Assembly (NCBI RefSeq): GCF_006345805.1 | Contig: NC_043020.1 | Location: forward strand, 27,528,001 to 27,592,000 | Direction of reading: 5' to 3' | Length of the DNA stretch: 64,000 nucleotides | Source: Octopus sinensis | Taxonomy: Eukaryota | In this document: positions 1 through 64,000 of the stretch, piece by piece | Layout of the letters: each line of letters opens with the position of its first letter | How positions within the stretch are numbered: position 1 is the stretch's first letter | Made by a program: the position numbers and the translations under genes | Notes under the pieces: model-generated | What the model was told of the DNA's origin: nothing | What the model saw: only the letters and a program-made list of their open reading frames with translations | Database searches by the model: none

Positions 1-3000
1 AATTTGAACTCAGACCGTAAAGCCGTAAGAAATGCCGTAGACATTTTGTCCGGTGTTCTAACCTTTGTTAAATGGTCAAACTAAAAGGTTTGACCCGGTC
101 AGAAAAAAAAAAGTGTAATGAACCAATATGACACAAACGCTTTTCCTTAAAAAAAAAAAAGATTTCAATGAGATTTAGCTGCTATTTTTAGCTAATCGAA
201 TGACCACGTAGAGACTTTATTTTTACATCAGTAATAATCGAAACATTGTTTTTACAACTACACTATGTTGTGATTGAAAAACGAGACGAGCCAAGACCGC
301 AACGTGGTTTATTTGACCTGCTAGAAACAGTAGGCTATACTCTACTGCCTCAGAAAAGAGCAAAGGATACTCCCAGATCAAGTGAGGGTGGTCATGAGTG
401 GCTGAACAGCTTTGATAATGACTTGGAACCAAAAAAAAATAAATAAAAAGAGAAACTGGGTGAGGAAAAACAGAAGGAAGCTTCAAATTTAAATTAATGA
501 ATAAACTGCAAGCTATGCTAATTAAGTATCGCTTTTTTCCCGTTTGTAAATAAAAAGACACGTGTACGCGCGCGTGTACGTTTCTATGAGTGCGTGTGCG
601 CGCACACAGACACACACACACAGTTCATTGTTTACCTTTTCAGTACTTGCGTATCCTTGGTTAATTAGTTTTATACTTTGTGTATAATTTATAAATTATA
701 CACACGTAACCTTGGTAGAAAGTATAAAACTAATTCATATATACACCAGAACAATTGTATAGACTTTCGAGAGAACGCGAAATAATTTTAATTTTTTTTT
801 TTTTTATATCGTAATTCTCGAATCACGCACAAAGCAATAAATAAATAAATATTGGGTTTAAAAATCGATTTTGGATAACGAAATTCGAACTCAATATTTA
901 CATGTTATTAATTTATCGCTCTACGAATGCTTCGAAAATCACAATACCCAAAAAGTATAACACACACACATTATATACATACACACATATATACATACAC
1001 ACATACACATATATATATACATACACACATACACATATATATATACATACACACATATATACATACACATATACATACACACATATATACATACACACAT
1101 ATATACATACACACATACACATATATATATATACATACACATATATATATCACCGTGACCGACCAGGCTATCAGATGTTGCTACACATCGCTGATCACAA
1201 TGCGCTTCGCATTGTTCTAGCCTTCAAATGACGCCACCCCGCTGGCTAAGCGAGGAAGGCCAATATATATATATAGATATATTTATTACATACACGACAC
1301 ACTTCTTTGATGCCCTTGAAAATACATAATATCAATTACAACAACTTCAATTCCAACCTTCTCGGTTTCATCTTCCATACAAACATATACCCCAGAAAAA
1401 TATAAGCATATTATATATATATATATATATGCTAGAAGTACTGGGGGTGATGTACAGATTATATATATATACACACGTATTATAGTAACAGGCGCCAATA
1501 GGTATATCTTAAGTGAATGTATCAGTGTATTGCAATAAGTGAATGTGTGAACAAACACACTGACAGCGGATACATGCGACATTCAGTGAACAAATGTCTA
1601 AGGGTGGCGGTGGTTTTAATGCCAGTAATGGCGGGAACGTATGTGTAGATATATACATCAATTAGTTGCTTACGAAACAACCAGCCACCCCCCCTTCTCT
1701 CTTTCACATATATATACATTCACACATTTACACATTCTTTCTAGCACATATTACACACTCGTAGATACACCTACATATATATATATATATATATACACAA
1801 ACAGACGTAGAGGCGCGCACGCTGCTGAGTCTCTTAGAAATTCAATTCCACTTATAATAAATATACGTATTAAAAGACAAGTGGCGGGTGACACGAACGA
1901 GGAAGCTTCGGTGGTGGTTGCTGGATCGGCTAGACACAGCAGCCAAATCTCACACAAACCAGTATCTTAAATAACGGAAAGATAAGATGATGAAATCTTA
2001 GGTAACGGTCAAGGCTGGACTGCTTTTGATCTTAAGGCAACTCGATCCGAAATGACCTGGGGTTAAAAAAAAAAAACAACAATACTTCTTTTCTTTTTCA
2101 TTCGCAATGTCGTCATCGCTATTTTCCAGTTAATTATTAAACTAACTTTTGGTTTTTGTTCGGTTCCCTGTGAATTAGATCAGTGCTAGCGACATGCATT
2201 GTTTGTTCCATTACTGGAAACATTGATTATGAGCCAATCCAGGGTCGGGTCTTCGGTGATGCCATATATCCTCACGAATGGTTTCTCATATTTATTGCTT
2301 GGTTAAAGGCCATGCAGTTTATGTCTACAGAGGCTAATAAAACCCTAATTTTACACCGTCCACCCTCACATTACACACTAAGCATTTTATTTCACCATTC
2401 AAGGACAGCTTTTAAGATAAACTCCCTCATACTGAAAAGATCTGAGGTCAAAATAAACCATTACTTTTCCCTAGTACTGTATACATATTTTTTCTATCAT
2501 TCCACCCCACTTTATATGCCTTTGTATTGTCCCACCTGGTGACAAATAAAAAGAAAATCGGGTATTTTCTTGAGTTATTGTTTTTCTTTGTTACCGTTAT
2601 TTCACTTTTTTTTTCAACACACCTTCATATAATCTCAGTATATTATATCGTCCTGTACCATCCCCGATCTGTTAGTGAACCTAGGGGTTAATAAAGAAAT
2701 CATTCTTATTATTATTATTATAATACTTCTTAGCGATGAAGGAAGATCCAAGTTTTCCAAATTCAATCGACTGGGTGGGGGGCAAAAGGCTAATTCAACC
2801 TCGGCGCAGGATTTGAACTTTAACGAAAAAAAAAAAAAGATGCGTCAATTAAATACCGCAAGGAATTTAGTTCCGTCTGCCTCGGCCATTCACAAGAGTA
2901 GAGGTGGTGGTGGTGGTGCTTGGCAGCGGCGGTGGCAATAAGGACACGGAATATAGGACAATATTTACGAAACAATACGAAGGGTGGAGTTGTAGGAATA

Positions 3001-3245
3001 ATAGCTGTCCTTCGAAAATTCCATACCACATGGGAAAGGAAACGGGTACGAAAGTAAGACGTGGGCAAAATATATATATATATATTTATTTAAAAAAAGG
3101 ATTTAAAATTTTTTTTTTTTTTTACAGAATCGAAAATTCCGTTACATGAATGAAAATTTCCTTTCCTTAACAATAAGGTAACGCGACTTGGAAGGACATC
3201 CACTCCAAAAACTTAGCCGCACTTCCCAAAGAAATATGGTTTTAT

Positions 3246-3289
<44 letters not shown>

Positions 3290-5205
3290 CTGTACTAGAA
3301 GCAATAAGCTAAATGTCCTTCAAATCAAACCCTACAATCTCAAGCGGTGGAGAGAGTTCCGTGGATAATGAAATCTATAATATGCATCTACACACACACT
3401 GTCATGGTAGTGGAGCAAGAAAGAAGGGATGCCTGTGGCCAGCACACTTCTGGTCACCGTTCTCTTCGGGTCGGGAACAGAGCAGGATCTACGTAACACC
3501 ATCCAACGATAGGATAAATAAATCCACGTTTTCAATGTTATGAGGCTGAACAGGAAGTCGACAAAAATAAACCTTGAAATTCAGCACAATACCATTATTA
3601 ATAAATAATTGTTTCTGATTTAGGTAGAAAGACAGAGGTTTGGAGAGGCAGGGTTCTAGGGTTAATGGATTTATCTACCACCTCCACCATGTACTTGGTA
3701 TTTTATTTCATCAAACTCGGAGAGATGAAATCAAAGTTGACCTAGATGATGATGATAATTACGATGATGGCCGGCAGTTTTGAGAAGTGGTTTATTAGGT
3801 ACCATCTACCCAAGTACTCTATTAATCCCATAGGGATGAAAGATAAAGTCGAACTCCAAGATAATAAACGGTTGCTAATCTAAGAAGGAGAGCAATTTTG
3901 GAAGGAAGTGTTCGGTCTGTTTCACTAACTCCAGGAGGAATGAAAGATTATGATGACCTCAGTGGTGATTTAATAATCCCTTTCTATTGTAGGCACAAGG
4001 CCGGCAGTTTTTAGTGAAAGGGAGTTGGCGATTTACATCGACCCCAGTGCTCGACTGGTATTTATTTTAGCAACCCCGAAAGCGATGAAATGCAAAGTCG
4101 ACCTCGACGGAATTTCATCTAAAGAAACGTAAAACCGGAAGAAATGCCACGAATCATTTTGTCCGGCGTGCTAACGGTTCTGTAATAATAACTTTCTTAA
4201 TTTGTCTCAAAATCTCACAGGAATACAATAAAGGTTAAAGAATATGGGGGTTCACGATACCTGTGAGGTTGGACAAAGACGACGGGAAGGTATCAATAAT
4301 AATAACGGCTTTAAACTTCGGCACAAGGCCTACCATTTTAGAGGAAGCGGCTAGACGATTATGGCGAAGGTAAAGAATACGCACACACCACCTATTTTCG
4401 GGGTTTAGGGTTAAGGTTACGCCGAAAACGGGTCAATTATATCGACCCCAGTACTTGACTGGGATCCGGTCAAAGTGAAAAGATCCCTTGACTGATACTT
4501 TGTTTTATCAACCACGAAAGGCAAAACTAACCTCAGTGGTATTGGAACTCAACGTAAATAAACCAGGAGGAAAGACAATAAGCAGTTTGTTCGACACACT
4601 GAATATTCTACCACCTCGCCCCCCTAATAATAGTAATAATTCTTTCTATCAGCAAAAAACCCCGAAATTTTGTAGGAAGGGGTCAGTGGATGACATCGAA
4701 GACCCCCAGTTCTTAAATGGTACTTAATTTTTCGACCGCGAAAGGATGAAAGGCCAAATCGACCTCGGTGGCATTTGAACTCGGGACGTAAGGAGCCGAA
4801 AGAAATGCCTACACAACAACAATAATATTAATAAAGAAGAATCGTTTCTATCATAAAAGACAAGGCACCAAAAATTAGGCGGAAATGGAGTGGTTAATAG
4901 GTCGAACTCAGTACTTTTACAGGTACTTTTCTAATGTGTGTCAAGAGGGATTTAATTTGAAGCAATTATTTATCATCGATATAAATGAGGGGGAGAGGAC
5001 AAACGAACATCATCACCACTACGAGGTACCAGCATCTCCATCACAATTGTTGCATCATCATCATCATCAGATACAAGATGAGAAAATTCATTGACATTTC
5101 GTTCACCAGCAAAATATTCTGACTCCAATAAACGACACACACACAATATATGTATACATAAAGCCAGACACATGTATCTATCTATCTATCTATATATATA
5201 TATAT

Positions 5206-5420
5206 ACCGGAGTAAACACATAAATGTGAAACAAGGTGGAAAAAAGAGTACTCAAATACCAGTGGTAGAGTAATATGCTTTATTTTAAGCAGCAGAAAAT
5301 TCAACAAAATCTGTTACTCTGAGTTTCTCGTTGCCGTTCATCAGACAGTTTTGTCTGATGAACGGCAACGAGAAACTCAGAGTAACAGATTTTGTTGAAT
5401 TTTCTGCTGCTTAAAATAAA

Positions 5421-5421
<1 letters not shown>
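5206..5421. mobile_element. Penelope-like hairpin element with minimal hammerhead in each arm
   Basis: Perfect 70-bp inverted arms (5278-5347 / 5352-5421), 4-nt loop, (TA)n flanks, left side extended. Confidence 0.75.
5350..5389 (+). ncRNA. Minimal type I hammerhead motif (mirror copy on - at 5311-5348)
   Basis: TTTGT CTGATGA A CG-GCAA-CG A GAAA CTC-A-GAG TA ACAGA. Confidence 0.6.
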
Positions 5422-5487
<66 letters not shown>

Positions 5488-5684
5488 TTGTATGTATATA
5501 TCCACACATAGTTTTGGCCATTATGTTAATTATTGGCTAAGAATGGACAAACATAAACACACTAAGTGGATGGAATTCGTGGTAACATGTCAGCAGAGAC
5601 GACAAATGTAATAGACATACAATAACAATAAGCTCATTATAAACACACACACACAAGCTATACAATAAGCCCATTATTTCATAT

Positions 5685-5722
<38 letters not shown>

Positions 5723-6622
5723 CACAGAAAGCGAATTTTCTGTTATCTACACGCACTACACAAAAATTCAAAATATACACACTATACACTAAGCTAATTT
5801 ATAGACACACATTTCTCCCTTCTTTCATTTTACAGATTCAAAACACGTTGGATTTTTTTGAATTATCATAATGCAGACACTATAACGTCTAATGGGATTT
5901 TAATTGAAGTTAATCAAGATATTTTCTATGCTTTTAAAATATATATTTCTTTCTCAACCAAAGACAAAATGACATTAGTAAAAATACACAGTAGGCAACA
6001 AAAAAAACTATATATATATACACACACACATATACCCCATACATACATGCTTACAAACAAGCACTCGTGGGTCCTATCCAATTTGGGACGGTATAATTAC
6101 GACGGATATTAGACAAATGTTGAGAAATTAACGTATAACAGGTAAACAAGACTTGGTAAACAGCATGTATTTAGAAAATAAAACAACATTGGACATTATT
6201 TATGAACCAGTATCATTAAATACACAAGAAACACTACTAATAAATGAGGGCAAAATCTGTGGTCGTAAGATTTGCTAGAACTAGTAGCTAAATCTTTAGA
6301 ATGACACCCTAATGTCTTTAGATAAGGAATAGCTGTGTATATAGTATATAGCACATCGTTATCGTGTGTAACCCTAATTCTGTGTAGGCAGTCACGGTTG
6401 GGTTTGGATTATATTTATTATATTTCACCATAGGTCAGGTCTGTTAATTGGCAAAGTTAACCTAGGGTTAAGTGTAGATATAGGCATTTATAAAACCTTA
6501 TTGACAGTAATTAGCAATTTATTGCCTGGCTACAAACCCGTCTACCCCTTTCGAACGGTACATGACATGCAAAGGGCTATATTTAATAGATTAAACATTA
6601 CTTTCCATATATATATATAGGT

Positions 6623-6683
<61 letters not shown>

Positions 6684-7447
6684 TATACACACGGTTAGCA
6701 ATTTGTGGCGGCGGTTTATAAAAGGTAAGAAGTTAAGACGACCCAGAGCGAAATTCGAACACAGAACAGCGAAATGGTGAGGAATCAGTCTAAACTGATG
6801 TTATAATTAAGGTAATCGATTTAAAGAAAGAAAAAAAAGAAAATCAATTAACGATGCTAAATTTCTTAATTGAATAAAATAAATTGAACCAAATGTAAAT
6901 AAAATAATTATACAATTAAAAAAAACAACAACGAAAACCCAACATCGAGGATGATAGACGTATACATATATATGAAGACGTGTGTATATTATATATATAT
7001 ATATATATACATACATACACAATTATATGAAAACATACATAGACACAATTATTATTAAAACATATATATATACATTTATATGAAAACTCATCTATTCAAT
7101 TATGATCGTGTGTATGTATACATGTGTGGGTGTTTAATATACATATGTATATAACATATACGCAATTATATATATGCGTATGTACATTTCATCCATCCAT
7201 ACATACACATATATATATATATGTATATATACATATATATAATCTGAGATTTGCCATGAAGACAATCACAGAGAGAGAAAGAGACATGAGACAGACAGAC
7301 TCGTCACAGGCAGAGAATGGAGACGTTGTGAATGTCTGTCTTTATAAAACGGGCACTGAGGCTTATGGAGGGCTTTTTTTTTTCCTCTCTTCGCTAATAA
7401 CCATCAGGCATGTGGCGCATGCAAGGTGGGAAACACAAGTAACTTAC

Positions 7448-7465
7448 CGCTTTGTTAGAAGCCAT
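7448..7465 (-). CDS. Probable first coding micro-exon (MASNKA) of an unidentified gene running leftwards, copy 1
   Basis: Minus strand reads ccaagATGGCTTCTAACAAAGCG|GTAAGT: YY1-like CAAGATGGC start context, perfect donor, downstream of a CpG-rich 5' region (7660-7850). No downstream exon was identified in the window. Confidence 0.6.
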
Positions 7466-7659
7466 CTTGGAAAATATTTGTTGATACGAACCGCTCCCCC
7501 TTTTTATAAGCCAGGGCAGGATCGGGTCTTTTTTTTTTTGTGGTTTTTGTGGTATTTTTGTGTATTTTTGTGTATGTGCGTGTGCGTGCGTGCGTGTGTG
7601 TGTGTGTTGGTGTTGGTGTGTGATGTTTTTTTTTTTTTTTATTTATTGTTTTTTTAGTT

Positions 7660-7990
7660 GGCCCTCGTCAGCCGAAACCGAGAGCAGCAGCAGCAAAGCA
7701 AGCGGATTTTGAAAGCGGAGGAGAAAAACGAATAACGCGCGGCGCGCGGGGCGCACCATCATCATTAATAATAATAATAATAATATTACAGACTCCGACA
7801 TCAATTACTCCGACGTCACCGCCGCCATCACCACCATCGTCATCACCGTAGTCAAGAGGAATGAGACAGAGGAAGGGAGGAGGAAGGAAGGAAGGAAAAG
7901 AGTAGAGAGTGAGAGAGAAAGAGAGAGGGGGAAGGAGAATGGAAGAGAGAGAGAGAGAGAGAGATGGAATGAGAGACAATGAGAGAGAAA
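7660..7990 (-). promoter_or_regulatory. CpG-rich 5'UTR/promoter segment followed by GA-rich tract (duplicated at ~8860-9190)
   Basis: gcgcggcgcgcggggcgc CpG cluster and (GA)n-rich tract upstream of the MASNKA ATG. Confidence 0.4.
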
Positions 7991-8141
7991 AACGAGAGAT
8001 TATTATGTAATTAGTTCAAACAGTGCGTGCATATCTCTCTCTTTTTACTTCTCTACCACTTTTCACACACATATATATATATATAGGTGGTTGCATATAT
8101 ATATATATATTTATTATATATATATATATATATAATATATA

Positions 8142-8172
<31 letters not shown>

Positions 8173-8306
8173 CATACAACCACCTACACACACGCACATA
8201 CATACATATATACACACACATATACATATACATACATACATACATATATATCTTTATATGTATATATAGATATATGTATATGTATATATATAATTATATA
8301 TATATA

Positions 8307-8339
<33 letters not shown>

Positions 8340-8671
8340 ATATATTATATATATATATATATATATTATGTACATGTATATATATATGTATATATATGTA
8401 CATGTATATATATATGTATATATATATATATCTATATATATATATGTATATATATACATATATATAATCTGAGATTTGCCATGAAGACAATCACAGAGAG
8501 AGAAAGAGACATGAGACAGACAGACTCGTCACAGGCAGAGAATGGAGACGTTGTGAATGTCTGTCTTTATAAAACGGGCACTGAGGCTTATGGAGGGCTT
8601 TTTTTTTCCTCTCTTCGCTAATAACCATCAGGCATGTGGCGCATGCAAGGTGGGAAACACAAGTAACTTAC

Positions 8672-8689
8672 CGCTTTGTTAGAAGCCAT
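8672..8689 (-). CDS. Probable first coding micro-exon (MASNKA), copy 2 in tandem duplication
   Basis: Identical to copy 1, offset 1224 nt. Confidence 0.55.
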
Positions 8690-9305
8690 CTTGGAAAATA
8701 TTTGTTGATACGAACCGCTCCCCCTTTTTATAAGCCAGGGCAGGATCGGGTCTTTTTTTTTTTGTGGTTTTTGTGGTATTTTTGTGTATGTGCGTGCGTG
8801 TGTGTGTTGGTGTTGGTGTGTGATGTTTTTTTTTTTTTTATTTATTGTTTTTTTAGTTGGCCCTCGTCAGCCGAAACCGAGAGCAGCAGCAGCAAAGCAA
8901 GCGGATTTTGAAAGCGGAGGAGAAAAACGAATAACGCGCGGCGCGCGGGGCGCACCATCATCATTAATAATAATAATAATAATATTACAGACTCCGACAT
9001 CAATTACTCCGACGTCACCGCCGCCATCACCACCATCGTCATCACCGTAGTCAAAGAGGAATGAGACAGAGGAAGGGAGGGAGGAAGGAAGGAAGGAAAA
9101 GAGTAGAGAGTGAGAGAGAAAGAGAGAGGGGGAAGGAGAATGGAAGAGAGAGAGAGAGAGACAGATGGAATGAGAGACAATGAGAGAGAAAAACGAGAGA
9201 TTATTATGTAATTAGTTCAAACAGTGCGTGCATATCTCTCTCTTTTTTACTTCTCTACCACTTTTCACACACATATATATATATATAGGTGGTTGCATAT
9301 ATATA

Positions 9306-9384
<79 letters not shown>

Positions 9385-9477
9385 CAACCACCTACACACA
9401 CGCACATACATACATATATACACACACATATACATATACATACATACATACATATATATCTTTATATGTATATATAG

Positions 9478-9564
<87 letters not shown>

Positions 9565-9656
9565 ATATAATATATTATGTACATGTATATATATATGTAT
9601 ATATATGTACATGTATATAATATATATATATATATATATATCTATATATATATATG

Positions 9657-9699
<43 letters not shown>

Positions 9700-10886
9700 C
9701 ACACACGTATGTGTGTGTAGATATCTAAACTTCCTTATTTAATTATCTCAAGTTCTCCATCAGAAACAAACCAAGAAGGACGACTTTTTTTCTTTTTTCT
9801 TTTTTTTTCATTTTATTTTTTTTTTGTCACTTGACCTGCAAGACACAATAGCTTATTCTCTCCTTGAATCACTTCCTCCTGTCTGAAAGCAGGACACATT
9901 GGATAAATAATGTAACCATAAATTCTTTCTTTCTTTCTTTCTTTTTTTTCTTAGACGGGATGGTCACGGTTTTGATCGCCATTTGGTCATAATAATTTTC
10001 TTCTTCAGGACCGATCTGCTACTAAAAGAACAACTTTTCTCAATTCCGCTTCTATGTGGTCGCTCGCTCTGCTAAAAATAGCAGCTAAGTTTATCTCAAA
10101 TCGATAACTTTTCGAGAAAAGGACAAAAAAAAAAAAAAGGGATATTCTTTCGGTTTGTGATCAAAAAAGTCAAAAACGAAATATTGACATTATTTGACAA
10201 ATGTCCAAGCAGACATGTCCAAAAGGCAACCCACGCCAATTTTTTCTTCTTTTTTTTTTCTCTCAAAACTTTCTTTGGATTCCAGTTTTCAACTAAGGAA
10301 ATTTTGCCAAATTGATAAATAAATATTTTTTGCTTTTAACTTTTTCAATATTTTGTTTGTTTTAATGGGGATAGAATTGGGGTAGATTCCAGATTACGAT
10401 TCTAAAAAAAAAAAAATTTTATTTCATTTTCATTTTTTGTTCAAACTAATCAGTTTTTATTGAGAATAATTCTTTCGCTTTCACTTTGTGATCATAAAAC
10501 GAAAGAAGGCAAAAACAAAAATAAAAAAAATACTAGGTCAGGCATGGGTGTGTGGTTATAAAACCCACTTTGCAAACACGTGGTTTGGAGATCAGTCCCA
10601 CTGTGTGGTACTTTGAGCGAGTTTCATCTATAACCCCCGAGCCTATGGATGTCTTTGGAATGAATCAGGGAGACAGAAACTGTGTGGAAGCTTGCCTTGT
10701 ATATTGTGTGTGTGTGTGTGTTGCTTGGGCATTGCAAGACTAATAACGTGGTGTACTACTCAATACACATATGCATCAGAGCTAAGCACAAAGCCGAAAC
10801 AGCTGTAAGCTAATGAAGTTCAAAAGATAATTTGTTTATTCCTTAATCACCTCATTCTCTTATATATACATATATATACATATATA

Positions 10887-11273
10887 GGAGTGGCTGTGTG
10901 GTAAGTAGCTTGCTAACCAGCCACATGGTTCTAGGTTCAGTCCCACTGCGTGGCATCTTGGGCAAGTGTCTTCTGCTATAGCCCCGGGCCGACCAATGCC
11001 TTGTGAGTGGATTTGGTAGACGGAAACTGAAAGAAGCCTGTCGTATATATGTATATATATATATATGTATGTGTGTGTTTGTCCCCCTAGCATTGCCTGA
11101 CAACCGATGCTGGTGTGTTTACGTCCCCGTCACTTAGCGGTTCGGCAAAAGAGACCGATAGAATAAGTACTGGGCTTACAAAGAATAAGTCCTGGGGTCG
11201 ATTTGCTCGACTAAAGGCGGTGCTCCAGCATGGCCGCAGTCAAATGACTGAAACAAGTAAAAGAGAAAGAGAG
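10887..11273 (+). mobile_element. tRNA-derived CORE-like SINE with internal (TA)/(TG) microsatellite (dominant family)
   Basis: A box TGGCTGTGTGG, B-box-like GGTTCAGTCCC, CORE-like CTTGGGCAAGT, AAAAGAG-type tail. Confidence 0.85.
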
Positions 11274-11274
11274 T

Positions 11275-11650
11275 ATACGATAGAGTGTATATTTAAACAC
11301 ATAAGGAATCCACTTAGAGGGAATTCAGCACGCTAGAAAGAACAGCTAGGTTCTGTAAACCACAAAAATAACGGATAAAATTCGACAATGGTAAATGTTT
11401 TTCATTTCCAAATTTATTCCTGTCAAATTTTATCCGTTATTTTTGTGGTTTACAGAACCTAGCTGTTCTTTCTAGCATGCTGAATTCCCTATAAGTGGAT
11501 TCCTCATATGTATAAATATACACTCTATCGTATGACTAATATATAGTCTTCTTGACTAATTTTTTTTTGCACCTCAGGCCACTGGAAATGTGAATTTTGA
11601 TTGAATGTTTTAATTTTAATTAAATTCCATTTCCCTTTGACATGATTAGA
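11275..11650. mobile_element. Inverted-repeat element (113-bp arms), no hammerhead seen
   Basis: Arms 11275-11387 / 11421-11533; extension to (TA)n near 11650. Confidence 0.65.
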
Positions 11651-12033
11651 TATATATACAAAATAAGAAAATGGAGAAATACATCTTAATCAATAATCAA
11701 CTACCAGATAATACCCAATCACATAATTTATTAAACCACTACATATGAACATCAAGGTCAAACATAATAATATAGAACAAAACAATGTACATCAATGAGT
11801 AATAAGATACAATAAGTACAGTGTGTATAAGTGAATGTAAATAAATGCATACAAATATAAATATAAACTACAACTTACAACTGTTTCAGCCATGCAGATA
11901 TGGGTGCCTCATTATGCTCATATTAGCCATGTGTGATAGGTTAATATGTAGTTATAAATGAGACACTTACAGAAATATCCCAAGGCCTCTTCATCCCATG
12001 GTGGGTTGTACTCACAACCCCTATCTCAATTTG

Positions 12034-12075
<42 letters not shown>

Positions 12076-13148
12076 TATAAATGTGACTAGGGTGTTAAGA
12101 AGCACCTACATTGCTAGAAATACGAGCTAAAATGCTCTAATGCTGTAGCTAACACTCATGAATGAAAATATATACAATAATAGAGACCTGAATTGTTTGA
12201 AATATTTCTAGCAGGAGTGGCTGTGTGGTAAGTAAGTAAGTAGCTTGCTCACCAATCACATGGTTCCAGGTTCAGTCCCACAGCGTGGCATTTTGGGCAA
12301 GTGGTTCAACAATAGGGACCAACAGAAGTTACAGGGATGAAAACAAACTAACACCGGTTGTCAAGCAGTTGTGGGAAACAAATATAAACACATACACACA
12401 CATATGTATACATAATCTTAGAAGCATATCGTGTTTATTAATGCCTTTGGAAGGATCTTTTCTGGGTGGAAACCCTCATCTCTTGGCATTTTAACAACAC
12501 ACACTCTGTGAAGTGGTTGGCACTAGGAAGGGCATCAAGCTGTGGAAACCATGTGGAAAGCAGACAATGGAGCCAGGGGCAGTTCTCTTGAGGTTTGCCA
12601 TTTCCTGTCAAACTCTCCAATCCCATGTCAGCATGGACAACGGATGTTAAATGATGATGATGAATAATGTGTTTACCATCATCATCATCACCATCACTAC
12701 CACCACCACCACCACCACTACCACCATCATCACCACTATCATCATCAGCAGCAGCATTTAGCATCCGTTGTGCATTCTGGCATGGGTTGGACAGTTTGAC
12801 TAGGGCTGGCAAAGTTAGAAGGCCATACCAGACTCTAGTCTGATTTGGTCTGGTTTCTACAGCTGGAAGCCCTTCCTAACAGTAACCACTTGAAAGCGTG
12901 TGCAGGGTGCTGTTACGTGCCACTGTCATGGGTGCCATTTGTGTGACACCAGTATCTGCCACAACTGCAATTTTCCTCAGCTTGATGGATCTTCTTCTGA
13001 AGCATGACATAATGCCAAAGGTCTCAGTCATTGCCTCCATGAGGCCCAACACTCGAAAGGAGCTTTCCATGTGCCACCAGTGTCACAACTATGATTTCAC
13101 TTGGCTACATGGGTCTTCTCTTATATATACATATATATATATATAATG

Positions 13149-13445
13149 AGGAGGCGAAATGGCCTAGTGGTTAGGGCAGAGGACTCGCGGTCATAGGATC
13201 GTTGTTTCAATTCCCAGACCGAGTGTTGTGAGTGTTTATTGAGCAAAAACACCTCAAAGCTCCACGAGGCTCCGGCAGGGGATGGTGGTGATCCCTGCTG
13301 TACTCTTTCACCGCTCTTTCTTCTGTTGGCCTGCTCGCTTAGCCAGCGGGGTGGTGTCATTCGAAGGCTAAAACAATGCAAACGCATTGTGACCAGCGAT
13401 GTGTAACAACATCTGATGGTCTGGTCGGTCACGTGATCACGTGAT
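13149..13445 (+). mobile_element. tRNA-derived SINE family 3 (GGAGGCG..ATGGCC.AGTGGTTAGGGCAG head)
   Basis: A/B boxes present. Other copies at 51324-51620(+), 27121-27268(-), 1150-1262(-), and a variant at 42290-42585 with TSD TATAACAAAGA. Confidence 0.8.
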
Positions 13446-14092
13446 TTTTATATATATACGATGACAATGATGATGATGATGATGAGATATACATTATTAT
13501 CACATATATATCTTTTATCATTCACTTGTTTCTGTCATTAGACTGCAGCTATGGTTTTTAGGGATTTTAGCCAAACAAATCATCCCTCGTTCTTATTTTT
13601 CTAGGTCTGGTATTCATTCTATTGGTCTCCTTTGCTGAACTGCTAAGTTGGTGTCACTATGAATCCATTGGCCACAGTATTTCATCCATTCTGTCCTTGA
13701 TCTCACCCTCCTTCTCCATTGCAGCCCCATTATTCTCCTTATATCATCAATCCATATGAGTGTTGGCCTCAGATTTGAGTGTAGGTCTCAAGTCTGAGTG
13801 TAGGTCTCAAGTTTGAGTGTAGGCCTTATCAATCCATCTGAGTGGTCGTTTCTGCTCATGCAGGTGCCACTTGGCAACTGCACACGTCCACTGTTTATTG
13901 GTGCACCCTGCACCATGTCTGGCCCATCTGATTCTATTTAAATGGTATTCAGCAATAAAGACCTTCATTCCAGTTCTTTCCCCTGATCTTTTCATTTCGC
14001 ATGTGATCCCTCACAGAGATTCCCAGCATTGATCCCCTCCATGGTTCTTTGCACTGCTATTAACCACTGTTCCTCTCTTCATTTTATATATA

Positions 14093-14183
<91 letters not shown>

Positions 14184-14184
14184 C

Positions 14185-14590
14185 TCTCTTTACTCTTTTA
14201 CTTGTTTCAGTCATTTGATTGCAGCCATGCTGGAGCACTGCCTTTAATCGAGCAACTCAACCCCGGGACTTATTCTTTTGCAAGCCCAGTACTTATTCTA
14301 TCGGTCTCTTTTGCTGAACCACTAAGTAACGGGAACGCAAACCCACCAGCATCGGTTGTCAAGCAATGCTAGGGGGACAAACACAGACACTCAAACACAC
14401 ACACACGCATATATATATATATATACGACAGGCTTCTTTTCAGTTTCCGTCTGCCAAATCCACTCACAAGGCTTTGGTCGGCCCGGGGCTATAGTAGAAG
14501 ACACTTGCCCAAGGTGCCACGCAGTGGGATTCAACCCGGAACCATGTGGTTGGTTAGCAAGCTACTTACCACACAGCCACTCCTACGCCT
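14185..14590 (-). mobile_element. Dominant SINE family copy
   Basis: Reverse complement of the 10887-11273 family. Confidence 0.85.
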
Positions 14591-15142
14591 TATATATATA
14601 TATATATATATAAAAGTTTTTTATTTGTAATGAGATAAAAAACCAAGGCTATGTAGATTTTAGAACATTTATACATAGAAATTTTTATATACACCCGCTG
14701 ACATATGACCAATGTTGAAGCCTTTAATCACATAATCACCGTAGTATTTTGGTTAGGTAATAAAATAACAATAAAAAGTAAGAAATAGAACTGGAAATAC
14801 TGGGAATTACAGTTTGTCTCCGATTTGGTCCAGGTACAATGATACTGATAAGCCACAAAAATGGCAAGACATCAATGTCCATCACTCCCTGAATGGGGAT
14901 TTTGGGAGGAGGAGGCTGTCTCACCTGTCTATGACTTCCAGGTGTTTTTTCTACCCAGTGCTTAGAGGGGGGTCATCTCCACTGCACTATATTGCAGCTG
15001 ACCAGTAAACAATCAAAGCACATGCCTTGAGTTTTCAATAATGTTTACAACACTAACAATGCTTCATATTTGAATACACAAAATGATCCAAATCTTCATA
15101 TTTCTGGGAGAGGCTTTTATCTTTCAAACTCTATGCATTATA

Positions 15143-15545
15143 GGCGCAGGAGTGGCTGTGTGGTAAGTAGCTTGCTTACCAACCACATGGTTCCAGGTTC
15201 AGTCCCACTGCGTGGCACTTTGGGCAAGTGTCTTCTAATATAGCCTTGGCTCGACCAAAGCCTTGTGAGTGGATTTGGTAGACGGAAACTGAAAGAAGCC
15301 TGTCATATATATGTTTATGTATATATATGTGTGTTTGTGTGTCTGTGTTTGTCACCCCAACATCGCTTGACAACTGATGCTGGTGTGTCTACCTCCTCGT
15401 AACTTAGCGGTTCAGCAAAAGAGACTGATAGAATAAGTACAAGGCTTACAAAGAATAAGTCCTGGGGTCGATTTGCTCGAATAAAAGTAGTGCTCCAGCA
15501 TGGCTGCAGTCAAATGACTGAAACAAGTAAAAAGTAAAAGAAAAG
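15143..15545 (+). mobile_element. Dominant SINE family copy
   Basis: Full-length homology to 10887-11273. Confidence 0.85.
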
Positions 15546-18277
15546 CGAGTACCATTTCTTATGTATTTAAAAAAAAAAAAATATTTCAATACTTCCCCAA
15601 ATAAACATACACTTCATTTTAGAAGCTCTGAGAAAGCTATAAGGTAAAAAAAAATTTTTTTCCCCAAAATAAATTTTTTTTTTTACATTTTTGCTTTCCA
15701 ATTCTTTCCAGTGTGGTAGTGATAGCTATTTCAAAACTCAATTAATATTTCATTTTCTCTCTGACGAAGGGTTCTGAAGAAAATGGTTTGCATTCTACTC
15801 TTGGTTAAGGTACACACACACACGCATATAATTTAATTCTTTACATATTATACAGAGGACATATTTTTCTGGCGTCTATGTATCATCTCAATATTATTCA
15901 ACCACCAGAGTAACTTGGGACCTATGAAAGCAAAGCTTTATATTCTTCAGATCGTGTAAAACAAGGGCTAACTAAAAGTCTGAAAACAAGAAGAGACATT
16001 TAGGACATGAAAATGCTTTGACAGGCAAACGGTTAAATTACGACTTTGTACAAAAGAGTGATCTTGATGGAACAAATGTACAAGGGCGATAATGTATTTT
16101 GTACACCGGAAGAGTTCCAATCAGGATAAGAGAACTCTGAACAAATCTGAAATGAGAGAGAAAGAGAAAGCGTAAGGAAAGAAGGGAAAAAGCAAAGTGA
16201 CCCAAACGGAGACTAAGAGGAATCCCCCCGCCCTTCTCTGGTCTCCTCCCAGCCCAGCTCTGGAGGAAAGATACCGCGGCGGAATGTTGCTGAATTTTTT
16301 GGACTACTTGACCGAAAGAGAAGATTAAAGGATGGAAGGATTTCAGAGAGATTGAATGAAACAGAGGAAAGAAGAAAGAAAAAGAAGAAGCAGATGAAGG
16401 AATCAAAACAAATGAAGGCAGAAAGAAAGACATTTTGATCTCCAGCAATTAATAATGACGATGATGGTGATAATGAAAAGAAGGACAGTGTAAAAGAAGA
16501 TGGCCTTTGCGATGTGATGTGGACAGATTTGTCTTCTCTTTAGCATTGAATGGTTTTTTTAAAGCTTGACCTTACTCTGTGTCTACACGTGATTGAGACA
16601 GCAAGCACTTTGAAGGGTTTGTTTTGTGGCCTGTGTAAATAAACAAATCCTGTTGAAGGTTGCTTGCGGGCAGAGGGAGAATCTCAACGAAGATGGCTAG
16701 ATGAACAAAGGTGCTCCTCGCTCGGGCCCTTCATATGAGCCGCAGCATTTTCCACAACAGTTTGTTTGCATTCATAAACCCCCCAACAACACACACACGA
16801 CGAATTAATTAACAATTAACAGCTCTCAGGACCTATTTTCGAACTCTTGAACAAATTTATGAAGCTTTTGCGACCGGATTGGGTTTTATTTTTGTCTCTT
16901 TTTGGGTAACCTTTCTTACCCCCGGATGAAAATTTTATTTATTAACCATTTGTTTTGATATTTTGTCAAAGTCATACATTATATAAAGCTTATGTTATAT
17001 GACATATCTTGTATGACCAGCTGTATGACATTAACAACAAAAGCAAATAACATATATATATAATACTCGTATGCATATATAATATATATATTATATATAA
17101 TATATACTGCTTCATATGTGTAAGTAATATTGACAAAATTTTTGTTTTAAAAAAGAAAAACCCTTTAAGGACCCGCAACAAAACGAAACCCTCCTCTTAA
17201 CAAGCAAACTTTTCCTTTTGATGCTGGTTCATTAAATGAAAAGAATTGGAAATTTTTACCAAAAGCAGAAACAGAAAGAAGCAGTGAAGAAGCAGCAAAA
17301 ATCAACAAAAACGAAACGATTTCATGTCATCACTTCCAAGATATTTCTATTTTATTTTTCGATAGCTGAAAAAAGAAAAAAAAATCTATCAATATTTTCT
17401 GTTTTAGCCAATTTCACCAAACCTCTTTTGGCAGCAAAAAATTACATTTATGTTACTGCAGTGTAATGTAAAAAGAGAGAGAAAAAGGAAAAAAGAATGT
17501 TTTGACTGCGTCTAATGATTTTATGAAATGAAGGTTATGATTAATAACAACAGTTATAATTAATATTGTTAATGATAATTAATACACTGACACATTAACT
17601 ACAATATCGAAGGTGGATTAATTTGCTGATGTTTAAAAGGGAAACAGGAAAACGAAAGTAAACACATCAGAACAATATTTATAAACTTGAAAAGGAGAAA
17701 GTGTTTTTTTTTTAAAGAACAAGGATTTTTTTTATTAAGTCGATGGTTACAACTGGATTGAAGGAAGACAGAGAGATATCCTGACACGATAAAAGTTTCC
17801 CAAATATTTGATATTCAGTTTGTTGAAAAGGAAAAAAAGAAAATGATTGTATACTAACATATGATATAAACAAGAGAAGTGAAAGGTTAAGAGAGAAAAC
17901 CAACTGGAAGAGACCGATTATCGTTGTGGGACATCCTCAGTGTATGTGTGTGTATAAAAATACATGTTTATATATGTATATATATATATAAATATATATA
18001 TACATTGAGTAAACGAACGCACAAAACGAGGAAATCGGAGTAGCAACGGAGTGTATAATGTTCAAACGAATATATTTATTTACATTTGAGTAGACAGTCC
18101 TCTCTCTCTCTACACACACACACTTTTCAGAAAGCATTCAACATAGATTATAATCAACTGGAATTTAAAAGGAAATAACCTAAACACAAGGAAAGCACGT
18201 GCAACTTTAAAGGTCCTACCGAAATATTCGCCCAGAGACTATCACTCTTTCTCTCTCTCTCTATATATATACATCTT

Positions 18278-18313
<36 letters not shown>

Positions 18314-19669
18314 CACACATACATATCTCTCCCTCTCTCTCTCTCTCTATATATATATCCATCTCTCTCCCTCTCTCCATACACACACACACACACGTAT
18401 ATCTCGGTTCTAACTTGAATAACATTGACTTAAAACTAGCTAAAGGTGACAAGAGAAAAGGCTTTTACACGGCCCCTAAGGATCACTTATATATATATAT
18501 ATATATTGGTCAGTAGTTCATATGTCCGAATGAGTAGCACACTCTAAAACATTAGATAGGTAATATATTTAGAAGGTTGGTTTGTTCCAGGCCGGTCAGG
18601 GAGTGACCATTGGTTTCCAACGTACAAAGGCACTGTATAGGCGGTAGTATGATTTTCAGCAAGTAGTGGTTTTTAATGTAGTAATAATAATATTTATACA
18701 TTCATTCCATGTTTTTGTCTTTGGGACCTCTTCTCGTTAACCATTCCTGTCTAAGAACAGTGAGCGATAATTCCACCTCTAAACTGTCCTGTCTCGAATC
18801 GCTCAAAGAGCAACCAGCACCCATCCACCCACTATCCTCCTCTCGTCCTGATTTTGTTTACAATTCCAATGACCATTTTTGCGTTTGCATATTTTGAGCA
18901 ATTCTAAGAGTGGTTCCTATTCTTCTTCATTGCACCATTGCAGGTTGTGGTGGTGTCCTCTATCTCTCTCTCATCTCTCTCTGCTGCAAAGAATTAAGGA
19001 ATGCCTCTTTCACATCCATCAATCTATATTCGTACAATGTCTTTGCCAAGACTAATTTGTTTGAATTTAATCTGAGCCAAACTCTTATAATAATAACAGT
19101 AATAATATTTAAGAGAACGGCTGTTTTTGTTACTACTACTACTACTAATAATAATAATAAAAATAATAATAGTGATGTGGAGTGTTTAGACTCGCGTTGC
19201 CAAAAACTTATTTATAGTAGTATATTAATATATATTTACAGGCACATCCGTCTACTTTTTGAAAATCTATTAATTAGTCCCCTCTCTCTTTCTCATATAT
19301 ATACGCAAATTATTAATTAAATTTAGACTTATTCTAATCTCAAAAATATATAATTTGAATTGCTGCAAAATATTGCGCGTACACACACAAGTATACAATA
19401 AATATATATATATATATATACACATAGTTGCCCATATGTTACGGATGTATATATATATATAGACCAGTAGAGGCGCGCTTTTTCTAAAAGGAGTGCTCGT
19501 TCTGGGTGTGTGTGTTTGTAATTGTATAAATATAAATAGTAATTGGGGTAAGAAAATAGAAAAATACCATCGATGTACATCGGAATATAATATAGTAGAA
19601 ATACTTTCATACTGTCATCCTAGTATGTAGAGCTGAGGTATATACATCCAAACTTTTACACACACAGAG

Positions 19670-19730
<61 letters not shown>

Positions 19731-20639
19731 TAGATATATATATAGTAGGGCATCAGACCTACAAATGGTAATTGTAACATATTCTTCTGGTTGGACTATT
19801 TCAAAGCATATGATCAGAGATAGCAGCAAGTGCCCTAGAAAAAATAAGTGTAAACAATAAGAACTCCGACGACCGCGACGTCTCTTTTGAGTGACGTGAA
19901 GTTTTTTTTTTTCTAAAAGATTAATTTTTGGGAAAAGAGTTAAAAGAAGAAGAAAAAAACAAGTTTGGGAAGAAAGGAAGAAAGAAAAAGAAGAAATCAC
20001 AAACGTAGGAGATATTTGTAGACACGCCCCAGTTTTTTGAGGAAGGAAAAGAAAAGAGAGAGAGAGAAATAGGAAAACAGTGGAGCAACATTTTTTAAAA
20101 AAAAGTGAAATATATATATCGTCTTCTCTCTCTTTCTCTGCTCACTTTTGTGCAAGTGAGTGTCTGCTGCATTTTGGCTGCAAAACTTTGTATTAATTAC
20201 ACTTGAGAAATAAGTGTGGCAATGTGGGGACAGCTGTGAAGGAAAGAAAGGAAACAGTTTGTAAACAAGGAGAGAAAAGGGACACCTTGCCAAAGCAAAT
20301 TGAAATCCCTTCTTAAATAAAAAGAAGGAAGAAATACAAGCGAGAAGAGAACCTTGCCGATCTTGTCAATCCACCTTTTCCACCAACTATATATATATCA
20401 AACAAAAACCCTTGTTAAAACGAGAGAAGAGAGCCCTAATTTTGAAATACCTATCTTGTCGCACACAAGTTTTTTTCCACCAACTTTATACTTTATATAT
20501 GGGACTACCTTTCACTTAATTTTTTTCTTCTGGAGTGAAAAGTAACAAGCATAACCTTCCCAAAAGGAACAAAACTGATCGGATTCAATCTTTCTTTGCT
20601 TCTTCTTCTTCTTCATTTCACACACACACAAACGTTCAC

Positions 20640-20772
20640 TTGTTCACCCTCCTCTTCTTCTTTCCCCCCCTCTCTATTTTCTCTCTCTCTATCTATCTCA
20701 ATCTCTCTCTCTCTCTCGTCTCGTCTTCTCTATCTGTAATAAACTCACTCTGAGCGGCCGAACGAACCAAAC
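20640..20772 (+). promoter_or_regulatory. Putative MBOAT proximal promoter/5'UTR with (CT)n tract
   Basis: (CT)n tract, then taataaa and a CpG-containing segment directly before the ATG. Confidence 0.35.
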
Positions 20773-20853
20773 ATGGTATACACGGGCGAATTTTGTATGG
20801 GGTCTCGTTTGCTGACACCACTTTCAGATTTCTTCGGTTTACCCATAGACCAG
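20773..20853 (+). CDS. MBOAT2: MBOAT1/2 coding exon 1 ([27 protein letters not shown])
   Basis: aaacATGG start, 27 codons, CAG|gtatgt donor. Resembles the MBOAT2 N-terminus GS.LL.PLS....LPIDQ. Too short for the ORF track. Confidence 0.9.
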
Positions 20854-23800
20854 GTATGTCACAAATAATACCTTTATTTATTCTATTTTATTTAATGTTT
20901 TAATATTCCCTTGAAACGGTGCGCGATAAGATTTTTTCAGGTCGACTTTGATTTTCAAACTTTCAAGCGAAGGACGGCGAGGCACGATTAAACGAACACC
21001 AGTCAAGTATCGAAGTGGTTGTAGTTATTATTATTACCATTGAGTCCCAGATCTGGCGTTTCAGGCGTGACCATCTCATTTATACACACGTGCGATCTTG
21101 TATTTTTCCAAAAGCGTCTTTATTTTACAAGGAAAAACGAGTGTGATTTGCAGTAGCTTGGCTGCTATTTCTCGCATTTCGGAGCGACCGTGTCATCACC
21201 CTGTAACCCTAACCAGGCGGTTTGGCTGAATCACTCACGTGTTCGATTGAAAGCTTTTCGCTCTTTAGTTGCGATCTCGTTAACGTTCTGAGTTCCCGAG
21301 TTCACGTCCCACCGAAGTGAACTTTATTCTGTGAACAAACAAACAACTGGTCTTGTTTTGCCACCTCAGTAGAATTACTATCGCTTGTTCAAATCGAAAC
21401 GTGTGTGTTCTCAGTTAATTTCATCGGCTGGATTGTTGTAGACCAGATTAACGCCCATACTGGTGTCTGTCTGAAGGTTTCAATCGACTGATCTTACTGG
21501 GATTGTCTCCCCTGTTTAATCTTTTTGTTATTGGACTGCAGCCATGCTGGAGTACTTCTGTGAAGGGTTTAGTTGAACTAATCGACACCCCCACCTCACC
21601 CCGTTGTGCTTTTAAGTCTGGACCTTGCTCTATTTATTATTCTCTTTTGTTGAACTGCTAAGTTACGAGGATGTAAATAAGTCGACACCAGTTGTAAAAC
21701 TGATAGGTGTGACAGACACACGCACACATGGCTCTGGTTGGCCTGGGGTTATAACAAAAGACACTTGCCCAATGTGTTGCACACTGGGATTGAACCAAAG
21801 ACCACATGGTTGTGAAGTAAGCTTCTTAACCACACGGCCACACCTGTTCTTTTATTCTTTTACTTGTTCAGTCATTTGACTGTGGCCATGCTGGAGCACC
21901 ACCTTGGAGGTTTTTTTCAGTTAAATACATCGACCCTGGGACTTATTCTTTATAAGCCTAGTACTTGTTCTGTTGGTTTCTTTTGCCGAACTGCTAAGTT
22001 ACGGGGGACACAAACATACCATCTGTTGTCAAGCAGTGGTGGGGTACAAAAACACACACACAAATATATACAAATGCATATACTCTTTACTCTTACTCGT
22101 TTCAGTCATTTGACTGCGGCCATGCTGGAGCACCGCCTTTAATTGAGCAACTCAACCCCAGGACTTATTCTTTGTAAGCCCAGTACTTATTCTATCGGTC
22201 TCTTTTGCCGAACCACTAAGTAACGGGGACATAAACACACCAGCATCGGTTGTCAAGCAATGCTAGGGGGACAAACACAGACACACAAACACACACATGC
22301 ATATATATACAAATATACGACGGGCTTCTTTCAGTTTCTGTCTACCAAATCCACTCACAAGGCTTTGGTCGACCCGAGGCTATAGCAGAAGACACTTGCC
22401 CAAGGTGCCACGCAGTGGGACTGAACCCGGGACTGTTTTTTTAAAAATCAACCTTATTAAACAAGTTCGTTGCCTGCTAATTACCTGAGTAATTATATTT
22501 GATCAAAGTGTTTCTTCTCACTCTATTTACATATGAGAGACCCTGACTGTGTGTGCGTTCAGTATGCAGAGGGCTCCCCTGAGCTAACAGTCTCACAGCC
22601 ATGCTGTTGGCATTTGTAATCAGCATGCTTGGAGTTTCTTCATTTCTACCCTGCCACCCGATATAGGTGCACTGCATGAGCATGGGGTGGTTAAGAAGTT
22701 TGATCTAGCGCCATGTGGTTTTGCACCCAGCTGTTTCACTACACAGCACATTGAATAAGTGTCTTCCGCTGTGTACGTGTGCTGACCAAGGCCTCGGTGA
22801 TGGATTTGGTAGAAGGAAACAGAAAGAAGCCCAGTGTGTGTGTGTGTGTTTTAGTAGAGTCAATAAAAAGAGTGCAATAAGCTATATATATATAATATAT
22901 ACTCTTTTACTTGTTTCAGTCATTTGACTGAGGCCATGCTGGAGCACCACCTTTAGTCGAACAAATCGACCCCAGGACTTATTCTTTGTAAGCCTAGTAC
23001 TTATGCCATCAGTGTCTTTTGCTGAACTGCTAAGTTACGGGGACATAAACATGCCAGCATTGGGGGGACAAACATATACACACACATACATACATATATA
23101 TGTCGCCATGATAGATCGTTAGCCACTACACATTTTTTTTCTCTCCTTGTTTTTTTCTGTGTCCCTTTCTGTAGAAGAGCGTAGGCTCGAAACGTAAAAG
23201 TCTTTTTCTATTCCTGAGCGTTATACTAATACATCTGTTTGTTTTTTTCGTAAACTCTCCCTATATATATATATATATACGAAGGGTTTCTTTCAGTTTC
23301 TGTCTACCAAATCCACTCACAAGGCTTTGGTCAGCCCGAGGCTATAGTAGAAGTCACTTGCCCAAGTTACCATGCAGTGGGCCTGAACCCAGAACCATGT
23401 GGTTCATAAGCAAGCTACTTACCATACAGCCACTCCTACGCCTAAGAGTGTATAATTGTGAACAAATCACAGTTATAACGGAGAGGGTTGCAAAAACCCT
23501 TACATGTCTAGAAATAGCAGTCAAAGCTGCTATAACCACTTGTATTATATCCCTTCACAATAAAAGCTGTCGGCGGGTGACATGACATAAAATTCAAAAC
23601 TTAAAAATATATATATATATATATACACACATACATGCATATATACATACACACACTCGTCATATGCATGTGTGTATTTGTGTCTCCTTGCCTTGATATG
23701 AAGCAGTAGTCGTAAACGAGAATCACAATCCAACGAGTGATGTCATCATTCTCTCCCAGTCTTCTGGGAAAACCCGTTCAGCCAAGGGGCATGTTTTATC

Positions 23801-26731
23801 TTGCTTAGGAAACAGGTGAGGCTTAGTAACCAAGAAGGGCGCTCAACAAACTCTATCTGACTCACGCAAGCATTGTAAAGGGAGTGTTCAAGTGCTGTTG
23901 ATGATGGGAAATCAGCCAATTTAGATATAATTGCCAGAAAATGGTAGCATATTTTTTTTATCTTTAGCAAAAAAAAAAGTTGCATTAATTACAAAAAATA
24001 GTGTTAATTACTGTGGATATTTTGTAATATTAATTTGTAAAATTGTGAGCTGACAGAATTGTTTGTGTGCCTGACAAAAGTGCTTAGTGGTATTTGTACT
24101 GCTTCTTTGCATTCTGAGTTCTAGTACTGCCAAGGTCAACTTCACCTTTCGTCCTTTCCGGGTCAATAAGGTAAAATGCTAGTTTAGGGTGACGAGATGG
24201 CAGAATCGTTAGCACACCGGGCGAAATGCTTATCGGTATTTCGTCCGTCTTTACATTCTGAGTTCAAATTCCGCCGAGGTCAACTTTGCCTTTCATCCTT
24301 TCCGGGTCGATAAATTAAGTACCAGTTACGCACTGGGGTCAATGTAACCGACTTAATCCATTTGTCTCTCCTTGTTTGTCCCCTCTGTGTTTAGCCCCTT
24401 GTGGGCAGTAAAGAAATAGGTATTTCATCTATCTTTACGTTCTGAGTTCAAATTCCACCGAAGTTGATTTTGCCTTTCATCCTTTCGGGGTTGATGTAAT
24501 CGACTTAATCCTTTTGTGTGTCCTTGTTTGTCCCCTCTGTGTTTAGCCCCCTGTGGGCAATAAAGAAACAAATAAGGTAAAATGCCAGTCAAGTACTGAG
24601 GTCAATGTAATTGATTGACACCCTCCCATCAAAATTGCTGGCCTTGTGCCAAAATTTGAAATGGTTTTTCGTTCCTTTTAAAGATATGCATTTATTTTTT
24701 ATCTTTTACTTGTTTCAGTCATTAGACTGTGGCCATGCTGGGGCACTGCCTTGAAGAATTATTTTTAGTTGAATGAATTGACCCCAGGGCTTATTTTTAT
24801 TTTTTTAAGAGAAAGAGAGAGAGAGAGCTATCTACATAAATGTGAATCAAGAAGATTATGCAAGGATTGTGTAATTTTCTCAGTTGATTTATTGAAATAC
24901 GTGTATGTTTTATAAAACTTAAAATACAAAATACATTTTGGGACGTAGTCAGTCCGCCTGTGCATACCTTCCTTCTTGGGACACAAAACTCTACTTGTGA
25001 AGACCTGTTGAGGCAAGTGAAAATCAAAATCGAAATCGATCAACATCAATGGAATTTGTAGTTGTGATACCAGTGCCGGTGGCACGTAAGAGAACCATCC
25101 GAACGTGGCCGTAGCCAGCGCCGCATCGACTAGCCTCCGTGCCAGTGGCACGTAACAAACACCATCCAAGCGTGGCCGTTTGCCAGCCTCGTCTGGCACC
25201 TGTGTCAGTGGCACGTAAAAAGCACCCACTACACTCACGGAGTGGTTGGCGTTTAGGAAGGGCATCCAGCTGTAGAAACACTGCCAGATCAGACTGGGCC
25301 TGGTGCAGCCTTCGGGCTTCCCAGACCCCAGTTGAACCGTCCAACCCATGCTAGCATGGAAAGCAAATGTTAAACGATGATGATGATGATTTTCTGTATT
25401 TTTTATTAACATCATACATATGACTTCGTTAGCTCAAATTAGTGTAATTTTATTACATTTCCCTTTTGCAAGCTTTTATAGTTTCACTAGGGTAAGGAGT
25501 GGCTCATGCAAGTCAGAACATTTTGCGCCTTGCCCTCAGACGTGCGTCTGTTTGTCATGTACTCAGGGTTAGGCACGTTCTTGGTACATGTATGCACATG
25601 ACCAGTAATAAACACATTAATTCATTCAAGTTCACTCATAAAATATTTTTGTTGTGGTTGTCATGATGGGTCACGCGTCATCCAGACATTCCACATTTGC
25701 AGTGACCAGAACTAATTAAAGTATTCCTTTGATTTACACCACACGAGCTTGTAAACGAGCATTGTTCGTTTCTAGGCTTCTCTAAATAAACATGTCTGGC
25801 AATGTGGTAATAGAACTTTGCTTAGAAACGGGTGAGTGTTGGCGAAGGAAGGGCTTTTGGCTGTACAAAAATTGGCCTCAACAAATTCTGTACAACCCAT
25901 GCCAGCATGGAGAAGCGGATGTTTAGACCAATGATGAATAGAGTAGACTAAGTATTTCACTTATTGCGAAGACATGTGGCTAAGGTGTTTGGCTTCCAGT
26001 TGTCAGGTTGTGAGTTCAATTCCTAGCGACACATTACATCCTTGAGCAAGACTCTTTTCTTTACGTTGCTCCAGTCTGTTCAGCTGGCAAAAATGTGTAG
26101 GACCTGTATTTCCGAAGGGCCAGTCTGGTTACATTCTGTGTTGTGCTGAGTTTCATTGAGAACTACATTAAGGATACGCGTGTCTGTGGAATACTCTGCC
26201 ACTTGCACGTTAATTTCACAAGCAGGCCGTTCCGTTGATCCGATCAGCTGGAACCCTTATTACCATCCACCACTACTTGGCAACCAGTGCTGGTTTGTTT
26301 ACGTCCCTGTAACTTAGCAGTCCAGCAAAAGAGAGCAATAGAATAATTACCAGGCTTTAAAAAAAAAAGCCCTGGGGTCAATTTTATGTGAACAAAATCT
26401 TCCAAGGCAGTGCTCCAGCATGGCCACAGTCAAATGACCTCTCGCACCTATCATACAGTGTCATTCTAAAAGTAAACAATCACTTCATTGAAATCTCAAA
26501 CCCACAAAGTAATTAAGTAATTACATAATGAATTCTTTTACTTGTTTCAGTCATTTGACTGCGGCCATGCTGGTGCACCGCCTTTAGTCAAACAAATTGA
26601 CCCCAGGACTTACTCTTTGTAAGCCTAGTACTTATTCTATCGGTCTCTTTTGCCGGACCACTAAGTTACAGAGACATAAACACACCAACATCAGCTGTCA
26701 AGCGATGGTGGGGGAGAAACACAGGCACACA

Positions 26732-26776
<45 letters not shown>

Positions 26777-28160
26777 TACCCCAAACCAGGGACTTTTCAG
26801 CATCCCTTCATATATATGGCTTAGTGGTTAAGATGCTGCACTCACGGTTGCGAGATCGTGGGTTCGATTCCCAGGCCGGGCATTTTATTGTGTTCTTGAG
26901 CAGAACGCTTCATTTGACGTTGCTCTGCGATCATTTCATCATCTGACATGTGGCACCCGTTGCACCTGTACAGGTAATATCGATTTGATGGAGGGAGTGA
27001 GGTAATGTCTACACAAACATTTGATCACTATTAACAGATCATCTATGTGGTTGTTCAGTAAGGAATTGTCGAACCCTCATACATCGTCTAACGACAGCAG
27101 AGTCCATTATATATATATATCACGTGACCGACCAGACCATCAGATGTTGTTACACATCGCTGGTCACAATGCGCAATAAACACTCACAACGCCCGGTCTG
27201 GGAATCGAAACCGCGATCCTGCGACCGCGAGTCCGCTGCCCTAACCACTAGGCCATTGCGCCTCCACATATATATATATATATATATATATTGTATGCAA
27301 GTGTGGGTGGTGAAAAGTTCCTGGTTTTAAGGGTATCACGAAAGGACTCGTTGGCAGCCCAACCTCCTGAGTTCTTTTATGAGGCTTAGAAAAACTGAAG
27401 GACCACTGCAATAAGCGTGTGAATCTGAGAAGGGAATATGTTGCATAAAATCATAATTAACTGATTCTCTTGTATTTTCTTCTACCCAAAGCCAGGAACT
27501 TTCCAGAACCCCCTCCAATATATATATATATATTACGGAGATGTACTTGCATAGCAAGTGACCTAATCTGAGATCGTGTGCTGGGATGAAAACAATTGCA
27601 GCGTGGAAGGTGTTTATAACCCATTTAAGAAACACACAGAATCCGTCAGATTCACTTCAACATTTAAATTTAATTCCGTGCTGCACGGAATTTTGTCAGT
27701 GAACAGGTCGCGGTCTCAAAGCGACGAATATATTTTGACAAATTAAATATAAATGTTGAAGTGAATCTAACGGTTTTTGTGTGTTTCTTAAATGTCCACG
27801 CTGCAATTGTTATATATATATATTTACATAAGGCCAAAGAGGGTACGGATGCCGCTATATATATTATATGTAGAAAAATACAAACTGGGACAAGAACGTA
27901 AAACATTTAGAAGACGATACAAAAAACACGGACGGGACATTCGAAGCCTTCAATCTTCAGTCAGGAACCGGATCATCCTCACAATTTCGGCTGATTAATC
28001 TTGAGATTGCTCCGATAAGAAATTGCTCGGATGATCCGGTTCTTGACTGAAGATTGAAGGCTTCGAATGTCCCGTCCGTGTTTTTTGTATCGTCTTCTAA
28101 ATGTTTTACATTCTTGTCCCAGTTTGTATTTTTCTCTCTCTCTATATATATATTTATATA

Positions 28161-28209
<49 letters not shown>

Positions 28210-31200
28210 ATTGTTCTTTTGAACATCATTTACACATGTAGTATATGTTATTCTGTTAAACACCATATATGCATACAGTATTGTGGACCAATCAAAAGCA
28301 GGCAAACATAATTAGGTCCATGTGTGCACAGTTTAATTAAACACGCACGCACCCACAGTATATTTTGTTTTAATTCACATGGCAGACACGCATTCAAACA
28401 GGTCAGAGTCTAAACCCTTGTCGACTCGTTTTACTTGAGTCCTTCTCCGTCCCCCTCTTCAGTGTTTGTGGGGAGGCGTGGAAGGGTTTGGGATAACAAA
28501 AAGAGAAAAAATAAGTGACCCGGTTTTTCACTGTTGACCTTGTTTTTATTGGAACAAGTCAGAACGCCAGAGAAGAGGTACTTGTGAGATTACATACAGC
28601 AACAACAACGATAGCAACAACCACAACAACAATGGTACTGAATGGTAAGGAGAAGGGGATGATAGTGGCACAAAAATATTGCTGATGTTGTTGTTGTATT
28701 AATGGTTGTTGTTGCTAATGTCAAATTCAGAGATGATGTTGATAACAACTTGACAATAGCAACAACAATGGTATGCTGTGAGAAGTGTGGTTGTTTAACT
28801 CTAGGACTGCACTCGACCAGTAGATCAACATGTGATCAAAAACATTCCAACCATGACCATCACAATTATGATTTTTTTGTTTTGCAAAGGAGCAGACATG
28901 TAAAAACTTGCTTCTCAACCACATGGTTCCAGGTTCAGTTCCACTCTGTAGCACCTTGGGCAAGTATCTTCTACTATAGCCCCAGGTCGACCAAAGCCTT
29001 GTGTATTTGGTAAATGGAAACTAAAAGAAGCCTCTTGTATACATAGATATCTATATGTGTGTCTTTGTACCTCTTGGAGTGGTTGGCGCTAAGAAGAAGG
29101 GCATCAAGCCGTAGAAACCAAGCCACATCAGATTGGAACCTGGTGCAGATCTCCGACTTACCAGTTTTCAGTCAAACCGTCCAACCCATGCCAGCATGGA
29201 AAAACAGATGTTAAATGATGATGATGATGATGATGATGATGGGTTCAACAAGGCAGACCTATGATAAACACATTTTTTATCAGGCATATCATCAGCATCA
29301 TTTTCATTTGACGTCCAATCTTCCATGTTTCCATGACGCAAATGGAATTTGTTGAAGCAAATCTTCTACAGCTCGATGCCCTACCTGTCACCTTCCTTCA
29401 CCTGTTTCCAATCAAGGTAATATTTCCTCATGACCAGACAGGTTTTCCATGGAAGACTGGAAACGAACGACACTGTTTCTATGACAACGACGCTTGTTTA
29501 CAACTATCATGCGATGCCAAGACAAGGGTACAGACAAGGCGGTGAGCTGGCAGAATCGTTAGCACACCGGGTGAAATGCTTAGCGGTATTTCATCTGCCG
29601 TTACGTTCTGAGTTCAAATTCTGCCGAGGTCGACTTTGCCTTTCATCCTTTTGGGGTCGATTAAATAAGTACCAGTTACACACTGGGGTCGATATAATCG
29701 ACTTAATCCGTTTGTCTGTCCTTGTTTGTCCCCTCTGTGTTTAGCCCCTTGTGGGCAATAAAGAAATAAGACAAGGGCACACCCAAACACATGCGTGCAC
29801 ACATACACGTGTGGACACACATGATGGGCTTCTTTCAGTTTCCATTTACCAAATCCACTTTCAAGGCTTTGGTTGACTCTGGAGATATAGTAGAAGACAA
29901 TTTTCCCCAGGTGTTGTTCATTTCTAGTCTTCTGTGGAAAAACGTGTATGGCCTTGGGAAATATTACCTTACCTGGAAACAGGTGAGAGTTGGCAGCAGG
30001 AATTGCATCTTCCATGACAAAATTTGCGTCAACAAATTCCGTCTGGCCATGGGGAATATTACCTTGCCACAACTAACGGATGAGGGTTTGTGACAAGAAG
30101 CATATCTGATCAAGGAAAAATCTGCCTTGACAAATTCCATTTAACCCACAAAAGCATGGAAAGGCAAACCTTAAATAATGATGGTGATGATGATGATGAT
30201 GATGATGTTCCTCCTCTTCCTCCTCCTGAAAACGAATTGTATTGTTGCAGAATCCACTTTTTTGTATCAGCGATCTGAAGCGTGAGGTGCACGTGAGAGG
30301 TAAGCAAAAATCATCGGGTTAGCGAGGGCAATCATTTCAGAGCGGGGCAAAGTAAGCTGTGAGTCCTTGACGTCGGATGAGATAGGTTTTTACAAGTTCG
30401 GTGGTGGTGGTGGTGGTTGGAGGGAGAAGAAGAAGCAGACAATGTATTCAGAGGAGAGGTGGGGGAGCAGGGGGTGGGATGGGGGTGGGGACGAAGAAAG
30501 TTTTTCAAGTGAAGTAGCTGTTTGTTCTTGTTGCTGATAACTTGCACATGAGAGAGAGGAGTCATTGTGGTGGTGGGGGATGTTGCAGTTTTACCTACAT
30601 GCAGACAATCGCATATTCTCAGATTAAAGTTTGAGTATAGAGTGTAACCCTTACAGCAGAGATAGACAATAGATAAGAAGGGCAAGAGAGATTTGTAATC
30701 TGAAGTTTCTCTGCTGGCAGGAGGTGTTATGTGGCATCTGGGTTGCACCAGAGTCTGTGAGGCTGAAGACGCTCGACCTTTATTCTCTAGAAAAACGACG
30801 ACGCTGTGGTGATCTCATTCTTGCTCACAACATCATAAGCGGAAAGTGTAACCTCTCGAAAGAGCTGTTCTTCACTCCTGCTCCAGAGCTTCGGCTGCGG
30901 GGTCACTCCGCAAAGCTCTATCTGCAACGATTTCATCTCAATCGAAGGAGAGGGGCTTTCTCCGTCTGGGTTGCGGATCCGTGGAATAAGCTGCCGGACG
31001 AGCTGGTGAAGATGCTGACGACCGCTCAGTTCAAAGTCTCCCTTGACCAGAAATGGCCTGAACTCTTTACATGAACACCACCCTGTACATAACTCCATGT
31101 CCCCCTGCATGGCCTTGCTTTTTGCTTTTTGAGCCAAAAAATGAACTAACTAACTAAAGAATTGTCCAGAAGATTTAGTGTTGTTCTTTGAAGGAGGCGT

Positions 31201-32358
31201 TGTTATTTTAGTTGGGTTTGTTTGTAGTCAAGAGGAGACAGCAGTAACATAGCTAAAGGTTAGGTCAGTCAAAGCTGTCCTTCATCTTCCTTTCTCTCTA
31301 GACAAAAAGCACAACAAAACACACCAAAAATTCCGCCCTGAAAACAGAATGATCTCCCTCGACCTCACCTTTAACCTATTCAATACCACCCAGCCTGAAA
31401 CTGTCCCTGCTTCTCTAATACAAGTGACCTGTTTTAAAGTAATCTAAATTACTAGGTTGAGGAAAACGCTTGTGCACCATGTTAAAATAATGATTTTTTA
31501 TGCAAGAATTTATTCAAAATCAACAAACAACTATTCTTCAAAATAAACATCATCATTTTCCACGACCTTCTACCAATGATCTGCAAGATTTCAGATTTGG
31601 TCAAAGTACCAATGTTTCAGCTTTGAATGGAAAAATTCTTGACAGGCTTCTTCAACTTCATCGAATGATTCAAATCGGTGACCTTTCATAAAGTGCTGCA
31701 TTGATCGGAAGAGACCGTAATCAGGTGGAGCAAGGTCTGGACTATAGGCTGGATGCAGCAGAGCATCCACATCGCCTAATTCTTCAATCCAGTTGCTGGT
31801 CTTTCTGGTGGTATGTGGCTTTGCATTGTCTTGTTGAAACAAAGCACGTTTTCGATGAACAATTCTTGGGTCCTTTTCAACCAGTGCATTGTAGACACAA
31901 TCAAGTTGCTTGCAGTACAGTTCAGCATTGATAGCACAACCATTAGATGTAATGTATATGACAATTTCAAACCACTTGAAAGAGATTGGAAAAACAAAAA
32001 AAACTTGAGAAATGGGTGCCACACGAATTGAATGACAACCAAAAAAAAGGCCGTTTTGAAGTGTTGTCTTTCCTTCTTTTATGCAACAAGAATGACCCAT
32101 TTCTCGACCAGATTGTGACTTGCAATAAAAAGTGGATTCTTTACGACAACTGGTGATGCTCAGCTCGGTGGTTGGATGCCAACAAGAGTACGTTTAGGCA
32201 GCTATTTAATGGAACCATGGTGATGGTGTGGCATATATATATACACATATAAATAGATGAGTGTATTTTTACCTTGTTAACAATTAACACGGAAAAATAT
32301 TTGATTTACACCTGCGTTAAACTCCATTTATTTATTCATATATATATAATCTCATGCA

Positions 32359-32402
<44 letters not shown>

Positions 32403-32571
32403 AGCATGTATATGTATGTATATATATATATGTATGTATGCATGTATATATATATATATATATATGTATGTAGTATGCATGTATATATATATATATATAT
32501 AATATATGTATGTATGTATGCATGTATATATATTATATTATATATATATATATATGTATGTATGATGCATG

Positions 32572-32606
<35 letters not shown>

Positions 32607-32612
32607 GCATGT

Positions 32613-32647
<35 letters not shown>

Positions 32648-32649
32648 GC

Positions 32650-32726
<77 letters not shown>

Positions 32727-33180
32727 CTAGCAGTATCACCCGGCGTTGCTCGGTTTGTAAGGAAATAATTATATAAGCATTTTTAGAGATGTAAAGTATA
32801 ATAGCCATCTCAATATGGCTAACCATAAAGGGGGAGGGGTGTTACTGTAGCTTTTTACGTTCTGAGATTTAATAATAATTTTAGAGAGTTACTTCTCTTA
32901 TATATGTCAAAAATGGATTAAAAATGGGAAAAATTGATGGTAAATTTTTTTTAAATCGTAGACTCATCGTAGACGCGCGCTAATACCCAGACGGTCTTGA
33001 TATGAATCACGACTATAAGATACCCGCTTTTGGTTAAACTGCACCGCAAAATGTGGGAGTAGTTAGGAATCTAAATCGTAGGAGACAGACACACAACCTC
33101 ACTTTTATATATAAAGATTTCCTCTATTTACATAATATTGAGGTCTCTTTCTTTCTTTTGTTATCTTACTGTTTTTACCA

Positions 33181-33225
<45 letters not shown>

Positions 33226-36200
33226 CAGAGATGTACTTGCATAGCAAGTGACTTGATCTGAGATCGTGTGCTGGAACGAAAACAGTTGCAGCGTTGAAGG
33301 TGTTTATAAGCCATTTAAGAAACACACAAAAACCGTTAGATTCACTTCAACATTTAAATTTAATTTGTCAAAATATTTTCGTCGCTTTGAGACCGCGACC
33401 TGTTAGCACGATATTTTTGTCAGTGAACAGGTCGCGGTCTGAAAGCGACGAAAATATTTTGGCAAATTAAATTTAAATGTTGAAGTGAATCTAACGGTTT
33501 TTGTGTGTTTCTTAAATGGCTTATAAACACCTTCCACGCTGCACTATATATATACACACATATATATATATGTATGTATGTGTGTATATGTGTATGCATG
33601 TATGTGTGTGTGTGTGTGCGTGTCTGTGCTTGTGATTGTCCTCCACCACTGCTTGACAACGAATGTTGGTTTGTTTACATCCCTGTCACCTAGTGGTTTG
33701 ACAAAGGAAACAGAATAAGTACAATGCTTACAAAAATAAAACTGGAGTTGATTCATTAAACTACAATTTTTCAAGGCATTGCCCCAGCATGGCCACAGAC
33801 CAATGGTTGGAATAAGCAGAAGAATAAAAGAATACATTCTCTGCTTTGGTCTTATGTTCAAGGCATGAGAAAGCTTGAGTTTACATGAGAAGGCCTAACA
33901 GACCTGGTAGAAACAGCAGCCAAATCTCCCTCAAATCACACCTTACTGTCTTATGTATGTATATATATATGAGCCAATGAGGGGGACCTCTACATGGTAG
34001 CTAGACCTGGTAGAAATAGCAGCCAAATTTCCCCCAAATCACACCTTACTGTCTTATCTATGTATATATGTATGTATGAGCCTATGAGGGAGACCCCTAC
34101 ATGGCAGCTAGACATGGTAGAAATAGCAGCCAAATCTCCCTCAAATCACACCTTACTGTCTTATCTTTCTGCCACTTGGATATAGGTGTTATATTCGTCG
34201 TAAAAAACTTTCCTGTCACACACTCACGCACACACACACACACGCGCACACACACACACACACTCACACACACGCACGTTAGCTTACAATTTTATTTATA
34301 TATTTGCGTGTCTATGTGTTGAAAGAGGAAGTGGGAGGCAGAGTGAAAGAATCACTCACTACAGTAAGTGAATTACTATCATTTTATTCGTTGCCCACTG
34401 TGTGTGTGCGTTTGCGTGTGGTGTAAACCAGACTAAGAAAAGCATTTGACACACACACCAGAATGTGAGTTTTCTGTAAATTTTGCTTAATTGGAGTTTA
34501 AATTTTAAAAACTGGACCTGGCATGACGCGATGCATTGTACTCTCAAAAATGCTAGGTAAATTGTAATTGAAGAAATCCTATATTGTAGATTTGTATAAC
34601 TCCCAAAGGGAGGCAGATAAAATCTGCCTTTTATAATAAGAGATATATATATATATATATGTATGTATGTATGTATGCATGTATATATATGTATGTATGT
34701 ATGCATGTATATATATGTATGTATGTATGCATGTATATATATGTATGTATGTATGCATGTATATATATGTATGTATGTATGCATGTATATATATGTGTAT
34801 GTATGCATGTATATATATGTATATGTATGTATGCATGTATGTATATGTATGTATGCATGTATATGTATGTATGTATGCATGTATATGTATGTATGTATGT
34901 ATGCATGTATATGTATGTATGTATGCATGTATATGTATGTATATGTATGTATGCATGTATATATATGTATATGTATGTATGCATGTATATATATATGTAT
35001 ATGTATGTATGCATGTATATATATATGTATATGTATGCATGTATATATATATGTATATGTATGTATGCATGTATATATATATGTATATGTATGTATGCAT
35101 GTATATGTATGTATGCATGTATATATATATGTATATGTATGTATGCATGTATATATATATGTATATGTATGTATGCATGTATATATATGTATATGTATGT
35201 ATGCATGTATATATATATGTATGTGTATATATATGTATGCATGTATATATATATGTATGTGTATATATATATATATATATTTATACACACATGATGGGCT
35301 TCTTTCAGTTTCCATCTACTAAATTCACTCGCAGGGCTTTGGTTGGCCTGAGGCTATAGTAGAAAACACTAGCCCAAGGTGCCATGCTGTGGGACTGAAC
35401 TCAGAACCATGTGGTGGGGATCAGGCATCTTACCACACAGCCATGCTTGTCCACATTTCTTTGTTTTTTCATTTCCTGTTGACCCAGTTTCCTCCGTTCT
35501 ACAAGACCAGCGTTCCATTGCTAACCAAAATCAGAACACAAACAAACAATTAGCAAAGAACAACCTTCAGCGTCTGGAAAAACAGGACGGTGACATTGCT
35601 ATATTTGGATAATTGGATACAGCGAGGGGAGAGGGAGGATGATGAGGATGAATGATGTTGTTGATGATGATGATATTTGAGAGTATGTTTAGGAAGCTAT
35701 TTAATGGAACCACGGTGATGGTGCAGCATATATATATATTTAATCTCATGCTGTAAAATTTGTCCCCTGCCCTGGGCCTTTATTCACATTTGCAGCCAGG
35801 GCTGTGGAGTCGAAACAAAAAACTTTGACTCCGACTCCTCTGCTGTTGGCACCTCTGACTCCTCTTTATGTAATTAAGTAATTGTGGTCTACATGTCTCA
35901 TAAAGCATATGCATACTCTTGTACTTTTGGTAGGCCTCTATGTCATAAATGGTTTATATTAAAGAACTTACAGTATCACCCGGCGTTGCTCAGTTTTGTT
36001 TCGACCCTTTAGAATTGGAATTTTTGAAAAGTAAACATTTTGCATTATGTAGCTTGTTATTCTCTTTAAGTGAACATTTTTCTGGTTGAAATACACTGAA
36101 AAGTGGCGACACAGCAGTCCAAAAATCGTAAAAAAAAATAAGGATTTTCATAGAAAAAAAGCACCTTTTTGATGTAAATAATATTTGGTGCTAACATGGT

Positions 36201-37439
36201 CCGATTTGAATTTTTTCTTCTATGGAAGGAAGAGCAAGCCTTCTTCTATCATACTCTCAATTTTGGTCGACTTGCGCCGCAGGGTCTCGGAGGGGATAGT
36301 GTTTTTGAAGGCTACCAAACCTGCCATACACAGACAACTTCAGCTTTTTATATAAGGAGATAAAGACATTGTGAGTCGGAGTTGGTATAGTTTTACTGAC
36401 TCCAGCTGTAGCTTCCCCTTAATTGTTTTTGACTCCGACTCCACTGTCCTGTTTGCAGCCCATGATCACTATTAAACTGATTGGTGTTGTTATTGCTTGA
36501 TTAATTGAAGGCGTTGAGCTGGTAGAATCGTTAGCACACCAGATGTCCGTCTTTACATTCTGAGTTCAAATACTGCCATGGTCGACTTTGCCTTTCATCG
36601 TTTCAGGGTTGATAAATTAAGTACCAGTCAAGCACTGGGATCGATCTAATTGGCTGGTCCCTGTCCCCTAAACTCTCAGGCTTGTGCCTATAGAAGAAAG
36701 GGTTATTTACTTGGTTCATCAAAATCCACTTACTACCCCTTCCCAAGAGACTGAGTCTAAACATGTGTTTGTGTGTCTGTTTGTCTCTCAACACCACTTG
36801 ACAACTGGTGTTGATGTGATGACTGTCCCCTTCCCCCAAACTTTAGGCCTTGTGCCTATAATAGAAAAGGGTTATTATTATTAACCTCTGCCTTAGCGAA
36901 GGCGGAGGTATTATTTTCACAGGTATTTGTTTGTTTGCTTGTTTGTCCATGGACAAGATATCTCAAGAACCGCTGGATGAATTCGGATGAAACTTTCAGG
37001 GATGTTTGACCTCGTGACTGGCACGAACTGATTAGAATTTGGGATCGATCCGGTACCAGACAAGGATTCTAGATTATCTTTCCTGTTTTTTACTTAATCT
37101 CTGAAAACAGTTGGGTTCATTTTTAATATTCTCGTTTGTGAGAGCAGTTGAGTTTATTTCAGATATTCTCATTTTAAAAATCATTTCCAGCTAATTGTTG
37201 AGAGGACATTGATGTTGCCTTGGCGGAGGTTTGCACTCTCTGAGTGCTCTTGTTCTTGTTCATTATTATTATTATTATTATTATTATTGCCTTTCTCCTC
37301 CTCCCTCTCATCATTGTTATTATTATTGGCGTTAATGTTATTAATTTTACATATTTTAGACATTGACTAATTTATTTTAGTTATAGATGTTATTGTTATT
37401 TACTACTCCTACTACTACTGCTATTATTATCATTATTAG

Positions 37440-37470
<31 letters not shown>

Positions 37471-38580
37471 ATCATCATCATCATCACAATCTTTGCTCTG
37501 CCAAACACAATAGCTTTTGTTTTTGTATAGTTGTTGCTCATTGATTTCTTGAAGTTGGAAGTGTACCAACAGGTTAATAACACACATACACACGTGTATA
37601 CATACACACACTCACACACATATGTATATATGTATGTATATATGTATGTATATATATATATATAATGTATACTAACCAGTGTATTATGTGGACGTACGCC
37701 TGTATTAAACAGATTAACTTGAAACCATCTGACAATGCAGACTTGAAAGTTTACGGAGCACTTCTGATGAAAAAAAGATTAAGCTGTACGTCAACTGTTT
37801 CTATGGGAACTAAACACCTGCAAAACAAAGAGGAGTTGGCTGGATTGGTGTTTATTGGTATAGACCAGCATTTCTCAACCGGGGTTCCCCGGAACCCTGG
37901 GTTCTGCGGAAGGTTCCTAGGCGTTCCGTGAGATAAGCTAATGCTAATTTCATGATTGTAATATTACTGTGCATGCACAACATATTATTGGTTAGGGGTT
38001 CCCTTGAGACATGTAATTTCTTTTAAGGGTTACGCAAGGGTAAAAGGGTTGAGAAACACTGGTGTAGACATACAACATGAAATTAAGGACCAGCCGCAGA
38101 TAATAAGGGACGGAGGACCCGGGCACAGAGTTCTGAGATGCATCTCTGTTGTGACCACTTGAAGATTGTCATCATCATCATCATTGTCATCATCATCTTT
38201 GTGTTAGTACCCACTTCCCTGAGCTTCTGATTAATACTTCGCATGTACCATGTCCTCGCGTTGTTTTTTTCTCTCCGTTTTTTTTTTGATTAATCATATA
38301 CACACACATACACACACACATATGCCCTGCTGTTAAAGCAATGAGGACATCTCCATAGACAAAACCTATGTACTTGTTGTCAAATACAGTGTGATGCACT
38401 TGTCGACACATTAGACATGGCTTCTCTTTTTTTTTACCTAACAACTCTCTCTCTCTCTCTTTCTCTCTTTTGCTTCTACCCACCGACACCACCAACTCAT
38501 TTTGTGATTTTCCCTCATCCAGTTGTCACTCACTTGTCACCTATGTCATATTCATACAATACAAATGTGTGTGTATGTGT

Positions 38581-38611
<31 letters not shown>

Positions 38612-41600
38612 CACACACACACATATATATATATATGTATATATATATGGACATAAGCACGTAGGGTGGTGGTGGAAAGTAATGTGGTTGCATAGTGTAT
38701 GTTTTCAGGGTTATGGCAGTGGTCTGCAAATATCTCCTTCCACCTCCTTTTCCCATCTTCCCTCTCCTCCTCCTCCTATTTTCATGTCCATCTTCCATAC
38801 GGGCATGGGTTGGACTGCTTGACAAGGACCTAAACATGTCCGAAGGGCTGCGCTGTGCTCTGACGTCTGCTTTTGTCAAGCTTCCCCTCACTGGATGCCC
38901 TTCTTAAGGCCAACCACTTTGTAAACTGTACTGGGTGCCTGTTTTCATGCCAGCAGCAACAGCAAGACCACTGTGCACCTCAGATCCCTTTTGGCTGAGT
39001 GGGGCTACATCAGAGAAGAGGGGGCTTTATGCTAGATCAGCGACTCTCAACTGTTTTTTTTTACCTAACGACCCCTTTGCCAGCATTGCCTTACCGGCAC
39101 TTGTGCCGGTGGCACGTGGAAAGCAACATTCGAGCGTGGTCTTTGCCAGTGCCGCCAGACTGGCTCCCATGCAGGTAGCACGTAAAAACACCTTTTGAGC
39201 ATGGTCATTACCAGAACTACCTGACTGGCCCTAATGTCGGTCGCACGTAAAAGCACCCACTACACTCTCGGAGTGGTTGGCGTTAGGAAGGGCATCCTGC
39301 TGTAGAAACTTTGCCAGATCAAGATTGGAGCCTGGTGCAGCCATCTGGTTCGCTAGTCTTCAGACAAACTGTCCAACCCATGCGAGCATGGAAAGCGGAT
39401 ATTAAACAATGATGATGATGCAAGGTTTCAATTGAGATCACTTTAATCCTTTAGCTTTCAGATTACTCTGTCAAATGTAAAGCTTATTTATTCACATTGG
39501 TTTGAATTAATCTGGCATTATCTTGTAACTTTGAGATCAGGAAGATGTATTTGTTTATGGGAACATCATATTGTAGGGCAGGTGTGAGAAGCCAGATCTA
39601 GCTGGTTTGAACCCACATAAGGCGGCGAGCTGGCAGAAACGTTAGCACGCCGGGCGAAATGCTTAGCAGTATTTCGTCTGCGTTACGTTGTGAGTTCAAA
39701 TTCCGCCGAGGTCGACTTTGCCTTTCATCCTTTCGGGGTCGATAAATTAAGTACCAGTTACGCACTGGGGTCGATGTAATCGACTTAATACCTATGTCGG
39801 TCCTTGTTTGTCCCCTCTGTGTTTAGCCCCTTGTGGGTAATAAAGAAATAGGTTTGAACCCACAAAACAGGTAGAAAATTTGGGCTGGATATGGTTTGTT
39901 CAACCCTTTTGTTACCAACCCAGCTGAAATCACCTCAGGCTCTGTAATGCAAATGTCTTGTTTTCATAAGTTTTTTATCAAAATCTTCCACCAAACCTTA
40001 GTCACATTTTATGACATTAGTCACATTTTATGATCCTAACACTAGCTCAATGATAATTAAGTTATTTTATTAATTTTTTTTGATATTTAAAATTAATTGG
40101 AAGAAACACAGAGGATCTCAAAATAAATACGGTAACGAAAGGGTTCAAGGGCTAAAACAGGAAGGATGTGTCATAAACCATGGAGCAGGATCCAGGTAGG
40201 TTAAGAGAAATTAATGCAAATTTATACAAGATTCTCATTATAACTTCTTAAATAATAAACGTCTGTGTTGCTTTAAGAACATAGATTTTGGATATTCCAT
40301 CCAGCAGAACTGGTGATATTTGGCAACACGATCTAATACTACACAATAATTTCCAATTGATTTCAGTTTAGACAATAATAAATGAGAAGTGATCGTTAAA
40401 AATAGTGCCATGATATTGGTGTTAAATAGCTTAGTGACTTTTCTAATGCTTGTGTAGATCGACGGAGGTAAATGTTTCGGGCAATTACGATTTTCTAATA
40501 ATCAATAAATCATAATCTATTTACGTCCTCGGCGGATAATTGGGTTAAAAATCAATAAGTCAAGTGCTAATAGGCAGAACCTAAGCAACTACAGCAAGCT
40601 GGTCGTCAGAAAGATGACCGACAAGGTGTAAATTAGATGAGAGAGAATACGAAGGTATGATACAGGCCTTACTGCGTTCACCTGGGCTGCCTTGATAAGA
40701 CTGGAAGGACAGGACTTCATGTTGAATGTGGAAAGGGGTTAATGGTTACAGCATGCTGGGGTGCCACTTGGAAGGGTTTAGTTAAGCATATATATATATA
40801 TGAGAGAGAGTGGTGTAGGCGTGGGTGTGTGGTAAGAAGCTTGCTTCCCAACCACATGGTTCTGGGTTCAGTCCCACTGTGTGGTACCTTGGGCAAGTGT
40901 TTTCTACTATAGCCTGGGCCCAACCAAAGCCTTGTGAGTGGATTTGGTAGACAGAAACTGAAAAAAGTCTGTTGTATATATGTATCGCTTCCTAATGCCA
41001 ACCACTCCGTGCGTGTAGAAAAGCACCCACTACACTCCCGGCGTGGTTAGTGTTAGGAGGAGCATCTAGCTGTAGAAATACTACCAGATCAGACTGGAGC
41101 CTGGTGCAGCCTCCTGTCTTCCCAGACCCCGGTCGAACTGTCCAACCCATGCTAGCATGGAAAACGGACTTTAAACAATGATGATGTTGTATGTATATAT
41201 CTTTGTATGTGTTTGTCTTAGTCCACCAACATCACCACCACCTTACAACCAGTGTTGGTGAGTTTACATCCCTGTGACTTAGCAGTTTGGTAAAAAGACT
41301 GATAGAATAAGTACCAGGCTTGAAAAATAAAAATGGTACTGGGTTGATTCATTCAACTACACACACACACACACAATGGACTGAGGCCCAGTATCCATCT
41401 ATCTATTTTATTCACAAGGTCATTGGTTGGCATGGGGTTATAGTAGAAGATACTTGAGCCCAGTGGGGGGCCATGCAGTAGGACTGAACCATGCCTGTGC
41501 CTGTAGCTATATGCCTGTGGTACAAAACAATAAAAAGATAATAAAAATGTCAAAAGTATTGGTCATGAACCATTTTCTAATGACATATTTCTCACAAAGT

Positions 41601-44283
41601 GTTTTTAAATGAAATGTCAAATATTCATTAAAAAAAACTGAACTAAGACTGGTTTTAACATTCTCTGTTGAAAAGTGTGAATCAACAGATGTTGTGTGGC
41701 CAGCTTAATGTTTTTTTGTTTTTGTGCCATATTTATGGAAGCAGAGTCGCAGATGGCTTTCTTGGTACGGCTGCATGTGGATGATCTAGCAACACCTTGC
41801 AAACAGTTGACCCTTTTGTTACTCCTTTACTTGTTTCAGTCATTTTGACTGTGGCAATGCTGGAGCATCGCCTGTAGTCGAGCAAATCGAACCCTGGACT
41901 TATTCTTTTTGTAAGCCCAGTACTTATTCTATCGGTCTCTTTTTGCCGAACCGCTAAATTACAGGGACATAAACACATCAGCATCGGTTGTCAAGCAATG
42001 TTGGGGGACAAACACAGACACACATACATATATATATACATATATACGATGGGCTTCTTTCAGTTTCCGTCTACCAAATCCACTCACAAGGCTTTGGTCG
42101 GCCCCAGGCTATAGCTGAAGACACTTGCCCAAGATGCCACGCAGTGGGACTGAACCCGGAACCATGTGGTTTGTAAGCAAGCTACTTACCACACAGCCAC
42201 TCCTACGCCTAAAATATTAACGTTAGCTGTATTCATTTTGAGTTGCTCTGTGTTTCTTTCAATTAATTTTGAGTATAACAAAGAGTTGTGGAGGCGCAAT
42301 GGCCCAGTGGTTAGGGCAGTGGACTCAAGGTCGGAGGATCGTGGTTTCAATTCCCAGACCAGGCGTTGTGTGTGTTTGTTGAGCGAAAACACCTAAAAGC
42401 TCCACAAGGATCCGGCAGGGGGTAGTGGCAACCCTTGTTGTACTCTTTTGCACTCTCTCTTCCTGTTTCTTGAGTAACGCTGCGATGGACTGGCGTCCCA
42501 TCCAGCTGGGGGGAACACATACACCACAGAAACCAGGAAACTGGGCCCATGAGCCTGGCTAGGCTTGAAAAGGGCGACGTTTATCATTATAACAAAGACT
42601 TTAGTAAAATAACTTAGTTATCATTAAGCTAGTGTTGGGAGCATAAATTGTGGAAGATTTTAATTAAAAACTTATGAAAACAAGACATTTGTGCTACAGA
42701 GGGTTTCAGCCTGGTTGGTATCAAAAGGGTTAAGAATTGCTTCTCTATTATATATTTTAACCCTTTTGTCACCATATTTCTGTTAAGATGATCTGTGTTT
42801 CTTTCAATTAATTTTAAATATAACAAAGAATTTAGTAAAATAACTTAGTTATCATTGAGCTAGTGTTAGGAACATAAATTGTGACTAAGGTTTGGTGGAA
42901 GATTTTAATTCAAAATTTATGAAAACAAGACATTTGTAACAGGTAATTTTACATGCTACATATCATCATCATCATCGTTTAACGTCCGTTTTCCATGCTA
43001 GCATGGGTCGGACGGTTCAACTGGGGTCTGGGAAGCCAGAAGACTGCACCAGGCTCCAGTCTGATCTGGCAGTGTTTCTACAGCTGGATGCCCTTCCTAA
43101 CGCCAACCACTCCGTGAGTGTAGTGGGTGCTTTTTATGTGCCACCTGCACAGGTGCCAGGCGAGGCTGGCAATGGCCACGATTCGGATGCTGCTTTTTAC
43201 GTGCCACTGATATATATATATATATAGTCAAATCTTCCACCCCATGCCAGCATGGAAAGTTGACATTTAACGATGATGATTGCCTCAAGCATGACTGTGT
43301 AATTAAGAAGTTTGTTCCCACCATGTTTATGCGTATCTGATTTTACTGTCATGGATGTCGAGATCTGTGTTTAAATTCAGGAAGGTTAGGAAGCCGTGAC
43401 TAAGATACCAGGCGGGATTAAAGCACGTCAACTCACCAGACAGGAACACGATAACATTTCAATCTAATATCATACATATTCACCACAACAACAAGGAAGC
43501 ATTGACCTGCTATAAATAGCAGCTAAATTTCTTAGAAAAATGTAAACCATCTCTAGAAAACAAAACACCAAAAAACACGGGCATAGGAGTGGCTGTATGG
43601 TATGTAGCTTGCTTACGAATCACATAGTTCTGGGTTCAGTCCTACTGCGTGGCACCTTGGGCAAGTGTCTTCTACTATAGCCTCGGGCCGACCAAAGCCT
43701 TGTGAGTGGATTTGGTAGACGGAAACTGAAAGAAGCCCCTCGTATATATGTGTGTGTGTGTGTATGTTTGTGTGTCTGTGTTTGTCCCACCAACATCACT
43801 TGACAACCGATGCTGGTGTGTTTATGTCCCCGTAATTCAGCGGTTCGGCAAAAGAGACCAATAGAATAAGTACTAGGCTTACAAAGAATAAGACCTGGGG
43901 TCGATTTGATCGACTAAAGGTGGTGCTCCAGCATGGCCACAGTCAAATAACTGAAACAAGTAAAAGAGTAAAAGATTGAAAAAAAAAAACCAAACACAAT
44001 GGACATTGCAATTTGGGATGGGACAGCCACAACTGGAATGTCTGTTATGTGTCTGTTTGATCAGGGCTAATTGATAGTAATTGTTTTTTTGTTTAAGGTA
44101 CAGGGTGGATGTTTCCTTGTTTCTGTAGAAACAGGTTTAATAGTGGGGAAATATTACCTTATTTGGAAAGAAGTGAGGGGGTTTGGTGTCAGTGGTGGGG
44201 CATTTGGCTGTAGAAAGTCAGCCGCAACAGATTCTGTCTTTGCCATGGGATCATGGGAAAGTAGACTTTGAAATGATGATGAT

Positions 44284-44318
<35 letters not shown>

Positions 44319-45718
44319 TGTGTAGTAAGAAAAGAGAGAGAATGTAAAAAAGAAACAGAATGTCTGTGAGGGAGAGAGAGAGAGAGAGGTAATAGTGTGT
44401 TAGAAGGAAAAGGGAGTGTGTGTGAGAGAGAGGTAGAATGTAGCCTGTGGATGAGAGAGAGAAATAGATAGAATATATTATGAGGGAGTGAGAGAGAGAG
44501 AGAGAGATAGAAGATAGTGTGAAAGAAAGAGAAAAAGAGGAGATAGTGTGTGTGAGAGGAAGAGAGGAGATATAAGGTCTGTTTTATCTGTGTGTGTGTG
44601 AGAGAGAGAGAGAGAGAGTATTTCTTTATTTACCATAAGGTTGAGAAAAAGAGGGGTCGATAGGAGGACAGGCAAAACAAACATTGGGGTCAGGGTATTG
44701 AATAAGATGAGACGAAACAACAATATGAGTAAACAAACAATTAATATATACAATTAAATGAGAATTAAACAAAGAATGAATCGGGCAGTGTAATGGGTGT
44801 CACAAAAAAGGAATATGGGTGTGTATATATTTATTTATGTATAGTCATGTGTGTGTGTATATATATACATATATCTGTGTGTGGGTGTGGGTGTATACAC
44901 TACTCTTTATATTTCTCTATGCATGTGTCTGTAATTGTAGATATATCTGGCAGCCAAGGCAATCCAGCTAGTGACCACCCCCATCATTGTGTATACCAGG
45001 AACTAGATTATTCAATGTGTTTACTTTCATGTTTAAAGTAGCAGCGTGTATAATCTGAGGGTAATTTGACTGCTATTTCTGACAGTTTGAGTATCTACAT
45101 AGAGGCTCCTTTGTTGGCCTCCATGTTCATTTCTCCATGTATATATATATATATATATATATATTTAGTGTAGGAAGAAATGGAGCTGAACGAAGATTTA
45201 ACAAAATTCCTTTTTATTATTTTCTACATATGTTTCAAAAGCTGCAAAGTCCATAATTCGGATTGAATAAGGAGTCCATTTTGCAGCCTTCTCTTCAGGA
45301 AAATCCAGGAACTTAATTCTCCAACAAAATGCACAGCAAGCTTTTCGACAAACGCTCACGAGGAGCCCTTGGAATAAATGGCACAAACTGTCTATGCTGT
45401 GCATTTTGTTGGAGAATTAAGTTCCTGGATTTTCCTGAAGAGAAGGCTGCAAAATGAACTCCTTATTCAATCCGAATTAGGGACTTTGCAGCCTTTGAAA
45501 CATATGTAGAAAATAATAAAAAGGAATTTTGTTAAATCTTTGTTCAGCTCCATTTCTTCCTACACTAAATATATAAAACTTAAAATTTCCGCACTAAGGC
45601 ACGGATTTTAGGCCCCATGGCTGTAATCTCAACCATGCTTTTTCTGTTGTGATTTTTGCTACCCAGGTGTCGGTTATCATTTGAATAATCCGTAATAAGA
45701 TAATTCATTTATCTACTT

Positions 45719-45767
<49 letters not shown>

Positions 45768-45828
45768 AGAATGTTTATGGGTATATATGGGCACTTATAC
45801 ATACCATAGCTTGTGACATGTGTGTGCA

Positions 45829-45897
<69 letters not shown>

Positions 45898-48800
45898 GTT
45901 ATTATGCAAAAGTGTCATAAGTCCAAAATGTTCAGATAACAAAAAATAGTTTCACCGTTCCATTTCTTTTTACATTAGCAACAGCTTCAGTCAAACAGTA
46001 ATTCTTTGTTTGGTACATAAAATCTTACACTCCATGCATGTAGGATATTTTCAGTCAGAAATATTTTGGCAAAAACTGTCGTATGTGGGACTTATCCGTT
46101 GAATAAGCTGCCGGACGAGATAGTAAAGATGTCGACAACCGCTCAGTTCAAAGTCTCTCTTGACCAGAAATGGCCTGAACTCTTTGCATGAACACCCTCC
46201 CTGTACATAACTCCCTGTCCCCCTACATGGCCTTGCTTTTTGCTTTTGAGCCAAAAAATTAACTTAACTTAACTTACTATACTTTTGAAAAATGCTAAAC
46301 CGTTGTACTACACTTTGACAATTTTCATATCTTGGCATCGGGAGCAACTGGAGATATGATAGTTTGACAAAATGAATCAGCTGTTGTAAGTAAAATTAAA
46401 TATTGAAAAAAATGCATTTCAAGGCAGTGCTCCAGCATGGCCACAGTCAAACGACTGAAACAACTAAAAGAATAAAAGAATAAAAGAATTAGCCAAATTT
46501 GGACACACAACAGTTTAACCTAGTAACAATGATGTGTATATATATATATATGTGTGTATATATATAGGTGCAGGAGTGGCTGTGTGGTAAGTAGCTTGTT
46601 TACCAACCACATGGTTCCGGGTTCAGTCCCACTGCGTGGCACCTTGGGCAAGCCTTGTGAGTGGATTTGGTAGACGGAAACTGAAAGAAGCCCGTCGTAT
46701 ATATGTATGTATATATATATGCATGTGTGTGTTTGCCCCCCTAGCATTGCTTGACAACCGATGCTGGTGTGTTTATGTCCCTGTTACTTAGCGGTTCGGC
46801 AAAAGAGACTGATAGAATAAGTACTGGGCTTACAAAAGAATAAGTACCGGAAGTACCGGGGTCGAGTTGCTTGATTAAAGGCGGTGCTCCAGCATGGCCG
46901 CAGTCAAATGACTGAAACAAGTAAAAGAGTATATATATATATCTATATATATCTATATCATCATCATCATCATCATTTAACGTCCACTTTCCATGCTGGC
47001 ATGAGTTGGACAATTTGACTGAGGACTGGTGAACTAGTTGGTTGCACCAGGCTCCAATCTTAATCTGGCAGAGTTTCTACAGCTGGATGCCCTTCCTAAC
47101 GCCAACCACTCCGAGAGTGTAGTGGGTGCTTTTATGTGCCACCAGCACGAGGGCCAGTCAGGTGGTACTGGCAATGGCCACGAAAATATTGTGTATTTTT
47201 TTTATGTGTCACCTGCGCACCGGCACAAGTGCCAGGAAGGCGATGCTGAAAAACATAAATCCAAAAAAAGGAAGAATACTCTAAGAAATCGACCTTGTCT
47301 AGCTTTAATATATTTATTGGGTCATCCCATAAATAATGCGTTTTTTATATACTTTTTTTATTTTTCAAAATTAATATAAGCAAATTTGTTTTTTAATCTA
47401 AAATATACTCTCCTTCGTTTTCTACAATGCTCTTCCATCTATCTGGTGGACTTGTAAAGCCCTTCTTCTGAAATTCACTTGTCCAAGACGAAAAATACTC
47501 TTCCAGTACTGTTCTGACCCCATCTACAGAATTCATATTTTATCCGTCTAAATGATTTTGAAGACTGCGGAATAAATGATAATCAGATGGACCAATGTCC
47601 GGCGAATATGGTGGGTGGGGCATCGTTTTCCATTCAAACTGCTCCAGCCTTTGGGATGTCATCCTTGCTGTATGTGTCCAAGCATTTTCCTGATGGAAGA
47701 ACACCTTTCATCTTGAAACTAAAGATGGTCGCTTTTCTTCTACCATTTGTCTTGTGAGGAAAGACTGAAGACGCTCGACCTTTATTCTCTAGAAAAACGA
47801 CGATGCCATGGTGATCTCATTCTTGCTCACAACATCATAAGCGGAAAGTGTAACCTCTCGAAAGAGCTGTTCTTCACGCCTGCTCCAGAACGTCGGCTGC
47901 GGGGTCACTCCGAAAAGCTGTATCTGCGACGATTTCATCTCAATCAAAGGAGAGGGGCTTTCTCCGTCCGGGTTGCGGATCCGTGGAATAAGCTGCCGGA
48001 TGAGATAGTGAAGATGCCGACAACCGCTCGGTTCAAGGTCTCTCTTGACCAGAAATGGCCTGAACTCTTTGCATGAACACCATCCTGTACATAACTCCAT
48101 GTCCCCCTACATGGCCTTGCTTTTTGCTTTTTGAGCCAAAAAATTAACTTAACTTAACTATTCGCAACGCTTTGTTCAGCCCAAGGCTATATAGTAGAAG
48201 ACACTTGCCCAAGGTGTCACACAGTGGGACTGAACCTGGAACCATGTGGTTGGTAAGCAAGCTGCTTACCACACAGCCACCCTAACCAGTAGGCCATGCG
48301 TATATAAAAATGAACAGCACAGCTTTCAACAGATTTTGATCTTGAATGGGATCTCATCAGAGGTGTGCTGCATCATGTGACCAGTACACACACTCACACA
48401 CACACACACACGTACACGTACTATTCGCTGTTCTGCATCTTATCTTGCTCTTAGATCTTGTTGCAGCCACCCCTCCAATCCTATCCATTTTGTCAGTGTT
48501 TCCCCACCCACCCTTCATTCACCTCCCCACATTATCTTGCAACCCACCCACCTGCCCACCTGTACTCACCTTACACCTTATCGTTACCTGTCCATCGCAG
48601 CACCTCTTCATTATTCTCTCTTTCTCTCTGTCACTTCTCTCTTATTAGATGTGAGTAGCTATGATGGTCCCTTCGCATGACCCCTTCCTCCCACTCTTCT
48701 CATAGTAATCCCCCTAGCATGAAACTTACTCTCCCCATCACTCCCAGGGCTCGTAGTCCTGCGAACTGCATGCTGACCTCAACAGTGCAATGTGGATTAA

Positions 48801-51800
48801 GTGCTATTGCACTCTAGGGGTGCAGGTGCACCTGAATAGTGCAACAGTACTTGGGTCACACTGTAAAGTGGTTGACTCAGGAAGGGCATCAGGCTGTAAA
48901 AAAACCATGCCAAAGCAGACCCCGGAGCACAATGCAGTCCTTGGACACATTGGACCCTAAGAAACCATCTGACCCATGCCAGCATGGAACAGGGACGTTA
49001 AATGATTCTTCACTCCTGCTCCAGAACGTAGGCTGCGGGGTCACTCCGAAAAGCTCTATCTACAACGATTTCATCTCAATCAAAGGAGAGGGGCTTTCTC
49101 CGTCCAGGTTGCGGATCCGTGGAAAAAGCTGCCGGATGAGATAGTGAAAATGCCGATGACCGCTCGGTTCAAAGTCTCTCTTGACCACAAATGGCCTGAA
49201 CTCTTTGTATGACCACCCTCCCTGTACATAACTCCATGTCCCCCTACATGGCCTTGCTTTTGCTTTTTGAGCCAATAAGAATTGAATTGAATTGAATTGA
49301 TAATGATGATGATGATGTTGCACACTTTCGTATAAATTTGTACCAGGCGCAGGAGTGGCTGTGTGGTAAGTAGCTTGTTTACCAACCACATGGTTCTGGG
49401 TTTAGTCCCACTGCGTGGCATCTTGGGCAAGTGTCTTCTGCTATAGCCCTGGGCCGACCAATGCCTTGGTAGACGGAAACTGAAAGAAGCCCGTCGTATA
49501 TATGTATATATGTGTTTGTGTGTCTGTGTTTGTCCCCCTAGCATTGCTTGACAACCGATGCTGGTGTGTTTACGCCCCCATCACTTAGCGGTTCGGCAAA
49601 AAGAGACCGATAGAATAAGTACTGGGCTTACAAAGAATAAGTCCTGGGGTCGAGTTGCTCGATTAAAGGCGGTGCTCCAGCATGGCCGCAGTCAAATGAC
49701 TGAAACGAGTAAAACAGTAAAAGAGTAAAGACCAGTTTAAAAAAAAGAATATAGAGGAAAAGGAAGATTAGGAGAGGAAAAGGAAGAGGGGAGATTGTAC
49801 TGAAGCAGGGCGTCCTCTTTCTTTACTCATCTATTTACATTAAGCGATTGCAGCAAGAAGCGGGGGGGGGGGATATGACTGGGTAGGTGGGGGAGTGGGG
49901 GTGTGGGTGCCGTTTGGCTTATTTTGCTCTCCCCCCCACCTCCCTCCGTTTTGGTGATTACACTATTAGTCTGTTTCGTTGAATAAAGCCAAACCCCCAC
50001 CCCCCGTGTACATCTGTTTCTCCCCCGTCCCCTACGCCTACGTCTGTTCATCCTTCCCCTAATTCAAGTCTATTCTCTCTTGCACCCTTTGACTGTTTCA
50101 GTTTTACCTTTGCTCAATGCACAGCATGTTAAAAATCACACCCATATATACCCATATATATATAATTATTTATGGGTGTGGTAACCAGTGAATGCATGTG
50201 TTTATATGTGGGTGGTAGTGGTGGGTCTTTGTGTGTGTGTGTGGAGCAGGGCATCTTTGCTTAAGCATCTATTCGCCCCTCCATGCTATCATTATATAAT
50301 ACGTATTTGCATACACACTTTTGCAGAGGCATGGGGGTTCACACTTTAATTCCTCATCATATGCATGTCCCTGTCTGTTTATGTATATATGTGTTTAAAA
50401 ATAGGAGTGGCTGTGTGGTAAGTAGCTTGCTAACCAACCACATAGTTCCGGGTTCAGTCCCACTGTCTGGCACCTTGGGCAAGTGTCTTCTACTATAGCC
50501 TCGGGCCGACCAAATGCCTTGTGAGTGGATTTGGTAGACGGAAACTGAAAGATGCCCGTCGTATGTATGTATATATATATATAAGTGTGTGTGTATATGT
50601 TTGTGTGTCTGTGTTTGTCCCCCTAGCATTGCTTGACAACCGATGCTGGTGTGTTTATGTCCCCGTTACTTAGCGGTTCGGCAAAAAGAGACCGATAGAA
50701 TAAGTACTGGGCTTACAAAAAGAATAAGTCCTGGGGTCGAGTTGCTCGATTAGAGGCGGTGCTCCAGCATGGCCGCAGTCAAGTGACTGAAACAAGTAAA
50801 AGAGTAAAAGAGTATATATATATGTATGAATAAAGGCTTGGCTGTGTGGTAAGAAGCTTGCTTCCCAACCACATGGTTCCGGGTTCAGACCCACTGTGTG
50901 GCACCTTGGGCAAGTGTCTTCTACTTTAGCCATGTTTATCTTTGTCATTACCTGTATCCTATGAGCATAATATGCTTGCATATGTATGCCCAGGGTTAAC
51001 ATGGGTAATTTTACTGGTAATATAATGGATATTTTTATCCCTTAGACGGTTATTCCAACCTCTAACTCTACTAACCTATATATATATATATGTATATTCA
51101 AAATGTGACCGCGTGTGTACCGTTGGCGATTTTTTTTCCTCTGTCTTCCCTTCTCTGGATCTTTCCTTCTCCTATGTTTCCGACGAAGAGCTCCGCTTGA
51201 AACGTTAAACCCTCCTTCTTTCCTTCTTTCCTGAGCGTCCAATAATACTATATTTGTTCCACGTCCTCGCGTTGTTGTGTTTTTTGTGCTTTCTTGTTTG
51301 GATTAACTATATATATATATATGTGGAGGTACAATGGTCCTGTGGTTAGGGCAGCGGTTTCGATTCCCAGACCGGGCATTGTGAATGTTTATTGAGCAAA
51401 AACACCTAAAGCTCCACGATGCTCTGGCTGTAGGATGGTGGTGGTGGCGACCCCTGCTGTACTCTTTCGCCACAACTTTCTCTCACTCTTTCCTCTGTTG
51501 GCCTGCTCACTTAGCCAGCGGGGTGGCGTCATTTGAAGGCTAAACCAATGCGAAGCGCTTTGTGACCAGCGATGTGTAACAACATCTGATAGCCTGGTCG
51601 GTCACGGTGATCACAGTGATATATGTATATATACATATCAAAGAAACTAATGAACAAGAATGCAAAACATTCAGAGCGCTTTAACAGCAAGGCATACACG
51701 GAGGGGCAATGACCTCTGGGCACAAGGTTACAGGTCTTTTGATATTCAAATTCATCTATGGCACTTAGTCATTCTTTGTGTTATCGGCTACCCTCTCCCC

Positions 51801-54800
51801 ATCCTACTTCTTATCTATCTCATTCTCCCCTCATCCCTCTCCTCTCCCAAGGATGATAGAAGCAAAGTCAGACTATGGTGGTGGTGGTGGAATTTCAACT
51901 GGAATAAACGATGATAATATTTAAGTACATAAACGTAATGGAAATTTGAAAGCAGTTATAAAGTTCATTCAGATAAATGACCCGTCTTTGTTTCTTGCTT
52001 AGATTGGCATGTCTGTTTTTATGTTGAAGTTTGTCTTAGAAATTACTTTGCTGATTGATAGCAAAAGGAAAGGTGAATTGATTGATAGACAAGATAGCCA
52101 GGTAGATTGATAGATGTAGAGAAAGAGAAAGAGAGAGATTGATAGACATAGATAGGCATTCATAGATATATAGATATATATTTCAAAATGTGACCTCGTG
52201 TGTACCGTTGGCGAATTTTTCCCTCTGTCTTCCCTTCTCTGGATCTTTCCTTCTCCTATGTTTCCGACGAAGAGCTCCGCTCGAAACGTTAAACCCTCCT
52301 TCTTCCCTTAGCGTCCAATAATACTATATTTGTTCCACGTCCTCGCGTTGTTGTGTTTTTTTGTGTTTTCTTGTTTGGATTAACTATATATATATATATA
52401 TATTTTCCTCTGTCTTCCCTTCTCGGGATCTTTCCTTCTCCTTTGTTTCCAACGAAGAGCTTCGCTCGAAACGTTAAACCCTCCTTCTTCCCTTCTTTCC
52501 TGAGTGTCCAATAATACTTTATTTGTTCCACGTCCTCGCGCTGTTGTGTTTTTTTGTGTTTTCTTGTTTGGATTAAACTATATATATAGATAAATAGATG
52601 TGTAGAAAGACAAACAAGATGTCCACAAATTATCTTTACAGTTCAGAAAAAAAGTGAAAAAATAAGGATCAGTCATTAGGGGCCTCCAAATCTTTTGAGT
52701 TCTTTTACAGGGCTTAGAAAAACTGAAGGACCGCTGCAATAAGTGTGTGAATCTGGGAGGGGAATATCTTGAATAAAATCCTAATTAACTGATCCTCCTG
52801 TATTTTCGTTTACCCAAAACCAGGAACTTTTCAACCCCCTTTTATATACACCTTGGGAGCCAGGAAACCGACTCTATGAGCCTATATGAATCGGGAAGGC
52901 TCTTTGTAGCCTAATTTTATCCCAGACACTCACCACTATAGGCTATTTTTATTACTGTATTCATGTAGGAGGTTTCCATTATCGTGATGGCTTGCTTCAT
53001 ATTCAGCTGTACAGCTAAATTACTTGTTTTAGAAACGGTGATATTTACTGCTGAAGTACTTTCGTGAAGTTTTGTAATGTACTCTTAGATATCTTTAAGC
53101 ATTGCCTGCTTTAATGCACAACAGGCAACTTTTCTCAGACATGAGCTGCTGAAACTGGGACGCATCTGATATGCCCATGCAGCCTTTATGCTATCAAGTA
53201 CAGGTAAGACAGGTAGATAGGTATGCAGGTAGGTAGGATATGGAGGTAGGTAGATACACAGACAGACAAACAGGCATGCACACAAGGAAGGGTGGTTAGA
53301 GTGATAAATAAATAAATAGGTTGATAGAAATGGTCTTGATGTAGGAATGACTTCACTTGGCTTTGATTCTGAGGCTTATGATGGGGGAAAAGGTGGGGAT
53401 GTGTGTGTGTGGGGGGTTAGTGGAACAGAGTGCTCAACACGTGACTCTAGCACTTCAAAGGTAGATTTTGATGGCCTGTATCACTAAAATCACCAGAGAG
53501 GATGAAGAAGTGGGGAGAAACCCAGCCCATTTATATATGTGTATCCATCCATCCATCCATCCATTCATCCATCTGTCTGTCCGTCTATTTATCTATCTTT
53601 CGCTTGTTTCAGTCATTACACTGTGGCCATGCTGGGGCACAATCGTGGAGACTTTTAGTCAAATGAATTGACCCCCCTGGTACTTATTATTTTTTTGTAA
53701 AGCCCTGTACCTCTTCTATCGATTTCTTTTGTCAAACTGCCAAGTTATAGGGATGTAAATGTACCAACACTTGTCAAGAATTGGTAGGATATACACACAC
53801 ACACACGACAGGCTTTATTCAGTTTCCGTCTACCAAATCCACTCACAAGGCTTTGGTCGGCCTGAGGCTATAGTAGGAGACACTGGCCCAAGGTGCCACG
53901 TGGTGGGACTGAACCCGGTACCATTTGGTTGGGAAGTAAGCTTCTTACCACACAGCCACGCTCTTTTAACACTTTTGTTGTTATGTTTCTGTTTAAATAA
54001 GCTTCCCTTTTGTTTTAATTAATGCTGAAAATAACGAACGATTTAATGAAGCAACTTCTTTATTTTGCTGCTGTTTGGAACATAACAGAAATTTTTTGAT
54101 AAAAGCTTTTAATTTGAATTCCTCTTTTGTTACGATGCGTCTGTTGAAATACAATGTCTTTCATCTTCAACATCATCATCATCATCATCATTGTTTTAAC
54201 CCCCTCAGCTTTCAGATTATTCTGTTAAATGGATAGTTTATTTATTCACATCATTTTGAATTAACCCCTTTTGTTACCATATTTCTGTTGAGATGCTCTG
54301 TGTTTCTCTCAATTATTTTAACTATAACAAAGAATTTAGTAAAACAACTTAGTTATCATTAAGCTAGTGTTAGGAACATAAATTGTGACTAAAGTTTGGT
54401 GGAAGATTTTAATTCAAAACTTATGTAACCAAGACATTTGTACTACAGACCCTGAGATGGTTTCAGCTGGGTTGGTATCAAAAGGGTTACGAATTGTTTC
54501 TCTATTATATATTTTAACCCCTTTTCTTACCATATTTACTTTGAGATGCTCTGTGTTTCTTTCAATTAATTTTAAATATAACAAAGAATTTAGTAAAATA
54601 ACTTGGTTCTCATTAAGCTAGTGTTAGGAACTGTTATGATGTGGGTGCTTCCCACAGTTATGATGTGCAGCCACTGTTGTGACTGTAGCTATTGTATAAA
54701 CTCTAGTAGCCATGGTAATATCCTGGTATTGGATACGGTGTATCTCTTCTATACCGGAATGTTAATACACAACTTCATCTATTGTGCTATTTCCGATAGC

Positions 54801-57113
54801 TCTGCAAGACACCGAATTTGAACTGTCTTCCTTGACTGTTACTCGAAACTCGACTATAAGATGTAACTGGCACTTAACTCCAACTGAGAACTCGTATAAA
54901 CCATTCTACAACAACTGACACATGACTCCCTGCACTGGTTGACCTCTTTTCAGTTTTTAGTGACTTGTTCTTACCACTTGTCCCGTGAGAGGGGTGTACC
55001 ATTTCCACTACAACTGGAACATAAATTGTGACTAAGGTTTAGTGGGAGATTTTAATTCAGAACTTTTGAAAACAAGACATTTGTACTACAGAGTCAGAGA
55101 TTGTTTCAGCTGGGTTGGTATCAAAAGGGTTAAGAATTGTTTCTCTATTATATATTTTAACCCTTTTGTTACCATATTTCTGTTGAGATGCTCTGTGTTT
55201 CTTTCAATTAATTTTAAATATAGCATGGGTTGGACGATTTGACTGAGGACTGGTGAACCAGATGGCTGCACCAGGCTCCAATCTTGATCTGGCAGAGTTT
55301 CTACAGCTGGATGCCCTTCCTAATGCCAACCACTCCGAGAGTGTAGTGGGTGCTTTTACATGCCACCGGCACGAGGGCCAGTCAGGCGGAGGGCCATGAT
55401 TTGAATTAGTCATACGTTATGTTGTAGCTTTGAGATTTTGGTGATGTGATTGTTTTCTTTTAGTAAGACAGTGTAGCTTACATGTAAGAGACTGTAATTA
55501 GCCAGTTTGTATTTGGCCAAATACTCCAACTCGCATGGCTCAGTGGTTAGAGCGTCGACCTTACGATCGTGAGGTTGTGAGCTCGAATCCCGGACCGGGC
55601 TGCATGTTGTGTTCTTGAGCAAGACACTTTATTTCATGTTGCTCCAGTTCACTCAGCTGTAGAAATGAGTTGCTACGTCACAGGTGCCAAGCTGTATCGA
55701 CCTTTGTCTTTCCCTTGGATAACACTGGTGGCATGGAGAGGGGGAGGCCGGTATGCATGGGCGACTGCTGGTCTTCCATAAACAACCTCGCCCGGACTTG
55801 TGTCTAGGAGGGTAACTTTCTAGGTGCAATCCCATGGTCTGTGTCGTGACCGAAGGGGGTTTCCGATTTGGCCAAAATATTGCCTTTTTGCCGGGTATGT
55901 CTTGTTTAAATGCTAAAGGGCTAAAAATCCTCCAAGCAATCCTTGTCATCTCAACATCCATGCCTTATTCAATCCCTCTTTTTCTCTCTCTTTTCTTCTT
56001 CCAGATAAATTTTATAGTGTGTCAGCTCGTGGCCCTTCTCCTGGGTATTCCATTCCGCAGAGTTTTGTCACCGAGGAAAACCAGTACGACAGTACGACAT
56101 TTGGTGGAGGTGCTTGTTGGTGTCGCACTGACTGTCTTCTGTTTCGGATAGTAAGTATTCCTTTCCAACTCTTCTTCACATTTACTCTCTTTCTCTCTCT
56201 CTCCCCTTCAATTTTTTTATTGTCTGTCTCTCTTTCTTTCTATCTTTCTCTCTTCCTTTTGTTTTTTTCTCTCTTTTTTCTGTTTTCCTTTCTTTTCTTT
56301 TTCTCTTTCTATCTCTCTCCTTATTTTTTTCTTTCTCTACCTGGGAAGGGCATCACATGGCTTGAAAAATTGTTAAGACACTGGGATTTTTTCCTACTTT
56401 TCTTAACATGAAACCAATGGCAGCCTTAATTCACAAATAAAGAATATATATATATATATATATATACTCTTTTACTCTTTTACTTGTTTCAGTCATTTGA
56501 CTGCGGCCATGCTGGAGCACCACCTTTAATCGAGCAACTCAACCCTGGGACTTATTCTTTGTAAGCCCAGTACTTATTCTATCGGTCTCTTTTGCCGAAC
56601 CGCAGACATATATATATATACATATATACGACAGGCTTCTTTCAGTTTCCATCTACCAAATCCACTCACAAGGCTTTGGTCGGCCCGAGGCTACAGTAGA
56701 AGTCACTTGCCCAAGGTGCCACGCAGTGGGACTGAACCTGGAACCATGTGGTTGGTAAACAAGCTACTTACCACTATGTAAAACAGAGTAATTAGCGAGG
56801 GATTATTAATCCAGGCGAAATACTTACTAAGCTCTCTGTTAGTACTCCAGTCTGACAACATGTTTTCAATTAGTAAATCTTTGCGTATTCTTGTGGCAGG
56901 GTCCAAGGTTATAAGTTCATCACCGAACGGGCTGATTGAGTAAACCTATCAATAACGAACCCTTAACGACTATTGGCAACAGGTGTAAGTCAAATTTACT
57001 GCAATAAACAAAAATAATTATTTATGCGCTGTCTTCTCTGCGTGTGTGTGTTGTGTTGTGTGGGTGTATATATGTATGTATATATATATATATTATATAT
57101 ATATATATATATG

Positions 57114-57161
<48 letters not shown>

Positions 57162-57174
57162 CATACATATATAC

Positions 57175-57205
<31 letters not shown>

Positions 57206-58080
57206 CATATACATACATATATACTTATATATATACATACATATATATATATATATATACATACATACATATATACATTTATATATATATACATACATAT
57301 ATATATATATATATGTATGTATGTATACACACTCAGCTGTAGAAATGAGTTATGACATGACTGGTGCCAAGCTGTACTGGCCTTTTGCCTTTCTCTTGTC
57401 AAGCCATCCCACCCATGCCAGCACAGAAGGTGGATGTTAAACGACGACGATGATGATGATGATGTGTGTGTGTGTGTGATAGGCTTCCACACTGTTTCTA
57501 TCTACCAAATTCATTCAGAAGGCATTGGTTGGCCCAGGACAGTAGTCAATGGCATTTGTCCAAGGTACTGCATAGTGGGCCTGAACCTGAAACCATCTGA
57601 TTGCAAAGCAACCTTCCTAACCACCCAACCATACCTGCATCAATTACTGTATAAAATAATACATTTTACAAAATGCTCATGTCTTGAACAGAAGTTCTGA
57701 ACGCTTAAATTTTATTTAAACCCCGCCTCCAAAATAGTGGGTTACCTAGAGACCCTTTTTTTTTTCTGGTATTTGAGAACTACTGCCCCATAATTGATGA
57801 TTTCCATGAAAATTCCAACACTAATCAATTGTTTTTTCTTTTTTCTACTTTCTCTTTTAATTTTTTTTTTCTTGTCCAGTCAAGTATGGCACATTGTGGC
57901 TCAGTCCGCTGTGACATACATTATCCTGTTAGTGGCGCCGGCGATGCTGGCCCATAAGATTGTTTTTGTGTTTGCCATGGGTTACCTGTCCTGTATGCAC
58001 ATCTACCGGCAGTATTACGATTACGGAGGATATACAATGGATATAACGGGGTAAGTAAGCTGAGCAATAAGATATCACCA

Positions 58081-58118
<38 letters not shown>

Positions 58119-61100
58119 TGTGTCTCCACGTGTTCTCTGTGCATGTATGTATGTGTGTGTGTATGTATGTGTGTGTGTGTATGTATGTATGTGTGTGTAT
58201 GTATGTGTGTGTGTATGTATGTGTCTGTGTGTGTGTGTGTATGTATGTGTGTGTGTGTACGTGTGTCTCCATGTGTTCTCTGTGCATGTATGTATGTGTG
58301 TGTGTATGTATGTGTGTGTGTATGTATGTGTGTGTGTATGTGTGTATGTATGTGTGTGTATGTGTGTGTGTGTATGTATGTGTGTGTGTGTGTGTGTATG
58401 TGTGTGTATGTATGTGTGTGTATGTATGTGTGTGTGTGTATGTATGTGTGTGTGTGTGTACGTGTGTCTCCATGTGTTCTCTGTGCATGTATGTGTGTGT
58501 GTATGTTCATCTGTGTGTGTCTGCGTGCTCTTAGTTATAGCTTTATCTGCTTCAAGTTCTGAAGTTAAAAACAAATTGTTTCATGTTCTCTTAGAGTTTC
58601 TAAATTCTTATGTCATAAACCTCTTACAATTCTTGATGGTAAAAACAAAATTTCCAAAGTGTGTAACGTTTGTCATTCCTACACAAGATGGGGGTTCAAA
58701 TCCCACCAGCAGCCTTTGAGTTTTTTTAGCCAAAGGTTTTTTTAACCTAATATTTACAAGCTATTATAAGTTGAATGACTTATTTTTTATAGGCCTAGTA
58801 CTTATTCTATCAGTCTCTTTGGCCAAACTGCTAAGTTACGGGGATGTAAATACACCAACGTTGCTTGTCAAGTGATGGTGGGGGTACAAACACAGACACA
58901 CACATACACACATGTATATACGACGGGCTTCTTTCAGTTTCCGTCTACCAAATCCACTCACAAGGCTTTGGTCAGCCCGAGGCTAAAGTAGAAGACACTT
59001 GCCCAAGGTGACACACAGTGGGATTGAACCTTGAACCATGTGGTTTGTAAGCAAGCTACTTACCACACAGTTACTCCTATATATATATATATCGATGCCG
59101 AGTCAAGTACATCAACATCAGCAATATCAAAATCAAATTAAATAGAAATTGTATTTGTGAGCCCCGTGCCGGTAGCACGTAAAAAGCACAATCCAAACGT
59201 GGCCAGTACCAGTGCTGCTTTGACTGGCTTCCATGCTTGTGGCACATAAAAAGCACCATCCGATCGTGGTTGATGTCAGTTCCTCTGGCCCCTTGTGCCG
59301 GTGGCATGTAAAAAGCATCCACTACACTCTTGGAATTTTGGTGTCAGGAAGGGCATTGAGCTGTAGAAACACCGCCAGACCATATTGGGGTTTGGTGCAG
59401 CCTCCTGGCTTCCCAGACCCCAGTTGACCCATTCAACCCATGCCAGCATGGAAAACGGACGTAAAAATGATGATGATGATGATGATGATACACACACATA
59501 CACACAAAGAGCTTCTTTCAGTTTCCATCTGCCAAACCTACTCACAAGGCTTTGTTCGACCCAGTGCCATTGTAGAAGCCACTTGCCCAAGGTGCCACAC
59601 ATAGGCACTGAACTTTGTATATCTGTGTGTAAATGTGTTTCTCTTTGTGTATACATATATATATACGTTTAAATATTTGTTGTGCAAGATTTTTTATGTG
59701 AAGTCGTGTGTTGAAACAGATATTGTTATATTTTGGAATGGTCATTTTGCCAGTTTAGCCAATAAAAACACACGCACTATTTATTTGGTGTTATTTTGCT
59801 TCAGTGTTATCTATTTTTTTACATTAATCTTAATATTATTTCGGCCAATGATGCGGTCACAGGAGTGTGACGAAAGAACTCTGGCCGAAATAAGATTAAG
59901 ATTAATGTAAAAAATAAATAACACTGAAGCAAAATAACACCAAATATATAGTGTGTGTGTTTTTATTGGCTAAACTAGCAAAATGACCATTCCGAAATAT
60001 AACAATATATATATATATATTTGTACGTACATAACATACACACTTTTTAATTAGCAGCTAATTATTGTTTTTTGATTGACAGGCCTCTCATGATCAGCAG
60101 CCAAAAGCTGACCAGTCTGGCGTTCAACCTCTACGATGGCAGGTATCGCGACGACAAAGATTTATCGAAAAGCCAGCGCCAGTATGCTGTCAAGTACGTA
60201 GATATTGGAGTATTTTAATCATGTGATCTCACGACCTCATGACCTTTGTGTTGTTCGTCTTGTTGCTGTTGTTATTGCTGAGCTCCAGATATCAAAGCTG
60301 TTCCAGATATGACCACTCCATTGTTTTTTTTTTATTTTTGGTTCTCCATGGTGGTTTGTGATTCGTTGAGGGAGTTTGGTTAGTATTTCTAGCAGATGTA
60401 GTGACCACATAGAAAATGCCCGTGATGTGTTGTTTTATTATTTTTTTGTATTTGTGTTTTGTATTTGCAATCCTTTTATCTTTTTACTTGTTCCAGGCAC
60501 TGTGCTGCGGCCATGCTGGGGCACCACCCTTGAAGGGCTTGAGACAAACGGGTTCAGCGCTAGCGCTCATTTTTAGAAGTTTGGTAGTTATTCTGTCAGT
60601 CTCTTTTGCCACAACTGCTAAGTTATGGGGATGTAAACAAACCAACATTGGTTGTCAAATTGTGGAGGGACACAAACACAGATACAAGAACAGACACAGA
60701 CACATATATGTACACTCACATGTGTACACACACATACATGTATATACACACACACACATATATATACACACACACATACACATATATATGATAGATAAAG
60801 GTCCTTCCTGAGTCTTATAGACTCATAAGGGCTGGTTTCCTGGCCTCCATAACATATATATTCCCCACCTGAGTGGGCTGGAGTATCGTGAAATAAAGAG
60901 TCTTGCTCAAGAGCACAATGCATTGCTCGGCGCAAGAATTGAAACCGCGATCTTACAATCACAAGTCCAACACCCTAACCACTAAGCCCCCACCACACAC
61001 ACACACACAGCAGGCTTCTTCATAACTTCCATTTATCAAACTCACTCACAGCCCCAAAACTGTAACAGAAGACGATTCGTGAGATTGAACCCAAAACCAC

Positions 61101-61232
61101 GTAACCATGCCTGCTGTGTATTATATTAGAGAAACTCATGCCAGAAGTATGTAATTTCATTATGGACTGCTGTATGTTACGCCAGCTAAAATATTCAGAC
61201 AAGCTGCTGCTGTTGTTGTTGCTGTTGTTGTT

Positions 61233-61268
<36 letters not shown>

Positions 61269-63179
61269 TGTGACATTAAACAAATCAAACCCGCAGACGG
61301 ACCGTCTCTGTGTGTGACATTAGAGAAATTTTTAAGCAGGTCTGTTGTGTGTACGAGACTTTAGACTAATAACTGGCAGCTGACTGGTATTTCATTACAG
61401 TAATTTATGCATCCATACACACACACACACACACACACATATGTTAATTAACAAGCTGCTGTGCCGGTGTTCGTTATTTACAACTGCTTAATTGTCTTAA
61501 TGATTTTTCTCACCCGCACCACCCTCCCGCCAATTATGAATAATGTGAAACTGAAAGTGTTTATGGTATCAGAGTCTCTCCTTATGCGTTCATTGACCCC
61601 CTGTTTTTACACCCTGTTGCAGGGGCGGACCGAGAGTATTAAGGGCCCTCGGGCATAACTGTTTACTGGGCCCCTTTGAATGAGTGTTTTAGTAGAGTTA
61701 ACATGGTAGTGTGGAGGCACATGGCCTAGTGGTTAGAGCTGCGGACTCGCGGTCGAGGGATCGCGAGTTCAAACTACCTGGTCACAGGAGTAGTGTATAA
61801 GTGGCCGAGTATTCCACAGAAGCATGTCTTATAAACGTAATTGCAATGCTGTTGGTGGTAGTTGTTGAGTGACTGTGGTTTTTTTTTTTTTTTTGTGGCA
61901 GTGGTGGGCGCATAAAGAATTATTGTTGTGGTGTTACCAATAGTTGCAATGATGGGATTTGAATGTTATAAAGGACCATAACCATAGCCCTAAAACACCT
62001 CCAAATATTTCCATTTTCAGCCGATGTTCAACGAACCCTTCAAATCCACCACCCTATCAAATTCGATGACTGGCGTCCATGCTAGCAGGGTGCAAAGAGC
62101 ACCATACGAGCATGATTATTGACGGAACGGCCAACCGGCTTCTGTGTCAGTGGCACTTAAAGGGCACCATTCGAGCGTGATCGTTACCAGCATCGCCTTA
62201 CTGGCACTTGTGCCCATGCTAGTAGGGTGCCAAGAGCACCATCCGAGCGTCATCGTTGCCAGAGCAGCCAACTGGCTTCTGTGCCAGTGGCACGTAAAAG
62301 GGCACCATTCGAGCGTGATCGTTACCAAAGTCGCCTTCTGGCACCTGTGCTGGTGGCATGTGTAAAAGGATTCGAGCGAAGTCATTGCCAGTATCGCCTG
62401 ACTGGCCCCCGTGTAGGTGGCACGTAAAAAGCACCCACTACACTCTCGGAGTGGTTGGCGTCAGGAAGGGCATCCAGCTGTAGAAACTCTGCCAGATCAA
62501 GACTGGAGCCTGGTGCAGCCATCTGGTTTGCCAGCCCTCAGTCAAAACCGTCCAACTCATACTAGCATGGAAAACGGACGTTAAACAATGATGATAATAA
62601 TAATAATAATGAAATTATTGTATACAGTGCTCAGGTGCACCACAACTTGTCAGAGTATATGCAGTAATGCACAAATATCTGGAAAGCGAACAGTGTATGA
62701 GTCAGATACATGCTTGCATGTATATGGAGGGGAGGAAATCAGGTGTAGTGTTGGTGAATCTCAGAAAGCATGGAAGTTTTGAAGGATGCAGTGCTCCGAC
62801 AACTAACAACTGATGCCGGCAGTTTGTTCCATGCTTCAGCAACTCTCAGTGTGAAAAAATGTTTCCTAAAGTCATGGGAGCTGTGCTGTTTTCTGACTTT
62901 GTAAATATGTCCACGGGTGTTAGATGGGTGGAGTTTGAAAAGGTGCTCAGAGTTATTGTTTGTCAGATGGTTGATAATTTTATGATGATGATGATGATAT
63001 TAATTATTATTATTATTATTGTTTTAATGCTTTGTCTTTTTGGTTTCAGGTCGATGCCATCGCTGCTTCACTTTACCAGTTACATGTTTTACTTTCATGG
63101 AATCATTATCGGTCCTCTTGCCTTCTATGCAGACTACATGCATTTTATAAATGGAGACTGGTACCGAGAATGGGAAGTT
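20773..63179 (+). CDS. MBOAT2: MBOAT1/2-family lysophospholipid acyltransferase (Oysgedart-like), 5' part: join(20773..20853,56005..56150,57880..58050,60083..60193,63050..63179), 213 aa, continues beyond window
   Basis: Five GT-AG-bounded exons splice in frame (phases 0,2,2,2,0). Product: ...[30 protein letters not shown]...[19 protein letters not shown]/...[30 protein letters not shown].../...[33 protein letters not shown]. This matches recalled MBOAT1/2 motifs (LPIDQVNF, DITGPLMI..QK.T.LA, GP...Y.DY..FI.G). MBOAT1 vs MBOAT2 cannot be resolved. Confidence 0.93.
21530..23425 (-). mobile_element. Cluster of dominant SINE copies (e.g. 22085-22430, 22905-23420)
   Basis: Repeated reverse-complement SINE segments at varying divergence. 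Confidence 0.75.
23101..23270 (+). mobile_element. Related hammerhead-type element inserted in the (TA)n of a SINE (motif 23165-23200)
   Basis: CTTT CTGTAGA A GAGC-gtag-GCTC GAAA CG TA AAAG. Shares the downstream TCCTGAGCGT..TAATAC with the 51/52 kb family. Confidence 0.6.
27305..27516 (+). mobile_element. Mariner-derived MITE (second partial copy ~52670-52840)
   Basis: Imperfect TIRs GGGTGGTGAAAAGTTCCTGG / CCAGGAACTTTCCAGAACCC; retains a decayed transposase C-terminus. Confidence 0.6.
27533..27810. mobile_element. Second copy of the G3:C8 hammerhead inverted-repeat family
   Basis: Homologous to 33222-33543 with internal deletions. Motif at 27692-27742 has GAAA changed to GAAT. Confidence 0.7.
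27872..28135. mobile_element. Inverted-repeat (Penelope-like) element in (TA)n
   Basis: ~117-bp arms 27872-27988 / 28019-28135; contains CTGAAGA and GAAA motifs. Confidence 0.65.
29538..29768 (+). mobile_element. MetaSINE-like copy with imperfect TSD
   Basis: Homologous to 39621-39850, flanked by AAGACAAGGG(T/C)ACA. Others at 24045-24660 (multimer), 36508-36710, 63225-63450 and a decayed cluster at 3600-4930. Confidence 0.8.
30755..31157 (+). mobile_element. CR1-clade LINE 3' fragment, same family
   Basis: Near-identical to 47746-48160. Shorter copies at 46100-46275 and 49005-49300. Confidence 0.85.
31452..31940 (-). pseudogene. Mariner (DD34D) transposase relic, C-terminal half + TIR
   Basis: QQDNAKPH...[16 protein letters not shown] motifs; TA+CTAGGTTGAGGAAAA terminus. 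Confidence 0.85.
31945..32185 (+). pseudogene. Mariner transposase relic, linker/N-catalytic part in opposite orientation
   Basis: [25 protein letters not shown]...[19 protein letters not shown], with a frameshift and a stop. Confidence 0.8.
32727..33117 (-). mobile_element. Non-autonomous Helitron
   Basis: Minus strand 5'-TC(TTTATATATAAAAG)...hairpin CCGAGCAACGCCGGG...CTAG-3', inserted between A and T, no TSD. Confidence 0.75.
33222..33543. mobile_element. Penelope-like inverted-repeat element with G3:C8 hammerhead variant
   Basis: Arms 33287-33404 / 33426-33543, (TA)n flanks. Second family copy at 27533-27810. Confidence 0.75.
33416..33466 (+). ncRNA. Hammerhead variant with GUGAACA core
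   Basis: TTTGTCA GTGAACA G GTCGC-ggtctgaaa-GCGAC GAAA ATAT TT TGGCAAA. Confidence 0.6.
33895..34165 (+). repeat. Tandem ~105-bp repeat x2.6 of the unclassified TAGAAATAGCAGCCAAATC interspersed family
   Basis: Units at ~33900, 34003 and 34110. Dispersed family copies at ~60-440, 1905-2080, 6255-6470, 9830-10130, 43500-44070 and 60290-60415. Confidence 0.7.
34640..35285. repeat. Compound microsatellite/minisatellite (GTAT)n-GCAT-(AT)n
   Basis: Recurring TATGCATGTATATAT units; related tract at 32355-32726. Confidence 0.9.
35797..36451. mobile_element. hAT non-autonomous element containing a nested Helitron-like insert (35967-36360)
   Basis: TIR CAGGGCTGTGGAGTCG / CGACTCCACTGTCCTG; exact 8-bp TSD TTTGCAGC; GACTCC subterminal repeats. 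Confidence 0.8.
36882..37255 (+). mobile_element. Helentron-associated/DINE-1-like element
   Basis: 5' ACCTCTGCC..GGCGGAGGT inverted repeat, (GTTT)n, 3' GGCGGAGGT followed by GCACTC-TCT-GAGTGC hairpin. Confidence 0.65.
37866..38061. mobile_element. hAT (Charlie-like) MITE
   Basis: TIR CAGCATTTCTCAACC / GGTTGAGAAACACTG; 8-bp TSD GTATAGAC/GTGTAGAC. Confidence 0.8.
39621..39850 (+). mobile_element. MetaSINE-like tRNA SINE, full length with TSD
   Basis: GGCGGCGAGCTGGCAGAA head; Meta-domain-like GTCGACTTTGCCTTTCATCCTTTCGGGGTCGATAAATTAAGTACC; TSD GGTTTGAACCCACA at 39604-39617 / 39851-39864. Confidence 0.8.
41820..42210 (-). mobile_element. Dominant SINE family copy
   Basis: Homology to 10887-11273. 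Confidence 0.85.
43580..43975 (+). mobile_element. Dominant SINE family copy
   Basis: Homology to 10887-11273. Confidence 0.85.
45219..45304 (-). ncRNA. Type I hammerhead ribozyme, mirror copy
   Basis: Reverse complement reads ATTTTC CTGAAGA GAAGGCTGCAAA...TTTGCAGCTTTT GAAA CATATG TA GAAAAT. Confidence 0.8.
45429..45514 (+). ncRNA. Type I hammerhead ribozyme, canonical core
   Basis: Stem I ATTTTC/GAAAAT, CTGAAGA, 12-bp stem II GAAGGCTGCAAA/TTTGCAGCCTTT, GAAA, palindromic stem III CATATG, GUA cleavage site after 45508. Confidence 0.85.
46567..46930 (+). mobile_element. Dominant SINE family copy (small internal deletion)
   Basis: Homology to 10887-11273. Confidence 0.85.
47317..47742 (-). 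pseudogene. Mariner transposase relic (3' part + TIR)
   Basis: Minus-strand [11 protein letters not shown]...[26 protein letters not shown]; TA+TTGGGTCATCCCATAAATAATGCG terminus. Confidence 0.8.
47746..48160 (+). mobile_element. CR1-clade LINE 3' fragment (ORF2 C-terminus + 3'UTR)
   Basis: [19 protein letters not shown]...LRGHSEKL...[13 protein letters not shown]...FKVSLD; (TTAAC)n tail. Confidence 0.85.
49345..49730 (+). mobile_element. Dominant SINE family copy
   Basis: Homology to 10887-11273. Confidence 0.85.
50403..50812 (+). mobile_element. Dominant SINE family copy
   Basis: Homology to 10887-11273. Further copies at ~40815-41345(+), 53600-53960(-), 56466-56775(-) and 58770-59077(-). 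Confidence 0.85.
51098..51310 (+). mobile_element. ~200-bp (TA)n-flanked retrozyme/pLTR-like element with minimal hammerhead at 51176-51210
   Basis: GTTT CCGACGA A GAGC-tcc-GCTT GAAA CG TT AAAC; same family as 52182-52580. Confidence 0.7.
52182..52580 (+). mobile_element. Tandem dimer of hammerhead-containing element (motifs 52260-52294 and 52445-52479)
   Basis: Two direct copies separated by (TA)n; predicted cleavage sites are 185 nt apart. Confidence 0.72.
54261..55221 (+). mobile_element. Tandem array of piggyBac-like TTAA MITEs (253-bp period)
   Basis: TTAA-CCC(C)TTTTGTTACC...GGTATCAAAAGGG-TTAA units with a 23-bp spacer. Same arrangement at 42217-42940; single copies at 39901-40146 and 63500-63630(-). 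Confidence 0.75.
54632..55015. mobile_element. Probable solo LTR (384 bp) nested in MITE
   Basis: Interrupts the MITE sequence GTTAGGAAC|ATAAATTG with 5-bp TSD GGAAC; termini TGTTAT...ACAACT. Confidence 0.65.
56005..56150 (+). CDS. MBOAT2: MBOAT1/2 exon 2 ([48 protein letters not shown])
   Basis: Polypyrimidine tract + ccag acceptor; 146 nt; TA|gtaagt donor. Confidence 0.95.
57880..58050 (+). CDS. MBOAT2: MBOAT1/2 exon 3 ([17 protein letters not shown]...[11 protein letters not shown])
   Basis: T-rich tract + ccag acceptor; 171 nt; GG|gtaagt donor; phase matches exon 2. Confidence 0.95.
58080..58520. repeat. (TG)n/(TATG)n tract with three copies of ACGTGTGTCTCCAYGTGTTCTCTGTGCAT
   Basis: Anchor motif at ~58116, 58259 and 58460. 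Confidence 0.85.
59663..60008. mobile_element. Inverted-repeat element with degenerate hammerhead at the apex
   Basis: Arms 59720-59847 / 59882-60008, (TA)n flanks. Apex reads GGCCA ATGATGC G GTCACA-ggag-TGTGAC GAAA GAAC TC TGGCC. Confidence 0.7.
60083..60193 (+). CDS. MBOAT2: MBOAT1/2 exon 4 ([36 protein letters not shown])
   Basis: acag acceptor; 111 nt; AA|gtacgt donor; conserved QK.TSLAF...DG motif. Confidence 0.93.
62070..62610 (+). mobile_element. RTE-like 3' end/SINE tail with internal ~65-nt hairpin-unit array and (GAT)n/(AAT)n tail
   Basis: Six GTGCCRGTGGCAC...GCACCA-type units, then GGAAGGGCATCCAGCTGTAGAAAC...CATGGAAAACGGACGTTAAAC. Copies at 25020-25390, 39070-39420, 59150-59487(+) and 42962-43208, 46957-47250, 55222-55400(-). 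Confidence 0.7.
62610..62984 (-). mobile_element. Second CR1-clade LINE 3' fragment
   Basis: Minus-strand translation ...[49 protein letters not shown]... Confidence 0.75.
63050..63179 (+). CDS. MBOAT2: MBOAT1/2 exon 5 ([43 protein letters not shown])
   Basis: tttcag acceptor; 130 nt; GTT|gtaagt donor; PS.L....Y...F....GP motif. Confidence 0.93.
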
Positions 63180-63660
63180 GTAAGTAAAACGTGTTCTTGG
63201 TATTAAGTACCATTTGATTAGGGAGCATTCGGGTGGAACTATCAGCACCCCGGACACAATGCTTGGCTGCGTTTCGTCTGTCTTTATGTTCTGAGTTCGA
63301 ATTCCGCCAAGGTTGACTTTGCCGTTCATCCTTTCGGGGTTGATAAAATACGTAGCAGTCAAGTACTGGGGCTGATGTAATCAACCAGCCCTCTTCCCCT
63401 CCCATCCCCAAATTTCAGACCTTGTGCCTATAATAGAAAGGATTATTTTTAATGCAAAAATGGTGAGCTGGCAGAATCGTTTGCATGCTGAACGAAATGT
63501 TTAACCCCTTCTTTACCAACCCGGCTGAAACCACCTCTGGCTCTGTAGTACAAATGTCTTGTTTTCATAAATTTTGAATTAAAATCTTCCATCCAACCTT
63601 AGTTACAATTTATGTTCCTAACACCAGCTGTTTGCAAGTTCGATTCCAGACAGTGACCTG

Positions 63661-63693
<33 letters not shown>

Positions 63694-63739
63694 AATGATG
63701 ATAATAATAATAATAATAAAAATCTAAAAAATCTAAAAG

Positions 63740-64000
63740 AATCTAAAAACAGAAACAATTCCTATCATAGTAGGTGCATTAGGCATGATAAAAAAATATT
63801 CAGACAAATACATAACAAAAACACCAGGACTTACAAACACATATAACATACAGAAAATTGCACTACTAGGCACTGCACACATCCTACGCAGAGAACTTTC
63901 CATACAATAACCATCAGAGCATCACAACAAATCACAGCACATACCCAAGGCGCACACAGAGCTGCGCTCGGTAGTGAAGTGAAAGCACGCTATAAAAATA
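63740..64000 (+). mobile_element. Dong/R4-clade non-LTR retrotransposon 3' fragment inserted in (TAA)n
   Basis: 63740-63910 translates NLKTETIPIIVGALGMIKK...IQKIALLGTAHILRRELSIQ*, the typical R4/Dong C-terminus. Preceded by (TAA)n, the known Dong target. Confidence 0.75.

Follow-up and report, generated by a model that had tools for sequence, protein, structure and literature searches.

Hairpin repeats in an octopus genomic window as probable 5'-truncated Penelope-like 3' ends with paired short and long termini

Results

We analysed a window of 64,000 nucleotides of Octopus sinensis DNA (the whole stretch NC_043020.1, positions 27,528,001 to 27,592,000). Eight repeat families are present and are named here by position: 5.2, 11.3, 23.1, 27.5/33.2, 27.9, 45.2, 51/52 and 59.7 kb. 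Inverted repeats were found at seven sites, each with a single extended arm, while the copies at 23.1 and 51/52 kb are solo 3' ends. The coordinates thus confirm the initial annotation, which had reported inverted repeats at these places, usually with one extended arm, and two non-hairpin types. The copies, several of them assigned to Penelope-like elements (PLEs) as described below, are:

5206..5426, Hydra-type PLE hairpin stub; long arm 5206-5352 (minus strand), short arm 5352-5426 (plus strand); inverted repeat 5273-5347/5352-5426 (75 nt, 99%); canonical CUGAUGA hammerhead core in both arms by descriptor, starting at 5355 on the plus strand; family ORF in L181
11275..11648, hairpin stub of an apparently ORF-less tandem-forming unit (about 0.5 kb); short arm 11275-11387 (minus), long arm 11388-11648 (plus); inverted repeat 11275-11396/11412-11533
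23103..23261, plus strand, Neptune-pattern PLE solo 3' end; hammerhead core CUGUNGA (A6U) starting at 23169
27533..27811, Nematis-pattern PLE hairpin stub; G3-C8 hammerhead in the plus arm only, mutated beside GAA
27816..28135, hairpin stub of an 834-nt tandem-forming unit; inverted repeat 27872-27988/28019-28135; core halves only
33223..33543, second copy of the G3-C8 family (27.5/33.2); core starting at 33423 on the plus strand; inverted repeat 33287-33404/33426-33543
45158..45722, second Hydra-type PLE hairpin stub; short arm 45158-45395 (minus), long arm 45395-45722 (plus); inverted repeat 45158-45338/45395-45575 (181 nt, 98%)
51097..51308, plus strand, Neptune-pattern PLE solo 3' end; core CCGACGA (U4C)
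52181..52576, plus strand, two more solo copies of the U4C family (52181-52385 and 52398-52576)
59668..60008, Nematis-pattern PLE hairpin stub; long arm 59668-59847 (minus), short arm 59845-60008 (plus); inverted repeat 59720-59819/59909-60008

The 33.2 kb copy rides as cargo within a Helitron-like unit. A 36-nt motif of the 5.2 family occurs in 2,525 exact copies; a DNA search with the family's arm gave no match, the copy in the window included.

In six of the eight families an ORF precedes the hammerhead in the same orientation. Because longer copies of these families continue on their 5' side into sequence coding for RT and/or GIY-YIG, the window copies are best read as 5'-truncated ends of coding elements, and the hairpins and solos appear, as judged from sequence, to be mostly pseudo-LTRs with a hammerhead, the 3' ends of several Penelope-like families. 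A link to PLEs had been suggested from the window alone, with a search for associated GIY-YIG/RT ORFs as its check, and is borne out to this extent. The ORF of the 5.2 family, found in L181 (open frame of 723 codons) and other loci, carries RWK, DKT and a CxCX5C linker and has no CCHH; together with insertion at (TA)n and a hammerhead near the 3' end, these are features of the Hydra clade of C-terminal EN+ PLEs (PMC8557442). The 45.2 family ORF (L019, L022, L030) has RW-, DKT, a Hydra-like EN type and an asparagine-rich insert. It has no CxCX5C linker in these three loci, and the family is filed as Hydra-like only. Its tail of 147 nt, carried by the long arm of the window copy, also differs from the 30-40 bp described for the clade. 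A CX2-5CxxC linker, a long spacer and a C-terminal CCHH-type EN give the 23.1 (L305-L307) and 51/52 families (one locus, L309, decayed at one cysteine) the Neptune pattern. For the 59.7 (L296, L292) and 27.5/33.2 families (L200 and L366, decayed loci sharing about 1.37 kb upstream), the thumb/EN part was recovered, without an RT core, and its Cys linker and short spacer before a CCHH-type EN fit the Nematis pattern. Neptune and Nematis are putative assignments, made by comparing linker and EN motifs with the matching patterns in Fig. S2 of PMC8557442 rather than by RT phylogeny, and the variant hammerhead cores differ from those in the table of that paper. Since Pfam recognised no family above threshold in any of the six ORF pieces scanned, domains were called from motifs and from homologs.

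Several ORF assignments were rejected along the way. The 27.5/33.2 family could be taken for an ORF-less unit with a fixed 5' end, since 30 loci had no upstream sequence in common, but L200 and L366 extend into an endonuclease gene; loose ends in public contigs first pointed to this extension, and the region from -24 to -18 is a truncation hotspot only. A Hydra-type EN in L290 belongs to a family other than 51/52. In L080/L300 a Hydra-type EN is joined to the 27.9 unit, but this junction occurs once, looks chimeric and was left uncounted. Between an 11.3 copy and a nearby decayed Hydra-type ORF (L178/L299) lie (TA)n and an inverted arm.

Two families alone, 11.3 and 27.9, resemble tandem units without an ORF. 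In the first, the head-to-tail unit is about 0.5 kb long, with a canonical type I hammerhead and read-through in L153, L161 and L171; no linked ORF was found in the 30 loci examined. This architecture would qualify the 11.3 family as a non-LTR retrozyme of the metazoan kind (PMC7229834; bioRxiv 10.64898/2026.07.22.740005). It differs from those in that most copies are solos or truncated hairpins whose ends are of PLE type, instead of arrays. In the 834-nt tandem unit of the 27.9 family no type I hammerhead was found, although retrozymes have one per unit. The initial annotation's label of non-autonomous PLE/retrozyme families is therefore not supported for the six ORF-linked families, suits 11.3 kb, and fits 27.9 kb apart from the hammerhead.

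Hammerheads were sought using a relaxed type I descriptor with at most one core change and a palindromic helix III. The window contained eight motifs, whereas 20 local dinucleotide shuffles averaged 0.75 (0-4 each) and the reversed window had none. By sequence and fold, seven of the eight families have a type I hammerhead with palindromic helix III in the pLTR, the exception being 27.9, whose unit contained no full hammerhead when up to two core changes and a stem II of up to 70 nt were allowed, and which has core halves without stem I only. The 11.3 kb copy has none because it is cut off just 3' of the family's canonical hammerhead. The copies at 27.5 and 59.7 kb escape the descriptor through extra mutations; the latter adds C3A to its family core CUGAUGC (A9C). 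In the 45.2 kb copy, both arms contain a canonical core with a long stem II. The initial annotation's statement that most copies carry such a motif agrees with these eight motifs, and all four palindromes it named are present; it does not hold at 11.3 and 27.9 kb. The suspected core diversity is real at the family level: G3-C8, A6U and A9C hold family-wide and U4C mostly. Three variant-core patterns had 5,143, 8,694 and 3,409 matches, with G3-C8 present in 96 of the first 100 of the 5,143. A canonical C3-G8 subfamily of the G3-C8 family was discarded, as its five genome-wide matches are about what double mutation would give, and for the same reason there is no within-family covariation. The G3-C8 family is a large family with two core letters swapped, whose hammerhead is a predicted one. 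None of the A6U, U4C, A9C and G3-C8 cores occurs in the hammerhead table of PMC8557442. In the papers searched we found no natural G3-C8 hammerhead; these cores may be listed in Lunse et al. 2017 or in supplementary material to PMC4209133, PMC3088659 or bioRxiv 10.64898/2026.07.22.740005, all outside that search. Among the 150 of 285 Rfam matches listed, only sub-threshold microRNA/snoRNA matches were seen, driven by repeats and hairpins.

Contact with (TA)n varies by family. (TA)4 lay no more than 20 nt from the 3' end in 72/76 copies of the 5.2 family, 60/62 of 45.2, 47/50 of 51/52 and 18/55 of 27.5/33.2, against a background of 4.8%. The earlier statement that nearly all copies abut (TA)n stands for nearly all window ends and not for the left end of the 11.3 kb hairpin.

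The 3' ends of six families are bimodal, either short or long, and the difference, the tail, is the sequence leading into the ORF, into whose start it runs in L182 and L022. Hairpins combine the two: 86 of 91 classifiable hairpins were short+long, three long+long and two short+short, while independent end choice would give short+long in at most 50%. The 91 derive from 108 hairpins, 17 being left out as one arm matched neither end, and most stem from loci retrieved by searching with the families themselves rather than from random sampling (750 kb of blind tiles gave 10 hairpins). The Neptune-pattern families (23.1, 51/52) showed no hairpins in 139 copies, only truncation. Solos carry either end type. 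Apices vary from copy to copy, and the arm reaching further 5' was the short one in 32 cases and the long one in 31, with 14 ties. Overlaps of 1-10 nt were seen at 46/77 junctions and of at least 3 nt at 27; BLAST end extension may produce 1-2 nt of such apparent overlap. Close pairs among the first 100 exact matches of the 5.2 family were divergent in 22 cases, tandem in one and convergent in one.

At the 5' side, no pile-up at the predicted hammerhead cut was seen in bystander copies; of 25 such arms in the 5.2 family, 14 stop between -16 and -2, and a single one stops near +30. For the 59.7 and 11.3 families, apparent 5' end clusters were discarded as products of query-selected loci, and 5' ends of 23.1 and 51/52 were left out, as their subfamilies diverge from a single reference.

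Discussion

An inverted pair of truncated ends is an already known PLE insertion form. The insertion unit in PMC8557442 (Fig. 2) has the architecture of the window hairpins, with 5' truncation, an inverted copy, a one-sided tail and partial tandems, and (TA)n targeting by PLEs is likewise published. Dual opposite-strand minimal hammerheads are described in PMC4209133. The initial annotation knew of no description for octopus; the Craig 2021 supplement (PMC8557442) lists Hydra-1_Obim, a Hydra element from octopus that prefers (TA)n and has a hammerhead. That hammerhead is unlike those of the window families, whereas the Hydra-2_Amil one has a stem I and helix III pattern identical to the 5.2 family. 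Added here are the two-end structure in six families, the 86/91 pairing, the 0/139 Neptune hairpins and the family-wide core variants. The accessible parts of PMC8557442 and PMC4209133 contain no count of short+long pairing and no clade contrast, and the former names the origin of PLE inverted repeats and one-sided tails as an open question.

Directly observed are the ORF linkage, the two 3' ends, their pairing, the variable apices and the tail leading into the ORF. On this basis we favour, with a probability of roughly 0.6, a reading in which a hairpin arises from one uncleaved RNA copied from two fixed starts, one per nicked target strand. The element enzyme would nick both strands of an AT-rich target, the RNA would be copied twice, once from each start point, and the two aborted cDNAs would be joined at their truncated ends, presumably via short homology. 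A single RNA would serve both strands, and the two ORF-less units (11.3, 27.9) may borrow the enzyme. Such twin priming predicts the five hairpins whose arms have little or no overlap when mapped onto the element. In vitro, the Poseidon element PAc (PMC11167929) likewise has two RT start sites that bound the tail, nicks and extends both strands, and needs no hammerhead cleavage of its RNA. It belongs to another clade, and its start-site use did not differ by strand, which counts against twin priming, whereas the genomic pairing here implies coupled ends.

The same PLE stubs could, with distinctly lower probability, result from a first cDNA folding back at a short palindrome into a full hairpin, one arm then being trimmed to the short end by the endonuclease at an internal, target-like AT site. 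Apex hotspots do coincide with short palindromes, CTAG at -14 for the 5.2 family and CCATGG at -74 for the 45.2 family, all six short ends sit at AT-rich, target-like sequence, and PMC8557442 ascribes the tail to EN-mediated resolution. The arms of a hairpin also have variants in common, which speaks for the favoured reading as well: divergence within versus between hairpins was 0.017 vs 0.088 in the 45.2 family and 0.038 vs 0.062 in the 5.2 family, with small gaps in 59.7 (0.031 vs 0.037), 27.5/33.2 (0.047 vs 0.061) and 11.3 (0.059 vs 0.062), which could stem from gene conversion. However, folding back would demand cutting of single-stranded DNA for the five hairpins with non-overlapping arms, short-ended solos are common, and both tail boundaries map as RT start sites in the PAc system. 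Spread via hammerhead-cleaved circular RNA, by the hairpins as the non-autonomous retrozyme-like units of the initial annotation, is unlikely. The long end of the 11.3 family reading through into sequence upstream of the hammerhead and the tandem copies of 27.9 speak for it, but six families join ORFs, apices differ per copy, 5' ends lie off the cut site and the 27.9 unit is without a full hammerhead, so that it fits at best two of eight families. Long near-perfect inverted arms amid TA recall foldback/MITE-type DNA transposons, a reading largely refuted by the RT/EN linkage, the many solos, the unequal arm lengths and the lack of a constant internal segment, as is an assembly artefact, since opposite-strand joints also occur in independent public contigs.

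Extending twin priming to the level of clades is a more speculative step. Hydra- and Nematis-type enzymes might use it obligatorily and asymmetrically, one complex with one intact RNA and two starts, and Neptune-type enzymes a single start, giving no hairpins. The hammerhead could thereby be freer to vary, with G3-C8, A6U and A9C fixed and G3-C8/U17 possibly an active ribozyme. If so, standard descriptors miss cores fixed in large families.

Overall, the elements belong to an established class and show a mechanistic regularity open to testing, their hammerhead cleavage being predicted only. The 86/91 pairing and the Neptune contrast amount to a single-molecule prediction for the existing in vitro system, and the fixed core variants offer natural test cases for hammerhead catalysis. 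Descriptor-based counts overlook the thousands of variant-core motifs given above, and the stubs themselves can readily be mistaken for MITEs or SINEs. Such stubs are common: the 750 kb of blind tiles contained 39 elements of the eight families.

Inverted repeats and hammerheads in the window

The inverted repeats described in the initial annotation are located where it placed them, each with one extended arm and with nearly every end at (TA)n; families are named here by the kb positions of their copies. Using our own relaxed type I descriptor, applied to the window, the reversed window and 20 local dinucleotide shuffles, eight hammerhead motifs were detected (5.2 kb (two), 23.1, 33.4, 45.2 (two), 51.1 and 52.2 kb), compared with a shuffle mean of 0.75 and none in the reversed window. 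The proposed presence of hammerheads is borne out by these motifs but does not extend to the 11.3 kb copy, which begins directly downstream of its family hammerhead, or to the 27.9 kb unit, where the descriptor search found none. Genome-wide, exact or nearly exact matches to family hammerhead patterns numbered 2,525 (5.2 family), 3,409 (51/52) and 8,694 (23.1), with a further 5,143 for the 27.5/33.2 family when positions 3 and 8 were left open, all being lower bounds on arms and not counts of elements; reversed controls had 0 matches. In 750 kb of blind tiles, 36 descriptor matches, some of them due to chance, were obtained versus 4 in reversed sequence. Several further hammerhead families, some with a very long stem II, were seen in tiles among L310-L324 and L330-L389.

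Other features of the window are:
7245-8170 and 8467-9380: near-identical tandem duplication of ca. 1.2 kb, GC-rich gene-like sequence between TA tracts
26267-26711 and throughout: common SINE-like repeats, many copies
32727-34643 (-): Helitron-like composite of ca. 1.9 kb that has captured the 33.2 kb hairpin

The duplication either arose locally or reflects a misassembly. Two SINE-like repeats in opposite orientation form a weak inverted repeat with no relation to the hairpin finding. The composite, which we take to be Helitron-like based on its terminal features, has flanks common to 30/30 compared loci, and all three of its landmarks were found in 21/30 using a strict pattern.

Landmarks of the Helitron-like composite (- strand)
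32727: 3' hairpin and CTAG end
ca. 33117: inner 5' end
ca. 34643: outer 5' end

Family identity

The insertions are real, mostly of a known kind and from known clades, with clade names assigned by motif and not by tree. At the comparison locus L181, the 5.2 family is linked to an open frame of 723 codons whose start codon was lost at an inversion junction. Its RWK, DKT, PMG, YRDD and CxCX5C motifs and GIY-YIG-like region without CCHH are Hydra hallmarks (section 11 of PMC8557442), and 2,092 homologs (E <= 1e-20) were found among 7,999 candidates scored. A second Hydra-like ORF, lacking the cysteine linker, belongs to the 45.2 family. The endonuclease (EN) region of the 59.7 family follows the Nematis pattern when compared with Fig. 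S2 of PMC8557442, and a related EN (38.5% identity over 192 residues) was found for the 27.5/33.2 family at two independent loci. The 23.1 and 51/52 families are linked to Neptune-pattern RT-EN genes (51/52 at one locus). For the 11.3 and 27.9 families no ORF link was accepted; both continue past the long end into the upstream part of the same element, giving units of ca. 0.5 kb and 834 nt, respectively. Pfam recognised none of the family ORF pieces.

Features observed at these and related loci are:
L022:3242-5895 (-): the 45.2-family ORF, carrying a long asparagine-rich insert; a 5.2-family stub is located in a TA run on its 5' side
L290:1900-2641 (-): another Hydra-type family, with a U4C hammerhead
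Window 33117-33186: L290-type Hydra 3' end, adjoining the 33.2 kb hairpin

Pairing of 3' ends and hairpin origin

One natural reference per family was mapped against all fetched loci, duplicates were removed by flanking sequence, and Helitron-amplified loci (L031-L060, n=30) were excluded before ends were counted. In six families the 3' end comes in two versions, a short and a long one, that lie 41-147 nt apart; the tail between them is the stretch leading into the ORF (L182; L022). Both ends fell within 12 nt of a terminus in 91/108 hairpins, and 86 of these paired short with long, with 3 long+long and 2 short+short, a count whose main weakness is that hairpins came mostly from query-selected loci. 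Independent end choice would yield at most half short+long. By contrast, no hairpin was seen among the 68 and 71 copies of the two Neptune-pattern families.

Published work on a Poseidon element reports that nicking and extension occur on both target strands, with reverse transcription starting from two internal positions that delimit the tail, and that the process does not depend on hammerhead cleavage (PMC11167929). Combined with the short/long pairing observed here, these results make twin priming on one intact RNA the likeliest origin of the hairpins. One RNA would be copied on both target strands, one strand per start point, and the two aborted cDNAs would be joined through short homology, while solos would arise when only one strand was primed. 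Both the single-RNA step and the joining step are our inference. Penelope-like element RTs are not known to carry RNase H, without which the RNA would stay available for a second copy.

The main rival explanation is that the first cDNA folds back and is then trimmed by the EN at the AT-rich short site. Apices vary among copies, with hotspots at short palindromes that favor fold-back, but arms that do not overlap argue against it: of the 77 short+long hairpins whose arms adjoin, 5 were essentially without overlap, and 46 showed a junction overlap of 1-10 nt. In the same 77, the short arm reached farther 5' in 32, the long arm in 31, and 14 were ties. Arms resembled each other more within a hairpin than between hairpins, with a marked difference in the 45.2 family and a weak one in three others. 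5' ends did not pile up at the predicted hammerhead cut site, and most copies kept the whole hammerhead. In the G3-C8 family (L218:1362-1568 (-)), base pairing is predicted between the 5' truncation hotspot and sequence at both 3' ends.

Core variants

The 27.5/33.2 core, GUGAACA, has the C3-G8 pair swapped, in a hammerhead with a 7 bp stem I, a 5 bp stem II, a palindromic helix III and U at position 17. When positions 3 and 8 were left open, 96 of the first 100 matches were G3-C8, 2 were C3-C8, 2 were G3-G8 and none was C3-G8; the C3-G8 version occurs 5 times in the genome. In the 59.7 family, C9 was present in 26/26 arms and A3 in 4/26. U6 in the 23.1 family (58/58 arms; position 7 variable, as expected) and C4 in the 51/52 family (48/62) are partly circular counts since about half of the arms were fetched with variant-fixing patterns. 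Stems are wholly different between families, yet are predicted to pair in each. One more G3-C8 candidate was seen in a blind tile (L365).

Natural U3-A8, A6C and U4C cores are published (PMC3088659, PMC4209133), and laboratory-made G3-C8 mutants are described as retaining partial activity (PMC11167929, PMC3884650). Natural G3-C8, A6U and A9C were not found in our literature search, which took in few subscription papers and not Lunse et al. 2017.

Comparison with published work

Earlier studies already describe insertions with an inverted, 5'-truncated copy and a tail on one side, a preference for (TA)n, and hammerhead pairs on opposite strands (PMC8557442, PMC4209133). The initial annotation knew of no description for octopus; however, the supplement of PMC8557442 contains Hydra-1_Obim from an octopus, hammerhead included. 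For Octopus vulgaris, 31 recently active Penelope-like families are reported (PMC13282606), the available main text of which does not use the words 'hammerhead' or 'ribozyme'. Judged from sequence, the short+long rule in numbers, including the difference between clades, and core variants that run through whole families would be new, and are testable.

In the 5.2 family, each of the two 3' ends is immediately followed by a bulged hairpin, CUC...UU(U)GAG (L182:3820-3930; long end at one locus), which the search pattern did not match in the other seven family references. Similar letters come after the hammerhead of Hydra-2_Amil (supplement of PMC8557442).

What the first reader, a model, noticed from the sequence alone, without database searches (positions are those of the whole stretch)
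33416..33466. Apparent natural G3:C8 compensatory swap in a hammerhead catalytic core
Seen: 7-bp stem I (TTTGTCA/TG(A/G)CAAA), core GUGAACA in place of CUGANGA, an extra G, stem II GTCGC/GCGAC, GAAA, palindromic AAUAUU stem III and a UUU site. The same GUGAACA core recurs at 27699-27705. Known: C3-G8 is a Watson-Crick tertiary pair and the engineered G3:C8 double mutant rescues activity. Inference: the covariation suggests selection for folding, and standard CUGANGA searches would miss it.
Basis: partly seen in the sequence, partly recalled or inferred. Interest (0 to 1): 0.8.

Follow-up and report, generated by a model that had tools for sequence, protein, structure and literature searches.

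The report
Natural G3:C8 hammerhead in Penelope retrotransposon
Thousands of copies of a Penelope-type jumping gene carry a hammerhead-shaped RNA whose central C-G pair is flipped to G-C, while sister families keep the usual pair; this is a natural version of a laboratory rescue mutant and likely means the fold is still under selection, though self-cutting is untested.

Summary
Confirmed. The motif is a minimal type I hammerhead in the pseudo-LTR of a Penelope-like retrotransposon (RT, Cys linker, C-terminal GIY-YIG; Neptune-like), 56 nt upstream of the start codon. G3:C8 is the family norm: 3301 of 3694 genome matches and all 22 cores found beside the ORF. Homologous sister families keep C3:G8 (753 canonical cores), as does an outgroup element, so the swap is derived, with one origin seen. 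The other core letters are canonical and stem II covaries. Against a simple selection story: a sister family amplified with an uncompensated A9C core (87 of 100 listed), no copy starts at the cleavage site (0 of 141), and activity is unmeasured. The flagged copy is a passenger in a Helitron-like element inside a fold-back, so probably inert. Natural U3:A8 and engineered G3:C8 are published. I found no report of natural G3:C8, but four key papers were unavailable.

The parts
33416..33466 (+). Minimal type I hammerhead motif (family A): stem I, core, extra G, stem II, GAA, palindromic stem III, U17
33423..33429 (+). Core GUGAACA: G3 at 33423, C8 at 33428; the other core letters are canonical
   Evidence: family norm
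33431..33449 (+). Stem II (5 bp, G10.1-C11.1 first) with a variable loop; one pair is G-C here and A-U in sister families
33453..33459 (+). Palindromic AAUAUU stem III and predicted cleavage site after U17 (33459)
   Evidence: U17 in 120 of 121 arms
33516..33543 (+). Start of the parent ORF (ATG 56 nt past the predicted cut), cut off at the shorter of the family's two usual 3' ends
   Evidence: same sequence opens the long ORF in L205; 3' ends cluster at two places
33220..33404 (-). Inverted second arm of the pseudo-LTR with the longer 3' tail; lacks the 5' strand of stem I and the first half of the core
32726..34644 (-). About 1.9-kb non-coding carrier with Helitron-like ends (TC ... hairpin, CTAG; label from recalled features) that has copied this pLTR pair as DNA
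   Evidence: shared by 29 of 29 other best-match loci and by 4 of 30 pattern-picked loci
27692..27742 (+). Second family A hammerhead, G3:C8, with U at 15.1 (stem III broken)
27531..27811 (+). Independent inverted pLTR insertion between (TA)n runs holding the second copy; its left arm lacks the hammerhead
59848..59890 (+). Remnant hammerhead of sister family B (G8 kept, A at 3, C at 9)

Best explanation
This is a hammerhead motif in the pseudo-LTR of a Penelope-like retrotransposon whose C3-G8 core pair is G3-C8 in most copies, a swap that likely arose once in the family's ancestor and was likely kept by selection for the hammerhead fold. It sits in non-coding sequence just before the start codon. 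It would cut slowly after U17, probably as a dimer through the AAUAUU palindrome or with help from the element's protein, and so trim or uncap the element's RNA. The genomic copies came from uncut RNA. The flagged copy itself is probably inert.
For: Shown: 3301 of 3694 matches are G3:C8; 104 of 121 arms from loci anchored outside the core, with G3 in 121 of 121; 22 of 22 cores detected in 30 ORF-anchored loci. Shown: the parent ORF has a GIY-YIG domain, a 1042-codon open frame, and the pLTR runs into it in frame from an ATG 56 nt past U17, so protein coding does not constrain the core. Shown: sister families have C3:G8 in the same frame, one reading CUGAAGA and differing from family A only at 3 and 8 within the core; the 3-8 column pair is CG 9, GC 3, unpaired 0 of 12 rows. 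The protein tree puts family A beside B+C with a C3:G8 element outside. Changes that mark subfamilies fall in loop II, outside the stems, or keep pairing as G-U. The architecture matches PLE hammerheads (PMC4209133). C3G/G8C partly restores cleavage in a Poseidon hammerhead (PMC11167929). Inference: if two of about 13 core positions changed at random, being the 3/8 partners and pairing has odds near 1 in 230 (hand calculation, after the fact).
Against: One event only, and the rows are related, so this is not statistical covariation. Sister family B amplified with an uncompensated C9 (87 of 100 listed of 2518), so core changes are tolerated in this clade. No arm begins at the cleavage site (0 of 141 start at reference positions 54-64). 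In the Poseidon system cleavage was not needed for insertion in vitro (PMC11167929). The predicted fold pairs G3 with U17 as an extension of stem I, which would compete with G3-C8. The AAUAUU duplex alone is barely stable (-0.2 kcal/mol). The extra base after A9 is G, where the published consensus has A, C or U. No activity was measured.
Confidence: 0.68

Rival explanations
1. The ribozyme is vestigial in this clade. C3 and G8 changed by drift in a source element, pair by luck, and the family spread regardless.
For: Family B's commonest form has an uncompensated A9C yet is young and abundant. No cleavage-site 5' ends. Insertion without cleavage in vitro (PMC11167929). Naiad elements spread without canonical hammerheads (PMC8557442). 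The branch to family A is long (0.41 changes per site).
Against: Only the two partner positions changed in the core. Stems I and II stay paired across families, with compensatory changes. C8-to-G arises often in copies, yet no amplifying subfamily carries it.
Confidence: 0.2
2. The fold is selected but cutting is not: the three-helix junction serves as a binding or folding signal for the element's protein or for translation, and the 3-8 pair only keeps its shape.
For: Copies come from uncut RNA. PLE hammerheads cleave weakly and the authors leave non-cleavage roles open (PMC4209133). The Poseidon hammerhead is inactive without protein (PMC11167929).
Against: In Poseidon the shortest active template begins after the core (PMC11167929). 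Keeping G12, A13, A14 and a non-G at 17 fits catalysis (established hammerhead chemistry).
Confidence: 0.12

Closest known systems
Minimal and palindromic-stem-III type I hammerheads in pLTRs of Penelope-like elements (Cervera and de la Pena 2014, PMC4209133)
   Same: Position in the pLTR, extra base between 9 and 10.1, G10.1-C11.1, short palindromic stem III, many solo or inverted copies
   Different: None of the rows of that paper's Fig. S3 alignment that I read has G3; the only covariation it reports is U3-A8; the extra base here is G
Natural U3-A8 hammerhead variants (Perreault 2011, PMC3088659; Schistosoma PLEs, PMC4209133)
   Same: Natural compensatory change of the 3-8 tertiary pair
   Different: U3-A8 needs two transitions and can pass through U-G; G3-C8 needs two transversions, swaps purine and pyrimidine, and has no paired intermediate
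Engineered C3G/G8C double mutant (Poseidon PAc hammerhead, PMC11167929; review PMC8495972)
   Same: Same bases at 3 and 8; hammerhead near the ORF start; two 3' ends inside the ORF start (tail)
   Different: Here the change is natural and the family norm; the ORF starts 56 nt after the cut rather than in stem II
Neptune-clade Penelope-like elements (features as described in PMC8557442)
   Same: RT, Cys-rich linker of CX2-5CxxC type, C-terminal GIY-YIG, (TA)n targets, inverted partial copies, tail
   Different: Clade not tested against reference Neptune or Nematis sequences

Membership tests
Hammerhead ribozyme, type I | Stems I and II around the core, open end in stem I | tested here: met
   pairing 86% (stem I) and 98% (stem II) across families
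Hammerhead ribozyme, type I | U4 G5 A6, A9, G12 A13 A14, A15.1-U16.1, H17 | tested here: met
   each in at least 117 of 121 arms; the copy at 27699 fails at 15.1
Hammerhead ribozyme, type I | Literal C3 and G8 (CUGANGA) | tested here: not met
   G3 and C8
Hammerhead ribozyme, type I | Watson-Crick complementarity of 3 and 8 | tested here: met
   G-C in family A, C-G in sister families
Hammerhead ribozyme, type I | Self-cleavage after H17 | not testable with these tools
   no assay; no copies start at the site; only contigs were available
Hammerhead ribozyme, type I | Match to an Rfam hammerhead model | tested here: inconclusive
   no hammerhead hit for family A (none among the 150 of 242 rows shown) nor for a canonical sister copy
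PLE pLTR hammerheads | Located in the pLTR on both sides of an RT-GIY-YIG ORF | tested here: met
   3' side; 5' side
PLE pLTR hammerheads | Palindromic short stem III, extra base after A9 | tested here: met
   dimer cleavage itself not testable
Penelope-like element, EN+ | Single ORF with RT and C-terminal GIY-YIG; inverted or tandem partial copies; tail | tested here: met
   RT motifs read by eye, and homologues are named as RT-domain proteins; Pfam gave no RT hit
Neptune clade | Zn-finger-like Cys linker between RT and endonuclease | tested here: met
   CxxxCxxC...C before the GIY-YIG domain; Nematis shares this feature (PMC8557442)
Neptune clade | Grouping with reference Neptune RTs | not tested
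   no reference sequences were held

The most novel reading that the evidence does not exclude
These retrotransposons are selected for a deliberately weak ribozyme. The hammerhead lies between the RNA's 5' end and the start codon, and upstream of where reverse transcription starts, so fast cutting destroys both message and template. Two sister families each amplified after a core change that should slow it (G3:C8 in A, C9 in B), and family A pairs the swap with U17, avoiding an inhibitory G3-C17 pair. G3:C8 cores would then be an overlooked class of natural hammerheads missed by CUGANGA searches.
Probability: 0.2. Interest if true: 0.78.

Novelty: new variant of a known kind. Interest (0 to 1): 0.58.

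Why it matters
The 3-8 pair positions the catalytic nucleotide of the hammerhead. Nature was reported to vary it to U-A, and G-C was a laboratory rescue. A high-copy family fixed for G3:C8 beside C3:G8 sisters is evolutionary support for that tertiary pair. It also gives a ready set of natural alleles (C3:G8, G3:C8, G3:G8, C9) for the open question of whether Penelope hammerheads need to cut, and it shows that descriptors should allow any pair at 3 and 8.

Tried and rejected
A G3:G8 subfamily as a surviving intermediate: rejected. G8 is in excess (46 of 100 listed non-C8 rows, against 13 C among 100 listed non-G3 rows; tallied by eye). But 67 G8 arms lie on all subfamily backgrounds, and in 19 inverted pairs from 70 G8-picked loci 16 differ at position 8 between the arms while two linked markers mostly agree (13 of 16 and 14 of 15). 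A C3:G8 subfamily inside family A: none among 100 of 145 listed or 100 of 753 listed. Coding constraint on the core: rejected (loop II has a 1-nt length difference between subfamilies). A splice donor explaining the recurrent GAG 5' end: none found in six 3' UTRs. Relatives in other species: the contig look-up for homologous proteins was closed, so their DNA could not be read; a metagenome scan gave 3 loci, one with a readable hammerhead. Expression: no RNA holder is on record; one run guessed to be RNA holds the sequence, which proves nothing. Rfam with E-value threshold gave only microsatellite-driven microRNA hits among rows shown. Papers not held: PMC1986816, PMC2151028, PMC5785218 and a hammerhead review; one supplement file of PMC4209133 was not searched, part 3 of the other was not read, and the PMC8557442 supplement was cut when stored. 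Earlier-findings look-ups by sequence and place were empty.

Full report
Observation. The motif is exactly as described at 33416-33466, and the same core recurs at 27699-27705. The second copy has U at position 15.1, which breaks its stem III. Stems I and II are the predicted minimum-energy folds. A 22-letter pattern with positions 3, 7 and 8 left free matches 3694 places in the 2.72-Gb genome and its reversed control matches none.

Is G3:C8 the norm? Of the 3694 matches, 145 lack G3 and 248 have G3 without C8, leaving 3301 (89%) G3:C8. These are exact-flank matches, so a lower bound; a downstream segment has 7779 matches. Some are DNA-level duplicates: 4 of 30 pattern-picked loci ride in the same carrier as the window copy. 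In 121 distinct arms from loci anchored outside the core, G3 is in 121, with C8 104, G8 13, A8 3 and U8 1. Contigs of three runs from three further coded organisms show the same core in their loose-end consensus, and no listed difference at 3 or 8 (27 rows were not shown).

What the element is. Copies with longer upstream sequence lead to an ORF with RT motifs, a Cys-rich linker and a GIY-YIG domain. One copy has 1042 open codons. In L205 the pLTR runs into that ORF in frame from an ATG 56 nt past U17, so the hammerhead is non-coding. My descriptor found a core in 22 of 30 ORF-anchored loci, all G3:C8. Copies end at two places inside the ORF start, sit in (TA)n, and are often inverted pairs, as described for Penelope-like elements (PMC8557442, passages; PMC11167929, first part and passages). 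The linker points to Neptune or Nematis; I did not test the clade. The host is likely an octopus, since the protein closest to sister family B is labelled Octopus vulgaris.

The flagged copy. It is the right arm of an inverted pair that folds back over 258 nt (-199 kcal/mol). The pair lies inside a 1.9-kb element at 32726-34644 shared by all 29 other best matches, with Helitron-like ends (label from recalled features). This copy spread as DNA and probably cannot fold as a hammerhead in a transcript covering both arms.

Covariation. A sister family about 54% identical in protein and further relatives carry a homologous hammerhead. A pattern for canonical cores in that frame finds 753 matches, and none of the 100 listed has family A's stem II. 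One relative reads CUGAAGA, differing from GUGAACA only at 3 and 8, and shares the 5' strand of stem I. On 12 distinct rows the 3-8 pair is C-G in 9, G-C in 3 and never unpaired, and one stem II pair changes with it from A-U to G-C (rows are related and the outgroup row is misaligned after the core). A metagenome element 42% identical in protein has C3:G8 at the same place. A quick tree of 19 proteins puts A beside B+C (SH-aLRT 97) with that element outside; family C was only 16% filled. So G3:C8 is derived and arose once in this sample.

Evidence on selection. For: only the two partner positions changed in the core, both by transversion, and subfamily markers avoid the core and keep the stems paired. 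Family A has U17 in 120 of 121 arms, whereas many sister copies have C17. A C3-G17 pair is proposed to trap canonical hammerheads, and a G3-C8 variant was said to be less active with C17 than with G17 (PMC3884650, introduction and passages; data not shown there). The predicted G3-U17 wobble is a weaker form of that trap. Against: family B's commonest form has C in place of A9 (87 of 100 listed of 2518 matches; G8 in all 100) and is young, so this clade tolerates a core change. None of 141 arms begins at the cleavage site, so insertions came from uncut RNA, as in the Poseidon system, where catalytic mutants still inserted (PMC11167929).

An unexplained bias. G8 is about six times more common than the mirror change C3 (about 114 against 19, scaled from by-eye tallies), while the other changes are similar at the two sites. 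It is recurrent rather than inherited: 16 of 19 inverted pairs differ at position 8 between arms, and 67 G8 arms cover all subfamilies. I have no mechanism for it.

Mechanism, shown and inferred. Shown: place, anatomy, family-wide G3:C8, C3:G8 in relatives, uncut templates. Inferred: folding, slow cleavage after U17, dimer or protein help. Fifteen of 46 arms not picked by upstream sequence begin with GAG before the common 5' end and only 3 with the genomic upstream sequence; no donor site explains this. A copied cap on a transcript starting there is my guess, and would mean cleavage uncaps the message.

Prior knowledge. Natural U3-A8 is reported in PMC3088659 (section 8 read) and PMC4209133 (parts 1-2 of 4 and supplement parts 1-2 read; no G3 row in the Fig. 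S3 alignment). Partial rescue by C3G/G8C is in PMC11167929 and PMC8495972 (passages). Ten searches showed no natural G3:C8 report in their listings, and passage searches of PMC10085705, PMC6155905, PMC6765202, PMC2553840 and PMC6962438 showed none. Of a 2026 preprint on animal retrozymes I read part 1 of 5. Four relevant papers were not held, including the 2017 study of small PLE hammerheads, so priority is not established. An earlier unchecked note of this scan describes a similar G3:C8-type core behind a Penelope RT in another genome; I did not test it.

Verdict. A real, family-wide natural G3:C8 hammerhead variant in a Penelope-like element; a new variant of a known kind; catalytic selection is likely but unproven.

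Noticed in passing
L232-L261 and window 59848-59890: Sister Penelope-like family B has C at hammerhead position 9 in 87 of 100 listed cores (2518 matches), an uncompensated change in a young, ORF-bearing family.
   Followed up: partly
L061-L090, L282-L321: C8-to-G arises repeatedly in family A copies, about six times more often than the mirror change at position 3, and usually in one arm of an inverted pair; mechanism unknown.
   Followed up: yes
L034, L064, L080, L105, L107, L116, L117 and others: Many copies begin with GAG just before the common 5' end, where the genomic element has TCAG or TTAG; possibly a reverse-transcribed cap or an unseen short exon.
   Followed up: partly
window 32726-34644: Non-coding Helitron-like element that captured the inverted pLTR pair and spread it as near-identical copies.
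   Followed up: partly
window 27872-28116: Another fold-back repeat next to (TA)n containing CTGAAGA, possibly a remnant of a different Penelope-like family.
   Followed up: no
window 31591-32193, minus strand: 200-codon open frame resembling a mariner-type transposase fragment (recalled motif).
   Followed up: no
L210, L213-L216, L220-L221: Three of about seven independent 5' pLTR-ORF junctions carry G8, against none of 22 cores on the 3' side; small numbers and confounded with age.
   Followed up: partly
window 14379-14585, 22270-22476, 41999-42205 and others: Abundant SINE-like repeat of about 200 nt, at least 8 copies in the window.
   Followed up: no

Follow-up and report, generated by a model that had tools for sequence, protein, structure and literature searches.

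A hammerhead-bearing palindrome in an MBOAT intron of Octopus sinensis is probably a young insertion of a Hydra-like Penelope-like element

The window, by which we mean the whole 64,000-nucleotide stretch of the Octopus sinensis genome that was analysed (NC_043020.1, positions 27,528,001 to 27,592,000), carries two coding exons of an MBOAT gene (lysophospholipid acyltransferase 1-like) on its + strand, exon 1 at 20773..20853 and exon 2 at 56004..56150, both of which match lysophospholipid acyltransferase 1 (P0002); the Octopus label of P0002 is in keeping with the coleoid origin assumed in the sequence-only reading. The palindrome described below lies in the 35-kb intron between them, as the sequence-only reading had proposed when it placed it in MBOAT intron 1. 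Since the exons are on the + strand, this strand represents the pre-mRNA, in which the antisense arm of the palindrome is transcribed first. The window also holds an open reading frame at 31591-32193 on the - strand, which we take to resemble the C-terminal part of a mariner-type transposase.

The insertion region (45140-45764) is dominated by an inverted repeat with two arms of 181 nt each (45158-45338 and 45395-45575), 98% complementary and separated by a loop of 56 nt (45339-45394). Four mismatches distinguish one arm from the other, none of them in the catalytic core of the hammerhead motif, and relative to the parent copy L022 each arm carries two of these four differences. The longer, tail-less arm includes the loop and corresponds to the 3' end of a Penelope-like element (PLE; 45158..45395, - strand; L022 3349-3586, 98% identity), and it meets the shorter, tail-bearing arm (45395..45575, + strand; L022 3406-3586) with a 1-nt overlap. 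Only the right arm continues into a PLE tail, in which the next unit of the tandem begins and is kept for ~150 nt (45576..45723, + strand). The insertion sits between a left (TA)n target run (45140..45164), the final 7 bases of which are common to the TA-ending 3' end of the element, and a right run (45721..45764). The inverted repeat delimited earlier at 45158..45575 is real, but the true extent of the insertion is approximately 45158-45723, since the tail adds ~148 nt beyond the earlier right edge. AATAAA hexamers occur on the pre-mRNA strand at 45373, in the hairpin loop, and at 45515, within the duplex right after stem I.

A motif scan of both strands across the window revealed exactly two hammerhead-like folds. 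Scanning and folding define a predicted type I hammerhead on the + strand (45429..45514), with a 6-bp stem I (45429-34/45509-14), a core at 45435-41 and 45497-500, a 12-bp stem II (45442-53/45485-96), a palindromic stem III (45500-45507) and a predicted cut after A45508. Its mirror on the - strand (45219..45304), likewise with a 6-bp stem I and a 12-bp stem II, is antisense to the MBOAT pre-mRNA and represents the predicted lock strand. The conserved core and the three-way junction stems of a type I hammerhead are present; stem III consists of 2 bp and a 4-nt loop that together form an 8-nt palindrome, the pair 10.1-11.1 is G.U, and stem II is extended by a further hairpin. The Rfam hammerhead models gave no match, either at the gathering threshold or at E up to 10; Rfam returned only long-hairpin miRNA artefacts below threshold. 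The curated families lack so extended a stem II and so minimal a stem III. Hence, the earlier description of a canonical hammerhead on both strands holds for the core, the 6-bp stem I and the 12-bp stem II, but not for stem III, the G.U pair or recognition by Rfam.

The motif does not occur by chance, as its 28-nt 5' half has 216 exact matches in the genome (G000) and the reversed control has none. The core was intact in 123 of 134 whole arms of the family, and among young arms it varied at 4/649 sites compared with 105/6963 at the remaining positions; these small counts are explained by selection at the level of the element lineage and leave room for selection at the level of the host. Older subfamilies and other hammerhead families were also encountered (L010-L017, L020, L063, L064, L077, L098, L123, L133), several of them with G-C at 10.1-11.1 and C at the cut site, where the young subfamily has G.U and A.

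The parent L022 was reached through the DNA flanking longer copies. It is a natural near-full copy that ends in the same terminal sequence as the window arms and contains an open reading frame for a reverse transcriptase (RT) with a C-terminal endonuclease (EN). This frame is broken by stops and a frameshift, and RT motifs and an IY..YIG nuclease were recognizable in the reading frames. For the protein, the Atlas gave leads to one GIY-YIG cluster and one RVT_1 cluster (11% of the cluster in each case); when the RT and nuclease pieces of the parent were searched against Pfam and PDB, nothing was recognized, and the only homologue found was P0001 (33%). The terminal repeat carries the hammerhead close to its 3' end (L022 3440-3525 of 3591). 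Of 90 matches to the tail, 82 share a single endpoint; in this count L001 and L031 represent one locus, and BLAST extends ~8 nt into the TA run. A possible 68-nt 5'-UTR intron (GT...AG) was noticed directly before the start codon (L022 unit 103-170, window 45667-45723), and the tail ends within it, which would be expected if unspliced RNA served as the template.

The parent is an EN+ Penelope-like element of a Hydra-like kind. As judged by protein motifs, it appears closest to the Hydra clade (PMC8557442), with which it shares DKT in place of DKG, an RW motif, GLYRDD, the absence of CCHH, CxxC and CxH around conserved E and N residues, a (TA)n target and a hammerhead. At the site of the RWK motif of that clade the octopus element has RWL. 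The CxCX5C linker between RT and EN is absent in L018, L022 and L030, for which reason we call the element Hydra-like and do not place it in Hydra. The same three copies contain instead a long in-frame Asn-rich insert with an (AAT)n core between RT and nuclease, resembling inserts in rotifer Penelopes (PMC3846280), and the octopus element measures 3.6 kb, compared with under 3 kb in the Hydra clade (PMC8557442). The N-terminus and RT of Hydra-1_Obim from Octopus bimaculoides (PMC8557442, section 11 and supplement) look alike by eye, whereas the hammerhead given for it in that supplement differs from the one described here. The family is a recently active Hydra-like Penelope lineage in octopus, apparently distinct from Hydra-1_Obim.

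Searches for the repeat family yielded 1571 candidates (40 scored), many of them palindromic; the window locus is one young copy among hundreds in the O. sinensis genome and as a locus it is ordinary. Its anatomy conforms to the insertion form described for EN+ PLEs, namely an inverted 5'-truncated copy with a one-sided tail and a bias towards (TA)n (PMC8557442, PMC3846280), and dual hammerheads on opposite strands 100-700 bp apart were noted earlier in Schistosoma by Cervera and De la Pena (PMC4209133). Head-to-head truncated ends, a tail at one end, a type I hammerhead near the 3' end and a microsatellite target are common to these insertions and ours (PMC8557442, PMC3846280, PMC4209133). 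The octopus family differs in its tail of ~150 nt, against 30-40 in the known EN+ PLE insertions described there, and at the window locus both arms are reduced to the terminal repeat. A non-LTR retrozyme, i.e., tandem direct repeats of 150-450 bp each bearing a hammerhead, was rejected as the identity of the element, the copies being inverted or solo with variable 5' ends. We consider it very probable that the palindrome arose recently, when two PLE 3' ends, head to head and 5'-truncated, with a tail on one of them, entered a (TA)n run within MBOAT intron 1; the insertion is likely inert for the host, and the predicted lock formed by its arms is likely incidental.

The copies of the family bear on how such a mirror arises. 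In a set of 51 clean inverted junctions, part of which was chosen by tail and therefore guaranteed at least one, a tail was found on one side in 50, on both sides in none, and at neither side of the junction in 1. The longer arm was the tail-bearing one in 24 cases and the tail-less one in 20, including the window locus, and the arms were equal in 6. Overlaps of at least 2 nt occurred at 24 of 51 junctions compared with 32% in the null, a modest excess. The two arms of a copy invariably agree in their subfamily variants (up to 16 in common, with 1-3 differing), indicating that they were derived from one template, and at 5 loci a bare piece of tail is inverted against an arm. Many arms end 60-80 nt upstream of the hammerhead: a single 20-nt bin, which coincides with a palindromic site, holds 14 of the 65 arm ends, and this clustering accounts for the many palindromes with two whole hammerheads. 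Cleavage by the hammerhead as the origin of the truncated ends was rejected, as no arm among the 65 ends at the cut site and the nearest is 4-5 nt off.

We tentatively propose twin priming on one RNA molecule as the origin of PLE palindromes. In this scheme both ends of a cut (TA)n target would prime cDNA on one element RNA, one of them at the end of the tail and the other by annealing to the TA run with which the terminal repeat closes. Reverse transcription primed at the tail would continue through the stretch already copied, and the two truncated cDNAs would then be joined in the middle. Arms of either length drawn from one template, a one-sided tail and bare inverted tail pieces would all result from both target ends priming on one RNA. 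The element RNA would have to survive the first copying; PLE reverse transcriptases are not known to possess RNase H. L1 twin priming, in which one RNA is primed from both target ends, also produces an inversion, and L1 inversions are not known to duplicate sequence. The tail-only inverted octopus copies look like a product of that process, whereas the arms of the octopus palindromes overlap in content and would require the RNA to be copied twice. The scheme is consistent with the behaviour of an anole PLE, in which both target strands are cut and extended, two RT starts flank the tail, and a dimer is predicted (PMC11167929). A literature search conducted mostly without subscription journals found no proposal of twin priming for PLEs.

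Two other origins of the mirror were considered. A long inverted repeat between TA runs suggests a MITE, a non-autonomous DNA transposon that has inverted repeats at its termini and duplicates a TA target, yet length and centre vary from copy to copy, many copies are one-armed, the arms derive from the 3' end of an element that encodes an RT, and the tail lies outside one arm; the variable centres, one-armed copies and RT parent led us to reject this identity, the chance of which we regard as negligible. The alternative that a single nucleic acid strand of the same element primes itself or folds back to form the mirror deserves more weight, since self-priming on an antisense template has been proposed for rotifer Penelopes (PMC3846280), some junctions are exact palindromes, the most populated bin of arm ends coincides with a palindromic site, and both the shared subfamily variants and the one-sided tail would be accounted for. 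Fold-back of a tail-primed cDNA, however, cannot give a longer tail-less arm, as seen at 20 of 50 junctions including the window locus, nor the bare inverted tail piece of the 5 loci mentioned above; these objections concern the tail-primed version and not the antisense-template version of PMC3846280. On balance fold-back seems unlikely, and twin priming on one RNA is a better fit to the anatomy of the copies than a simple fold-back.

With respect to activity, the isolated arm is predicted to adopt the active monomer fold with a probability of 0.001. Through its palindromic stem III the motif can pair with a second copy of itself, for which an 8-bp inter-motif helix of -7.0 kcal/mol is predicted, and related hammerheads in the fetched loci retain a palindromic stem III via double changes. 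Folding also predicts that an extended stem I can form in this hammerhead. In the experiments described for other PLEs, single minimal hammerheads gave no cleavage (PMC4209133), dimers cleaved weakly (PMC4209133, PMC6765202), and the anole PLE ribozyme required protein (PMC11167929). The octopus motif shares with the dimer-cleaving hammerheads of PLEs and amphibian retrozymes a full core, a 2-bp stem III and a palindromic loop (PMC4209133, PMC6765202, PMC7229834), but it differs from them in its 12-bp stem II with a further hairpin, in the G.U pair at 10.1-11.1 and in lying outside any tandem array. Given its short palindromic stem III, the hammerhead is predicted to cleave solely as a dimer, within tandem RNA of the element, so that a lone intronic copy would cut barely, lock or no lock; as some invertebrate retrozyme hammerheads cleave well as monomers (PMC7229834), we only infer this low activity. 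Same-strand hammerhead pairs 1-4 kb apart were seen at L069, L079, L093, L098 and L113 and are candidate dimer-active pairs, some of which may be local duplications or assembly artefacts.

Folding predictions support a strong lock. Imposing the hammerhead stems would cost 106 kcal/mol, for the full hairpin as well as for the nascent transcript, so that the lock is predicted to form first and to sequester the ribozyme fully, in agreement with the original expectation that the antisense arm is made first on either strand and buries the hammerhead in ~180 bp of double-stranded RNA.

The question of whether such a lock is needed was addressed in two samples of copies. The first comprised 40 copies selected by tail alone, 27 of them inverted. 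Two whole hammerheads were found in 10 copies, one partly covered in 5, one uncovered in 14 (counting L061, the far end of which lies outside the fetched DNA and which is probably double) and none in 11, 9 of them inverted. Thus 9/27 inverted copies carry no whole hammerhead, and 14/29 hammerhead-bearing copies have no antisense cover. The second sample, the first 100 of the 216 exact matches, represented 84 loci. Opposite-strand pairs within 3 kb numbered 13, all 13 head to head with the antisense first (hand count; 5 seen as loci). Of 60 single-match loci, 49 were uncovered; cover was partial at 7, 3 were double and 1 had no hammerhead, and 7 further single-match loci gave 5 uncovered and 2 double; the remaining 4 loci were left out. 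Fourteen of the 49 uncovered loci are one insertion in a dispersed duplication, and after collapsing them 41/67 are uncovered. This solo 3' fragment lies inside a segment of more than 9 kb duplicated at ~95% identity on several chromosomes (L079, L083, L086, L096, L112, L116, L117, L118, L120, L124, L129, L130, L132, L134).

An exon screen of 89 loci, which drew on 109 candidates with flanking splice signals and on 40 ORFs picked by hand from the 150 ranked highest, assigned just three uncovered copies to host genes; its sensitivity is low, as the Pfam search missed MBOAT exon 2, and its composition score ranked the true MBOAT exons poorly. At L099 an intact, uncovered sense hammerhead (L099:4547-4632, G000:C5:21572446) lies in a ~19-kb intron that splits the halves of a paired-type homeodomain (exons at L099:1896 and L138:2117). 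A short inverted arm at this locus misses the ribozyme, and the cost of the fold is 5.2 kcal/mol. The opposite strand of L099 bears a hammerhead of another family. The two other copies are antisense to their genes, one in a polycystin-like gene with a REJ domain (L092/L142) and one beside an adenylate cyclase exon (L065), where the downstream adenylate cyclase exon was looked for and not found. An OTU-domain ORF was observed near L082.

The sequence-only reading had suggested that the lock allows such insertions to persist in introns without cutting the pre-mRNA. If a free hammerhead cut the pre-mRNA, intronic sense copies would survive mainly when covered, and in line with this idea the predicted lock is strong and formed first, the opposite-strand pairs among those first 100 matches are uniformly antisense-first, two of the three unlocked gene-placed copies are antisense, and Xenopus introns are poor in tandem retrozymes (10.64898/2026.07.22.740005). 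The head-to-head order, however, follows from 5' truncation and occurs also in the inverted copies that lack a whole hammerhead, 42-44% of Xenopus retrozymes are still in introns (10.64898/2026.07.22.740005), and single minimal PLE hammerheads failed to cleave in the assays of PMC4209133. Inversion regardless of the ribozyme, the many uncovered copies and the intact, unlocked, sense copy in a homeobox intron (L099) argue that the lock is not required for intronic persistence, so that claim is not upheld; we regard an adaptive lock as improbable, while the three gene-placed copies are too few to test orientation bias and a weak genome-wide bias may exist. The literature search, again mostly without subscription journals, found no proposal of an antisense lock for PLEs. 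Still less credit can be given to an ADAR-tuned switch in which editing of the duplex would free the ribozyme and regulate MBOAT pre-mRNA, and which we judge highly improbable. The predicted 181-bp pre-mRNA hairpin is a likely ADAR substrate if the intron is transcribed, and non-neural editing in coleoids targets repeats in introns and UTRs (PMC9068888). Even in the most favourable case, with only the lock arm edited, conversion of 10-100% of its 64 adenosines would leave 96-104 kcal/mol with inosine read as G and 44-99 kcal/mol with inosine non-pairing, and the suggestion that editing modulates the lock therefore fails, at least 44 kcal/mol remaining with all 64 adenosines non-pairing. Five core adenosines lie within the same duplex and would be targets too, the + strand of the window offers no second (partner) hammerhead, and the genomic copies have no A-to-G strand excess (25/5317 A compared with 25/5983 T-to-C). 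The contigs of four out of 24 sequencing runs, X15, X16, X17 and X9, included none that spans the insertion, and the run guessed to be RNA shares its letter differences with the other three, i.e., they are paralogue variants. Intronic inverted Alu pairs, which are edited by ADAR (PMC526178), resemble the octopus palindromes as long intramolecular pre-mRNA duplexes derived from retroelements, with the difference that a single octopus insertion event makes both arms and the duplex is near perfect from birth.

A lock that protects the host and is tuned by editing is unnecessary to explain this locus, and the lock is likely an incidental by-product of the way the element integrates and not a host need. 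The formation of tandem and inverted PLE insertions has been described as an open question (PMC8557442), and the copies of the octopus family constrain it. If twin priming is true, the family would be a natural record that settles how the inverted insertions of PLEs are formed, and each such insertion would seed a ready-made long double-stranded RNA in host introns. The family also plants near-perfect hairpins in the introns of an animal that practises A-to-I editing heavily.

Follow-up and report, generated by a model that had tools for sequence, protein, structure and literature searches.

Minimal hammerhead ribozymes (min-HHRs) in the pLTRs of metazoan Penelope-like elements are described as mostly solo motifs (Cervera and De la Pena 2014, PMC4209133). 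According to that report they are characterized by an extra base before position 10.1, a G10.1-C11.1 pair, a palindrome in place of helix III and a short helix I, and the dimers published there cleave poorly. For Penelope-like elements themselves, truncation at the 5' end, partners in inverted orientation and insertion at (TA)n are described (PMC8557442). In an anole element, reverse transcription is reported to initiate internally, at 111-118 nt of the ORF, and the hammerhead cut lies at 26 nt; this hammerhead was cut only in the presence of protein, and its cleavage was dispensable for insertion in vitro (PMC11167929). Octopus vulgaris has the mobilizing machinery, as Penelope-like elements are given as 6.83% of its genome, in 190 families of which 31 were recently active (PMC13282606).

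The second related system is the non-LTR retrozyme, described as a non-coding element of less than 50% GC with a type I hammerhead (Cervera and De la Pena 2020, PMC7229834; 10.64898/2026.07.22.740005). Retrozymes are likely Penelope-dependent and are described as equal head-to-tail units of ~150-450 bp with a canonical type I hammerhead, having a helix I of ~6 bp and its own short helix III. Their monomer RNA is described as highly self-paired and as abundant in linear and circular form, with one monomer junction recurring across the genome. Li, Clavereau and Pollet (2026; bioRxiv 10.64898/2026.07.22.740005) present retrozymes as pLTR derivatives with monomer proportions ranging from 0 to 1, an origin by which Penelope pLTR hammerheads and retrozymes are kin. 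One of nine Xenopus dimers was cut in their work, and the invertebrates in the text of the preprint are insects and one anthozoan only. For cephalopods, a giant squid genome paper gives 235 hammerhead-1 matches, and no description of the present octopus family was found in the literature searched. This family carries a Penelope-type minimal hammerhead, a kind known across animals since 2014.

The window, by which we mean the whole 64-kb stretch of DNA that was analyzed, contains a gene for an MBOAT protein (Pfam match to MBOAT, E 2e-05), one exon of which is 100% identical to the Octopus vulgaris lysophospholipid acyltransferase. Three copies of the repeat, referred to as A, B and C, all lie within intron 1 of this gene and in sense to it, and the MBOAT pre-mRNA presumably carries them as passengers in that intron. 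The features are as follows:

20773-20853, from 56005, 57881-58051, ~60084-60194 and ~63051-63179, + strand: coding exons of the MBOAT (lysophospholipid acyltransferase 1-like) gene
20854-56004, + strand: intron 1 of the MBOAT gene, ~35 kb
38214-38300, + strand: old fragment of the 3' part of the element, 73% identical, without a hammerhead
51097-51307, + strand: copy A, a full-length solo element of ~211 bp between TA runs
51176-51210, + strand: minimal type I hammerhead of copy A, predicted cut after 51206
52182-52384, + strand: copy B, 203 bp, complete at the 5' end and missing 8 nt internally
52260-52294, + strand: minimal type I hammerhead of copy B, predicted cut after 52290
52385-52402, no strand: (TA)9 spacer between B and C, 18 nt
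52403-52578, + strand: copy C, 176 bp, lacking the 37 nt with which A and B begin
52445-52479, + strand: minimal type I hammerhead of copy C, predicted cut after 52475

The pattern GTTT CYRACGA A GAGC-NNN-GCTY GAAACGTT AAAC has three matches in the window, all on the + strand, and none in 100 dinucleotide shuffles; a looser core-only pattern returns the same three matches only, against 0.05 expected. Rfam at the gathering score gives no match in the 64 kb, and the octopus motif is missed. In copy B, which is the sole copy free of any further core or stem defect, the hammerhead is composed of stem I GUUU/AAAC, the core CCGACGA (a U4C variant), the extra A, stem II GAGC/GCUC and GAAA. Helix II has 4 bp with a 3-nt loop; helix I also has 4 bp, with pyrimidine-rich sequence on either side, and there is no intramolecular helix III, a palindromic ACGU standing in its place in all three copies. 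Core position 4 is likewise C and not U in all three, and U4C is reported to lower activity in vitro (PMC3088659). Copy A carries a private T at 51198 that results in a G10.1-U11.1 wobble (this position reads C in 95% of the family depth in sequencing run X1), and copy C carries G5A at 52451, a CpG transition. The preliminary description of this locus had reported the B and C motifs with cut sites at 52290 and 52475, a third copy 1.1 kb upstream, and an orientation sense to MBOAT with no antisense arm, all of which agree with the pattern matches, the GUU-site positions (185 nt from B to C, 1084 nt from A to B) and the finding of no antisense copy of the element in the window. Its view that G5A in copy C probably inactivates the core can be put more firmly, as very probable, since G5A is reported to abolish cleavage (PMC4027429).

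In comparing the octopus hammerhead to those of Penelope-like elements, the core C3-A9, the extra nucleotide, the G10.1-C11.1 pair and GAAA are all present in B, with U4C, and the ACGU palindrome at 15.2-16.2, the lack of a loop 3 and the 4-bp helix I also correspond. The octopus copies further resemble a Penelope pLTR, for which a 3' end fixed at ~70-130 nt past the hammerhead is expected, in their fixed 3' end, variable 5' ends and AT-rich targets. In contrast to the schistosome min-HHR, with its helix II of 7-8 bp (PMC4209133), the octopus helix II has 4 bp. Two other features are unlike the Penelope min-HHR: most of the octopus family has C at position 4, and the 5' end is the same in A and B, which hints that the element is a defined, non-autonomous unit.

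The boundaries of the copies are regular at one end and variable at the other. A, B and C have a common 3' end, located 94-103 nt past the predicted cut in 3/3 copies, and every copy (3/3) starts and stops at a TA run. The 5' end is common to A and B, and this is more easily explained by a defined short element than by random truncation. The element has a GC content of 38%, and no + strand ORF of at least 90 aa runs across the copies. Copy B extends 109 nt 5' and 94 nt 3' of its predicted cut, so that the 185 nt from cut to cut begin with these 94 nt, continue with the (TA)9 spacer of 18 nt and finish with 73 nt of C. The 185 nt is therefore no repeat unit, and Tandem Repeats Finder calls no array over the B-C pair; the (TA)9 between the two copies is likely an insertion target that they share.

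Over the span shared by the three copies, A and B differ at 3/163 positions, B and C at 7/163, and A and C at 10/171; overall, B and C show eight aligned differences and an 8-nt indel. Three of the sites at which B and C carry different alleles are not CpG sites (51137, 51156 and 51250 in the coordinates of A), and both alleles at each of them are common in the family, at 25%, 29% and 21% of summed depth in run X1. Such alleles would be the same in two units made from a single circle, from which we infer two templates; B and C probably inserted separately into the same TA tract. The 185-nt retrozyme monomer that had been proposed for this pair is thus not supported, as the copies are unequal and the length is the sum of the B tail, a TA spacer and part of a truncated C. 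What survives of the retrozyme-like reading is a type I, dimer-dependent hammerhead in a non-coding retroelement. The locus is a clear case of how TA-targeting can mimic a retrozyme dimer.

As the motif has no helix III of its own, it would need a partner and could function only in dimeric form. In the predicted double hammerhead, the ACGU of one copy would pair with the ACGU of the other, and each core would cut the site of the other copy; the B core would cut the C site at 52475, and the mutated core of C would be needed for the B site at 52290. Given that G5A would leave the C core dead, the pair would cut at most once and no monomer would be released. A core could also be provided by copy A, at a distance of 1,084 nt, though with its wobble pair. 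In folding predictions, the dimer fold lies 13.8 kcal/mol above the MFE with inter-copy pair probabilities below 0.01, and the 185-mer (31% purine) reaches -24.2 kcal/mol as a linear molecule (z -1.62) and -19.6 kcal/mol as a circle (48% paired, z -1.77), both within the shuffle range. The motif is probably inert at this locus, and the 185-nt circle is probably not made.

The octopus repeat family is abundant, dispersed and heterogeneous. Four of the 24 listed sequencing runs (X1, X14, X15 and X23) were compared with copy A at 85% likeness, with runs X19-X22 left out for their small or absent share; X1 is DNA by guess, X14 and X15 are RNA by guess only, and the contigs carry no strand, ends or level. 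Family contigs number 21,146 in X1, 5,991 in X15 and 310 in X14, and the allele spectra of the three runs are alike and heterogeneous. A copy number taken from summed contig depth would fall between ~2,600 and ~137,000, but such depth is no copy number and indicates abundance only. X23, the only raw-read run, has 2 family reads in 12,895,792, as opposed to the thousands expected for an abundant family, and thus lends no support to a high copy number; it probably comes from a different organism that carries the same label. Copies of the element are absent from both genome-contig scans (0 and 0) and from one scan of viral contigs, a second viral scan returning a single chance 19-mer in a contig of 65% GC.

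Variation within the family bears on the state of the core. Core position 4 (51181) shows C>T in ~23-25% of depth in X1 and X15, in comparison to 1-6% at five other CpGs, and in X1 taken alone the values are 23% and 3-6%. This suggests a sub-lineage with the canonical U4 core amounting to about a quarter of the X1 and X15 depth. At G5, G>A accounts for 2.9% of depth in X1 against 5-10% at background CpGs; as this does not exceed the background, G5A in C appears to be ordinary CpG decay. The RNA-guess runs show a drop in depth around the cut site, which is not interpretable, since the DNA run shows the same drop. As a separate observation, depth over the hammerhead (51178-51195) is ~7 times that over the 3' end (51286-51303) in X15 and ~1.2 times in X1, the ratio being taken from contigs, which cannot give its cause.

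Five joints that go back within the element are listed in X1, with re-entry at 51126, 51131, 51226, 51262 and 51307; each is a single contig (depth 8-50) with its own re-entry place, and two of the five re-enter within 8 nt of the position that corresponds to the start of C (51134). No such joint is listed in X14 or X15, in which, as in X1, joints spanning TA runs are under-detected, and no junction matching the 185-nt monomer is listed in X1, X14 or X15, a result that is weak for TA-spanning joints. The junction listing left out 51070-51105, and short-read contigs break at TA runs, so tandem arrays may be missed. Back-junction reads had been put forward as a check for a circle, but they do not discriminate: from -30 to +19 the junction of the circle matches linear copy C exactly, and 2/60 positions set it apart from B. 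In such families, a back-junction read at the cut site is no proof of a circle.

A metagenome scan with the core returned at least 119 loci of the same motif class, none of them octopus copies; the listed loci are evidently animal host DNA, judging from their sequence and from a fish-like protein at one of them, L041. Among the 119 loci listed, 73 are solo, and for 46 an inverted match lies no more than 600 bp away, with the inverted partner reaching at least 40 nt in 36 of the 119 (a count from the listing, with some duplicates). A direct match is found at only one of the 119, and is 14 nt long, although 39 of these loci have flanks of just 300 bp and metagenome assemblies collapse tandems. 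In these relatives, the downstream reach has a median of 73 nt (5-95%: 44-130), and the upstream reach is 30-229 nt at 71 loci. Stem I, which was outside the search pattern, pairs in 113, 98 and 92 of 120 cases at its three inner positions, with swaps among C-G, G-C and A-U in the listed relatives. By group, 27/50 cells pair, compared with an average of 18.6 in shuffles, and 27 is reached in 36 of 5000 shuffles, a statistic in which relatedness is only partly controlled. The C at position 4 also recurs, in 37 of 105 distinct relatives among the matches listed.

Three of the 119 loci listed (L041, L008 and L119) have a Penelope-like endonuclease upstream on the same strand, as a remnant in L008 and L119. 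The most complete locus is:

L041, motif 1376-1402 and ORFs 2076-3627, - strand: fish-like Penelope-type element

In this locus an RT (Pfam RVT_1, E 5e-08) and a Cys-linker GIY-YIG end ~675 nt before the motif; based on the Cys-rich linker before GIY-YIG, as described in PMC8557442, we assign it here to a putative Neptune type. Its core is letter-for-letter that of the octopus hammerhead except at positions 4 and 7 and in loop II, and its helix II is also 4 bp; with such a helix lying behind a real Penelope-like ORF, a long helix II is evidently not general. Neptune-type elements are described as having (TA)n targets, as do the octopus copies (PMC8557442). L041 is fish-like, and apart from the motif it has no sequence in common with the octopus element; the same holds for all 119 listed loci, to which the octopus element shows no similarity beyond the 30-nt motif; the link between the octopus family and these relatives is therefore one of class and not of shown descent. 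Within the window there is no convincing match to a Penelope ORF (best E 0.05), and in the window and contig scans no octopus copy is tied to an RT or endonuclease ORF.

Taken together, the likely reading of the locus is a ~211-bp non-coding hammerhead repeat, most likely derived from a Penelope pLTR, with B and C as probable separate insertions, at most one predicted cut and no 185-nt circle. A Penelope-like RT/GIY-YIG protein would nick (TA)n DNA, and the RNA of the element would be reverse transcribed from a fixed point ~100 nt downstream of the hammerhead, much as the internal start reported for the anole element (PMC11167929). This fixed start would keep the 3' end constant and let the 5' end vary. 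A copy that ends in TA would present a fresh target, and occasional head-to-tail landing could follow; copies would decay after insertion, as with the CpG transition G5A in C.

It is unlikely, but deserves weighing, that the family is a genuine non-LTR retrozyme whose source arrays elsewhere make circles and then concatemers, with solo copies as offspring and B-C as a decayed dimer. B and C do lie head-to-tail in direct orientation, at a 185-nt spacing that falls within the 170-400 nt size range, in a non-coding element of 38% GC, and, like non-LTR retrozymes, carry a type I hammerhead. The 5' end common to A and B also speaks for a retrozyme, as do family sequence in two RNA-guess runs and the canonical-U4 sub-lineage (C>T in 23-25% of depth vs 1-6% at five other CpGs); the preprint that derives retrozymes from pLTRs allows a monomer share from 0 to 1 (10.64898/2026.07.22.740005). 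However, unlike the equal head-to-tail units described for retrozymes, B (203 bp) and C (176 bp) are unequal and split by a (TA)9 run, and they differ in common alleles, unlike a single concatemer. Active retrozymes are described in the 2026 preprint as having a complete hammerhead in at least two consecutive units, while C has G5A. The octopus hammerhead is minimal and not canonical, the 185-mer is weakly paired, and no recurrent junction is listed in the X1, X14 or X15 contigs.

A further reading, which we consider quite improbable, is that of a retrozyme at its birth, in which a short and defined non-autonomous Penelope derivative re-inserts into the TA tails of its copies and the resulting pairs in octopus introns occasionally release circles of 185-230 nt; double cutting would, on this reading, be helped by a Penelope protein or by a third copy. 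If true, this would be the first ribozyme-made circular RNA of a cephalopod in the literature searched. Release of circles from such pairs would furthermore provide a model, open to testing, of the origin of retrozymes from Penelope terminal repeats, by a direct route from solo pLTR to retrozyme.

Highly improbable is the origin of B-C in one Penelope-type event, by a partial tandem or by template switching between two family RNAs, and the pair would still be no source of circles. Partial tandems are described as typical of Penelope-like elements (PMC8557442), and a possible 11-bp TA/GATA duplication flanks the B-C block, although it is ambiguous inside a microsatellite. The order seen here is full and then truncated, the reverse of the truncated-then-full order described in the same report, and the (TA)9 between B and C is of genomic type and their alleles differ, all of which favors two insertions over one. 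A SINE mobilized by a non-Penelope LINE, its hammerhead a captured relic or chance resemblance, is barely credible: octopus does have many short elements of fixed length with simple repeats at their ends, 900 octopus SINE families are given as recently active (PMC13282606) and no Penelope ORF is linked in octopus by the window and contig scans, but the motif has four of the five min-HHR features tested, an identical core lies behind Penelope-like ORFs in relatives, and stem I covaries.

Some further features of the window lie apart from copies A, B and C. Repeat pairs spaced ~1.05-1.14 kb apart occupy 48000-50815 and suggest a local duplication just upstream of A, with A and B outside of it; the idea that A and B themselves arose by local duplication was considered and rejected, as their flanks are unrelated except for a 19-nt TA-rich inverted match. 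Near-identical ORF-like text recurs at 7100-9740 in repeats ~1.1-1.2 kb apart, as either a local tandem duplication or an assembly repeat, and a mariner-like transposase remnant (DDE_3, E 6e-4) lies at 31591-32193 on the - strand. A second, unrelated hammerhead family is present at 5206-5426, where two divergent minimal hammerheads with the canonical CUGAUGA core and a GUA site start at 5355 on the + strand and 5344 on the - strand, within a palindrome of 75-bp arms (99%) located between TA runs. The minus copy stops ~100 nt past its site, and the inverted arrangement is typical of Penelope-like insertions.
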